Positions 1-64,000 of a stretch of 64,000 bases of DNA are shown one piece after another. Each line of letters begins with the position of its first letter. Position 1 is the first letter of the stretch. This DNA comes from Eledone cirrhosa (taxonomy: Eukaryota). The stretch covers positions 125,364,001 to 125,428,000 of the forward strand of contig OZ024743.1 of assembly GCA_964016885.1 (NCBI GenBank), written 5' to 3'. The translations under genes were made by a program, and so were the position numbers. A model generated the notes under the pieces. That model was given only the letters and a program-made list of their open reading frames with translations, did not search any database and had not been told where the DNA came from.

Positions 1-20
1 ACTTCTTGTTGAAATATTGT

Positions 21-182
21 TCACGTTCTTGGGGAATCTTTTGAGTCTTGATTAGAAGTAAAGTCATAAGGCTTCCACCAGTTTGAAAACTGTAAGACTT
101 TCTGTCGTTGAACTTCAAACTTCTCATTTCGGCTTTTACGGAAAAGATACGGATCAGCATCAATCATACCTCCAATGATTTC
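21..182 (-). other. CWF19L2: Duplicated CWF19L2 terminal exon, intact
   Basis: Acceptor, open frame and stop retained. Confidence 0.9.
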
Positions 183-598
183 CTGTGTTCCAAGAAGTAG
201 ACGGTAAAAATATATCAGAAACTATCATTATCAAAGTACTTGGAAGTAAACAAATTTGTCAATATATACATATTTTTTAAATGGTAAATACATATTTGTA
301 CAAAAACTGTACAAGATTCAGTGGAAAGTGTGTAAATAAATAAACATACTGACAAATGTAAAAATATCTTTTTTTTTACAGACTAAAATAGAGTGAATAT
401 GCTGGCTCAAGTTTCCATTCTAGTTGGAGTCACCCTCAGAAACTGTGTACAACTCTATCATTCCACAGAGAAATACTCAATTAATGACTTTATAAGCAAA
501 CCAAATAAGGCAGATAAGCAAATTGGAGATGCTGATAGTTAATTCAATTAGATAGTAAATTATGTAAAAAGCAGATGAAATATAGAATAAATATATAT

Positions 599-940
599 GA
601 AGGCACATGGCCTAGTGGTTAGAGCATTGGCCTTGCAATCGAAAGGTTGTGAGTTCAATTCTCAGACCGGGTGATGTGTTGTTTCCTTGTGCAAGACACT
701 TTATTTCACATTGCTCCAGTTTACTCAGCTGTAGAAATGAGATGATAGGGACTGGGGTCCATATCATTCCACTGCAAAGTAGTCATAGAGGTCCCACGGC
801 AAAAAAGCACCCAGCACTCACTGTAAATGAGATTGGTGTTAGCAAGGGCATCCAGCTGTAGAAATCAAGCCAGAATCAGTTCCCGTCCCACCCTTGCAAG
901 CAGGGAAAAAGCGGACGTAAAATGAAATGATGATGATGAT
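599..940 (+). mobile_element. tRNA-derived SINE with an RTE-type (ATG)n tail (one per array unit; first shown)
   Basis: A box TGGCCTAGTGG, B box GAGTTCAATTC, CORE-like ccttgtgcaagacacttta, and tail cccacccttgcaagcagggaaaaagcggacgtaaaatgaaatgatgatgat. Confidence 0.88.
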
Positions 941-1127
941 ATTTTCATGGTAAATGCTTTATCCCACATAATTATTTCACATAATATCGAATCTATGAGA
1001 TTTTGAAAGTATTTATTTTGAGAACAATACCTTAACATCAGTTTGAATGACCAGTTACAGCCAGTTTCAACAGAAAGAGGTAGAGAATTCTGGCCGGTTT
1101 GGGCCAGTTTAAACATTAAAGGGTTAA
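940..1127. mobile_element. One-ended fragment of a TTAA/piggyBac-type MITE at each unit junction (first shown)
   Basis: Matches the internal part and right end (taaagggttaa) of the full MITE at 59291-59511. The left TIR is missing. Confidence 0.8.
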
Positions 1128-1304
1128 ACCATAGTGTACAAGAAATCAAATGAAATAGAGGTGCAGAGACACTTGTGTCCCCCCCCCCCTAGCTGATACA
1201 TTCACTAGTATTTATGGTTTTCACAAAGATGTTCATTCAAACTGGTGAAATTTCATGTGGTAAGAATACAATCAACATCTGTTGTGCAGTAAAATTATAC
1301 TATC

Positions 1305-1582
1305 ACCTAGTCAAGTTTAATATCCAAGCAGCAGCCAATGGTTACCTGGTATTGCAACAAACAAAATAGTCAAGTGTCAATTCCAAGCAACAATCAAAGT
1401 TTGTTTATTACCTAGTATGTTGACAAACCACATAGATATATCTCATTTCCAACCAATAAAGGATTTTTATCATATAGTTTGGCAAAAAAAACACATAATC
1501 AAGCCTCATTTCCAACCAACAAAGGCTATTTATGATCTAGTATGGTTACAAACCACATAGTCAAGTCTCATTTCCAACCAAA
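1305..1582. repeat. Degenerate ~62-bp tandem repeat, 4-5 copies (in every unit)
   Basis: Recurrent tagtcaagtctcatttccaaccaacaaagg...ctagtatg...acaaaccaca. Confidence 0.75.
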
Positions 1583-2347
1583 CATTTAGGAGGCATGTTA
1601 GGTGTAACAAATACAAATAAACAATCCCACTAGTTTTGAAAGATTTATCAACTTAATATCTCTTAATTGTATAGCCAGCCTGAAGGTTACCATGAAAACA
1701 TTTATCATAGAAGATAAAATTCTATGAATTACTAGAGCCAAGTTTAACATGATGACAAAATATAGTTCTGGGTTTCATCCTACTATGCAGCACACTAGAC
1801 AAATGTCTTCTACTTTAAATTTGGGTTGGCCAAAGCTTTACAAGTGAATTTCGATAGATAGAAACTGTCTGGCAGCCATCAGAGAAAACATTCCGGTTTT
1901 AGGATGATAGACTAAATATGTTGCCCCAGTTAACATCATTATCTGGCCCTTAGGTACATTTAGCAGCACACACTGTTGTAAATATTCAGGCTAGGTCTCC
2001 AATATGATTCTTCTCTTCCTCTTACCAGTCTCGGAAGAACCTGCAAAGAAATAATAAGCATTCCCTTTTTTTCCTCAGACAAAACATAAATAAATAAAAA
2101 GGAAATTTGTTATAAAATTGTTTTTATTGTATAATTTAAAATATATTTATACATATATATATTGGTATTTGTTGTTGTTGTTGGTGACATACACGCAGTC
2201 TAAATATTTATTCATGGTGTTTCCTCTAATATTGTAAAGAGTCCACTCTGATACAAAGAATTCATTTCTCACATCACCATGTGTATAGAGACTACCACAA
2301 ATAAATCAAGAATTGCCACACTGCAATTACAACTTTGATGAATTGCA

Positions 2348-2383
<36 letters not shown>

Positions 2384-2390
<7 letters not shown>

Positions 2391-2711
2391 ATACTTTGGG
2401 AAGGTCATGCTGACAATAAAAACACACACACCTGTTGGTTTTCACTTCAATTTATTATAAATTTCCAGTTGGTTGGTTGCTTGATTCAATAACCAGATGG
2501 TTGTTTATATATTGTCAAAGCTCTTTCGTCACACATACTGTGACTGGGTTTTTATTTTGTGTCTCTCCTTTGTTCTGTCCTACACCATCTTGTTTTTGTG
2601 TGTTGACAACACACAAACCAACCAACTAGCTGGAAATTTATAAATTCAAGTGAAAACCAACAGGTGCATGTACTGTTATTTGCAGCAAGACACTCCCAAA
2701 CTATAACAATA
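2384..2711. mobile_element. ~330-bp MITE-like element with ~95-bp imperfect TIRs in the putative 3'UTR (every unit; proximal copy 25361-25704)
   Basis: tattgttatactttggga...cacctgttggttttcacttcaatt...ataaatttccag is the reverse complement of ctggaaatttataaattcaagtgaaaaccaacaggtg...tcccaaactataacaata. It abuts a (TA)n tract. Confidence 0.8.
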
Positions 2712-2877
2712 TCTGTTTCAACACATGCTTTCAGATAAGAAATCTTGCAAAACGAATTCAAAAACGAAGTATATATATGTGTGTGTGTGTGATGCCCCAG
2801 CATGGACTCAGCCTGTCAGCTGGAATATGTAATAGAATAATATATACATATATATATACTTCTTGTTGAAATATTGT

Positions 2878-3039
2878 TCACGTTCTTGGGGAATCTTTTG
2901 AGTCTTGATTAGAAGTAAAGTCATAAGGCTGCCACCAGTTTGAAAACTGTAAGACTTTCTGTCGTTGAACTTCAAACTTCTCATTTCGGCTTTTACGGAA
3001 AAGATACGGATCAGCATCAATCATACCTCCAATGATTTC
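2878..3039 (-). other. CWF19L2: Duplicated CWF19L2 terminal exon, intact, K>Q variant (WWQPYDF)
   Basis: aggctgccacc replaces aggcttccacc. Confidence 0.9.
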
Positions 3040-5204
3040 CTGTGTTCCAAGAAGTAGACGGTAAAAATATATCAGAAACTATCATTATCAAAGTACTTGG
3101 AAGTAAACAAATTTGTCAATATATACATATTTTTTAAATGGTAAATACATATTTGTACAAAAACTGTACAAGATTCAGTGGAAAGTGTGTAAATAAATAA
3201 ACATACTGACAAATGTAAAAATATCTTTTTTTTTACAGACTAAAATAGAGTGAATATGCTGGCTCAAGTTTCCATTCTAGTTGGAGTCACCCTCAGAAAC
3301 TGTGTACAACTCTATCATTCCACAGAGAAATACTCAATTAATGACTTTATAAGCAAACCAAATAAGGCAGATAAGCAAATTGGAGATGCTGATAGTTAAT
3401 TCAATTAGATAGTAAATTATGTAAAAAGCAGATGAAATATAGAATAAATATATATATGAAGGCACATGGCTTAGTGGTTAGAGCATTGGCCTTGCAATCG
3501 AAAGGTTGTGAGTTCAATTCTCAGACCGGGTGATGTGTTGTTTCCTTGTGCAAGACACTTTATTTCACATTGCTCCAGTTTACTCAGCTGTAGAAATGAG
3601 ATGATAGGGACTGGGGTCCATATCATTCCACTGCAAAGTAGTCATAGAGGTGCCACGGCAAAAAAGCACCCAGCACTCACTGTAAATGAGATTGGTGTTA
3701 GCAAGGGCATCCAGCTGTAGAAATCAAGCCAGAATCAGTTCCCGTCCCACCCTTGCAAGCAGGGAAAAAGCGGACGTAAAATGAAATGATGATGATGATA
3801 TTTTCATGGTAAATGCTTTATCCCACATAATTATTTCACATAATATCGAATCTATGAGATTTTGAAAGTATTTATTTTGAGAACAATACCTTAACATCAG
3901 TTTGAATGACCAGTTACAGCCAGTTTCAACAGAAAGAGGTAGAGAATTCTGGCCGGTTTGGGCCAGTTTAAACATTAAAGGGTTAAACCATAGTGTACAA
4001 GAAATCAAATGAAATAGAGGTGCAGAGACACTTGTGTCCCCCCCTAGCTGATACATTCACTAGTATTTATGGTTTTCACAAAGATGTTCATTCAAACTGG
4101 TGAAATTTCATGTGGTAAGAATACAATCAACATCTGTTGTGCAGTAAAATTATACTATCACCTAGTCAAGTTTAATATCCAAGCAGCAGCCAATGGTTAC
4201 CTGGTATTGCAACAAACAAAATAGTCAAGTCTCAATTCCAAGCAACAATCAAAGTGTGTTTATTACCTAGTATGTTGACAAACCACATAGATATATCTCA
4301 TTTCCAACCAATAAAGGATTTTTATCATATAGTTTGGCAAAAAAAACACATAATCAAGCCTCATTTCCAACCAACAAAGGCTATTTATGATCTAGTATGG
4401 TTACAAACCACATAGTCAAGTCTCATTTCCAACCAAACATTTAGGAGGCATGTTAGGTGTAACAAATACAAATAAACAATCCCACTAGTTTTGAAAGATT
4501 TATCAACTTAATATCTCTTAATTGTATAGCCAGCCTGAAGGTTACCATGAAAACATTTATCATAGAAGATAAAATTCTATGAATTACTAGAGCCAAGTTT
4601 AACATGATGACAAAATATAGTTCTGGGTTTCATCCTACTATGCAGCACACTAGACAAATGTCTTCTACTTTAAATTTGGGTTGGCCAAAGCTTTACAAGT
4701 GAATTTCGATAGATAGAAACTGTCTGGCAGCCATCAGAGAAAACATTCCGGTTTTAGGATGATAGACTAAATATGTTGCCCCAGTTAACATCATTATCTG
4801 GCCCTTAGGTACATTTAGCAGCACACACTGTTGTAAATATTCAGGCTAGGTCTCCAATATGATTCTTCTCTTCCTCTTACCAGTCTCGGAAGAACCTGCA
4901 AAGAAATAATAAGCATTCCCTTTTTTTCCTCAGACAAAACATAAATAAATAAAAAGGAAATTTGTTATAAAATTGTTTTTATTGTATAATTTAAAATATA
5001 TTTATACATATATATATTGGTATTTGTTGTTGTTGTTGGTGACATACACGCAGTCTAAATATTTATTCATGGTGTTTCCTCTAATATTGTAAAGAGTCCA
5101 CTCTGATACAAAGAATTCATTTCTCACATCACCATGTGTATAGAGACTACCACAAATAAATCAAGAATTGCCACACTGCAATTACAACTTTGATGAATTG
5201 CATA

Positions 5205-5244
<40 letters not shown>

Positions 5245-5731
5245 ATACTTTGGGAAGGTCATGCTGACAATAAAAACACACACACCTGTTGGTTTTCACT
5301 TCAATTTATTATAAATTTCCAGTTGGTTGGTTGCTTGATTCAATAACCAGATGGTTGTTTATATATTGTCAAAGCTCTTTCGTCACACATACTGTGACTG
5401 GGTTTTTATTTTGTGTCTCTCCTTTGTTCTGTCCTACACCATCTTGTTTTTGTGTGTTGACAACACACAAACCAACCAACTAGCTGGAAATTTATAAATT
5501 CAAGTGAAAACCAACAGGTGCATGTACTGTTATTTGCAGCAAGACACTCCCAAACTATAACAATATCTGTTTCAACACATGCTTTCAGATAAGAAATCTT
5601 GCAAAACGAATTCAAAAACGAAGTATATATATGTGTGTGTGTGTGATGCCCCAGCATGGACTCAGCCTGTCAGCTGGAATATGTAATAGAATAATATATA
5701 CATATATATATACTTCTTGTTGAAATATTGT

Positions 5732-5893
5732 TCACGTTCTTGGGGAATCTTTTGAGTCTTGATTAGAAGTAAAGTCATAAGGCTGCCACCAGTTTGAAAA
5801 CTGTAAGACTTTCTGTCGTTGAACTTCAAACTTCTCATTTCGGCTTTTACGGAAAAGATACGGATCAGCATCAATCATACCTCCAATGATTTC
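5732..5893 (-). other. CWF19L2: Duplicated CWF19L2 terminal exon, intact, K>Q variant (WWQPYDF)
   Basis: aggctgccacc replaces aggcttccacc. Confidence 0.9.
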
Positions 5894-8060
5894 CTGTGTT
5901 CCAAGAAGTAGACGGTAAAAATATATCAGAAACTATCATTATCAAAGTACTTGGAAGTAAACAAATTTGTCAATATATACATATTTTTTAAATGGTAAAT
6001 ACATATTTGTACAAAAACTGTACAAGATTCAGTGGAAAGTGTGTAAATAAATAAACATACTGACAAATGTAAAAATATCTTTTTTTTTACAGACTAAAAT
6101 AGAGTGAATATGCTGGCTCAAGTTTCCATTCTAGTTGGAGTCACCCTCAGAAACTGTGTACAACTCTATCATTCCACAGAGAAATACTCAATTAATGACT
6201 TTATAAGCAAACCAAATAAGGCAGATAAGCAAATTGGAGATGCTGATAGTTAATTCAATTAGATAGTAAATTATGTAAAAAGCAGATGAAATATAGAATA
6301 AATATATATATGAAGGCACATGGCTTAGTGGTTAGAGCATTGGCCTTGCAATCGAAAGGTTGTGAGTTCAATTCTCAGACCGGGTGATGTGTTGTTTCCT
6401 TGTGCAAGACACTTTATTTCACATTGCTCCAGTTTACTCAGCTGTAGAAATGAGATGATAGGGACTGGGGTCCATATCATTCCACTGCAAAGTAGTCATA
6501 GAGGTGCCACGGCAAAAAAGCACCCAGCACTCACTGTAAATGAGATTGGTGTTAGCAAGGGCATCCAGCTGTAGAAATCAAGCCAGAATCAGTTCCCGTC
6601 CCACCCTTGCAAGCAGGGAAAAAGCGGACGTAAAATGAAATGATGATGATGATATTTTCATGGTAAATGCTTTATCCCACATAATTATTTCACATAATAT
6701 CGAATCTATGAGATTTTGAAAGTATTTATTTTGAGAACAATACCTTAACATCAGTTTGAATGACCAGTTACAGCCAGTTTCAACAGAAAGAGGTAGAGAA
6801 TTCTGGCCGGTTTGGGCCAGTTTAAACATTAAAGGGTTAAACCATAGTGTACAAGAAATCAAATGAAATAGAGGTGCAGAGACACTTGTGTCCCCCCCTA
6901 GCTGATACATTCACTAGTATTTATGGTTTTCACAAAGATGTTCATTCAAACTGGTGAAATTTCATGTGGTAAGAATACAATCAACATCTGTTGTGCAGTA
7001 AAATTATACTATCACCTAGTCAAGTTTAATATCCAAGCAGCAGCCAATGGTTACCTGGTATTGCAACAAACAAAATAGTCAAGTCTCAATTCCAAGCAAC
7101 AATCAAAGTTTGTTTATTACCTAGTATGTTGACAAACCACATAGATATATCTCATTTCCAACCAACAAAGGATTTTTATCATATAGTATGGCAAAAAAAA
7201 ACACATAATCACGCCTCATTTCCAACCAACAAAGGCTATTTATGATCTAGTATGGTTACAAACCACATAGTCAAGTTTCATTTCCAACCAAACATTTAGG
7301 AGGCATGTTAGGTGTAACAAATACAAATAAACAATCCCACTAGTTTTGAAAGATTTATCAACTTAATATCTCTTAATTGTATAGCCAGCCTGAAGGTTAC
7401 CATGAAAACATTTATCATAGAAGATAAAATTCTATGAATTACTAGAGCCAAGTTTAACATGATGACAAAATATAGTTCTGGGTTTCATCCTACTATGCAG
7501 CACACTAGACAAATGTCTTCTACTTTAAATTTGGGTTGGCCAAAGCTTTACAAGTGAATTTCGATAGATAGAAACTGTCTGGCAGCCATCAGAGAAAACA
7601 TTCCGGTTTTAGGATGATAGACTAAATATGTTGCCCCAGTTAACATCATTATCTGGCCCTTAGGTACATTTAGCAGCACACACTGTTGTAAATATTCAGG
7701 CTAGGTCTCCAATATGATTCTTCTCTTCCTCTTACCAGTCTCGGAAGAACCTGCAAAGAAATAATAAGCATTCCCTTTTTTTCCTCAGACAAAACATAAA
7801 TAAATAAAAAGGAAATTTGTTATAAAATTGTTTTTATTGTATAATTTAAAATATATTTATACATATATATATTGGTATTTGTTGTTGTTGTTGGTGACAT
7901 ACACGCAGTCTAAATATTTATTCATGGTGTTTCCTCTAATATTGTAAAGAGTCCACTCTGATACAAAGAATTCATTTCTCACATCACCATGTGTATAGAG
8001 ACTACCACAAATAAATCAAGAATTGCCACACTGCAATTACAACTTTGATGAATTGCATAA

Positions 8061-8120
<60 letters not shown>

Positions 8121-8607
8121 ATACTTTGGGAAGGTCATGCTGACAATAAAAACACACACACCTGTTGGTTTTCACTTCAATTTATTATAAATTTCCAGTT
8201 GGTTGGTTGCTTGATTCAATAACCAGATGGTTGTTTATATATTGTCAAAGCTCTTTCGTCACACATACTGTGACTGGGTTTTTATTTTGTGTCTCTCCTT
8301 TGTTCTGTCCTACACCATCTTGTTTTTGTGTGTTGACAACACACAAACCAACCAACTAGCTGGAAATTTATAAATTCAAGTGAAAACCAACAGGTGCATG
8401 TACTGTTATTTGCAGCAAGACACTCCCAAACTATAACAATATCTGTTTCAACACATGCTTTCAGATAAGAAATCTTGCAAAACGAATTCAAAAACGAAGT
8501 ATATATATGTGTGTGTGTGTGATGCCCCAGCATGGACTCAGCCTGTCAGCTGGAATATGTAACAGAATAATATATACATATATATATACTTCTTGTTGAA
8601 ATATTGT

Positions 8608-8769
8608 TCACGTTCTTGGGGAATCTTTTGAGTCTTGATTAGAAGTAAAGTCATAAGGCTTCCACCAGTTTGAAAACTGTAAGACTTTCTGTCGTTGAAC
8701 TTCAAACTTCTCATTACGGCTTTTACGGAAAAGATACGTATCAGCATCAATCATACCTCCAATAATTTC
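8608..8769 (-). other. CWF19L2: Duplicated CWF19L2 terminal exon, intact, P>T variant (DADTY)
   Basis: aagatacgta replaces aagatacgga. Also carries a synonymous CGA>CGT and two alleles otherwise found only in the proximal copy. Confidence 0.9.
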
Positions 8770-10935
8770 CTGTGTTCCAAGAAGTAGAGGGTAAAAATAT
8801 ATCAGAAACTATCATTATCAAAGTACTTGGAAGTAAACAAATTTGTCAATATATACATATTTTTTAAATGGTAAATACATATTTGTACAAAAACTGTACA
8901 AGATTCAGTGGAAAGTGTGTAAATAAATAAACATACTGACAAATGTAAAAATATCTTTTTTTTTACAGACTAAAATAGAGTGTATATGCTGGCTCAAGTT
9001 TCCATTCTAGTTGGAGTCACCCTCAGAAACTGTGTACAACTCTATCATTCCACAGAGAAATACTCAATTAATGACTTTATAAGCAAACCAAATAAGGCAG
9101 ATAAGCAAATTGGAGATGCTGATAGTTAATTCAATTAGATAGTAAATTATGTAAAAAGCAGATGAAATATAGAATAAATATATATATGAAGGCACATGGC
9201 TTAGTGGTTAGAGCATTGGCCTTGCAATCGAAAGGTTGTGAGTTCAATTCTCAGACCGGGTGATGTGTTGTTTCCTTGTGCAAGACACTTTATTTCACAT
9301 TGCTCCAGTTTACTCAGCTGTAGAAATGAGATGATAGGGACTGGGGTCCATATCATTCCACTGCAAAGTAGTCATAGAGGTGCCACGGCAAAAAAGCACC
9401 CAGCACTCACTGTAAATGAGATTGGTGTTAGCAAGGGCATCCAGCTGTAGAAATCAAGCCAGAATCAGTTCCCGTCCCACCCTTGCAAGCAGGGAAAAAG
9501 CGGACGTAAAATGAAATGATGATGATGATATTTTCATGGTAAATGCTTTATCCCACATAATTATTTCACATAATATCGAATCTATGAGATTTTGAAAGTA
9601 TTTATTTTGAGAACAATACCTTAACATCAGTTTGAATGACCAGTTACAGCCAGTTTCAACAGAAAGAGGTAGAGAATTCTGGCCGGTTTGGGCCAGTTTA
9701 AACATTAAAGGGTTAAACCATAGTGTACAAGAAATCAAATGAAATAGAGGTGCAGAGACACTTGTGTCCCCCCCCTAGCTGATACATTCACTAGTATTTA
9801 TGGTTTTCACAAAGATGTTCATTCAAACTGGTGAAATTTCATGTGGTAAGAATACAATCAACATCTGTTGTGCAGTAAAATTATACTATCACCTAGTCAA
9901 GTTTAATATCCAAGCAGCAGCCAATGGTTACCTGGTATTGCAACAAACAAAATAGTCAAGTGTCAATTCCAAGCAACAATCAAAGTTTGTTTATTACCTA
10001 GTATGTTGACAAACCACATAGATATATCTCATTTCCAACCAATAAAGGATTTTTATCATATAGTATGGCAAAAAAAACTCATAATCAAGCCTCATTTCCA
10101 ACCAACAAAGGCTATTTATGATCTAGTATGGTTACAAACCACATAGTCAAGTCTCATTTCCAACCAAACATTTAGGAGGCATGTTAGGTGTAACAAATAC
10201 AAATAAACAATCCCACTAGTTTTGAAAGATTTATCAACTTAATATCTCTTAATTGTATAGCCAGCCTGAAGGTTACCATGAAAACATTTATCATAGAAGA
10301 TAAAATTCTATGAATTACTAGAGCCAAGTTTAACATGATGACAAAATATAGTTCTGGGTTTCATCCTACTATGCAGCACACTAGACAAATGTCTTCTACT
10401 TTAAATTTGGGTTGGCCAAAGCTTTACAAGTGAATTTCGATAGATAGAAACTGTCTGGCAGCCATCAGAGAAAACATTCCGGTTTTAGGATGATAGACTA
10501 AATATGTTGCCCCAGTTAACATCATTATCTGGCCCTTAGGTACATTTAGCAGCACACACTGTTGTAAATATTCAGGCTAGGTCTCCAATATGATTCTTCT
10601 CTTCCTCTTACCAGTCTCGGAAGAACCTGCAAAGAAATAATAAGCATTCCCTTTTTTTCCTCAGACAAAACATAAATAAATAAAAAGGAAATTTGTTATA
10701 AAATTGTTTTTATTGTATAATTTAAAATAAATTTATACATATATATATTGGTATTTGTTGTTGTTGTTGGTGACATACACGCAGTCTAAATATTTATTCA
10801 TGGTGTTTCCTCTAATATTGTAAAGAGTCCACTCTGATACAAAGAATTCATTTCTCACATCACCATGTGTATAGAGACTACCACAAATAAATCAAGAATT
10901 GCCACACTGCAATTACAACTTTGATGAATTGCATA

Positions 10936-10975
<40 letters not shown>

Positions 10976-11462
10976 ATACTTTGGGAAGGTCATGCTGACA
11001 ATAAAAACACACACACCTGTTGGTTTTCACTTCAATTTATTATAAATTTCCAGTTGGTTGGTTGCTTGATTCAATAACCAGATGGTTGTTTATATATTGT
11101 CAAAGCTCTTTCGTCACACATACTGTGACTGGGTTTTTATTTTGTGTCTCTCCTTTGTTCTGTCCTACACCATCTTGTTTTTGTGTGTTGACAACACACA
11201 AACCAACCAACTAGCTGGAAATTTATAAATTCAAGTGAAAACCAACAGGTGCATGTACTGTTATTTGCAGCAAGACACTCCCAAACTATAACAATATCTG
11301 TTTCAACACATGCTTTCAGATAAGAAATCTTGCAAAACGAATTCAAAAACGAAGTATATATATGTGTGTGTGTGTGATGCCCCAGCATGGACTCAGCCTG
11401 TCAGCTGGAATATGTAATAGAATAATATATACATATATATATACTTCTTGTTGAAATATTGT

Positions 11463-11624
11463 TCACGTTCTTGGGGAATCTTTTGAGTCTTGATTAGAAG
11501 TAAAGTCATAAGGCTTCCACCAGTTTGAAAACTGTAAGACTTTCTGTCGTTGAACTTCAAACTTCTCATTTCGGCTTTTACGGAAAAGATACGGATCAGC
11601 ATCAATCATACCTCCAATGATTTC
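11463..11624 (-). other. CWF19L2: Duplicated CWF19L2 terminal exon, intact
   Basis: Acceptor, open frame and stop retained. Confidence 0.9.
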
Positions 11625-13801
11625 CTGTGTTCCAAGAAGTAGACGGTAAAAATATATCAGAAACTATCATTATCAAAGTACTTGGAAGTAAACAAATTTG
11701 TCAATATATACATATTTTTTAAATGGTAAATACATATTTGTACAAAAACTGTACAAGATTCAGTGGAAAGTGTGTAAATAAATAAACATACTGACAAATG
11801 TAAAAATATCTTTTTTTTTACAGACTAAAATAGAGTGAATATGCTGGCTCAAGTTTCCATTCTAGTTGGAGTCACCCTCAGAAACTGTGTACAACTCTAT
11901 CATTCCACAGAGAAATACTCAATTAATGACTTTATAAGCAAACCAAATAAGGCAGATAAGCAAATTGGAGATGCTGATAGTTAATTCAATTAGATAGTAA
12001 ATTATGTAAAAAGCAGATGAAATATAGAATAAATATATATATGAAGGCACATGGCTTAGTGGTTAGAGCATTGGCCTTGCAATCGAAAGGTTGTGAGTTC
12101 AATTCTCAGACCGGGTGATGTGTTGTTTCCTTGTGCAAGACACTTTATTTCACATTGCTCCAGTTTACTCAGCTGTAGAAATGAGATGATAGGGACTGGG
12201 GTCCATATCATTCCACTGCAAAGTAGTCATAGAGGTGCCACGGCAAAAAAGCACCCAGCACTCACTGTAAATGAGATTGGTGTTAGCAAGGGCATCCAGC
12301 TGTAGAAATCAAGCCAGAATCAGTTCCCGTCCCACCCTTGCAAGCAGGGAAAAAGCGGACGTAAAATGAAATGATGATGATGATATTTTCATGGTAAATG
12401 CTTTATCCCACATAATTATTTCACATAATATCGAATCTATGAGATTTTGAAAGTATTTATTTTGAGAACAATACCTTAACATCAGTTTGAATGACCAGTT
12501 ACAGCCAGTTTCAACAGAAAGAGGTAGAGAATTCTGGCCGGTTTGGGCCAGTTTAAACATTAAAGGGTTAAACCATAGTGTACAAGAAATCAAATGAAAT
12601 AGAGGTGCAGAGACACTTGTGTCCCCCCCCCCCCCCCCTAGCTGATACATTCACTAGTATTTATGGTTTTCACAAAGATGTTCATTCAAACTGGTGAAAT
12701 TTCATGTGGTAAGAATACAATCAACATCTGTTGTGCAGTAAAATTATACTATCACCTAGTCAAGTTTAATATCCAAGCAGCAGCCAATGGTTACCTGGTA
12801 TTGCAACTAACAAAATAGTCAAGTCTCAATTCCAAGCAACAATCAAAGTTTGTTTATTACCTAGTATGTTGACAAACCACATAGATATATCTCATTTCCA
12901 ACCAACAAAGGATTTTTATCATATCGTATGGCAAAAAAAAACACATAATCACGCCTCATTTCCAACCAACAAAGGCTATTTATGATCTAGTATGGTTACA
13001 AACCACATAGTCAAGTTTCATTTCCAACCAAACATTTAGGAGGCATGTTAGGTGTAACAAATACAAATAAACAATCCCACTAGTTTTGAAAGATTTATCA
13101 ACTTAATATCTCTTAATTGTATAGCCAGCCTGAAGGTTACCATGAAAACATTTATCATAGAAGATAAAATTCTATGAATTACTAGAGCCAAGTTTAACAT
13201 GATGACAAAATATAGTTCTGGGTTTCATCCTACTATGCAGCACACTAGACAAATGTCTTCTACTTTAAATTTGGGTTGGCCAAAGCTTTACAAGTGAATT
13301 TCGATAGATAGAAACTGTCTGGCAGCCATCAGAGAAAACATTCCGGTTTTAGGATGATAGACTAAATATGTTGCCCCAGTTAACATCATTATCTGGCCCT
13401 TAGGTACATTTAGCAGCACACACTGTTGTAAATATTCAGGCTAGGTCTCCAATATGATTCTTCTCTTCCTCTTACCAGTCTCGGAAGAACCTGCAAAGAA
13501 ATAATAAGCATTCCCTTTTTTTCCTCAGACAAAACATAAATAAATAAAAAGGAAATTTGTTATAAAATTGTTTTTATTGTATAATTTAAAATATATTTAT
13601 ACATATATATATTGGTATTTGTTGTTGTTGTTGGTGACATACACGCAGTCTAAATATTTATTCATGGTGTTTCCTCTAATATTGTAAAGAGTCCACTCTG
13701 ATACAAAGAATTCATTTCTCACATCACCATGTGTATAGAGACTACCACAAATAAATCAAGAATTGCCACACTGCAATTACAACTTTGATGAATTGCATAA
13801 A

Positions 13802-13858
<57 letters not shown>

Positions 13859-14345
13859 ATACTTTGGGAAGGTCATGCTGACAATAAAAACACACACACC
13901 TGTTGGTTTTCACTTCAATTTATTATAAATTTCCAGTTGGTTGGTTGCTTGATTCAATAACCAGATGGTTGTTTATATATTGTCAAAGCTCTTTCGTCAC
14001 ACATACTGTGACTGGGTTTTTATTTTGTGTCTCTCCTTTGTTCTGTCCTACACCATCTTGTTTTTGTGTGTTGACAACACACAAACCAACCAACTAGCTG
14101 GAAATTTATAAATTCAAGTGAAAACCAACAGGTGCATGTACTGTTATTTGCAGCAAGACACTCCCAAACTATAACAATATCTGTTTCAACACATGCTTTC
14201 AGATAAGAAATCTTGCAAAACGAATTCAAAAACGAAGTATATATATGTGTGTGTGTGTGATGCCCCAGCATGGACTCAGCCTGTCAGCTGGAATATGTAA
14301 TAGAATAATATATACATATATATATACTTCTTGTTGAAATATTGT

Positions 14346-14507
14346 TCACGTTCTTGGAGAATCTTTTGAGTCTTGATTAGAAGTAAAGTCATAAGGCTTC
14401 CACCAGTTTGAAAACTGTAAGACTTTCTGTCGTTGAACTTCAAACTTCTCATTTCGGCTTTTACGGAAAAGATACGGATCAGCATCAATCATACCTCCAA
14501 TGATTTC
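14346..14507 (-). other. CWF19L2: Duplicated CWF19L2 terminal exon, intact (synonymous TCC>TCT)
   Basis: Acceptor, open frame and stop retained. Confidence 0.9.
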
Positions 14508-16675
14508 CTGTGTTCCAAGAAGTAGACGGTAAAAATATATCAGAAACTATCATTATCAAAGTACTTGGAAGTAAACAAATTTGTCAATATATACATATTT
14601 TTTAAATGGTAAATACATATTTGTACAAAAACTGTACAAGATTCAGTGGAAAGTGTGTAAATAAATAAACATACTGACAAATGTAAAAATATCTTTTTTT
14701 TTACAGACTAAAATAGAGTGAATATGCTGGCTCAAGTTTCCATTCTAGTTGGAGTCACCCTCAGAAACTGTGTACAACTCTATCATTCCACAGAGAAATA
14801 CTCAATTAATGACTTTATAAGCAAACCAAATAAGGCAGATAAGCAAATTGGAGATGCTGATAGTTAATTCAATTAGATAGTAAATTATGTAAAAAGCAGA
14901 TGAAATATAGAATAAATATATATATGAAGGCACATGGCTTAGTGGTTAGAGCATTGGCCTTGCAATCGAAAGGTTGTGAGTTCAATTCTCAGACCGGGTG
15001 ATGTGTTGTTTCCTTGTGCAAGACACTTTATTTCACATTGCTCCAGTTTACTCAGCTGTAGAAATGAGATGATAGGGACTGGGGTCCATATCATTCCACT
15101 GCAAAGTAGTCATAGAGGTGCCACGGCAAAAAAGCACCCAGCACTCACTGTAAATGAGATTGGTGTTAGCAAGGGCATCCAGCTGTAGAAATCAAGCCAG
15201 AATCAGTTCCCGTCCCACCCTTGCAAGCAGGGAAAAAGCGGACGTAAAATGAAATGATGATGATGATATTTTCATGGTAAATGCTTTATCCCACATAATT
15301 ATTTCACATAATATCGAATCTATGAGATTTTGAAAGTATTTATTTTGAGAACAATACCTTAACATCAGTTTGAATGACCAGTTACAGCCAGTTTCAACAG
15401 AAAGAGGTAGAGAATTCTGGCCGGTTTGGGCCAGTTTAAACATTAAAGGGTTAAACCATAGTGTACAAGAAATCAAATGAAATAGAGGTGCAGAGACACT
15501 TGTGTCCCCCCCCCCCTAGCTGATACATTCACTAGTATTTATGGTTTTCACAAAGATGTTCATTCAAACTGGTGAAATTTCATGTGGTAAGAATACAATC
15601 AACATCTGTTGTGCAGTAAAATTATACTATCACCTAGTCAAGTTTAATATCCAAGCAGCAGCCAATGGTTACCTGGTATTGCAACTAACAAAATAGTCAA
15701 GTCTCAATTCCAAGCAACAATCAAAGTTTGTTTATTACCTAGTATGTTGACAAACCACATAGATATATCTCATTTCCAACCAACAAAGGATTTTTATCAT
15801 ATCGTATGGCAAAAAAAAACACATAATCACGCCTCATTTCCAACCAACAAAGGCTATTTATGATCTAGTATGGTTACAAACCACATAGTCAAGTTTCATT
15901 TCCAACCAAACATTTAGGAGGCATGTTAGGTGTAACAAATACAAATAAACAATCCCACTAGTTTTGAAAGATTTATCAACTTAATATCTCTTAATTGTAT
16001 AGCCAGCCTGAAGGTTACCATGAAAACATTTATCATAGAAGATAAAATTCTATGAATTACTAGAGCCAAGTTTAACATGATGACAAAATATAGTTCTGGG
16101 TTTCATCCTACTATGCAGCACACTAGACAAATGTCTTCTACTTTAAATTTGGGTTGGCCAAAGCTTTACAAGTGAATTTCGATAGATAGAAACTGTCTGG
16201 CAGCCATCAGAGAAAACATTCCGGTTTTAGGATGATAGACTAAATATGTTGCCCCAGTTAACATCATTATCTGGCCCTTAGGTACATTTAGCAGCACACA
16301 CTGTTGTAAATATTCAGGCTAGGTCTCCAATATGATTCTTCTCTTCCTCTTACCAGTCTCGGAAGAACCTGCAAAGAAATAATAAGCATTCCCTTTTTTT
16401 CCTCAGACAAAACATAAATAAATAAAAAGGAAATTTGTTATAAAATTGTTTTTATTGTATAATTTAAAATATATTTATACATATATATATTGGTATTTGT
16501 TGTTGTTGTTGGTGACATACACGCAGTCTAAATATTTATTCATGGTGTTTCCTCTAATATTGTAAAGAGTCCACTCTGATACAAAGAATTCATTTCTCAC
16601 ATCACCATGTGTATAGAGACTACCACAAATAAATCAAGAATTGCCACACTGCAATTACAACTTTGATGAATTGCA

Positions 16676-16736
<61 letters not shown>

Positions 16737-17223
16737 ATACTTTGGGAAGGTCATGCTGACAATAAAAACACACACACCTGTTGGTTTTCACTTCAATTTA
16801 TTATAAATTTCCAGTTGGTTGGTTGCTTGATTCAATAACCAGATGGTTGTTTATATATTGTCAAAGCTCTTTCGTCACACATACTGTGACTGGGTTTTTA
16901 TTTTGTGTCTCTCCTTTGTTCTGTCCTACACCATCTTGTTTTTGTGTGTTGACAACACACAAACCAACCAACTAGCTGGAAATTTATAAATTCAAGTGAA
17001 AACCAACAGGTGCATGTACTGTTATTTGCAGCAAGACACTCCCAAACTATAACAATATCTGTTTCAACACATGCTTTCAGATAAGAAATCTTGCAAAACG
17101 AATTCAAAAACGAAGTATATATATGTGTGTGTGTGTGATGCCCCAGCATGGACTCAGCCTGTCAGCTGGAATATGTAATAGAATAATATATACATATATA
17201 TATACTTCTTGTTGAAATATTGT

Positions 17224-17385
17224 TCACGTTCTTGGAGAATCTTTTGAGTCTTGATTAGAAGTAAAGTCATAAGGCTTCCACCAGTTTGAAAACTGTAAGA
17301 CTTTCTGTCGTTGAACTTCAAACTTCTCATTTCGGCTTTTACGGAAAAGATACGGATCAGCATCAATCATACCTCCAATGATTTC
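17224..17385 (-). other. CWF19L2: Duplicated CWF19L2 terminal exon, intact (synonymous TCC>TCT)
   Basis: Acceptor, open frame and stop retained. The ttggaga allele is shared with the copy at 14346. Confidence 0.9.
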
Positions 17386-19563
17386 CTGTGTTCCAAGAAG
17401 TAGACGGTAAAAATATATCAGAAACTATCATTATCAAAGTACTTGGAAGTAAACAAATTTGTCAATATATACATATTTTTTAAATGGTAAATACATATTT
17501 GTACAAAAACTGTACAAGATTCAGTGGAAAGTGTGTAAATAAATAAACATACTGACAAATGTAAAAATATCTTTTTTTTTACAGACTAAAATAGAGTGAA
17601 TATGCTGGCTCAAGTTTCCATTCTAGTTGGAGTCACCCTCAGAAACTGTGTACAACTCTATCATTCCACAGAGAAATACTCAATTAATGACTTTATAAGC
17701 AAACCAAATAAGGCAGATAAGCAAATTGGAGATGCTGATAGTTAATTCAATTAGATAGTAAATTATGTAAAAAGCAGATGAAATATAGAATAAATATATA
17801 TGAAGGCACATGGCCTAGTGGTTAGAGCATTGGCCTTGCAATCGAAAGGTTGTGAGTTCAATTCTCAGACCGGGTGATGTGTTGTTTCCTTGTGCAAGAC
17901 ACTTTATTTCACATTGCTCCAGTTTACTCAGCTGTAGAAATGAGATGATAGGGACTGGGGTCCATATCATTCCACTGCAAAGTAGTCATAGAGGTCCCAC
18001 GGCAAAAAAGCACCCAGCACTCACTGTAAATGAGATTGGTGTTAGCAAGGGCATCCAGCTGTAGAAATCAAGCCAGAATCAGTTCCCGTCCCACCCTTGC
18101 AAGCAGGGAAAAAGCGGACGTAAAATGAAATGATGATGATGATATTTTCATGGTAAATGCTTTATCCCACATAATTATTTCACATAATATCGAATCTATG
18201 AGATTTTGAAAGTATTTATTTTGAGAACAATACCTTAACATCAGTTTGAATGACCAGTTACAGCCAGTTTCAACAGAAAGAGGTAGAGAATTCTGGCCGG
18301 TTTGGGCCAGTTTAAACATTAAAGGGTTAAACCATAGTGTACAAGAAATCAAATGAAATAGAGGTGCAGAGACACTTGTGTCCCCCCCCCCCCCCCCCCC
18401 CCCCCTAGCTGATACATTCACTAGTATTTATGGTTTTCACAAAGATGTTCATTCAAACTGGTGAAATTTCATGTGGTAAGAATACAATCAACATCTGTTG
18501 TGCAGTAAAATTATACTATCACCTAGTCAAGTTTAATATCCAAGCAGCAGCCAATGGTTACCTGGTATTGCAACAAACAAAATAGTCAAGTCTCAATTCC
18601 AAGCAACAATCAAAGTTTGTTTATTACCTAGTATGTTGACAAACCACATAGATATATCTCATTTCCAACCAATAAAGGATTTTTATCATATAGTTTGGCA
18701 AAAAAAACACATAATCAAGCCTCATTTCCAACCAACAAAGGCTATTTATGATCTAGTATGGTTACAAACCACATAGTCAAGTCTCATTTCCAACCAAACA
18801 TTTAGGAGGCATGTTAGGTGTAACAAATACAAATAAACAATCCCACTAGTTTTGAAAGATTTATCAACTTAATATCTCTTAATTGTATAGCCAGCCTGAA
18901 GGTTACCATGAAAACATTTATCATAGAAGATAAAATTCTATGAATTACTAGAGCCAAGTTTAACATGATGACAAAATATAGTTCTGGGTTTCATCCTACT
19001 ATGCAGCACACTAGACAAATGTCTTCTACTTTAAATTTGGGTTGGCCAAAGCTTTACAAGTGAATTTCGATAGATAGAAACTGTCTGGCAGCCATCAGAG
19101 AAAACATTCCGGTTTTAGGATGATAGACTAAATATGTTGCCCCAGTTAACATCATTATCTGGCCCTTAGGTACATTTAGCAGCACACACTGTTGTAAATA
19201 TTCAGGCTAGGTCTCCAATATGATTCTTCTCTTCCTCTTACCAGTCTCGGAAGAACCTGCAAAGAAATAATAAGCATTCCCTTTTTTTCCTCAGACAAAA
19301 CATAAATAAATAAAAAGGAAATTTGTTATAAAATTGTTTTTATTGTATAATTTAAAATATATTTATACATATATATATTGGTATTTGTTGTTGTTGTTGG
19401 TGACATACACGCAGTCTAAATATTTATTCATGGTGTTTCCTCTAATATTGTAAAGAGTCCACTCTGATACAAAGAATTCATTTCTCACATCACCATGTGT
19501 ATAGAGACTACCACAAATAAATCAAGAATTGCCACACTGCAATTACAACTTTGATGAATTGCA

Positions 19564-19606
<43 letters not shown>

Positions 19607-20093
19607 ATACTTTGGGAAGGTCATGCTGACAATAAAAACACACACACCTGTTGGTTTTCACTTCAATTTATTATAAATTTCCAGTTGGTTGGTTGCTTGA
19701 TTCAATAACCAGATGGTTGTTTATATATTGTCAAAGCTCTTTCGTCACACATACTGTGACTGGGTTTTTATTTTGTGTCTCTCCTTTGTTCTGTCCTACA
19801 CCATCTTGTTTTTGTGTGTTGACAACACACAAACCAACCAACTAGCTGGAAATTTATAAATTCAAGTGAAAACCAACAGGTGCATGTACTGTTATTTGCA
19901 GCAAGACACTCCCAAACTATAACAATATCTGTTTCAACACATGCTTTCAGATAAGAAATCTTGCAAAACGAATTCAAAAACGAAGTATATATATGTGTGT
20001 GTGTGTGATGCCCCAGCATGGACTCAGCCTGTCAGCTGGAATATGTAATAGAATAATATATACATATATATATACTTCTTGTTGAAATATTGT

Positions 20094-20255
20094 TCACGTT
20101 CTTGGGGAATCTTTTGAGTCTTGATTAGAAGTAAAGTCATAAGGCTTCCACCAGTTTGAAAACTGTAAGACTTTCTGTCGTTGAACTTCAAACTTCTCAT
20201 TTCGGCTTTTACGGAAAAGATACGGATCAGCATCAATCATACCTCCAATGATTTC
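20094..20255 (-). other. CWF19L2: Duplicated CWF19L2 terminal exon, intact
   Basis: Acceptor, open frame and stop retained. Confidence 0.9.
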
Positions 20256-22426
20256 CTGTGTTCCAAGAAGTAGACGGTAAAAATATATCAGAAACTATCA
20301 TTATCAAAGTACTTGGAAGTAAACAAATTTGTCAATATATACATATTTTTTAAATGGTAAATACATATTTGTACAAAAACTGTACAAGATTCAGTGGAAA
20401 GTGTGTAAATAAATAAACATACTGACAAATGTAAAAATATCTTTTTTTTTACAGACTAAAATAGAGTGAATATGCTGGCTCAAGTTTCCATTCTAGTTGG
20501 AGTCACCCTCAGAAACTGTGTACAACTCTATCATTCCACAGAGAAATACTCAATTAATGACTTTATAAGCAAACCAAATAAGGCAGATAAGCAAATTGGA
20601 GATGCTGATAGTTAATTCAATTAGATAGTAAATTATGTAAAAAGCAGATGAAATATAGAATAAATATATATATGAAGGCACATGGCTTAGTGGTTAGAGC
20701 ATTGGCCTTGCAATCGAAAGGTTGTGAGTTCAATTCTCAGACCGGGTGATGTGTTGTTTCCTTGTGCAAGACACTTTATTTCACATTGCTCCAGTTTACT
20801 CAGCTGTAGAAATGAGATGATAGGGACTGGGGTCCATATCATTCCACTGCAAAGTAGTCATAGAGGTGCCACGGCAAAAAAGCACCCAGCACTCACTGTA
20901 ATGAGATTGGTGTTAGCAAGGGCATCCAGCTGTAGAAATCAAGCCAGAATCAGTTCCCGTCCCACCCTTGCAAGCAGGGAAAAAGCGGACGTAAAATGAA
21001 ATGATGATGATGATATTTTCATGGTAAATGCTTTATCCCACATAATTATTTCACATAATATCGAATCTATGAGATTTTGAAAGTATTTATTTTGAGAACA
21101 ATACCTTAACATCAGTTTGAATGACCAGTTACAGCCAGTTTCAACAGAAAGAGGTAGAGAATTCTGGCCGGTTTGGGCCAGTTTAAACATTAAAGGGTTA
21201 AACCATAGTGTACAAGAAATCAAATGAAATAGAGGTGCAGAGACACTTGTGTCCCCCCCCCCCCCCCCTAGCTGATACATTCACTAGTATTTATGGTTTT
21301 CACAAAGATGTTCATTCAAACTGGTGAAATTTCATGTGGTAAGAATACAATCAACATCTGTTGTGCAGTAAAATTATACTATCACCTAGTCAAGTTTAAT
21401 ATCCAAGCAGCAGCCAATGGTTACCTGGTATTGCAACAAACAAAATAGTCAAGTGTCAATTCCAAGCAACAATCAAAGTTTGTTTATTACCTAGTATGTT
21501 GACAAACCACATAGATATATCTCATTTCCAACCAATAAAGGATTTTTATCATATAGTATGGCAAAAAAAACTCATAATCAAGCCTCATTTCCAACCAACA
21601 AAGGCTATTTATGATCTAGTATGGTTACAAACCACATAGTCAAGTCTCATTTCCAACCAAACATTTAGGAGGCATGTTAGGTGTAACAAATACAAATAAA
21701 CAATCCCACTAGTTTTGAAAGATTTATCAACTTAATATCTCTTAATTGTATAGCCAGCCTGAAGGTTACCATGAAAACATTTATCATAGAAGATAAAATT
21801 CTATGAATTACTAGAGCCAAGTTTAACATGATGACAAAATATAGTTCTGGGTTTCATCCTACTATGCAGCACACTAGACAAATGTCTTCTACTTTAAATT
21901 TGGGTTGGCCAAAGCTTTACAAGTGAATTTCGATAGATAGAAACTGTCTGGCAGCCATCAGAGAAAACATTCCGGTTTTAGGATGATAGACTAAATATGT
22001 TGCCCCAGTTAACATCATTATCTGGCCCTTAGGTACATTTAGCAGCACACACTGTTGTAAATATTCAGGCTAGGTCTCCAATATGATTCTTCTCTTCCTC
22101 TTACCAGTCTCGGAAGAACCTGCAAAGAAATAATAAGCATTCCCTTTTTTTCCTCAGACAAAACATAAATAAATAAAAAGGAAATTTGTTATAAATTTGT
22201 TTTTATTGTATAATTTAAAATAAATTTATACATATATATATTGGTATTTGTTGTTGTTGTTGGTGACATACACGCAGTCTAAATATTTATTCATGGTGTT
22301 TCCTCTAATATTGTAAAGAGTCCACTCTGATACAAAGAATTCATTTCTCACATCACCATGTGTATAGAGACTACCACAAATAAATCAAGAATTGCCACAC
22401 TGCAATTACAACTTTGATGAATTGCA

Positions 22427-22481
<55 letters not shown>

Positions 22482-22984
22482 ATACTTTGGGAAGGTCATG
22501 CTGGCAATAAAAACACACACGCCTGTTGGTTTTCACTTCAATTTATTATAAATTTCCAGTTGGTTGGTTGCTTGATTCAATAACCAGATGGTTGTTTATA
22601 TATTGTCAAATCTCTTTCATCACACATACTGTGACCTCCTCAGTGACTGGGTTTTTATTTTGTGTCTCTCCTTTGTTCTGTCCTACACCATCTTGTTTTT
22701 GTGTGTTGACAACACACGAACCAACCAACTAACTAGCTGGAAATTTATAAATTCAAGTGAAAACCAACAGGTGCATGTGCTGTTATTTGCAGCAAGATAC
22801 TCCCAAACTATAACAATATCTGTTTCAACACATGCTTTCAGATAAGAAATCTTGCAAAACGAATTCAAAAACGAAGTATATATATGTGTGTGTGTGTGAT
22901 GCCCCAGCATGGACTCAGCCTGTCAGCTGGAATATGTAATAGAATAATATATACATATATATATACTTCTTGTTGAAATATTGT

Positions 22985-23146
22985 TCACGTTCTTGGGGAA
23001 TCTTTTGAGTCTTGATTAGAAGTAAAGTCATAAGGCTTCCACCAGTTTGAAAACTGTAAGACTTTCTGTCGTTGAACTTCAAACTTCTCATTTCGGCTTT
23101 TACGGAAAAGATACGGATCAGCATCAATCATACCTCCAATGATTTC
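22985..23146 (-). other. CWF19L2: Duplicated CWF19L2 terminal exon, intact, same peptide as the proximal copy
   Basis: Acceptor, 53 codons and TGA retained. Confidence 0.9.
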
Positions 23147-25316
23147 CTGTGTTCCAAGAAGTAGACGGTAAAAATATATCAGAAACTATCATTATCAAAG
23201 TACTTGGAAGTAAACAAATTTGTCAATATATACATATTTTTTAAATGGTAAATACATATTTGTACAAAAACTGTACAAGATTCAGTGGAAAGTGTGTAAA
23301 TAAATAAACATACTGACAAATGTAAAAATATCTTTTTTTTTACAGACTAAAATAGAGTGAATATGCTGGCTCAAGTTTCCATTCTAGTTGGAGTCACCCT
23401 CAGAAACTGTGTACAACTCTATCATTCCACAGAGAAATACTCAATTAATGACTTTATAAGCAAACCAAATAAGGCAGATAAGCAAATTGGAGATGCTGAT
23501 AGTTAATTCAATTAGATAGTAAATTATGTAAAAAGCAGATGAAATATAGAATAAATATATATGAAGGCACATGGCTTAGTGGTTAGAGCATTGGCCTTGC
23601 AATCGAAAGGTTGTGAGTTCAATTCTCAGACCGGGTGATGTGTTGTTTCCTTGTGCAAGACACTTTATTTCACATTGCTCCAGTTTACTCAGCTGTAGAA
23701 ATGAGATGATAGGGACTGGGGTCCATATCATTCCACTGCAAAGTAGTCATAGAGGTGCCACGGCAAAAAAGCACCCAGCACTCACTGTAATGAGATTGGT
23801 GTTAGCAAGGGCATCCAGCTGTAGAAATCAAGCCAGAATCAGTTCCCGTCCCACCCTTGCAAGCAGGGAAAAAGCGGACGTAAAATGAAATGATGATGAT
23901 GATATTTTCATGGTAAATGCTTTATCCCACATAATTATTTCACATAATATCGAATCTATGAGATTTTGAAAGTATTTATTTTGAGAACAATACCTTAACA
24001 TCAGTTTGAATGACCAGTTACAGCCAGTTTCAACAGAAAGAGGTAGAGAATTCTGGCCGGTTTGGGCCAGTTTAAACATTAAAGGGTTAAACCATAGTGT
24101 ACAAGAAATCAAATGAAATAGAGGTGCAGAGACACTTGTGTCCCCCCCCCCCCCCCCCTAGCTGATACATTCACTAGTATTTATGGTTTTCACAAAGATG
24201 TTCATTCAAACTGGTGAAATTTCATGTGGTAAGAATACAATCAACATCTGTTGTGCAGTAAAATTATACTATCACCTAGTCAAGTTTAATATCCAAGCAG
24301 CAGCCAATGGTTACCTGGTATTGCAACAAACAAAATAGTCAAGTGTCAATTCCAAGCAACAATCAAAGTTTGTTTATTACCTAGTATGTTGACAAACCAC
24401 ATAGATATATCTCATTTCCAACCAATAAAGGATTTTTATCATATAGTATGGCAAAAAAAACTCATAATCAAGCCTCATTTCCAACCAACAAAGGCTATTT
24501 ATGATCTAGTATGGTTACAAACCACATAGTCAAGTCTCATTTCCAACCAAACATTTAGGAGGCATGTTAGGTGTAACAAATACAAATAAACAATCCCACT
24601 AGTTTTGAAAGATTTATCAACTTAATATCTCTTAATTGTATAGCCAGCCTGAAGGTTACCATGAAAACATTTATCATAGAAGATAAAATTCTATGAATTA
24701 CTAGAGCCAAGTTTAACATGATGACAAAATATAGTTCTGGGTTTCATCCTACTATGCAGCACACTAGACAAATGTCTTCTACTTTAAATTTGGGTTGGCC
24801 AAAGCTTTACAAGTGAATTTCGATAGATAGAAACTGTCTGGCAGCCATCAGAGAAAACATTCCGGTTTTAGGATGATAGACTAAATATGTTGCCCCAGTT
24901 AACATCATTATCTGGCCCTTAGGTACATTTAGCAGCACACACTGTTGTAAATATTCAGGCTAGGTCTCCAATATGATTCTTCTCTTCCTCTTACCAGTCT
25001 CGGAAGAACCTGCAAAGAAATAATAAGCATTCCCTTTTTTTCCTCAGACAAAACATAAATAAATAAAAAGGAAATTTGTTATAAATTTGTTTTTATTGTA
25101 TAATTTAAAATAAATTTATACATATATATATTGGTATTTGTTGTTGTTGTTGGTGACATACACGCAGTCTAAATATTTATTCATGGTGTTTCCTCTAATA
25201 TTGTAAAGAGTCCACTCTGATACAAAGAATTCATTTCTCACATCACCATGTGTATAGAGACTACCACAAATAAATCAAGAATTGCCACACTGCAATTACA
25301 ACTTTGATGAATTGCA

Positions 25317-25367
<51 letters not shown>

Positions 25368-25872
25368 ATACTTTGGGAAGGTCATGCTGGCAATAAAAAC
25401 ACACACGCCTGTTGGTTTTCACTTCAATTTATTATAAATTTCCAGTTGGTTGGTTGCTTGATTCAATAACCAGATGGTTGTTTATATATTGTCAAATCTC
25501 TTTCATCACACATACTGTGACCTCCTCAGTGACTGGGTTTTTATTTTGTGTCTCTCCTTTGTTCTGTCCTACACCATCTTGTTTTTGTGTGTTGACAACA
25601 CACGAACCAACCAACTAACTAGCTGGAAATTTATAAATTCAAGTGAAAACCAACAGGTGCATGTGCTGTTATTTGCAGCAAGATACTCCCAAACTATAAC
25701 AATATCTGTTTCAACACATGCTTTCAGATAAGAAATCTTGCAAAACGAATTCAAAAACGAAGTATATATATGTGTGTGTGTGTGATGCCCCAGAATGGAC
25801 TCAGCCTGTCAGCTAGAATATGTAATAGAATAATATATACATATATATATATACTTCTTGTTGAAATATTGT

Positions 25873-26034
25873 TCACGTTCTTGGGGAATCTTTTGAGTCT
25901 TGATTAGAAGTAAAGTCATAAGGCTTCCACCAGTTTGAAAACTGTAAGACTTTCTGTCGTTGAACTTCAAACTTCTCATTTCGGCTTTTACGGAAAAGAT
26001 ACGGATCAGCATCAATCATACCTCCAATAATTTC
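25873..26034 (-). CDS. CWF19L2: CWF19L2 terminal coding exon, gene-proximal copy
   Basis: cttcttggaacacag|GAA. Translates EIIGGMIDADPYLFRKSRNEKFEVQRQKVLQFSNWWKPYDFTSNQDSKDSPRT* (EIIGGM and WWKPYDFT are CWF19L2 C-terminal hallmarks), in frame with the previous exon. Confidence 0.93.
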   Translation of the reverse strand, partial: EIIGGMIDADPYLFRKSRNEKFEVQRQKVLQFSNWWKPYDFTSNQDSKDSPRT

Positions 26035-26357
26035 CTGTGTTCCAAGAAGTAGAGGGTAAAAATATATCAGAAACTATCATTATCAAAGTACTTGGAAGTA
26101 TTTTACTGACAAATGTAAAAATATCTTTTTTTTTACAGACTAAAATAGAGGGAATATTCTGGCTCAAGTTTCCATTCTAGTTGGAGTCACCCTCAGAAAC
26201 TGTGTACAACTCTATCATTCCACAGAGAAATACTCAATTAATGACTTTATAAGCAAACCAAATATGGCAGATAAGCAAATTGGAGATGCTGATAGTTAAT
26301 TCAATTAGATAGTAAATTATGTAAAAAGCAGATGAAATATAGAATAAATATATATAT

Positions 26358-26703
26358 GGAGGCACATGGCTTAGTGGTTAGAGCATTGGCCTTGCAATCG
26401 AAAGGTTGTGAGTTCAATTCTCAGACCGGGTGATGTGTTGTTTCCTTGAGCAAGACACTTTATTTCACATTGCTCCAGTTTACTCAGCTGTAGAAATGAG
26501 ATGATAGGTACTGGGGTCCCTATCATTCCACTGCAAAGTGGTCGTGCAGGTGCCACGGCAAAAAAGCACCCAGCACTCACTGTAAATGAGGTTGGTGTTA
26601 GGAAGGGCATCCAGCTGTAGAAATCAAGCCAGAATCAGTTCCCGTCTCACCCTTGCAAGCAGGGAAAAAGCGTACGTAAAATGAAATGATGATGATGATG
26701 ATG
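26358..26703 (+). mobile_element. tRNA-derived SINE marking the right boundary of the array
   Basis: Same insertion site as the unit SINEs but about a dozen differences. Array homology stops in its (ATG)n tail. Confidence 0.88.
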
Positions 26704-26861
26704 AAATGTATAGAAGCAGTACAAGATTTAACTGAAGCTGTATAAATATGTAAATAAAAACACTGACAAATATAAACATGTATCTTTTTTATGCATTTCT
26801 TCATGGATCGAAAAAGTATGAACTATCTGACTCATTTTCCATCCACAAAGAAATACATTAA

Positions 26862-27067
26862 ACCTTTAGTGATATCCGGCCAGAATTCTCTCACTTCCTT
26901 CTGTTGAAACTGGCTGTAACTGGCCACTCATACTTATGTTAAGGAATTGTTCTCAAAATATACATCAAAATCTCATAGATTCGATATTATGTGAGATAAT
27001 TATGTAAAATAAAGCCTTGACTACAAAAATACAATAGTAAATATAGTGTAATATAAATGCGAAAGGG
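26862..27067. mobile_element. piggyBac-type MITE (diverged)
   Basis: ttaa-acctttag ... aaatgcgaaaggg-ttat. The body matches the copies at 45615 and 59291. Confidence 0.75.
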
Positions 27068-27539
27068 TTATAAAAGGTATGTTTACATATGTCAGTTTAT
27101 TTATTTACACATTTACACAGCATTAGTTTAATTTTGTTTCTAAACAGATATGTACTTATCATATATCTCAGCTACTTAGTGCACAGTTTAATATTCTTTT
27201 ATGTCTACTAAAACCAAATCAATAAACTTTGATGGCTTTCCACAAGAAAAGATTTTTTTTTTTTCAGTTAAATTAATAAAAGTTTATTTGGTCACATTTT
27301 ACTGTTAGTTTTCATTTGCTGGAGATTCTTTCCAGCTTAATCACCTACAGCATACTTTTAAAAAAAGGTAATTTTTGTCCCAGTGTTGTTGATTTACATC
27401 GTTAACAGTGGAATTTTGTACCTGATACCAGTTGGTTGGAAAATGATAGCGTCACTAGAAGTTGTCAGAGAGAGTGAGGGGGAGAAGAATTGTTGAAAGA
27501 TAATTCTATTTATTTAACTAAATAAAATTAACTACACAA

Positions 27540-27930
27540 AAACCAAATGTTTTATTTGGGGAGGGATGTGGAAGAAGGGGGCTGTATACATGACCTTTGC
27601 AAACCCTCCAAAATTGATGCAGCTAAAGTTACAAGTCAACAGCTGCGAGAAAAACATGTGCAGGGAAGGTATTCCAGAGGGCTGACATTCTTGAGAGGAA
27701 TGACTGGAAATTGTGGTTAGTGTAAGGCCTGGGTGGAGGTCACAATAGAAGTAATGAAAGGAGAAGAGAAAACTAAGTTATGAGTGCTTAAATGGAAATG
27801 GCACAAAACCAACCAGCTCTGTGGTGTAGACACCACTAAAATAGTGGTAAAAAGGGCAGGAAAAGGTAACAGCATGTCTGTGGACCAGAGGTTGGAGTGT
27901 ATTCATGTAAATCAGTGTAGCAGCAACATT
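27540..27930 (-). mobile_element. Degenerate 3' fragment of a non-RTE LINE (CR1/L2/Jockey group)
   Basis: Minus-strand peptides LQPLVHRHAVTFSCPFYHYFSG and FQSFLSRMSALWNTFPAHVF resemble LINE ORF2 C-termini (L.PL.HRR.V.SL..FY.Y and SFFPR...LWN.LP). Confidence 0.5.
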
Positions 27931-28744
27931 GCCACAATCATTATCATCAATATTTAACATATATTTTCCCATGGTAGCATAGGTTGAACAAGTCATTACA
28001 GACTAAGTCAATACTCAATCTGATCCAGTCTTTTCAAATGAGCTGGGGGCTCCATCTCACTTATACTGTCCTTACATTTTACAAAATAGTGGTGGTGGTA
28101 GTGATGATTGTGATGGTTCTATCATACTTATGTTTCAACTTATCTTTAATCATAAATATTTACAACTTGTTTACAATAACAAGGTCCTCACACATTCCAT
28201 AAATATAATCCTAATATATTTATATATATATTTATATTTTTATAAGATTTAGATACCTTCTGTACTTAATCTCATTAGTTATTAGGATTATTCATCTAGG
28301 TTCTATTCTTTATCTTAATAATCTTTAATACTTGATTTCTATATTATTCTTTTCTCTTGTTACTTTATCTCATGGTAGAGGATATATTTCTATTCAATAC
28401 AATAGTGAACTTACACTACTTGAGACAATGTCAGTTGCCTTAAAATATATTTTATAGCTGACAAATTCCGTATTAACCAGTCACATAAATTGAGCCAATG
28501 AGTGAGCCAAAGCCAATGAAAAAGCCTCGACATGGTTACTCAATTTGCAAGAAATAGCAGCCAAATCTACTTTAGATTACACTGTATAATTTTCTCTCTT
28601 GTACACTTTATCAAATTTCTCTTACTATGCTTTCAAAGCATCCACTTCCAAAGCTGTGTCACATAGTTAACAAAAGCTATAAACTACTTCTAGGAAGCCA
28701 GATAAGCATTTAAAATAATCTATTTCTCATGAAATCTTAGTGTC

Positions 28745-29430
28745 CTACTGCTATGGTGCATCTACCACATAGAAAACCTACATTCTTTGTTAGCAGCCTA
28801 TCTGTGATCCCCCGACATTTCTTATGCATCCATAATTTACACTGAGTATAGAGTATTCTTCCATACTCCTTTCCTGCATATCGAGTTTAGCCATTTTTCC
28901 TTGATGGTGTCAGGGATCTCTCTTCTTTCTTGCTAATTAGAATTTAGTCTTTGCTAATTTTTACTTGGAAGCCTTTCAATTCCAGGTTTTTCCATGTCTG
29001 GAATTTCTTTACTATAGATTCAACTATATGAACTAGTTCATCAGCATATTGGAGTTTTTATGGACAGCCAGATATAAACTCTTCTGGTATGGCATGGAGG
29101 TCTATGATAAACAGAAGGGGACTGAGAACTGAGCCCTGGTGGGTGCTTACATGCATGCTAAATTCATCAGTGTACTCATTGTTAATCCTAGCCTTGTTGA
29201 CTGCACCCCAATACATGGCTTATACAGCCCTCATAAATCATTCATCTACCCTAGTTTCCTTAATACCTACCAGATTACAGAATATGGTACCCTATCAAAG
29301 GCCTTCTCTCGGTCAACAAATCCTAAATAGAGAGGCTTACTCCTAAATGTTTCTCCTGCAGTTGTCTCAAAAGGAAGAGGATATCAGTAGTACTCCTTCC
29401 TGGCACGAAACTGAATTGCATCTTATTTAG
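28745..29430 (-). mobile_element. Degenerate RTE LINE RT fragment
   Basis: Reverse complement aligns by eye with 51820-52500 (MQFSFVPGRSTTD, VDREKAFDRVP, HQGSVLSPLLFII), with many stops and frameshifts. Confidence 0.75.
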
Positions 29431-30036
29431 GATATGTTTTATCTACAATGCATATGTCAAGTTCGATGACTGATCCCCCTTTGAGTCTACTTGGAGTTGG
29501 TCCAATTGATCAGGAATGTTCTGATTTCAAATGAAACAGTTCTAGTCTTGTAGAATAAATATGTACCTTCTCCACTAATATATTGAGTACCTTATTTAAC
29601 TGTGGTTCCCTTCCATTCCTCTTCTGAAAAGCATTCTGAATTATATATATATATATATATATCACAATCAGGTGATAAAATACTCAATATTTATAGTAAA
29701 GTTTGCTTATTTCAAATTGATGCTTAATTCCATATAGCTGAAGGCCATAAACAAATGTGGACATAAAAACAAATGTTACTGGATGCCCAGCTGATGTCAA
29801 ATACAAAGACACATTTGGAAACACACATACATACAAACAATTGCTTCAGCACAGTTTCCATCCACAAAATTTTACACACAAGGCATTGGTCAGCCTAGGC
29901 TATAGTAGAAGAAACTTGCCCATGGTTCCACACTGGGATTGAATGCAAAGCCCAAGTGGTGGCAAAGCAAACTTTGTAACCACAGTCATGTCTGCAGTTA
30001 TAATATTAAAAGAAAGAGGTGAAATATTTTACTAAC

Positions 30037-30138
30037 CTTGCCAAAATTAATTGAAAATCTTTTCTCGTCTTCTATCGCATGAGCAAAACCACCTTGAAGA
30101 CCAAAATTAACACTGAAGAATGGGAATCCTTTAGGAAT
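30037..30138 (-). CDS. CWF19L2: CWF19L2 penultimate coding exon (34 codons, phase 0/0)
   Basis: Flanked by tttatag|ATT and AAG|gttagt. Translates [34 protein letters not shown] (GGFAH.IED motif). Not in the ORF track; translated by hand. Confidence 0.93.
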
Positions 30139-30197
30139 CTATAAAGTAAAATAAAATTTTCTTAAAATACTTTAGTGATGATGATGATATATATATA

Positions 30198-31155
30198 TAC
30201 TAGACATGAAAAATGCGCAAGCTCAAAGGTGCCACAGAATGTTATAATAAACCTTCAAAAGTGTGGGACTAGAGTTGTTGCTAAAAAATATTGTAATCAT
30301 TATATATCGTACATTCTGTGGCATCCTTTATAAAAATAGCTTAAACCAACGAAGCCTTTATTTTTACGCTATTTCACTTAGTTAATTCTTAGAGTGTAAC
30401 ATATAAAAATATGATTTACAACTATAAAATAAATTAATTAATATAATAACAGAGCTGCGGAGCTGAAATTTAGGAAATAATGGAGTATCGGATCCTGAGT
30501 TGGAGCCAGTCAATTTTTGGCCGACTCCGCAGCCCTGTATAATACATTTCATATTAAAGTTATTAATAAACCTATTTTACACAGCATGCAAATTACCATA
30601 AGATATTGATATTAGATATAAGATACAGCGCAATATCTACAGCTGTAAAAGTACGAAAGTGAAGTAATAATAAGTGGCTTAAGGTAATTCCAATATGAAA
30701 GTTTGTAGTGATAAAAATTTGATAATGCAATACGATTGTTAATATTATAGTTCTATGAAAATGTAACAATAGATAACTAAATTATTTTACTATTAGTATA
30801 TTTAAGAAATTATCATTATAGATTTGATCGTTCATATAAGCATCATATTAATTTTCAACACGATTATTTTGTTACTATGAGTATATGATAATAATATTTC
30901 GTAATTATTTATAGCTGTTATTACATTAAACATAGATGTATTTATTTTTATATGTTACACTCTAAGAATTAACTAAGTGAAATAGCGTAAAAATAAAGGC
31001 TTCGTTGGTTTAAGCTATTTTTATAAAGGATGCCACAGAATGTACGATATATAATGATTACAATATTTTTTAGCAACAACTCTAGTCCCACACTTTTGAA
31101 GGTTTATTATAACATTCTGTGGCACCTTTGAGCTTGCGCATTTTTCATGTCTAGT
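30198..31155. repeat. Foldback structure with ~210-bp essentially perfect inverted repeats (30198-30411 and ~30943-31155)
   Basis: actagacatgaaaaatgcgcaagctcaaaggtgcc...agagtgtaacatataaaaata and its reverse complement flank a ~530-bp AT-rich spacer. Confidence 0.9.
30450..30537. mobile_element. 88-bp hAT-like MITE
   Basis: TIRs cagagctgcggag / ctccgcagccctg. The 8-bp flanks tataataa / tataatac match at 7 of 8 positions, consistent with a TSD. Confidence 0.65.
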
Positions 31156-32346
31156 TTAATATTTTTTTAAGGCAACGCTTGTAATAACTCTAGTTAAACA
31201 GGATATATATTAATAATAAATTATCGTTGTAATGTAATTAGATTATGTAATTGTTATTATAAATTATCTTATAAATATTAGTGTAAGATGTATAAAAATA
31301 TTTTCAGACTTTTAATATAAACAACTACAAAAAACAATCAATATTAAATCAATATATTATACATAATAGAAAACATAAAATAAACAATACAAAAACAAAA
31401 TATTTACATACAATTGCAATTATCAGTGTATATACATTTTCTTTATATTCCCTGAGCAAATTAATAAGATTTGTTTTTATTGTACATAATTTGATGACTT
31501 GTTGGAGTGTATTAAAAGATAGCAACAATTTGTGATTAAATTGTTATCTTAAGCAACTCACTTTTTAATAGTTGTTGGCTGAGCGAAATTGTAAAAGCCT
31601 ATGAGCAAATATAAAAAAAAATACACAAACAACATTTCCTTGTGTTATTACAACATTAGATAAAATAATTGAGCAATGTCGTTATATTTTGCTCTTATTG
31701 CACATTAATAGTGTTTCTATTTTTCGGCACAAATCCATTACGGCAGTCCATTACTGGTACTTTATTTTATCGAATTAGTAAGTATGAAAGTCGAAGTTAA
31801 CCTCGACAGGATTTGAACTTAGAATGCAAAGGACCATAACAATACTGCAAAGCATGGTGTCTGACGCTCTACCAATACTTGTGTTGAGCTGGTCATTAAT
31901 TTATGGTGGTCGTGCGTGGAGTAGAGCAATCGCTAGTTGAAATATTATGAACAAAACATTTTTATTTGCCGAAGAACATATTTTCAATACTGTTTGTGAA
32001 TGTGACGAAGGAAATACATTCTGATATGGAACAGTGTACAAAGTGTGTCTGTGAATAACATAATGTTACCTCATGTTGTTGTCAAGACATAATGGATTTC
32101 GTATATCCAGTTAGAAGATGAAACCTAGCCATCTCGGATTAGTTATATTTCATGCCATGTGTAAACGTGTTTGAGGATAGCAAAATATGCGTGTTTCTTG
32201 TCTGGAAACTTTCTGCTAAACTGATTGGTTTCGTTTTTGGCACTATACAATACTCATCCAACAGATAGCTGTATTGGATCCTTGATTGGTTAATATTTAG
32301 GTGAGGGTGCTTGATGCAGAGTTAGTGCAAAATGGATCAATGAGTG

Positions 32347-33000
32347 TAATAATAATAATGATAATAATAATGAAAATATTGTGTACAATGCTGAGGTGCA
32401 CTACAACTCATCAAAAGTGCATATATAATACATAGGGTAATATAAAAACGTCAGGAAAAAAGAACAGTGCATGAGTCATGATATACACATATGTGCATGT
32501 GTATGGAAGGGGGACATCAGGTGTAGTTTTGGTGTATTTCGGAATGTATGATGGTTTTAAAGGATGCAGTGTGTCATCAGCTAACAACTGATGCAGGAAG
32601 TTTGTTCCATCCTTCAGCAACTCTGAGCATGAAGAAATATTTCCTAAAGTCATGGGAGCTGTGTTGTTTTCTGACTTTGTAGGCATGTCCACGTGTTAGA
32701 CACATGGAGATCAAAAAGGTGTTCGGGGTTGTTGTTGGTCGGATGGTTAATAACTTTGTGGGTGTTTACCAAGTCCATTGCCAGAGGGAAGCAAAATATT
32801 CAGGGTATGGTAGGTGTCTGATGGAGGGTATGCGCTTGGTTGCATGTCTCTGAACAGTTTCCAGGAGATCAATGTTCTGAGCAAGATAGGGGTTCCAGAC
32901 TGATGACGCGAACTCCAAGTGTATTCGTACCATAGATGTATACAGCTTTAAATAGATGGCTGGAGAGCAGCTAATGAAGGTCTTGCTGATTGATGCCAAG
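32347..33000 (-). mobile_element. CR1-group LINE, 5'-truncated 3' end
   Basis: LYTSMVRIHLEFASSVWNPYLAQNIDLLETVQRHATKRIP is a typical CR1-type ORF2 C-terminus, and there is an (ATT)n tail. A second 3' fragment lies at 60735-60950. Confidence 0.8.
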
Positions 33001-33211
33001 TCAATCTTAATAAATTGACTGATTTATCTGTTCACTACTGCTAATCCACCGCTGTTTGTACAATTTTTTAGATAATGTCAATTTGAGCTTGAATCATTGG
33101 CGTAATGAAATTTGAAAAGATTATAAGCAAATCTTTTTTAAAATACACAGACAACATTTAACTGTATCGTTGCAACATTAGATCTAATAATGGAGCAACA
33201 TTTGTGCAGAA

Positions 33212-33676
33212 TTATTGTTTGTGCAATAAGATATTTGCAGATCTGTACTTGGTCTGCTCTTTAGCCAACTCGGTACGTTTAGAAGCTCTACGCTCGGCTT
33301 GCTTTTGAGATATAATAGCTGAATTTGCAGATCTATACTTGGCCTGCTTGTTTGCCAACTCATACCGTTTTGAACATCTATACTTGGCCTGTTTTTGTGT
33401 TAATTTAGCAAAATTCACAGCTCTATAATCGGCCTGTTTTTGTCTCAACTTCTCCCGATTCCGCATCCGGTAAGCTGCTTTCACATCCAATTTAATACGC
33501 CCATCTAGATTATTAGCACAGGAATGTGAACAAGCTTGTGGGACCGCATCATTGTAAGTATATGAACTGCTTGCAACATCAAGACCCAATTCACAAGTGC
33601 AGCGTTGCTCATTCACATCGGCAGTGGGGACACCAAAATCAGTGACAGGTCTCGATTCACTCGCGAGATACATCAC
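33212..33676 (-). other. 154-codon open frame with ~15-aa basic repeats (KQAKYR...), probably a mobile-element protein fragment
   Basis: ORF track. 45-bp degenerate repeats (gatctatacttggcctg...) at ~33235-33470. Confidence 0.45.
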
Positions 33677-33704
33677 AGCTACACTATATATTTAAACATA
33701 TATA

Positions 33705-33765
33705 CAGTGATACCTCGCTACTTGGCGGTTCAACTATCGCGGATTCACGATTTCGCGCATTTTTA
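33705..33765. mobile_element. Solo pogo/Tigger-like TIR
   Basis: TA|cagtgatacctcgctacttggcggttcaactatcgcggattcacgatttcgcgcattttt. Confidence 0.55.
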
Positions 33766-33955
33766 GAATATATATATGAACACCTAAAATTTTTCATTAA
33801 ATCCATTAAAATATTAATAATAAACACAGTTCTAATCATACGCTATATATATATATATATATAAATATAAGTAATTAATACCGTATAAATGGTACAAAGA
33901 CTGTTTATGTAAAATGTATTTCTCAACAGAGTATTGAATACTTAGGAGAAATTCA

Positions 33956-34169
33956 AAACGAAGAGTGATAAAATTTCAAGCAAAGAGTTTAATTAGGTAA
34001 TGACTTACAAATTTGTTTCAGTATATAGACAAAGCCTGAAGCGCTAATTATAATAATTAGTTAATAATATTACAAAATATATTAATATTATATTAAATAT
34101 ATACTGAAACAAATTTGTAAGTCATTACCTAATTAAACTCTTTGCTTGAAATGTTATCATTCTTCGTTT
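33956..34169. repeat. ~72-bp inverted repeat with a ~70-bp spacer
   Basis: aaacgaagagtgataaaatttcaagcaaagag...tttgtttcagtatata and its reverse complement (about 2 mismatches). Confidence 0.85.
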
Positions 34170-34171
34170 AT

Positions 34172-34222
<51 letters not shown>

Positions 34223-35654
34223 TTTATCTAGTCCTTCGCTCAAGATTAATCTATAAGTTTAGATGTCTGCCTTCGTTTAAGTAAATATTACAGTAAGATT
34301 TTTAATATAAACAACTACAAAAAACAATTAATATTAAAACGAAAAAATTATCAATGATAAAAGAAGCGGATGCAACTTTTTTTTTTATAAAGTTATATTC
34401 CTGTTTCTTTAAAGAACATTTCATTTTTGTTCTATTGTAGGCGAAATAATGCAATGGTTTAATAGGGAAGATATAACTTACCAATTATGTCTCTAACCGT
34501 GTAACGCTTTTTAAGTAGATAACTACAATTGAAAATACTAAAGAAATGGAACCAACAATTCAATTTGAAAGTCGTCTACTTATAGTGACAGTGTATTACT
34601 GGTACTTTATTTTATCGACCGTAACGATGAAATGCAAATGCTTAAAATTTAAATTGCCTTAATTCTATCGTCTGCTGTTTCATTAAAGGGAGATTCTCGT
34701 CTGTATTTAATTCTATCGTCTACTGTTCCACTAAACAGATATACCTCCACTATCGTCTCGATTTATACATTTTAACTTATAACTTATACACATTTGATTT
34801 GAAATATTTTATCTAGTCCCCCCTCTCAATATTATGATGATTTCTTTCGAATGAAACAGTTCTAGTCCTGTAGAAGCCATTTATATATATAATTGAACTG
34901 AGTTAAAAATTCACAATATTTATAATTAAATAAGCTCATATATATATGTATGTATTTATCTGTTTATTGTATTATATATAATGTGTGTATATACAGGATG
35001 TCCCCCAAAACTATATACACACTTCAACAGCATTCTAATAACTATTGCCTGTACAGGTAATCAAAGTGTCAATCGAATGTTAGTTTCGTGTTTTAACAGT
35101 ACAAATTTACAATACACACATAACACACATAAAACCAGTGTATATACATACATGAATGTGTATATACAATATATATGTATATATATATAGACACATATAT
35201 TCACGGTGCAACGGAACATTAAAATATAGATGCGGGAGGGGGGGGGTGTATATATATAGGGGCGCTGGGGATAAAGGAGTGTAAAGCGTGTGTAATTGAT
35301 ATATTGAAGGAGAGGAGCGTGCAGCGATAGAGTAACAAATATATAGAGAGGGGGAGAGATGGTATTGAAGGGGAGGAGTGCAAAGAGTAAGAGAGATATA
35401 TATAGAGACGGAACAGATAGAGAGAAACAGGCGTAAGTAACAGTGGAAGAGATATATAGAGAGGGGGAAATGTGTTATTGAAGGAGAGGAGTGTAAAGCG
35501 AAAGCGTAAGATATATATAGAGAGAGGGGGAATAGTATATATATATATATATATATATCAACACTTACTCTGATTGGTTGAAAATTAGCCAATGACATAC
35601 GATCACCACCACCACGGCTATCCCCGAAAAATTTATGAAGAAGCTACGCATATA

Positions 35655-35709
35655 TGTTAGAACACGAAAAGTGAACATTCTGTTGTTTCACACTTTTCGT
35701 GTTCTAACA
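35655..35709. repeat. Perfect 19-bp stem hairpin ending a purine-rich degenerate-repeat element (~35200-35710)
   Basis: tgttagaacacgaaaagtg-N17-cacttttcgtgttctaaca. Confidence 0.75.
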
Positions 35710-35759
35710 GATATACACACACATATATATATAAATAAATATATGTATATACATATATA

Positions 35760-36980
35760 CGAGGTGGTATCAAAATGTTTCCAGACTAGCTCAGTAGCAT
35801 GCCAACAGATGGCAGCACAGGGTTGTGTGCACAGTTATAAGTCAGTGTACCAAGTGACATCATTATGTATACATTGTGAGTTGTTAAATTGGTGTTTTTC
35901 TGATCACGTCCGTGTGCGAGTCTGTGATTACATCATGGACATCAAGTTGGAACAAAGAGCCAATGTGAGGTTTTGTGTTAAACTTGGAAAATTGGCCACA
36001 GAGACATTGAACATGCTTCAGCAAGCTTACAGCCATGAGGCAATGAGTTGTTTGTAATGATTCAAGTGGCATAGGCATTGAAAAAATTAGGCAATTTGTG
36101 CATGAGGATTGTTGGAAGACGATCAATGACTTTGCTAACATTGTTGGTGTGTCATATGAGTTAGTGCAGGTAATCCTAACGTCTGAACTGAACATGCGGC
36201 ATTTCGTTGCCAAGTTTGTCCCACGCCTGCTGACACAGGATCAGATGGAAAATCGTGTTGAAGTTTGCCAAGAACTCAAACAGAGTGCAGCGAATTAGCC
36301 ATCATTAATATCAAGGATCATCACCAGTGATGAGTCTTGGGTTTACAGTATGATCCAGAGACAAAGCAGCATTCAACGCAATAGAAGAGTTCATCATCTT
36401 CATGACTGAAGAAGGTGAAATGGAGCCACATTTCTATCAAGTGAATGCTCATCATCGTTTTCAATATCCGCAGCATTGTTCATCGAGAATTTGTCACCCA
36501 GGGCTAGATCGTCAAAAGAGAGTTTTACTGTGAAGTTCTGAGGTGTTTGAGGAACATTTGGTGAAAGCGACCGGATCTGTGGCGCATGAAAAACTGCATT
36601 CTCCAGGACAACAATGCACCCTGTCACCAAGCACTCATCATCCGTGAGTTTCTCGCTAAGCACAGCATGCCATCACTTCCGCACCCACCCTACTCACCAG
36701 ATTTAGCTCCTGTGGAATTCTTTCTTTTCCTGAAGATGAAAATCAAGCTCAAAGGTTGCCATTTTTACGCCATTGCCAAGATCCAGCACAAATTGCAGAA
36801 GGTTCTCAACAAGCTTACAAAAGATGACTTTGAGGCCATATTCCAGGAGTGGTAGAAACACAGGTATCAGTGCATTGCTGCACAAGAAGACTATTTTGAA
36901 GGCAATGGAGTTTAAACTTATGTAAATAAAGTCTGTTTTTAAATAAAGAGCTAGTCCAAAAACTTTTTGACTAACCCTCG
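35760..36980 (+). mobile_element. Mariner (DD34D-type) transposon with a pseudogenised transposase
   Basis: TA-flanked ~33-bp imperfect TIRs (cgaggtggtatcaaaatgtttccagactagctc). Peptides MDIKLEQRANVRFCVKLGK, AKFVPRLLT, LQDNNAPCH and HPPYSPDLAP are split by stops and frameshifts. Confidence 0.92.
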
Positions 36981-36998
36981 TATGTATATATCTATATA

Positions 36999-38258
36999 TA
37001 GGGTGCGAACGATATTTGTTCGCAAGATTAGTCTAGGAAAAAATAACACAGTAGTTTTATTTTTTAAGATATATTTATCGAACTTGGGTCAGTTTGCTTT
37101 CATGACTTGTTCTTTCGATCTCTCTCGATAAACCCGCCATTGGCTTTGATGACAGCCTCAATGCGGCCTTGGAACCCGCTAAAAGCCTTTGTCAGTGTCC
37201 CCCGACTTAGGCCCCTAAAGGCACTTGTGATCCTGGCCTTCAGATCGTCTTTCGTATTGCAGCTAGATCTGTTGGTGTCTTGTTCCACTGCGCCCCAGAC
37301 AAAGAAGTCGAGGGGGTTGCAGTCAGGCGAGCTGGGAGGCCAAATGTCAGGTGAAGTGTGGTCGACGAAGTTCTCTGACAGCCAGGCTTGGGTCTTTCGG
37401 CTGGTATGGCAGGGCGCTGAGTCTTGCTGCCACACGTACGGCCTACCTGCAGCTGCCTGGTCGATCCAGGACTTTACTACCTCGCTCAGAATGCGGATGT
37501 AGCCATCGGTGTTCAGCTTGAGGCCCTCAGGGAAGAAGTGAGGTGGCATCACGTCACCTTGACTGCTGACGACACCTAAGACCAATGTGGTCGCTGGAAA
37601 CTTTGTCTGCATGACTCTGGGCACGTCTTTGGATGAGACAGCGAGCCACCTGTTGTTCTGGGAGTTGATCTTCTGGTCTTGGCAGAAGTTTTTCTCGTCG
37701 GAGAAAAACCACAGCATGTCTGGCTCCAGTGGGTGTTTCAAATTGTTGATCAGCTTCTTTGCATGCTTCAGTCGCTTTTCTTGCATTGCCTTTGACAGAA
37801 ATTGTCCTTTCCTCATCTTGTATGAAATGTAATGAATGTCTTCATGTACCACCAGCCTAATGAGCTTTTCATCCATGCCTTTCTCCCTTGCAATGGCATG
37901 CATCAACTTGCTAGGCGTCCTGAAGGCATCAGATCGTCGATCATGTGTTTTCCTCTCTGATGTTGCTTCGTAGTCGAATCCTGAATCTTCCAATTCTTTT
38001 CTGACCTTTTCCACCATTCTCCTGCTGACGCTGAGAAAGTCTGAAATTTCCTTATTTGTCCTCCCGGCGCGGATTCCAAGAACTCCGTGTCTCTTCCACA
38101 AATTTGGAAGTTCAAAATTATTCATAATCAATTATTCTAAAAGTAAATAATGGAAATATAGTCACTGTTCTTATGAAGACAAGAGTGACAACGGAAGTAA
38201 AAAAAATTTGCATAAAATTACCAGTTGAAAATTGTGAACAAATATCATCCACACTCTG
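36999..38258 (-). mobile_element. Tc1/mariner DD37D (maT-family) transposon
   Basis: TA-flanked imperfect ~27-bp TIRs (cagagtgtggatgatatttgttcacaa / tagggtgcgaacgatatttgttcgcaa) enclose the transposase ORF. Confidence 0.9.
37100..38131 (-). CDS. DD37D transposase, uninterrupted 343-aa ORF
   Basis: Motifs FFSDEKNF, WQQDSAPCH and WPPSSPDCNPLDFFVWG. I count 37 residues between the 2nd and 3rd Asp. Confidence 0.88.
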   Translation of the reverse strand: MIMNNFELPNLWKRHGVLGIRAGRTNKEISDFLSVSRRMVEKVRKELEDSGFDYEATSERKTHDRRSDAFRTPSKLMHAIAREKGMDEKLIRLVVHEDIHYISYKMRKGQFLSKAMQEKRLKHAKKLINNLKHPLEPDMLWFFSDEKNFCQDQKINSQNNRWLAVSSKDVPRVMQTKFPATTLVLGVVSSQGDVMPPHFFPEGLKLNTDGYIRILSEVVKSWIDQAAAGRPYVWQQDSAPCHTSRKTQAWLSENFVDHTSPDIWPPSSPDCNPLDFFVWGAVEQDTNRSSCNTKDDLKARITSAFRGLSRGTLTKAFSGFQGRIEAVIKANGGFIERDRKNKS

Positions 38259-38276
38259 TATATATATATACACACA

Positions 38277-38351
<75 letters not shown>

Positions 38352-39026
38352 GTATATGTATCTATATACACTTCTTATATATGCCTCAGTGCTTGCTTTA
38401 TGTAAAGACATAGAAACATATTTTTATTAACAAAAGCAAAAACTTCCTAAACTTATTTCACCCATCTCTTTAGCTTCATTTCCAGTGCCAACTGGTATCA
38501 CCTAGGTAACCGAATGTGGTTCTCACCCCTATAAGTCACCTAAACAACTATAGACTTCCAATCCAATCATCTCCTGGTTTAATACAACCACCTGGCCCTT
38601 AGGTGCCTTGAACAGAGCCACTAAATTTCAAGCATTTGGACCAGATTTCCAGTTTGAGGATACCTTCCTCCTCCTTTCTCCCTCACACCCATCCCTGAGG
38701 CCTTCAAAATGACCATGAGCACCATCTTTTATTCTCTGACTAAACAGTAAAAAAAAACAACCCATTTTGTGTGCATTGCCTACATAAAAATGAGTTTCTA
38801 CATACTCCCTTACTGCATATTGTGTTATGCCATTTGTTTGTTATTGATAGACTTTTGGAGTCTCTGCGGTTAACTAGCTGTATCTTTATCTTTTAAATGT
38901 TCATCTTCAATACTTTTAAAACAAGCTCAGTCTTTCAAGATTTGAACATCTACATGGCTGCAGTCAAAAGGTTGGAACTGGCAAAAGAGCAAATATATCC
39001 TTTAAAAGTATTGTAAACAAAATTAC

Positions 39027-39107
39027 CGATCTTCGTATATCTTTCTTGCTGAGATCCACTAATTTTTTGTTCATATTCCATTCAGTTTCACACTCAAGAA
39101 TTGCTTT
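39027..39107 (-). CDS. CWF19L2: CWF19L2 internal coding exon (27 codons, phase 0/0)
   Basis: Long polypyrimidine tract, then ttgcag|AAA and TCG|gtaatt. Translates [27 protein letters not shown]. Confidence 0.93.
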
Positions 39108-39847
39108 CTGCAATGAAAAAAGAAAAAAAAAAACAGAAATTAACAATCATTGTTTAACGTTCAATTTTTCCTTCTAGTAATGATTGGATAGGTCGTCACT
39201 GGCTAAATTAGTAGTTCATCAGTGATACTGACCTCTCAGATAACCTGAGGGGCCATATCTTACTTACATTCCTGCACGCAACAGAGTGCACTGGGTGCAG
39301 TTTATCATGGCAATGACACTAATGAAGTTGTCATATCTTTGACACAACTGAAGAGTCCTTCTGACCCTTTACTTGGAAAGTGTTGTATGATTAAATGACC
39401 TTCCTAACACCAACTCCTTTACAGGGTGTACTGGGTACCTTTATCATGTAAATCACCAACACTAAGAAGGTTGTCATTTGAATATATCCATGTATGAAAT
39501 ATTTTACTTATTTATCTTTTTGTTTTATATATTTCATATATCAATGTCTGAACAATAACATCATTAGTTACAGGTGTGCAATGGTTCAATCACTGGTACC
39601 CTGACATTTCTGGTAATGACAGTCACCAGGGAACATATGTAACTCTGTGTATTTCATTTGGATACAAATTGTTTATCCTCACTTTATTTAGTCATCTGGT
39701 GTTTAACCCTTTTGTTACCACTGCTAAGAATTTTTGAATAATTTTGAGAGGTTTAGTAATATAACTAACTTTCTCATTATTAAGGTGGTGTTTGGAGCAT
39801 AATTTAACAAAGATTCTTACATAAAATTATGATGGAAGATTTTTAGC

Positions 39848-41060
39848 GCTCTACCTGGCAGTTGTTGGTCTGGAAAAAGCCTTCGACAGAGTGCCCCGTG
39901 CTATAATCTGGTGGGCTCTTAGAAAACTAGGAGTAGAGGAGTGGCTTGTGAAGGCTGTACAAGCAATGTATAGAGGAGCAGTCAGCAAAGTTAGGGTTAA
40001 CAACGACTATAGCGAGGATTTAGTATACAGGTTGGTGTCCATCAGGGCTCTGTTCTTAGCCCTCTCCTGTTTATTATCGTATTGCAGACTATAACAGAGG
40101 AGTTTAAGACCAGATACCCATGGAAACTTCTGTACACAGATGATCTTACACTTATAGCTGAATCTATGGTGGAACTAGAGAAGAAATTTCAAACATGGAA
40201 GCAGGGTCTAGAAAGAAAGGATCTCAAAGTCAACCTGACAAAGACTAAGGTCCTCGTAAGTAGACAAGAATACAGAACCCAGATCCCCTCAGGGAAGTGG
40301 CCTTGCTCAGTATGCAGGAAAGGTGTAGGTAGAAATTCCATCCTCTGCCCCAAATGCAAACTATGAGTACACAAGAGATGTAGTGGGATCTCAGGAAGAT
40401 TAGTAAGAATGTAGGCTTTACATGTAGCAGTTACATCTACTTGCATAGATTAGAAAAAATGAAGCTTGCATGCTCCAATGAATGTGTAATAGTAATATAC
40501 GTGAACAGCAAAGCCTAAACAAATTGAGAGAGAAACTAGGCATAAGAAGAATCAAATGCTGTGTGCAGAAGAGATTACGCTGGTATGGACATGTGATGTG
40601 TATAAAGGATGACAGCTGCATAGAAAAGTGCAGAGCCTAAAAGTTGATAAAAGCTGATATTGCCCAATTGCACCTCCCAAAGGCAATGACACAGGACCGA
40701 GACCTCTGGCATTATGCAGTAATACAGAAGACCTGGCTTCCAACAGGTACAAGCCGAAGCTGAAGCATATAGACAGTATGCTCCCACGCCCTTCCCACTG
40801 TAAAGTGGTCATGTAGGTGTCTCGATAAAAAAAATCACCCAGTCTACACTGTAGAGTGGTCGTGTAGGTACCATGATAAAAAGCACCCAGTACTCACTGT
40901 AAAAGAGGTTGGTGTTAGGAAGGGCATCCAGCTATAGAAACCAAGCCAAAATCAGTTCTATATGAGCAAGACACAGCACCTGACCTGGCACTGCCCACAA
41001 CAGGACAACCCGTATAACCCATGCTAGTGAGGAAGAATGGACGTAAAATGATGATGATGA
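39848..41060 (+). mobile_element. Degenerate, internally deleted RTE LINE with long 3'UTR and (ATG)n tail
   Basis: LEKAFDRVPRAIIWWALRKLG and LLYTDDL peptides, multiple frameshifts, tail ggacgtaaaatgatgatgat. Confidence 0.88.
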
Positions 41061-41325
41061 TAAATATTCATTAACCACAAACAAAAATAGTCCTATGTTT
41101 TAAGGGCTCTGACATTCAAAAGTAATCCAAGAAATTATTTCCATTTAATTATGTCTTAATATATAGTATATAAAGTTTACAGATGCTTTAAAATAAATCA
41201 GTTTCTATGTAATGACCATCTCAGCTAAATTTTCTTCATGTAAGCTCTTTGGAATTACAATTTGTTTATGAAATATGTTGGCTTCTGTTAGATAGTTATG
41301 TTAAGATGTATAAAATTTCTTTCAT

Positions 41326-41996
41326 TAGCTACCTCCCAATATTCTAATGCTCTTTCCCAAGCTAGCTCATAAATTCTAACTCTCTTTCATTAGCTAGCTC
41401 TCAAATTCTACCTCTCTTTCACTAGCTAGCTCCCAAATTCACGTCACTTTCACTAGCTAGCTCCCAAATTCACCTCTCTTTCACTAGCTAGCTCCCAAAT
41501 TCACGTCACTTTCACTAGCTAGCTCCTAAATTCACCTCTCTTTCACTAGCTAGCTCCCAAATTCACGTCTCTTTCACTAGCTAGCTCCTAAATTCACCTC
41601 TCTTTCACTAGCTAGCTCCCAAATTCACGTCTCTTTCACTAGCTAGCTCCTAAATTCACCTCTCTTTCACTAGCTAGCTCCCAAATTCACGTCTCTTTCA
41701 CTAGCTAGCTCCTAAATTCACCTCTCTTTCACTAGCTAGCTCCCAAATTCACCTCTCTTTCACTAGCTAGCTCCCAAATTCACGTCTCTTTCACTAGCTA
41801 GCTCCTAAATTCACCTCTCTTTCACTAGCTAGCTCCCAAATTCACCTCTCTTTCACTAGCTAGCTCCCAAATTCACCTCTCTTTCACTAGCCAATTCCTA
41901 AATTGACGTCTCTTTCACTAGCCAGTTCCTAAATTTTACCTCTCTATCAGTAGATACCTCCTAAATTCACCTCTCTTTCACTAGCTAGCTCCCAAA
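41326..41996. repeat. 31-bp minisatellite, about 21 copies
   Basis: Unit ctagctagctcc(c/t)aaattcac(c/g)tctctttca, with degenerate edges. Confidence 0.95.
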
Positions 41997-42309
41997 ATGC
42001 TCTCACAATTCCCATTGCACCCCACTCCACACATTTCCTGGGGGAAAAGTTTGATTTGCTCCCTTTACTAAAACCCAATCTTAGAAGTCTCTTCTCTAGC
42101 TATATGTAGTCCATAGATATGTTTTTGTATATGTATACACATATATGTTTACTTTATGTCAAATACGTATATATTTTTATGCGTATGTATATATTTATCT
42201 TGGTTGGCATGTACATGCATGTATGGGGAGAGCCTGCATCATACATTCATGTTCATGCAGTTAAGTATGAATATACTCTTACAAATGTTTGATGTTTGGC
42301 TGTGTCTTT

Positions 42310-44028
42310 ATCATCATCATCATCGTTTAACGTCTATCTTCCACGCTAGTATGGGTTTAGATGGAAATTGTCCCACGTGAGGCAATATTGGTTGTCTTGC
42401 TCGTATAGGACTGTCTGGTGGGTTTTCTACGGCTGGATGCCCTTCCTAACACCAACCACGTTTACAGTGTGGACTGGGAGGTTTTTACCGTGTTACCTAC
42501 ACGGCCACATTACAGCGTGGACTGTGTGTTTTTGTCATGACACCTACACGACCTCATTTATTTAGGACTGGATGTTGTGGCACCAACATGACTTTACAGA
42601 GAAAGGGGTGGTGTAGGTGGGGGTGAGGGTAGGGGTAGTGGGATGGAGGTGTATTTTTGGTTAGGAGGTGCCTACTGACTGTAGATTTCGCTTTGTACTT
42701 AGGCAAGGTGGATCTTCTGTATTACTGCGTAGCACCAAAGATCTCGGTCCAGTGACATTGTCTTGGAGAGGTGTAAATGTGTAAGGTCGGAATTTATCAA
42801 ATCGTCCCAGGTTTTTCTGGGTCTGTCTACTCCGTAGCTTCCATCTATTTTTATCGCCCTGCACTTTTTTATACAGCTGTCGTCTTTCATGCGCATCACG
42901 TGGCCATACCAACGTAGTCTTCTCTCGAGTAAACAGCATCTGATCCCTCTTATTCCTAATTTCTCACTTAGTTCATTTATGCTTTGCCATTCATGTATAT
43001 TACTATTACACATCCAGCGGAGCATGCAAGCTTCGTTCCTCTCCAGTCTGCGCAGATCCTCTGCACACAATACCCATGTCTCACTGCCATGTATCATTGC
43101 TGTTCGTATGCAGGCATCATACAGTCTGCCTTTCATTTTTAGGGAGAAACCTTTAGCGGCCAATAGTGGTATAAACTCTCTGAACTTTTTCTATCCCGTT
43201 CTGACCCTAGCTGTACTTTCAGAGCACCCTCCACCACTGCTGATTTTGTCACCCAGGTAACGGAAGGTGTCCACTATTTCTATAGAACCATCTGGGCAAT
43301 GGAAGGAGCTAGTATCCTGTGGGCACTTGCTACTTATTGCACCTGAGCACCGGCCACATATAAAATCTATGTTCTTAGTTAGTTTACCTGTGATCCCATT
43401 ACATCTTTTATGCACCCATACTTTGCATTTGGGACATAAAATGGAGTTTCTGCCTACTCCTTTCCTACACACTGAGCATGGCCATTTCCCAGAGGGGACC
43501 AGTGCCCTATTTTCCTTCCTACATACTAGAACTTTAGTCTTAGACAAGTTAATTTTAAGGCCTTTTGATTCTAGGCCATGCTTCCAAGTTTGGAATTTCT
43601 TCTCTAGTTCAGCCATTGATTCAGCTATGAGCGTTAGATCATCTGCGTATAGAAGTTCCCATGGGCAGCTGGTCTTGAACTCCTCTGTTATAGCCTGAAG
43701 GGCAATAATAAATAGGAGGGGGCTAAGGACACAGAGCCCTGATGAACACCGTCTTTTACGCTAAACTCTTCACTATATTCGTTGTTAATTCTAACCTTGG
43801 TGACTGTTTCTTTATACATGGCTTGTATAGCTCTCACAAACCAGTCATCAACACCTAATTTTCTAAGAGCCCACCAGATAATGGAGAAGGGGACTCTGTC
43901 AAAGGCTTTCTCCAAGTCAACAAAAGCTAAGTATAGGGTTTACTTTTAGCTAGGTACTTCTCCTGTAGTTGTCGTACAAGGAAAAGAGCGTCTGTGGTAC
44001 TTTTACCTGACACAAACCCGAACTGCAT
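42310..44028 (-). mobile_element. 5'-truncated RTE LINE (frameshifted) with 3'UTR and (ATG)n tail
   Basis: ORFs 43688-43915, 43191-43616 and 42699-43163 are near-identical in peptide to the 553-aa ORF at 51497. Confidence 0.93.
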
Positions 44029-44349
44029 TATATGTATGTATATATACACAAGTACATAATATGCATGGTTGTGTAAGAGTGAACACATTCTCTATCAGGA
44101 AGGAGGAAGTTATTCACAAACCAGAGACCTGTCTAGATGCTTGCAATAGAAAGGAATCTATGAAAAACACTCAAATGCCAGGTGATGATGTTAAACCAGA
44201 CAACCAAAGATGGTGTCATTGTTGTTGCTTTTATTGTCAGTGCCAACTGGGTACCCTTCCCGCCTCTGACCACATAATAATAAAATAGGAGTGGAACTGT
44301 TTTTGTCAGTCAAGCATGGTGCAGAGTTGTATGAATAACACATTTAACA

Positions 44350-44660
44350 TATCATTACCATCACCGTTTTACATCCATTCTTCCACGCTAGCATGGGTTA
44401 GATGGGTTGTCCTGTTGTGGGCAATGCCAGGTCAGGTGACCATCTCTTGCTCATATGGAACTAATTTTAGCTTGATTTCTACAGCTGGATGCCCTTCCTA
44501 ACACCAACCTCATTTACACTGAGTACTAGGTGCTTTTTTTTCCATGGCACCTACACGACCACTTTACAGTGTGGACTGGATGATTTTTTTGTTGTGACAC
44601 CTACACGACCACTTTAGAGGGGGAGGGGGACATACTGTCTATATGCTTCAGCTTCGACAT
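44350..44660 (-). mobile_element. RTE 3'UTR fragment
   Basis: Matches 54855-55160 and the reverse complement of 40750-41060. Confidence 0.8.
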
Positions 44661-44789
44661 AAAGGTTTAAAATAATGGCAATGTGATTAGTAGTCCATCA
44701 TCCTAGCCTGATTATCATTGTTTTCTTAATCATCATCATTAACATTGTTTTTATTGCTGATTTTCCTTGCTGACAAGGATTGAACAGGA

Positions 44790-45143
44790 ATTCTTTTAGG
44801 TTGCATAACTCAGAAATGAAGGAGTTGAGCCATGGAGAGTCACTACCTCTTCTCATCAAGAGATCATAGTTCTGGTACTACAGCCATCGGGTACTACAGA
44901 CATGTGATTAGAATGTCTAAGAAAAGAATTGTTGAACAGATTTTATTGGCAAAGCCAACTGGTAGGAGACTGAGAAGTACAGCACAAATAAAATGGTTGG
45001 ATAACATCTGTAGGGTCAGCTGGTCTCGCTTGGGGATCCAGCCATATCATTGGAGATGGTTACTTCGATAGGACCCTCTGGAAGGCATATCTGAGAACTA
45101 TGTCCCCATAACCCTCCCAGGAATAAGTGGGGGAAGAAGAAGA
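44790..45143 (+). mobile_element. 3' end of a different RTE-like LINE with a (GAA)n tail
   Basis: YYRHVIRMSKKRIVEQILLAKPTGRRLRSTAQIKWLDNI resembles the WFGHV.RM...R.P...L......R.RGRP..RW.D.I consensus. Confidence 0.6.
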
Positions 45144-45614
45144 AAAATGCTTTATAGCCAGATGCTTTTCCTAATGCCAACCTTCTTAGTCACCTCTCAC
45201 AACATGCAGGTATGTGATACACCTATTCTATTGTTCTAAAGACCAGGATATACACAGCATCTTATTCCATTATTATAATTCCATTCCCATCTTGGATATT
45301 TTATAAAAAATATTACACCGACCCTAATACATGACTGGTATTTTATTTTATCCACCCTGGAAGGTTACATAGTTAACCTCAGCAAGATTTGAACTAAGAA
45401 CTTAAAGGGTCATAACTAAATACCACAGGCATTTAGTCTGACACACGAATGATTATGCCAATCCACTAGTATTTGACAAACACTTTATTTTTGTTGATCT
45501 CAGCAGAATTTAACTCTTACCCTGCTATATTTCTATGTATGATTTTCAAATAATTTTGAAAGTATTCAACAATTTGGAAAGACTGAGTAATATAACTAAC
45601 TTTCTCGTAATTAA

Positions 45615-45832
45615 CCCTTTAGCATTTATACCGGCTGTATCCGGCCAAAATTATCTCACCTCTTTCTGCTCAAACTGGCTGTATCTGGCTGCTCATACTG
45701 ATGTTAAGGTATTGTTCTCAAAATAAATATCAAAATCTCATAGATTCAATATTATGCGAGATAATTATGTGAGGTAAAGCCTTTTCCATGAAAATGTGAT
45801 AGTAAATATAGAGTAATGTAAATGCTAAAGCG
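45615..45832. mobile_element. piggyBac-type MITE nested in a second TTAA-ended repeat (~45515-45982)
   Basis: TTAA|ccctttagcattta ... taaatgctaaagcg|TTAA. The related host repeat at 39703-39845 shows the empty site with a single TTAA. Confidence 0.85.
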
Positions 45833-46004
45833 TTAAGTTAGTGTTCAGCCCATAACTTAACAAATGTTCTTACATAAAATTATAATGAGAGATTTTTTTT
45901 TCAATAAATATATACACTTTAAAATAAACAGTTTTGTATTCTAGAAAAAGTGGTTGTTTCAGACATTTCAGTATGAAAAGGGTTAATAAATACTGTTAAC
46001 TCAC

Positions 46005-46160
46005 CTTGAAATACATTGGTGCCATAGCACCATCTTCCATGTCTACAGGTACACACTCAATATGAGCATGAGGAAACCTGTGTAAGTGCATGCTAGTCTC
46101 CAGAAATATTGAATCTTTCTTTACTTTTTGAAACATCTTTACTAAAGCTGCCTTGAATGT
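46005..46160 (-). CDS. CWF19L2: CWF19L2 internal coding exon (52 codons, phase 0/0)
   Basis: Flanked by ttacttacag|ACA and AAG|gtgagt. Translates TFKAALVKMFQKVKKDSIFLETSMHLHRFPHAHIECVPVDMEDGAMAPMYFK (conserved IFLET, EC.P and MAP.YFK motifs). Confidence 0.93.
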
Positions 46161-46662
46161 CTGTAAGTAAAGAATCACCAAAAATTAGTTGATAACATTA
46201 TTTTGTTAATTGATGACAACAACCACTGTTGCCACTATTTTCCAATGAGTTGGATGGGTATTCTACGCAAAACAATTTGCATATTTCTGAATATTTCATT
46301 TTAGAAGATTTTTTTATATTTTAGATAAATAGTAATGGTCCTCATATTGTCAAATATATTTTATATTAATTAAACAAAAATAATAGTCTACAAAAGATTT
46401 ATTTGGCATGGTTGAATGGGTCATTATGGTCCAAGTCAGAATCATGTCTTGTCCGCTGCAAGGTTAACCCTTTAGCTTTAAAACCGGCTGTATCCAGCCA
46501 GAATTATCTCAGCTCTTTCTGTTCAAACTGGCCATAACTTGCTACTCATACTTATGTTAAGATATTGTTTTCAAAATAAATAATATCAAAATCTCATAGA
46601 TTCGATATTATGCGAGATATTATGTGAGATAAAGCCTTTACCATGAAAATGTAACTTATATA

Positions 46663-47152
46663 CAGGGTGTTTCAAAAAGAATGACCCAATTTTAAACAGC
46701 TATATTTATTACAAATTCATGCAGACTCAAACAATTTCATATTCCAGCAAGAGGGAACACCGCCACACTGGCACAAGGAAGTGTGGAGCTTCCTCAATGA
46801 CATCCTTCCACAACGCTGGATAGGGCGTGCAGGATTTCAAGACAAGGCCTTACACTCATATCCTCCAAGATCTCCAGACATAACACCCTGCTAGTAACGT
46901 CGATGAGCTTAAAGGCAGGATAGCAGCAGCAGTAGCTTCAATCGAAAAAAATAGCTTGCGACGTGTGTGGGACAAATTTAGTTATCATCTGATGTCGTCC
47001 TTGCAGCTAGTAGAGGACACACTGAGCATTTGTGATAATGCTTTTGAAACTTTGTTTTTGTTAGTATTTTGAACTTTATTTCATTACTGTAAAGCGTTTT
47101 TTGTAATAAATATAGCTGTTTAAAATTGGGTCATTCTTTTTGAAACACCCTG
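46663..47152 (+). mobile_element. 490-bp internally deleted Tc1/mariner element (rosa/DD41D-like remnant) in the Helitron 5' end
   Basis: TA-flanked ~53-bp perfect TIRs cagggtgtttcaaaaagaatgacccaattttaaacagctatatttattacaaa. Remnant peptide FIFQQEGTPPHWHKEVWSFLNDILPQRWIGR...PPRSPDITPC. Confidence 0.88.
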
Positions 47153-48109
47153 TATAATATAAAAGAGAGATGTTTCTTGGTTGGCTGAGCGCAACCAAGA
47201 TGCCATGGCATATGTAAGAAAATTTGGTTGTCCAGATCTTTTCATTACATTTGCATGCAATCCTACGTGGCCAGGAATTCAAAATGAACTGTTTAAACAC
47301 CAATATGCAAAATATAGACATGACATCATTGCCAGAGTTTTTAATGAGAAATAGAAGATCTTGATGTGGCTGCTAAAAGATGGACACATCTTTGGCAAAC
47401 TAAGATGTTGGTTTTACACTATTGAATGGCAGAAAAGAGGTCTTCCTCATTCCCATATACTAATTTGATGTTCAGACCACATTCACTCAGATCAAATCGA
47501 CAAAATCATAAGCGCCGAATTGCCCGATCCTGACAAAGACTCAGAACTATTTGCCATTATCTCAAAACAAATGATACATGGTCCATGTGGCAGTATCAAC
47601 CCTAAGGGTGGGTACATGAGAAGTAACAAATGTGAAAAAAGATATCCAAGGCCTTTTCAACAAGAAACCTTAACTGGTGATGATGGATATCCTCAGTACT
47701 GACGGAGAAGCCCTCACTGTGGTGGAAAAACTGTTTATCAAGATACGAGGTCAAGACCTTCAGGTTGGTAACAATTGGGTCGTTCCCTACAAAATCCTTG
47801 ATGCTCACATCAATTGTAAGTACAACACATCAGTTAAGTATGTTTGTAAATATGTCAACAAAGTTAGTGATATGGCAACTTTTACTGTTGGTGGCGATAA
47901 CCAATTAAATGAAGTTAAAACATACTTAACAAGGAGATATATTTCTAGCAATGAAGCCATGTGAAGAATCTTTGGTTTTGTCATACACAATAGACATCCA
48001 GCGGTAGTGAACCTTACAGTCCATTTGGAAAATGGTCACTGAAGAAAATGCACAATTGATTACAGCGTCTCCTCCAGACATAACGCTTACTGCTTTTTTT
48101 AAGCTTTGT

Positions 48110-48594
48110 ACAAAAGGCCGGTTATATGATGCCTGTGTGAGATGCGCGATGCTGCACGGTAGTGAGACATGGGCAGCAACTGCAGAGGATATGCGACAGC
48201 TGGAGAGAAATGAAGCAAGCATGCTCCGTTGGATGTGTAATGTCAATGTGCGTGAATGACCAAGCATAGATGAGTTGAGAGAGAAACTGGGTATAAGAGG
48301 GATAAGCTGTAGTGTGCAGGAGAGAAGACTGTGATGGTATGGACATGTGATGCACATGGAGGATGATCGCTGGGTAAAGAAGTGCCAAGAAATACCAGTA
48401 GAAGGAAGATGCAGTAGAGGAAGACCACGAAAAACATGGGCGGAGGTGGTGAGAGCGGACCTCAGATCGCTCAAGTTCACGGAGGAGATGACGAAGGACC
48501 GTGACAAGTGGAGAGATGCTGTGCTGAATAGGACCCGTCCCACCCTTGCAAGCAAGGAAAAGCGGACGTAAAATGATGATGATGATGATGATGA
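48110..48594 (+). mobile_element. 5'-truncated RTE LINE (short-tail subfamily) inserted in the Helitron ORF
   Basis: KGRLYDACVRCAMLHGSETW...GRPRKTW and an (ATG)n tail. Removing it restores the Helitron peptide TLTAFFKLC|GEDAFVKTLLYHEVP. Confidence 0.92.
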
Positions 48595-51496
48595 TGTGGA
48601 GAAGATGCCTTTGTTAAAACCTTGCTTTATCATGAGGTTCCCACATTCTACACATGGAATAAAAAGAAATGGAGCAGACAAAAGATTGGCAACCATGTGG
48701 ATGGCTATCAAGACATCAATGCAAATGATGCAATAGGAAGAGTTTACACAGTCCATCCTAAACATAGGGAATGTTTCCATTTGAGGTTAATCCTTCACAC
48801 TGTTAGAGGGCCAACATCATTTGAAAATATCAAAATTGTACATGGAACTCCATGTGCAACGTATGCTGAAGCAAGTAAATTACTTGGCCAGCTTGAAGAC
48901 GGGGAATATTGGAATAAGACATTGGAAGGGGCGGCTGCCACACAAATGTCTAAAAAGCTTCGACAGCTCTTCGCTGTAATGCTCACTACGTGCAATATTT
49001 CAGAGCCCTTGAGTCTCTGGGAAAGCTATAGGAAAGACTTGTCGGAAGATATATTGCACAGGATCAAACTTCAAAACACTGGCATTAATGTAGATTTTTC
49101 TCCACCTATCTATAATGAAGCTCTGACAGAAATTAACAACCACCTGAGTGAAATTGGCTGGTCCCTTAAGGATTACAGTTTACCAGAACCTGAGGACACA
49201 GTTGCATACTCTATTACACAGGATATATTAAAGGAGATGAATTATGACATCAACAAGCTTACACAATATGTCAATGAAAATAAAGAAAAGCTGATTGAAG
49301 ATCAAAGAATTGCTTATGAAAAAATATTGACAAGTATAGGCCAGAAAGAAGGAGGCCTTTACTTTTTGGATGCTCCAGGAGGAACTGGTAAAACCTTCAC
49401 AATAAATCTTATATTGGCAAAAGTAAGGCAGCAAAAGCAAATTGCTTTGGCTGTTGCATCAAGTGGTATTGCTGCTACCTTACTTGAAGGAGGCAAAACA
49501 GCACACTCAACATTCAAGTTGCCATTGAATGTCACAAGAGAAGAATCTCCTTCGTGCAATATCAAAAAGAACACACCAAAAACAAAGCTTTTAGAGAAAT
49601 GCTCCGTGATCATATGGGATGAGGCCAATGGCACATAGAAAGTTACTTGAGTCTCTGGACCATTCTTTAAGAGACATTAAAGGATGTAATGAAATTATGG
49701 GAGGAGTAACGATTGTGTTTGCTGGTGACTTCAGACAGATTTTCCCCGTCATTTCTAAAGGCACAAGAGCTGATATTGTAAACGCTTGCATCAAAGTCTC
49801 AACTATATAGCAACAAGTCCAGCGATTACCCTTGAGGACAAACATGAGAGTGCAGTTGTACAATGATGCAGAAATTGATACATTTGCAAAACAGCTAATT
49901 AAACTGGGTGATGGAAATCTGCAACAAGATAAAGATGGAGAAGTCAACCTTCCATTTGGAAATGTCTGTAATACAACAAATGAACTAATTGATCAAGTAT
50001 TTCCAAATGTTGCCTCAAATTATATCAATCAATCACGGCTGTTTGAGCAAGCGATTTTAATATCAAAACATAATATGGTAAATCAGATCAACCAATGCCT
50101 ATTGGATACGCTCCCAGGGGAGGTTCATACATGTCTCCATTGACAAGATTGAAAAGGATGACGAAGCTGTTAATTATCCTGTAGAGTTCCTTTATAGTTT
50201 GGAACTTCCTGGACTTCCTCCACACAAATTAACACTAAAGATTGGAACTCCCATCATCCTTTTGGGAAACCTGGATCCACCACGTCTATGCAATGGCACA
50301 CGCTTAACAGTAAGGCAGATGATGAAACATCTCCTAGAGGTCACTATTCTTAGAGGCAATCATCAAGGCGAAAATGCATTTATTCCAAAGATTTCACTTA
50401 TCCCTTCCTCTACCGAACTACCATTCAAATTCTGAAGACTTCAGTTCCCTATTAGAGCCAGCTTCACTATGACCATAAATAAAGCTCAGGGTCAGAGTCT
50501 CCGAGTTCTAGGATTGGATCTGAGAGAATTAGTTTTTACCCATGGGCAGTTATGTGTTGGTTGTTCACGAGTGGGAACATCTAGAAATCTTCATATACTT
50601 TGCACGAACGGTAAAACAAAGAATCTGGTGTATCTGGAAGATTTTTTACTTTTTTTGTCACACACACCACAGCCTTGCGTCATACTGTAAACCAGACAAT
50701 GCATCCAATACAGTCGTTTTCTCTTCTACCTGTCTTCTCTTAACTGTTCACCCGGGTGAAGCCGGGTACCTCAGCTAGTAGTGTATATAAAGTAATGTAA
50801 ATGCTAAAGGGTTAAAGAAGGGCAATGATGGCCAAAAGATTGAAAGAGAAAAGCATATAATATGAGTGGAAACAGAATGAAAGAAGAGGTACAGTGGTGG
50901 GTATATTGTTGGATGGAAATCAAGTAGAAAACAGCATGAACATCATTATCATCATAACCATTTAGCGTCCATTTTATATGTTTGCATGGGTTAGATGTTT
51001 CGTCCACGTTGGGAGACAAGTCTGGCCAGAATTGGCCACGACGTACCTTGCTCCGACGAGGACTGTAAATTTGGCCAAGTATTTTTACAGCTAGCTGCTG
51101 TTCCTAACACCAACCACATTTACAGTGTGACAGTGTGATGGAATATCAATAGGGATGTGTCATGGTGGGAGAGAGTAAGTGATGGATAGCAACAGATGGT
51201 GAGAATAGTAGATGTCAGTTAAGAGTCTCCTAAGGGAAAGAGAGGATGATGGTTAGTGGTAGAGGGTGACAGTATTGAATAATGGCTATCAACAGATATG
51301 AGTAATTATAAGTGAAAGCGGTATGTGTCAACTAAGAGTTTTAACAATATTAGAGCCATAAATAGAAATTGTTAATACAATAATAATTTGGGGAAAGGTC
51401 AAAGCAGCAAATTAATTGAAGAATATTGTTAATTACATCTGGTAATAGTGAAATTATATATGTCTCCCCCATATCGACCCAATAGAGGGACCAGCA

Positions 51497-53158
51497 GTGT
51501 TAGTCGAGGGGAGTATAATAAGTAAGGCAATCAAGGATATGAAGACGAGTAAGGCGGCTGGGCCTTCGGAAATAGTTGCTGAGATGCTGAAGGCATCTGG
51601 CACGGTGGGACACACCATGGTCACCCGCATAGTTAACCAAGTCGTACAGAATGGGGTTGTTCCGAAGGACTGGCATAGCAGCATCATCGTTAACTGTTAT
51701 AAGGGTAAAGGAGACGCCCTAGATAGGAGTAACTATAGAGGCATTAAATTAATCGACCAGGTCATGAAGGTCACGGAAAAAGTAATAGCACAACTAATCA
51801 GAGAGAGAATTGACCTAGATGAAATGCAGTTCGGGTTTGTGTCAGGCAAAAGTACCACAGACGCTCTTTTCATTGTACGACAACTACAGGAGAAGTACCT
51901 AGCTAAAGGTAAACCCCTCTACTTAGCTTTTGTCGACTTGGAGAAAGCCTTCGACAGAGTCCCCCGCTCCATTATCTGGTGGGCTCTTAGAAAACTAGGC
52001 GTTGATGAATGGCTTGTGAGAGCTATACAAGCCATGTATAAAGAAACAGTCAGCAAGGTTAGAATTAACAACGAATATAGTGAAGAGTTTAGCGTAAAAG
52101 TTGGCGTCCATCAGGGCTCTGTTCTCAGCCCCCTACTATTTATTATTGCCCTTCAGGCTATAACAGAGGAGTTCAAGACCAGCTGCCCATGGGAACTCCT
52201 ATACGCAGACGACCTGACACTCATAGCGGAATCAATGGCCGAGCTAGAGAAGAAATTCCAAACATGGAAGCACGGCCTAGAATCAAAAGGCCTTAAAATT
52301 AACCTGGCTAAGACTAAAGTTCTAGTTTGTAGGAAAGAAAATAAGGCGGCGGTCCCTTCTGGGAAATGGTCGTGCTCGGTGTGTAGGAAAGGCGTAGGTA
52401 GAAACTCCATTTTATGTCCTAAATGCAAAGTATGGGTGCATAAAAGATGTAGTGGGATCACAGGTAAGCTAACTAAGAACATAGATTTTACATATGGCCG
52501 GTGCTCTGGTGCAATAAGTAGCAGCAAGTGCCCACAAAATACTAGCTCTTTCAATTGCGCAGAGGGTTCTATAGAAATAGTGGACAGTTTCCGTTACCTG
52601 GGTGATAAAATCAGCAGTGGGGGAGGGTGCTCTGAAAGTACTGTAGCTAGAGTCAGAACTGGTTGGAAAAAGTTCAGAGAGCTTATACCACTATTAGCTG
52701 CTAAAGGGTTCTCCCTAAAAATGAAAGGCAGGTTGTACGATGCCTGCATACGAACAGCAATGTTGCATGGCAGTGAGACCTGGGCATTGTGTGCAGAGGA
52801 TATACGCAGACTAGAGAGGAACGAAGCTTGCATGCTCCGCTGGATGTGTAACAGTAATATACGTGAACGGCAAAGCATAAACGAACTAAGGAAAAAATTA
52901 GAAATAAGAGGGATCAGATGTTGTTTACTCGAGAGAAGGCTACGTTGGTATGGACACGTGATGCGCATGAAAGTCGATAGCTGTATAACAAAGTGCAGGG
53001 CAATAAAGATAGACGGTAGCCACGGAATAGGCAGACCTAGAAAAACCTGGGACGAGCTGATAAACTCCGACCTCACACACTTACACCTCTCCAAGACAAT
53101 GTCACTGGACCGAGACCTTTGGCGGTACTCAGTAACAGAGAAGACCCGCCTTACCTAA
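51497..53158 (+). CDS. RTE-clade LINE reverse transcriptase, uninterrupted 553 aa (element ~51460-53200, 5'-truncated, no endonuclease domain)
   Basis: Motifs KAAGP, NYRGIKL, QFGF, FVDLEKAFDRVP, GVHQGSVLSPLLF, LYADDL, FRYLG and RLRWYGHVMRM. Confidence 0.93.
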   Translation: MLVEGSIISKAIKDMKTSKAAGPSEIVAEMLKASGTVGHTMVTRIVNQVVQNGVVPKDWHSSIIVNCYKGKGDALDRSNYRGIKLIDQVMKVTEKVIAQLIRERIDLDEMQFGFVSGKSTTDALFIVRQLQEKYLAKGKPLYLAFVDLEKAFDRVPRSIIWWALRKLGVDEWLVRAIQAMYKETVSKVRINNEYSEEFSVKVGVHQGSVLSPLLFIIALQAITEEFKTSCPWELLYADDLTLIAESMAELEKKFQTWKHGLESKGLKINLAKTKVLVCRKENKAAVPSGKWSCSVCRKGVGRNSILCPKCKVWVHKRCSGITGKLTKNIDFTYGRCSGAISSSKCPQNTSSFNCAEGSIEIVDSFRYLGDKISSGGGCSESTVARVRTGWKKFRELIPLLAAKGFSLKMKGRLYDACIRTAMLHGSETWALCAEDIRRLERNEACMLRWMCNSNIRERQSINELRKKLEIRGIRCCLLERRLRWYGHVMRMKVDSCITKCRAIKIDGSHGIGRPRKTWDELINSDLTHLHLSKTMSLDRDLWRYSVTEKTRLT

Positions 53159-53261
53159 ATACATAGTAAAACCTACTACAGCCAGTAGGCATCTCTAACA
53201 AAATACCCTTTTGGCTCTGCTAAAAAGTTATAAAAATTAGCATTTTTGAGGGATAGGGTTA

Positions 53262-53275
53262 TATATACATGCATG

Positions 53276-53369
<94 letters not shown>

Positions 53370-53370
53370 C

Positions 53371-53442
<72 letters not shown>
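53262..53442. repeat. Compound (TA)n/(CA)n/(GT)n microsatellite
   Basis: Direct reading. Confidence 0.95.
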
Positions 53443-53443
<1 letters not shown>

Positions 53444-53479
53444 GAAAGAGAGTAGACATAAACTCCATTTGAAGTACAC

Positions 53480-54720
53480 AATGACCTGGAAAAGCATTTG
53501 ACAGAGTACCCCAATCAATTATCTGGTGGCCCTTAAGGAAATTAGGAGTAAAAGAATGGTTGGTGAGAGCAGTGCAAGTCATGTATAGAGGAGCTGTCAA
53601 CTAAGTGAGAGTAGGAAATAAGTTAAGTGAAGAATTCAAGGTACAAGTTGGAGTTCATCAAGGTTCAATTTGTAGCCCACTACTATTTATTATAGTCCTC
53701 CAGGCTATAACAGAGGAGTTTAACACTGGCTGCCCATGGGAACTTCTCTATGCAGATGATTTGGTACTTATAGCTGAATCCAATAAAGACCTAGAAAATA
53801 AGTTCTGACCAAGGAAACAGAATTTAGAATCAAAAGGCTTAAGAGTAAACTTAGCCAAAACTAAAGTGCTAGTGGGTAGGAGAGAAGATAGGACCTGTAT
53901 ACCTTCAGGAAAATGGCCCTGCTCAATATGTAGAAAAAGAGTAGGCATAAACTCCATACAATGTACACAATGTTAATCTTGGGTACACAACAGATGTAGT
54001 GAGATAACGAGTAAGTTAACAGGAAGGAAAGACTTTGTTTGTAGAGGATGCACATGGGTAATCGAGGGGAAGATAACTAGCGATGTAAGTCTATTCCTGT
54101 CACAGGAAGGACCCATAGAAGAGGTTGATAGCTTCTACCATCTAGGGAACATAATTAGCAATGGAGGAGGGTGATCTGAGAGCATAATAGCTCGAATAAG
54201 GATAGGATGGAAAAAGTTCAGAGAGCTACTCCCAGTGTTGACCACAAAAGGTTTCTCCCTACGTACAAAAGGATGACTGTATGATGCCTGTCTGCAAAGT
54301 AGTGAAAAATGGTCTGTGACTACAGAGGACATGCATAGACTGGAGACAAATGAAGCAACCATACTCCGTTGGATGTGGAATGTAAGTGTGAGAGAAAAGC
54401 AGAGCTTGAACGAGCTAAGGGAGAAGCTGGGTTTAAGAGGAATCCAAGGTGGTGTGCAGGAGTCGACTGCATTGGAATGGACAAGTGATGCGCATGGACA
54501 ATGAGTGATGGGTGAAGAAGTGCCAGGAAATGCCTGTGGAATGAAGCTACAGTAGAGGTAGACCAAGACCTGAGCAGAGATTGTAAGAGCTGACCTCAAA
54601 TCACTTAGACTCACAGAGGAGATGACGAAGAAACACGACAAGTGGAGAAAGACCATGCTGAGAAGGACCCATTCAACCCAAGCAAGCATGGAAAAACGGA
54701 CATAAAAACGATGATGATGA
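53480..54720 (+). mobile_element. Degenerate RTE LINE (short-tail subfamily)
   Basis: DLEKAFDRVP, GVHQGSICSPLLF and LYADDL peptides with many stops. Tail caagcaagcatggaaaaacggacataaaaacgatgatgat. Confidence 0.88.
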
Positions 54721-54851
54721 TAAATGTATATATATATGTGTGCATATAGATATACCGCCAAAAAATGATTACACTCTTTGATTACCTGTACAGGCAATAT
54801 TTATTAGAATGCTGTTGAAGTATGTATAGATTTGTTTGGGACATCCTGTAT

Positions 54852-55665
54852 ATCATCACTGTTTTACGCCCATTCTTCCACGCTAGCATGGGTTAAACAG
54901 GTTGTCTTGTTGTGGGCAATGCCAGGTCAGGTGACCTTGTCTTGCTCATATGGAACTGATTTTGACTTGATTTCTACAGCTGGATGCCCTTCCTAACACC
55001 AACTTCATTTACAGTGAGTACTGGGTGCTTTTTTGCTGTGGCACCTACACAACCACTTTACAGTGTGAACTGGGTGATTTTTGTCGAGACACCTACATGA
55101 CCACTTTACAGTGTGAGGGGGGTGGGAGCATACTGTCTATACACTTCAGCTTCGGCTTCTACCTGTGGGAAGTCAGATCTTCTGTATTACTGCGTAACGC
55201 CAAAGGTCTCGGTCATGTGTCATTGCCTTTGAGAGATGCAATTGGGCAAGGTCAGCTTTTATTACCTCATCCCAGGTCTTCTTGGGTCTCCCCACTCTAC
55301 GGCTTCTATCAACGTTTAGTGCTCTGCACCTTTTTATGCAGCTGTCATCCTTCATACACATCACATGTCCATACAAACGTAATCTGCTCTCCTGTACACA
55401 GCATTTGATTCTTCTTATGCTTAGGCTCTCTCTCAATTCGTTTATGCTTTGCCATTCACATATATTACTATTGTACATCTATCGGAGCATGCAAGCTTTG
55501 TTTCTTTCTAATCTATGCAAGTCTTCTGCACACAATGCGAAGGTATCACTACCATGTAACATTGCTGTTCGTACAGTCTGTCTTTCATTTTGAGGGAAAA
55601 GGCCTTTCACAGCTAGCAGTGGTAATAGTTCCTTGAACTTCTTCCATCCCATTCTTACCCTGGAC
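54852..55665 (-). mobile_element. RTE LINE 3' fragment with long 3'UTR
   Basis: RVRMGWKKFKELLPLL and RLRLYGHVMCMKDD peptides. The UTR matches the reverse complement of 40740-41060. Confidence 0.88.
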
Positions 55666-57669
55666 ACACACATATGATTTCACTACAACTCCATCATATC
55701 AAGAACCACAATAACATTGGTGGCAGTGACAAAAGTTATTAGGTTTTTTTAATTTTATATTCGGTTGAAGCAGAGGGCTGTTCTTTGAGAGAGATGAGCT
55801 ATAAAGTTCTAGGATTTTTGTAGGGTTGTTGTAGTATTTTATCAATTCCTAACATAAACAGAAATTGATTTCAAAAGAAAGTGTATCTAAACATGTTTAA
55901 CTGAAATACTGAAACAACATGTGTGTGTGGATAAATTGTATATAAGTTTACATGTGTACATTTAATCAACATACATTTAGTTTTACTGTGTAAATAGATT
56001 CTGTGGTCTCCCTCCAGAACAGACTAGAGAACAGCTCTACTAGTTTCACCTGGTTATTGCCAACTTATCATGAATGTTTATTGTACTTGTTCTACAGGGG
56101 GAGAATGAGAGAGACTAGCATAAAACTACTTATGAAAAATACAGTGAAAAACAGGCACAAATTTTACAAAAGACCATCATCTTATCAAGATATAGATTTA
56201 TCCCTCATCTAATTAACTCAATGGCCACTCCATATAAGTGTTGGACTCTGTGGATTTTAGCATTTTGGACAAACATAAAGCAGTATGAAATATATCAATC
56301 GAAACACAAGGGTGTATACAGAAAAAGCTTACAACACAATAGTAAATATAACAACACAAAGTATTAGCAGATTAAAAGAGATTAAGGTTAGTCTATTTGA
56401 AGAGAGAGACCACACGTAAGTAACATTCACTATAAAAATGAGGGTAGGTAGGATAAATCAACGATGCACTGAGAAAATATTAAGGTATTCAGTACAGTGA
56501 TTTATAAAATGGGCGGTACTGCCCACCCCCACTCCATGGAGGAGGAGATTGCCTAAGGGGATGGTAGGGTGTGCCAAGGTAAGAAACAGTACTTCCAGAT
56601 ATAAAATAATAACTATGTATTGTCATTTATTGACAGTCACAGCCAAGAAGATTTGGAAACACCTGGAAGGTGACAGAGGGCATATAGATTGATATATCTT
56701 GTATATTTCTATGGCACTGTACCTATCTAGCAAATTTTAATGAACAGCAGATGTAAAGGATGATGATGATGATAATGACATTGACAATAAAAACAACGAC
56801 AACAAATAAAATAACTACTGAGAAAAGACAAAACAAAATTCAAAAAGAAATTATATCTCAGAAGACACAAATTAAGAGGAAGGATTCTGTGCAAGACTTA
56901 CCCAATTCATACAAGAATGGAAAAATAAACATAAAATAATTGTTTCTACTTTTGGCACAAGGCCAGCAATTATCCCAGTACATTACTGATGCTTTATTTT
57001 ATTAACCCCGTAAGAATGAAAAGCAAAGTTAACTTCAGTTAACCTGATGCTCTACCAATACTGCCAATAAAAAGAATTACAAATACTATTATTTTGTATG
57101 TTGTGTTGTCTACAACATTACATACAAAATGATTTTCTATATTTTGGGGGAGTTGTACTTGTTTGGCAAGTGACTTGATCTGACATTGTGTATTGAACCT
57201 AAAACAATTAATTACATTGTGGAAGAACCATATTAGCCATTCAAAAAGCAAGCAAAAATTGTTAAATTCATTTTACATTTATCAATTACTGTATTTGATG
57301 GCTTATAAGGCGCACTTTTTTTTTCCAAAAATGTCCCATAAAATCACCCTGGCTAGTGGAGTTCTAATGCTGCAATGGCCCTTAAATTAAACCACAAAGA
57401 TCTCCACAACTCGGCGATCACTTCTACACCAACAAAGCTACAATTTTATTACATTTTATGATGAATAAAATAAATTATTTTCACTTTCTTTTGTTTTAAA
57501 AATGTACTGAATATTTCAACAAAAAATACAATGTAGAGAATAAAGTAAATTTATTTTTACACATCCTTATATTTTAAAAATGTACTAAAACATTGCAACT
57601 AGAATTATGATCTAGAGTAATAAAAAAAAAATATGATATACAAACTTTATACCCTTCCCGTGACATTCA

Positions 57670-57980
57670 TAGTTTAAACCCATTTATTTATTTGTTTTTT
57701 AAATGCCTGCCCAAATTGAGGTATGTTTTCGCTCTGATCGATCGACAAAATCCCAGACCTCATTTGCTTGCCAAGTGCGGTGGACCTCATCAAATCAGAC
57801 CAAGGAAACAATGTTTCCATTGGTCTTTCCATTGCTGATACTATCCTAACTCCTGGCAGAAGGATCAACATGAAATAAAGTGTCTTGCTGAAGGACACAA
57901 CACATCACCCAGTCCGAGAATTGAACTCGCAACCTCACAATTGCTAATCCAACTCTCTAACCACTAAACCACACATCTTC
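57670..57980 (-). mobile_element. tRNA-derived SINE
   Basis: Reverse complement reads gaagatgtgtggtttagtggttagag...gagttcaattctcggactggg...tccttcagcaagacactttatttc. Its 3' half differs from the array SINE. Confidence 0.8.
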
Positions 57981-58595
57981 ACTTATAAGCAGTCAAATAT
58001 GGTATTCCTGGTATCAAAATTTTGTGCACTGTTTGCAACCTGGTCATTGGAAGTGTGTTAGTGATCAGGTCACACAAATATTAATGCTAAGAAATAAATG
58101 ATAGATTTAACAATTTTGTATATTTGAAAAGCTAAAATTATTTTTTCTTTATCATTTTTAGCAACAGTGCCAACATACAATTATGAACACTTCATTTTTT
58201 TTTCAATATATTGATTAAGATGTTTGCTTTACAACCCCATGGGTTTAATCCCTTTGCACAGCATATTGTATCTTCTACTGTATCCTCAGATAGACCAATA
58301 ATGTGCGAGTAGAATTTGATAGATGGAAACTGTGCAGAAGCGTGCGCGCACGCGCGTGTGCGTGTGTGTGAATGTGTGTGTATGTGCCCATGTTTGTGTA
58401 AATCAATGTCAAGTTGCATCCTTTTATGTTGAAAAGGCAACTTAGCCATTCAATAAACAGAAGTTGATAAAATAGGTAGTAGAATGAAATAAGTAATGGG
58501 GTCAATATGATTGGCTAAAACCCCTCAAGACAATGCCTCCAATGATTGACATCAATCAAATCATATAACGATATATAAAAATGTACACATCTTAC

Positions 58596-58712
58596 CTGCA
58601 TCTCATACCAGACATCTTCATCCATGGTAGTTGAAGACGTAACATGTTGTATAGGAGCCAGAATACAATGTCCCTCTGTCAGAGAAGGATAATCTGGAAG
58701 AGCTAAATACAC
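58596..58712 (-). CDS. CWF19L2: CWF19-like protein 2, internal coding exon (39 codons, phase 0/0)
   Basis: Flanked by tttag|GTG and CAG|gtaag. Translates [39 protein letters not shown], matching the CwfJ C-terminal region as I recall it from human CWF19L2 ([20 protein letters not shown]...DEDIWEEIQ). No upstream exon was recognised in the remaining 5 kb. Confidence 0.93.
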
Positions 58713-59290
58713 CTAAATCGACAAAATATAAACAACAATAATTACAGTATCTGTAATTCTAAGCGAGGACTTATCTATTCAAAGTGAGATTAAAAATTTC
58801 AAATTGAGATTTTGTGACATAAAAATGAGAATGGTGATTTGGCTATATTGTAAAAGATAAGATAACATAACATCATTTGTAATGTCAACAATGTGTACTT
58901 CTCTCATTAATTATAAGTTTTTATCAGTCAAGTGACCATCATGGTCATCATCGTTTAACATCCATTTCCACATCTGCATAGATTAGACAGATTGTCACGC
59001 TATGAGACAAGTCAGGTCCAGAGACCATGTCTTACTCAAATGGATCTGTATTTTGGGTTGGTTTCTATGGCTGGATGCTGTTCCTAATGCCAACCACATT
59101 ACAGTGGTTATAATATCTTATTTTTTCAGCTGTAAGTATGGCAATATCATTGATCCACAATCATAACAATCTATGAACTGATTGCAAGCAACTTTACACA
59201 TTGATGATTTCTTTGTTCCACATTCACTTGAAGTTGTTTATCAAGGCATTAAAATAAAACAGTTTAAAGAATAATCAGTTTACTTCTTAA

Positions 59291-59511
59291 CCCTTTAGCA
59301 TTTACATTACTCTATATTTACTATTGTATTTTCACTGTGAAGGCTTTACTTCACATAATTATCACACGTAATATCAAACCTATGAGATTTTGAGATTATT
59401 TATTTTGAGAACAATATCTTAACATCAGTTTGAGCAGCCAGTTATGGCCGGTTTGAACAGAAAGAGGTGAGAGAATTCTGACAGGATATGGCCGGTTTAA
59501 ATGCTTAAGAG
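59291..59511. mobile_element. piggyBac-type MITE, full length
   Basis: TTAA|ccctttagcattta ... taaatgcttaagag|TTAA. Confidence 0.85.
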
Positions 59512-60133
59512 TTAAACAATTAGATGCTGCACTGTGTGTGAAAAATCTATTTGTGAAAAGATTTTAGAAGCTGCATGCTTTATCAGATGGAAAATAAGCT
59601 ATTGCTTCTAACTGATAAAATCTTTGTTGCTACATTTTCTCTGTGAAAAGATGCATTATCTATTCTTGGCTAATCATATCAAGTAAGTTTAGGTTTTGTT
59701 TAAGTAACATGAGCTCACTATGAAATTGTTATGTCCCAATTTGATGTCGTACATGCTCATTTTGAAATCACTTTTCTCCCTTTGATATACGCTCACTTTG
59801 AACTGATATAAGAATTACAAGTATTACAATGATCTAACATCAGTTTTTTTTTTTTTTGTTCTTCGGTTGTGTCAAGGACATGACAACCTCCCTAATGCCA
59901 CTACCACAATAAAGTGCACCAGTACGTTCTATAAAGTCATTGATGATAGGAAGGGCATCCAACTGCAGACAACCGGAAAGTATGTGATATGTGCCCCTCC
60001 TTGCCTGCCTCTCTGAGAAGACAGTAACTCCAATTAAGTATTGATTTGGTCTGCGACAACATGTCCAACCCATGCTAGCATAGAAAAAAAGATATTAAAT
60101 GATGATGATAATGTGGTTTAGTCATGTTATTGT

Positions 60134-60490
60134 GAAGATGTGTGGTCTAGTAATTAAGGTGTTTGGTTCATGAGTTCAATTCCTGGACTGAGCGGCGTGT
60201 TGTATTTTTGAGTAAGAGACTTTATTTTGCTTTGCTCCAGTCCACTCAGCTGGAAAAAAACGAGTACCAACAACAGCTAGGTTTAACTCTGTAACAGACT
60301 CCTATCCCATCCAGGGGAAAATTGTTTGTCTACAACAACACTGGTGTCAAACTGTTTCTCTTGGACAACATCAATATCATGAAGGGAGACTGGTATAGAC
60401 AGGTGACAAATGGTCTTCCACAAAAACACTTTGCCTGGGATTGTGCCTTGAAGGGGAACTTTATTGGTGAAAATCCATGGTCAGTCATGA
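60134..60490 (+). mobile_element. tRNA-derived SINE (diverged)
   Basis: A and B box remnants and gagtaagagactttattt...ttgctccagtccactcagctg. Confidence 0.7.
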
Positions 60491-60514
60491 TAGTCTCATA
60501 ATAATAACAGTAAT

Positions 60515-60730
60515 TGTTTCTACTTTAGGCACAAGGCCAGTAATTTTGGGGGAGGGGAAAGTCAATGTAATCAACCCCAGTGCTTAACTGGTACTTCATT
60601 TTATCAACACCGTAAGGATGAAAAGCAAAGCTAACTTCGGCAGGATTTGAACTCAGAATGTAAAGGGCTGTAACTTTGTGTTGTGAAGCAGGGTGTCCGA
60701 CACTCCACCGACTCTGCTGCCAGTCCACTG
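60515..60730 (-). mobile_element. Short interspersed repeat (related fragments at ~31710-31870, 45330-45460 and 56940-57065)
   Basis: Shared ctggtactt.attttatc.acc.cg.aaggatgaaa.gcaaagttaacctcggcaggatttgaactcagaa, with a B-box-like GAGTTCAAATCC on the minus strand. Confidence 0.7.
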
Positions 60731-61149
60731 CCCATAATAATAATAATAATAGTAATAATAATAATGAAAATTATTGTGTAGAGTGCTCAGGTGCACTACA
60801 ACTCATCAAAAGGTGCATGTATAGTACATAGAATAATGTACAAATGTTCATATGTATGGAGGAGGAATATCAGGTGTAGTGTTGGCGAATTTCGGGAAGT
60901 ATGGAGGTTTTGAAGGATGCAGTGTCCCAACAGTTACCAATTGATGCATGGTTAATCAAGCTATTGATTTTCGAGTTATGTAATTAGTGTTACCATCAAT
61001 GTTATATAATGCAGTTGACGACAGAAGTATTGGGAAAATTTGAAATTAAAAATGTATGCATTCCAATGCAAATAACCATAATAATAGTAATTTGCATTGG
61101 GGTGCTCACATTTCATATATATAAATATATTTCAAAGTTTACCTAGTCA

Positions 61150-61527
61150 GTAGGCACCTCTTAACCAAATATACACGCCAACCCACTACCTCTACTCCAT
61201 CCTCCCACTCCCACCAACACCACCCTTCCTCTGTAAAGTTATATTGATACCACAACATCCAGTCCAAACTAAAAAGGTTGTGTAGGTGTCACGACAAAAA
61301 AGCACCCAGTTCACGCTGTAAAGTGGTCATGTAGGAAACACAATAAAAAGGCTCCCAGTCCACACTATGTGGTTGGTGCTAGGATGGGCATCCAGCCGTA
61401 GAAAACCTGCCAGATACAGTCCTATACAAGCAAGACATGGTTACCTGATCAATCTTGCCTCAAGTGGGAAAATTCCTCGTCTAACCCATGCTAGCTTGAA
61501 AGATAGAAATTAAACGATGATGATGAT
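61150..61527 (+). mobile_element. RTE 3'UTR fragment
   Basis: Matches the reverse complement of 42310-42680, with an (ATG)n tail. Confidence 0.78.
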
Positions 61528-61595
61528 ATTTGAAATATGTGCACCTCAATACAAACGACCATAATTAGGATCATTTCCATGGTTCCAACTACCTA

Positions 61596-62222
61596 TCATC
61601 ATCATCATTGTTTTACATCAGCTATTCTAAGCTTGCATGGATTGGACATGTCTTTTCCAACACAGCAGCCCTTCACTCATCACAGTCCTTTGTCATCTAC
61701 GTGAGCTTCAATGATTTGAGATCAGCTCTTGCATCTTCCACCCAGGTCTTCCTTGGTCTACCTCTGCTGCAGCTTCCATCCACAGACACTTCTTAACCCA
61801 ATGATCAACATCTATATACATCATATGTTCATACCAATATAGTCTTCTCTTCTGCACACTACATCTGATTCCTCTTATAACCAATTTTTCTCTTACCACA
61901 TCTAGGCTATGTCTTTTATATATATTAACATTGCATATCCATGAAAGCATTCTTGCTTCATTTTTCTCCAGTCTTTGCATATCCTCTGCATACACTGCCC
62001 ATGTCTCACTACCATGCAACATCGTGCATTACACACAGGCATCTTACAGCCAACCTATTGTTGTCAATAGAGGTAGTAGCTCCCTGAACTTTTTCCATTG
62101 TGTTCTTATTTTAGTTACTATGCTCGAAGAACCTCCTCCTCCACTGCTAATTATATAACCTAGATAACAGATGTTATTAACTACTTCTACGGATCCTTCC
62201 TGAGATTGGAAAAATTTAATTT
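61596..62222 (-). mobile_element. Degenerate RTE LINE 3' fragment (short-tail type)
   Basis: WKKFRELLPLLTT and MLHGSETWAV peptides, with a (CAT)n tail at ~61597. Confidence 0.85.
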
Positions 62223-62227
62223 CCACG

Positions 62228-62385
<158 letters not shown>

Positions 62386-62546
62386 CCATATATTCCCTTT
62401 GACAACATCGGTGGCATGGAGGAGGGAGATCGGTATGCATGGGTGACTATTGGTATTCTACAAATAACCTTGCCTGAACTTGTGCCTCTAGGTGCAAATA
62501 CCATTGTCATTCGTGACCGAAGGGGTCCAGTATATATATATATTTG

Positions 62547-62760
62547 TTTGTAGAAGACCAGCAGTCACCCATGCATACCGGTCTCCCTTCTCCATGCCAC
62601 CGATGTTGTCCTAGGAAAAGGCAATGGCCGATACAGCTTGGGTAAACAGGAGCAACATGAAATAAAGTGTCTTGCTCAAGGATACAACGCATCACACAGT
62701 CTGGGAATTGAACTCACAACCTCACGATTGTAAGTTCAACGCTCTAACCACTAAGCCATC
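62547..62760 (-). mobile_element. tRNA-derived SINE, 5' part, facing an oppositely oriented 3' SINE fragment at ~62385-62530
   Basis: Reverse complement reads tggcttagtggttagagcg...gagttcaattccc...tccttgagcaagacactttatttc. Confidence 0.8.
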
Positions 62761-62957
62761 AACCATATACACATTATAAATTATACACATGAAAACTAAA
62801 GTGCAACCTTAGATTTCATGATCTGACTAGACTGTATGATTACAATCAGTAATAAGCTAGTGCATCGTCAGGCATCCATTTTGAAATATCTGTACGAGAG
62901 CATTATTTTCTTTTTATTGTCCCTCTCGCTATACACACACACACATACACACACATA

Positions 62958-62995
<38 letters not shown>

Positions 62996-63187
62996 ATCAT
63001 CACCACCATCGTTTAACTTCTATCTTCCATGCTAGCATGGTTTAGATGGTTTTGACCCATTTAGTGGAAAGTTGGGTTGGGTGACCGAGTCTTGCTCATA
63101 TAGGACTGTTTCTGGCTGATTTTCTACGGCTGTATGCCCTTCCTAACGCCAACCACATTTACAGGGTATGCTAGATATATATATTAT

Positions 63188-63573
63188 GGAGGCACATGGC
63201 TTAGTGGTTTGAGCATTGAGCTTGCAATCGAAAGGTTTTGAGTTTAATTCTCAGACCGGGTGATGTGTTGTTTCCTTGAGCAAGACACTTTATTTTCACA
63301 TTGCTCCAGTTGACTCAGCTGTAGAAATGAGATGATAGGGACTGAGGTCCATATCATTCCCCTGCAAAGTGGTCATGTAAGTGCCACGGAAAAAAAGCAC
63401 CCAGCACTCACTGTAAATGAGGTTGGTGTTAGGAAGGGCATCCAGCTGTAGAAATCAAGCCAAAATCAGTTCCCATATGAGCAAGACAAGGTCAGCCAAC
63501 CGGGCACTGCTCACAACAGGACAACCCGTCTAACCCATGCTAGCGTGGAAGAATGGATGCAAAACGGTGATGA
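63188..63573 (+). mobile_element. Full-length tRNA-derived SINE with the long RTE-3'UTR tail
   Basis: Head and body are near-identical to the SINE at 26358. The last ~230 bp match the LINE end at ~40850-41060. Confidence 0.9.
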
Positions 63574-64000
63574 TACATATATAATAGGTGCAGAGAGAGA
63601 GAAAGAGAGAAATACATATATACTTATATACACAGGCATGACTGTGGTTAAGAAGTTCAATCCTACTGTGCAACACATTGAGCAAATGCTTTCTATGATA
63701 GCTGCAAGTCAGCCAATCACACTGGAGTGAAATTTGATACAGGAAAACTAAAACCTGTCATATATGCCCAGTCAACATTGTAAAATGGCTGTGTTAGTGT
63801 CACGACAAAACACACCCAGTCCACACTGTAAAGTGGTCATTTAACATCCATTTTTCCATGCTAGGATGAGTTAGACAAGTTGTCCAGTTGTAAGACAAGT
63901 CAGATCAGATGACTGTGACATGCTCATACAGAACTGTTTCTGGATTGGTTTCTACAGCTGGATGCCCTTCCTAATGTCTACTACATTTACAGACTGGGTG

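Follow-up and report, generated by a model that had tools for sequence, protein, structure and literature searches.

Macrosatellite-like expansions are tandem copy-number expansions of kilobase units of high identity, with exchange between the units; in human D4Z4, each unit contains a whole ORF and the stable mRNA comes from the distal unit. Amplification may start by template switching at microhomology and extend by unequal exchange. Assembly is generally difficult where tandem units are highly similar.

Tandem copies of gene ends are also known in a regulated form. The 3' cassettes of Drosophila Pip, PGRP-LC and CG42235 are described as having a docking site and selectors (PMC6191721). A survey of human, fly and worm (PMC9013439) reports unannotated tandem exon duplications that adjoin exons or lie in UTRs, and proposes that competing pairings arise when one arm of a stem in an intron is duplicated. 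In the open-licence literature, we found no paper on the locus described here.

In Eledone cirrhosa, the last coding exon of CWF19L2 is present in 17 head-to-tail full copies and a 426-bp stub, spanning ∼49 kb; in a genome search all 17 candidate exon copies fell on one contig, OZ024743.1. The window (the whole 64-kb stretch of DNA that was analysed) holds 10 copies of acceptor and exon, all on the minus strand, and the array extends left beyond it to contig position 125341634, so that the partial unit ends 22,366 bases before the window start. A sequence-only reading had claimed at least ten intact tandem copies of the last exon; all 10 are present in the window, and there are 17 in the genome.

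1..26703, minus strand: in-window part of the tandem array (units 1-9 and part of unit 10), which has 17 units of 2800-2889 bp in total
25873..26034, minus strand: exon copy 1 (proximal, unit 1), 53 codons plus TGA, exon haplotype unique among the 17
22985..23146, minus strand: exon copy 2, in a mosaic unit
20094..20255, minus strand: exon copy 3 (class A), peptide identical to copy 1
17224..17385, minus strand: exon copy 4 (class B), peptide identical to copy 1
14346..14507, minus strand: exon copy 5 (class B), peptide identical to copy 1
11463..11624, minus strand: exon copy 6, peptide identical to copy 1
8608..8769, minus strand: exon copy 7 (class C), with Thr in place of Pro at codon 11, as also in copies 16 and 17 outside the window
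5732..5893, minus strand: exon copy 8, with Gln in place of Lys at codon 37
2878..3039, minus strand: exon copy 9, with Gln in place of Lys at codon 37
21..182, minus strand: exon copy 10, peptide identical to copy 1
30037..30138, minus strand: penultimate exon, with a phase-0 donor at 30036; single-copy in the assembly, with one match
39027..39107, minus strand: upstream CWF19L2 exon, with others near 46160-45995 and 58712-58600

The identity of the gene is supported by Pfam matches of CwfJ_C_2 to the last two exons (E 4e-9 and 3e-8) and of CwfJ_C_1 to an upstream exon, and by the 86-90% identity of the repeated exon to octopod CWF19-like protein 2 (three so named among five matches). The in-window copies start at 26034, 23146, 20255, 17385, 14507, 11624, 8769, 5893, 3039 and 182, a spacing of 2854-2891 bp. 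An AG acceptor and an open in-phase frame are found in 17/17 copies, and each in-window copy has 53 codons and TGA without a stop or frameshift; the fit in phase to the donor at 30036, which follows a phase-0 exon, was therefore correctly called from the letters alone, as were the diagnostic alleles (exon base 6 T/C, DADT in unit 7, WWQP in units 8 and 9, TCT in units 4 and 5). The encoded peptides are identical in 12 of the 17 copies, while three carry Pro to Thr and two carry Lys to Gln, one residue each; the Lys is kept in 5/5 homologs and the Pro in 4/5. The array could thus yield at most three peptides, one residue apart, rather than the distinct C-termini of an alternative-last-exon cluster.

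The units themselves are repeated far beyond chance, with whole-unit identities of 97.8-100%. Mean divergence is 0.30% among units 3-17 and 1.2% with respect to unit 1, and the same junction sequence is found at the ends of all 17 units. A macrosatellite-like expansion is expected to consist of near-identical kilobase units, head to tail and joined by a common junction, as here, and exchange between units is evident as well: 36 of 276 site pairs failed the four-gamete test, indicating that units have recombined, and units 2 and 12 are mosaics, unit 2 having an array-type 5' part and a unit-1-type middle. Unit 1 differs from all others by the lack of one intron segment, of which a related organism retains at least the 3' part, and the loss from unit 1 is thus likely derived.

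26100..26104, minus strand: site, from comparison of units, of a 95-bp intron segment absent from unit 1 only
23980..25545, minus strand: 3' region of unit 1, with AATAAA at 25545, 25433, 25181, 25097, 24378 and 23980

In units 1 and 2 (hexamers were counted in these 2 of the 17 units), the stop is followed by six AATAAA and one ATTAAA each, and the minus-strand AATAAA noted earlier at ∼2123, 2451 and 2551 are present. The copies are therefore, like those of an alternative-last-exon cluster, tandem terminal cassettes with an in-phase acceptor, a stop and poly(A) signals.

We compared sequencing runs X1, X4, X5 and X6, of the eight listed. Run X4 is not recorded as RNA and is taken as RNA by inference from its contig; it is another sample, in which the array may be missing or a normal allele expressed. 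A 2845-nt full-length CWF19L2 contig from X4 enters the last exon at the boundary, at contig position 2523, and shows no differences from unit 1, where any of the other 16 units would give one or two. It is the only exon contig among the X4 matches listed, and the next contig has unit-1/2 alleles at three sites and a 4-bp indel. Since contigs drop minor alleles, distal use in roughly a quarter of transcripts could be hidden (an estimate, from 6 versus 18-23). A fainter X4 3' contig (24395-25071), at a depth of 6.4, departs from unit 1 at two places for reasons unexplained, and it may come from distal copies, judging by the 6 of 17 units that differ from unit 1 by exactly two substitutions, with no gap, across that interval. 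The sequence-only reading had raised a terminal-exon choice array; the proximal-only marks of the main mRNA-like contig and the limit of three peptides argue against it, with low-level use conceivable, given that contigs drop minor alleles and given the one 3' contig. Similarly, the very long 3' extension that it had raised is not supported, as the mRNA-like signal in X4 was followed only down to 24395, just short of an AATAAA (24378). Gaps in coverage are not taken as proof here, since DNA run X1 also has holes over the exon. At ∼25010 there is a further AG acceptor, followed by 26 codons of in-phase open frame, which we considered as an exon and rejected: the fainter X4 contig crosses it unspliced, and there is no close match outside the array.

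The near identity of the copies and the match of the main message to the first alone point to a recent and mostly silent expansion, and we consider it probable that the locus is a young tandem copy-number expansion, likely neutral, with distal copies mostly left out of mRNA. The repeated piece of 2.87 kb takes in the last exon of CWF19L2 together with the final stretch of the intron before it and the 3' region after it, and is bounded by two repeats.

26340..26703, plus strand: dispersed repeat with a tRNA-like head, 94% identical to 63175-63474; its short triplet tail starts every unit
23904..24090, minus strand: TTAA-flanked miniature transposon, ∼45 bp short of its end; it forms every unit's end and is the predicted 'selector' arm
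26851..27085, plus strand: inverted copy of that miniature transposon, within unique sequence of the last intron; predicted 'docking' arm

We take the first of these to be SINE-like (the tRNA match of its head is 28.1 bits, below the cut-off of 29) and the miniature transposon to be piggyBac-like. Both junction partners are truncated repeats. The single junction at all 17 unit ends argues for a single founding rearrangement, which would have joined the truncated miniature transposon back to the SINE tail; unequal exchange and gene conversion would then have multiplied and mixed the units, and a second join would have truncated an 18th unit and attached it to the interior of an old repeat, the downstream flank that was there originally being lost. 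The joins have at most two exact shared bases (8/11 alike at the distal end), and so end joining fits as well as microhomology template switching. In expression, the donor at 30036 would meet the proximal acceptor first and the transcript would be cleaved at the poly(A) signals inside unit 1, such that copies 2-17 would normally lie beyond the end of the message and leave the protein unchanged.

A helicase remnant, presumably Helitron-like, lies ∼1 kb past the array end. Capture by a Helitron was considered as a source of the unit and rejected, as the unit ends are without Helitron termini. An Rfam scan of 21000-31000 gave eight matches, all under the curated cut-offs, and thus no RNA gene in the unit. 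The open reading frames listed for a neighbouring stretch were mostly simple repeats.

The sequence-only reading had taken single-copy read depth as the mark of an assembly artefact, and the depths in DNA reads speak against one. In run X1, which may be the assembled individual, three unit contigs have depths of 68-80 and three flank contigs 7.6-10.6, a ratio of 8.3 (range 6.5-10.5); the locus is therefore multi-copy in reads as well as in the assembly. The high-depth contigs carry distal alleles (at 24345, 75.2 of 75.2; at 25086, 79.8 of 81.8). The ratio is half of that for a homozygous 17, and the array is thus likely heterozygous or over-counted in the assembly. RAD run X6, from another individual, has a depth under ∼2.3 in most non-repeat bins and is too shallow for the array. 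In the related organism, the exon contig has a depth of 16.5, within the 5.8-17 of its seven other listed contigs, a weak indication that its last exon is apparently single-copy.

The same depth bears on an unlikely alternative, in which the array is real and the assembly over-counts it, either by merging two haplotypes of ∼8-9 units each or by switching haplotype inside unit 1. The ratio fits ∼17 copies per diploid genome and not 34, and the 5' part of unit 1, 1.2% from the others and with a private deletion, differs as another allele might. However, 17 copies on one chromosome and one on the other predict a ratio of 9, an equal fit; the order of the unit classes shows no repeated block and no second proximal-type unit; and the mosaic unit 2 needs real recombination.

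The transposon arms suggest another alternative. Over 159 bp, the intronic inverted copy matches each of the 17 unit ends at 87% identity, and the predicted duplex of the arms is -209 kcal/mol, compared to -53 ± 6 for 100 shuffles; another inverted match is weaker (73% over 100 bp) and is confined to the 16 distal units. On read-through of unit 1, the intronic copy (26851-27085) could pair with the end of unit k, so that units 1 to k would be looped out and the donor brought to the unit k+1 acceptor. The locus would then be an incipient alternative-last-exon array, with minor distal isoforms as an unselected by-product, a possibility that we regard as improbable. One inverted arm does face 17 partner arms with a strong predicted duplex, each of the 17 copies has an intact acceptor and an intact, in-phase frame, and the two unexplained differences in the fainter X4 contig would fit; this accidental layout is similar to that in Drosophila PGRP-LC, CG42235 and Pip, with their docking site and selectors (PMC6191721), and to the proposal of competing pairings after duplication of an intronic-stem arm (PMC9013439). 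However, transcription reaches the partner arm only ∼2 kb past the unit-1 acceptor and after six AATAAA, the main mRNA-like contig is unit 1, and no more than three peptides, one residue apart, would result. Moreover, the pairing element is a high-copy repeat (four other copies in the ∼65 kb examined outside the array), and thus an inverted neighbour is not unlikely by chance. The fullest version, an array caught at birth, would have a gene end between inverted transposon copies amplified to give, in one step, a docking arm and 17 competing selector arms, with part of the transcripts skipping distally and the array still segregating; as a predicted scheme, we hold it to be quite improbable.

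The exon copies carry no sign of selection. There are 5 variable sites in 162 exon columns (2.8 expected) and 44 in 2680 others, and among units 3-17 there are 5 variable exon sites, compared to 1.4 expected; the exon is no less variable than its flanks, and purifying selection, as might be sought in alternative-last-exon cassettes, is not apparent in these comparisons. The probability of no stop in five changes is 0.72 and that of no indel is 0.67, so intact frames are expected by chance, and the earlier caution that they do not by themselves prove selection was well placed. Synonymous changes in the exon are 3/5, compared to 21% expected (P 0.07), a weak lean to constraint at the low power of only five changes. 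A selected, regulated choice of terminal exon that diversifies the CWF19L2 C-terminus or 3' UTR could draw on this lean and on the lack of a broken copy, but is very improbable: 12/17 copies give the same peptide, the exon varies no less than its flanks do, the depth suggests that the full-length array is not on both chromosomes, and the related organism looks single-copy. Finally, a pure assembly artefact of a single-copy exon, for which only the general difficulty of assembling such units speaks, is scarcely credible, being refuted, unless X1 coverage is strongly biased, by a depth ratio that is not single-copy, by the distal alleles of the high-depth contigs and by the variants that units share in classes.

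Thus, of the three readings first offered for the locus, the copy-number-variable or neutral duplication fits best, given the depth, the lack of a selection signal and the apparently single-copy related organism (weakly indicated), while the choice array and the long 3' extension are not supported. As read here, the locus is an example of raw material: the end of a single-copy splicing gene, amplified over 49 kb in what is likely a segregating variant, with the protein unchanged.

In comparison to macrosatellites such as human D4Z4, the CWF19L2 array has similar head-to-tail units of ∼3 kb, high identity, exchange and an intact coding sequence per unit, but what is repeated here is the end of a gene, without a promoter, and it is apparently the proximal unit that is used. 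Like amplification by microhomology template switching, it has one novel junction throughout, short or imperfect homology at the joins and an accompanying deletion, but the joins here share at most two exact bases.

If the distal copies are spliced, the locus would test the path from stem-arm duplication to competing pairings and exon choice before selection, as proposed in the survey (PMC9013439), and a single-copy allele would be a natural control. Like the tandem exon duplications reported there (PMC9013439), the array consists of annotated-exon copies that lie close by, on the 3' side of the gene itself; it differs in having 17 copies at near identity, and that survey was without molluscs. 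As in the Drosophila Pip, PGRP-LC and CG42235 clusters (PMC6191721, PMC9013439), tandem terminal cassettes with their own acceptors and poly(A) signals stand behind a common 5' part, and an upstream arm, here by prediction, is complementary to a partner before each later cassette. The Drosophila clusters (PMC6191721, PMC9013439) are old, with pairings conserved across species and tested by mutation, and with isoforms that are expressed and different. In contrast, the CWF19L2 array has 0.3% divergence, the same peptide in 12/17 copies, arms that are a common transposon, and the proximal copy alone in the main mRNA-like contig.

The 3′ part of CWF19L2 is encoded on the minus strand of the window (G000:C4:125364001-125428000, assembly size 3.0 Gb), with exons as follows:

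near 58712-58600, minus strand, CWF19L2 exon
near 46160-45995, minus strand, CWF19L2 exon
39107-39027, minus strand, CWF19L2 exon
30138-30037, minus strand, CWF19L2 penultimate exon, with one occurrence in the assembly
26034-25873, minus strand, CWF19L2 last exon, proximal copy

Pfam CwfJ_C_1 and CwfJ_C_2 match three of the four exons tested, and the best named relatives of the last exon (n = 3) are octopod proteins with 86-90% identity across the exon. Immediately upstream of the penultimate-exon acceptor lies an inverted repeat of 221 bp (30191-30411 and 30943-31162, 99% identity); it is young, and its arms could pair into a long pre-mRNA stem. A 31-bp-period minisatellite of ∼22 copies lies at 41318-41996, and the intron holds a GC-rich stretch at approximately 37100-38150 (minus strand) that resembles the remnant of a Tc1/mariner-type transposase.

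The sequence-only reading had described at least ten intact tandem copies of the last exon. Indeed, an assembly-wide search finds 10 copies in the window and 17 in the assembly, in a single run on C4, and every one combines an AG acceptor with a phase-0 frame of 53 codons plus TGA. With 50 kb of sequence left of the window included, the array comprises 17 units, each 2800-2889 bp long, and a stub of 426 bp, ∼49 kb in all; targeted literature searches found no paper on this locus. A 63-bp-period minisatellite of ∼3-4 decayed copies (24382-24550) recurs in each unit, and eight of the array's variable sites cluster in or near it. The ∼530 bp at 24536-25068 and its counterparts have no variable site between their two ends in the 17 units compared, and 16 of the 17 are identical over 24560-25080. 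Inside this stretch is a strong-looking AG acceptor (∼25010) with a 26-codon in-phase frame, a region that X4, a second run, reads unspliced.

Single-copy read depth, which would have marked the array as an assembly artefact, is excluded by the DNA run X1. Among the eight X1 pieces listed, depth is 68.4, 75.2 and 79.8 for the three contigs that lie on the unit outside repeats and 10.6, 8.9 and 7.6 for the three flank contigs, a length-weighted ratio of 8.3 (range 6.5-10.5); the deep contigs carry the letters of distal units at 24345 and 25086. Homozygosity for 17 copies is likewise excluded. An array of 17 opposite a chromosome with one copy would give such a ratio, and so would 8-9 copies per chromosome with an over-long assembly. 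X1 may come from the assembled individual, and its depth therefore tests the assembly, not the population; a RAD run from another individual is too shallow for array copy number. In a related organism (organism B), the one exon contig has a depth of 16.5 against 5.8-17 for the seven other contigs listed, which weakly suggests a single exon copy.

Selection leaves no real signal in the intact frames, in agreement with the earlier caution that such frames alone do not prove selection: the probability of no stop from five random changes is 0.72, and that of seven indel events all missing the exon is 0.67 (events counted by hand, two long simple-repeat tracts left out). The 17 exon copies have five variable sites, three synonymous and two nonsynonymous, a proportion that hints slightly at constraint (P 0.07). 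Omitting five columns at microsatellite or deletion edges, 5 of 162 exon columns vary versus 44 of 2680 in the rest of the unit, and units 3-17 have five variable exon sites where 1.4 are expected. The idea of an alternative-last-exon cassette array fares poorly here, since the exon is not less variable and 12 of 17 peptides are identical. Three others have Pro to Thr, at a Pro conserved in four of five homologs, and two have Lys to Gln, at a Lys conserved in all five.

The start of each unit falls in the triplet tail of what we take to be a SINE-like repeat, and its end falls in a presumed TTAA-flanked miniature transposon that is ∼45 bp short of full length. The end sequence is identical in all 17 units, and therefore a single founding event is indicated. 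The stub terminates in the intron, joined (8 of 11 bases alike) to an old high-copy repeat with 79-83% identity among the best 40 matches scored, self excluded; this repeat is truncated at the join, because four retrieved copies continue on their 5′ side for at least another 100 bp. Neither the remainder of the transposon nor the original downstream flank is present, and thus deletion accompanied amplification. The joins may have formed by template switching or end joining, and, more speculatively, two inverted transposon arms closely bracketing the amplified unit may have helped to start the rearrangement. Low divergence among units 3-17 (mean 0.30%), their three classes and the failure of the four-gamete test by 36 of 276 site pairs suggest that the array grew by unequal exchange and conversion. 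Unit 1 is likely a recombinant with another allele rather than the founder, because its 1.2% divergence from units 3-17 is confined to its 5′ 60% and it lacks a 95-bp intron segment that organism B at least partly retains. L001 contains 200 N. Distal to the array, where ∼13 kb of mostly AT simple repeat (L002 1-10000 and L003 1-2950) lies inside the neighbouring gene region, we noted:

L003 6640-6157, minus strand, helicase remnant with a CTAG end, presumably Helitron-like, ∼1 kb past the array end
L003 ∼3530-3790, plus strand, likely last coding exon (∼83 codons) of a convergent gene, ∼4 kb past the array end

None of the sequencing runs is catalogued as RNA. X4 (88 million letters, same organism, another sample) behaves like RNA, judging from its contig. 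In record 12, a 2845-nt contig of depth 18.4, the match to the window begins at the exon boundary at position 2523 of the record, roughly the place expected from 827 codons and a short leader. This contig is identical to unit 1 over the match, whereas any of the other 16 units would show one or two differences. By arithmetic, its remaining 152 bases would overlap record 11 by exactly 30, as expected of 31-mer-graph neighbours, only with unit 1's private 2-base insertion present; record 11 (depth 22.8) agrees with units 1 and 2 at three sites and at a 4-bp indel. Therefore, the main CWF19L2 message is of the unit-1 type. Record 9 (24395-25071, depth 6.4) stops shortly before the AATAAA at 24378, as a long 3′ UTR would, and has two differences from unit 1; over this interval, six of the 17 units differ from unit 1 by exactly two. 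Because of these differences, because contigs drop minor alleles and because the X4 sample may not carry the array, distal copies may see some use, although this is unproven. The proposed transcript signature of neutral duplication, proximal-copy alleles only, holds for the main contig and is uncertain for record 9. An X4 3′-UTR contig has two sense-strand A-to-G differences (25616 and 25620), found in none of the assembled units and within a long predicted hairpin (25331-25872, -179 kcal/mol); A-to-I editing at both is possible, but the same letters appear in DNA contigs whose probable source is other repeat loci.

Minor distal splicing could in principle be guided by an inverted miniature-transposon copy (26851-27085) that lies in the last intron, in its unique portion. 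Over 159 bp this copy shares 87% identity with the ends of all 17 units, with a predicted duplex of -209 kcal/mol versus -53 ± 6 for 100 shuffles. If it paired with the end of unit k, units 1 to k would be looped out, and this predicted geometry, one intronic arm facing 17 unit-end arms, is that of the docking sites and selectors of Drosophila 3′ cassette clusters (PMC6191721); it also fits the proposal (PMC9013439) that duplication of one stem arm creates competing pairings. However, the arms belong to a common repeat, of which ∼65 kb outside the array hold four other copies, and transcription passes six AATAAA and ∼2 kb beyond the proximal acceptor before it reaches the first partner arm; we consider such splicing improbable.

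With good confidence we read the array as a recent and neutral amplification in which the proximal exon is used, and it shows the high-identity head-to-tail units, the multi-copy depth and the exchange between units of a young tandem copy-number expansion. The layout is like that of a Pip/PGRP-LC-type cluster. Unlike such a cluster, the array has neither distinct products nor a sign of purifying selection, and because these two defining features, both tested, fail, we do not class it as one.
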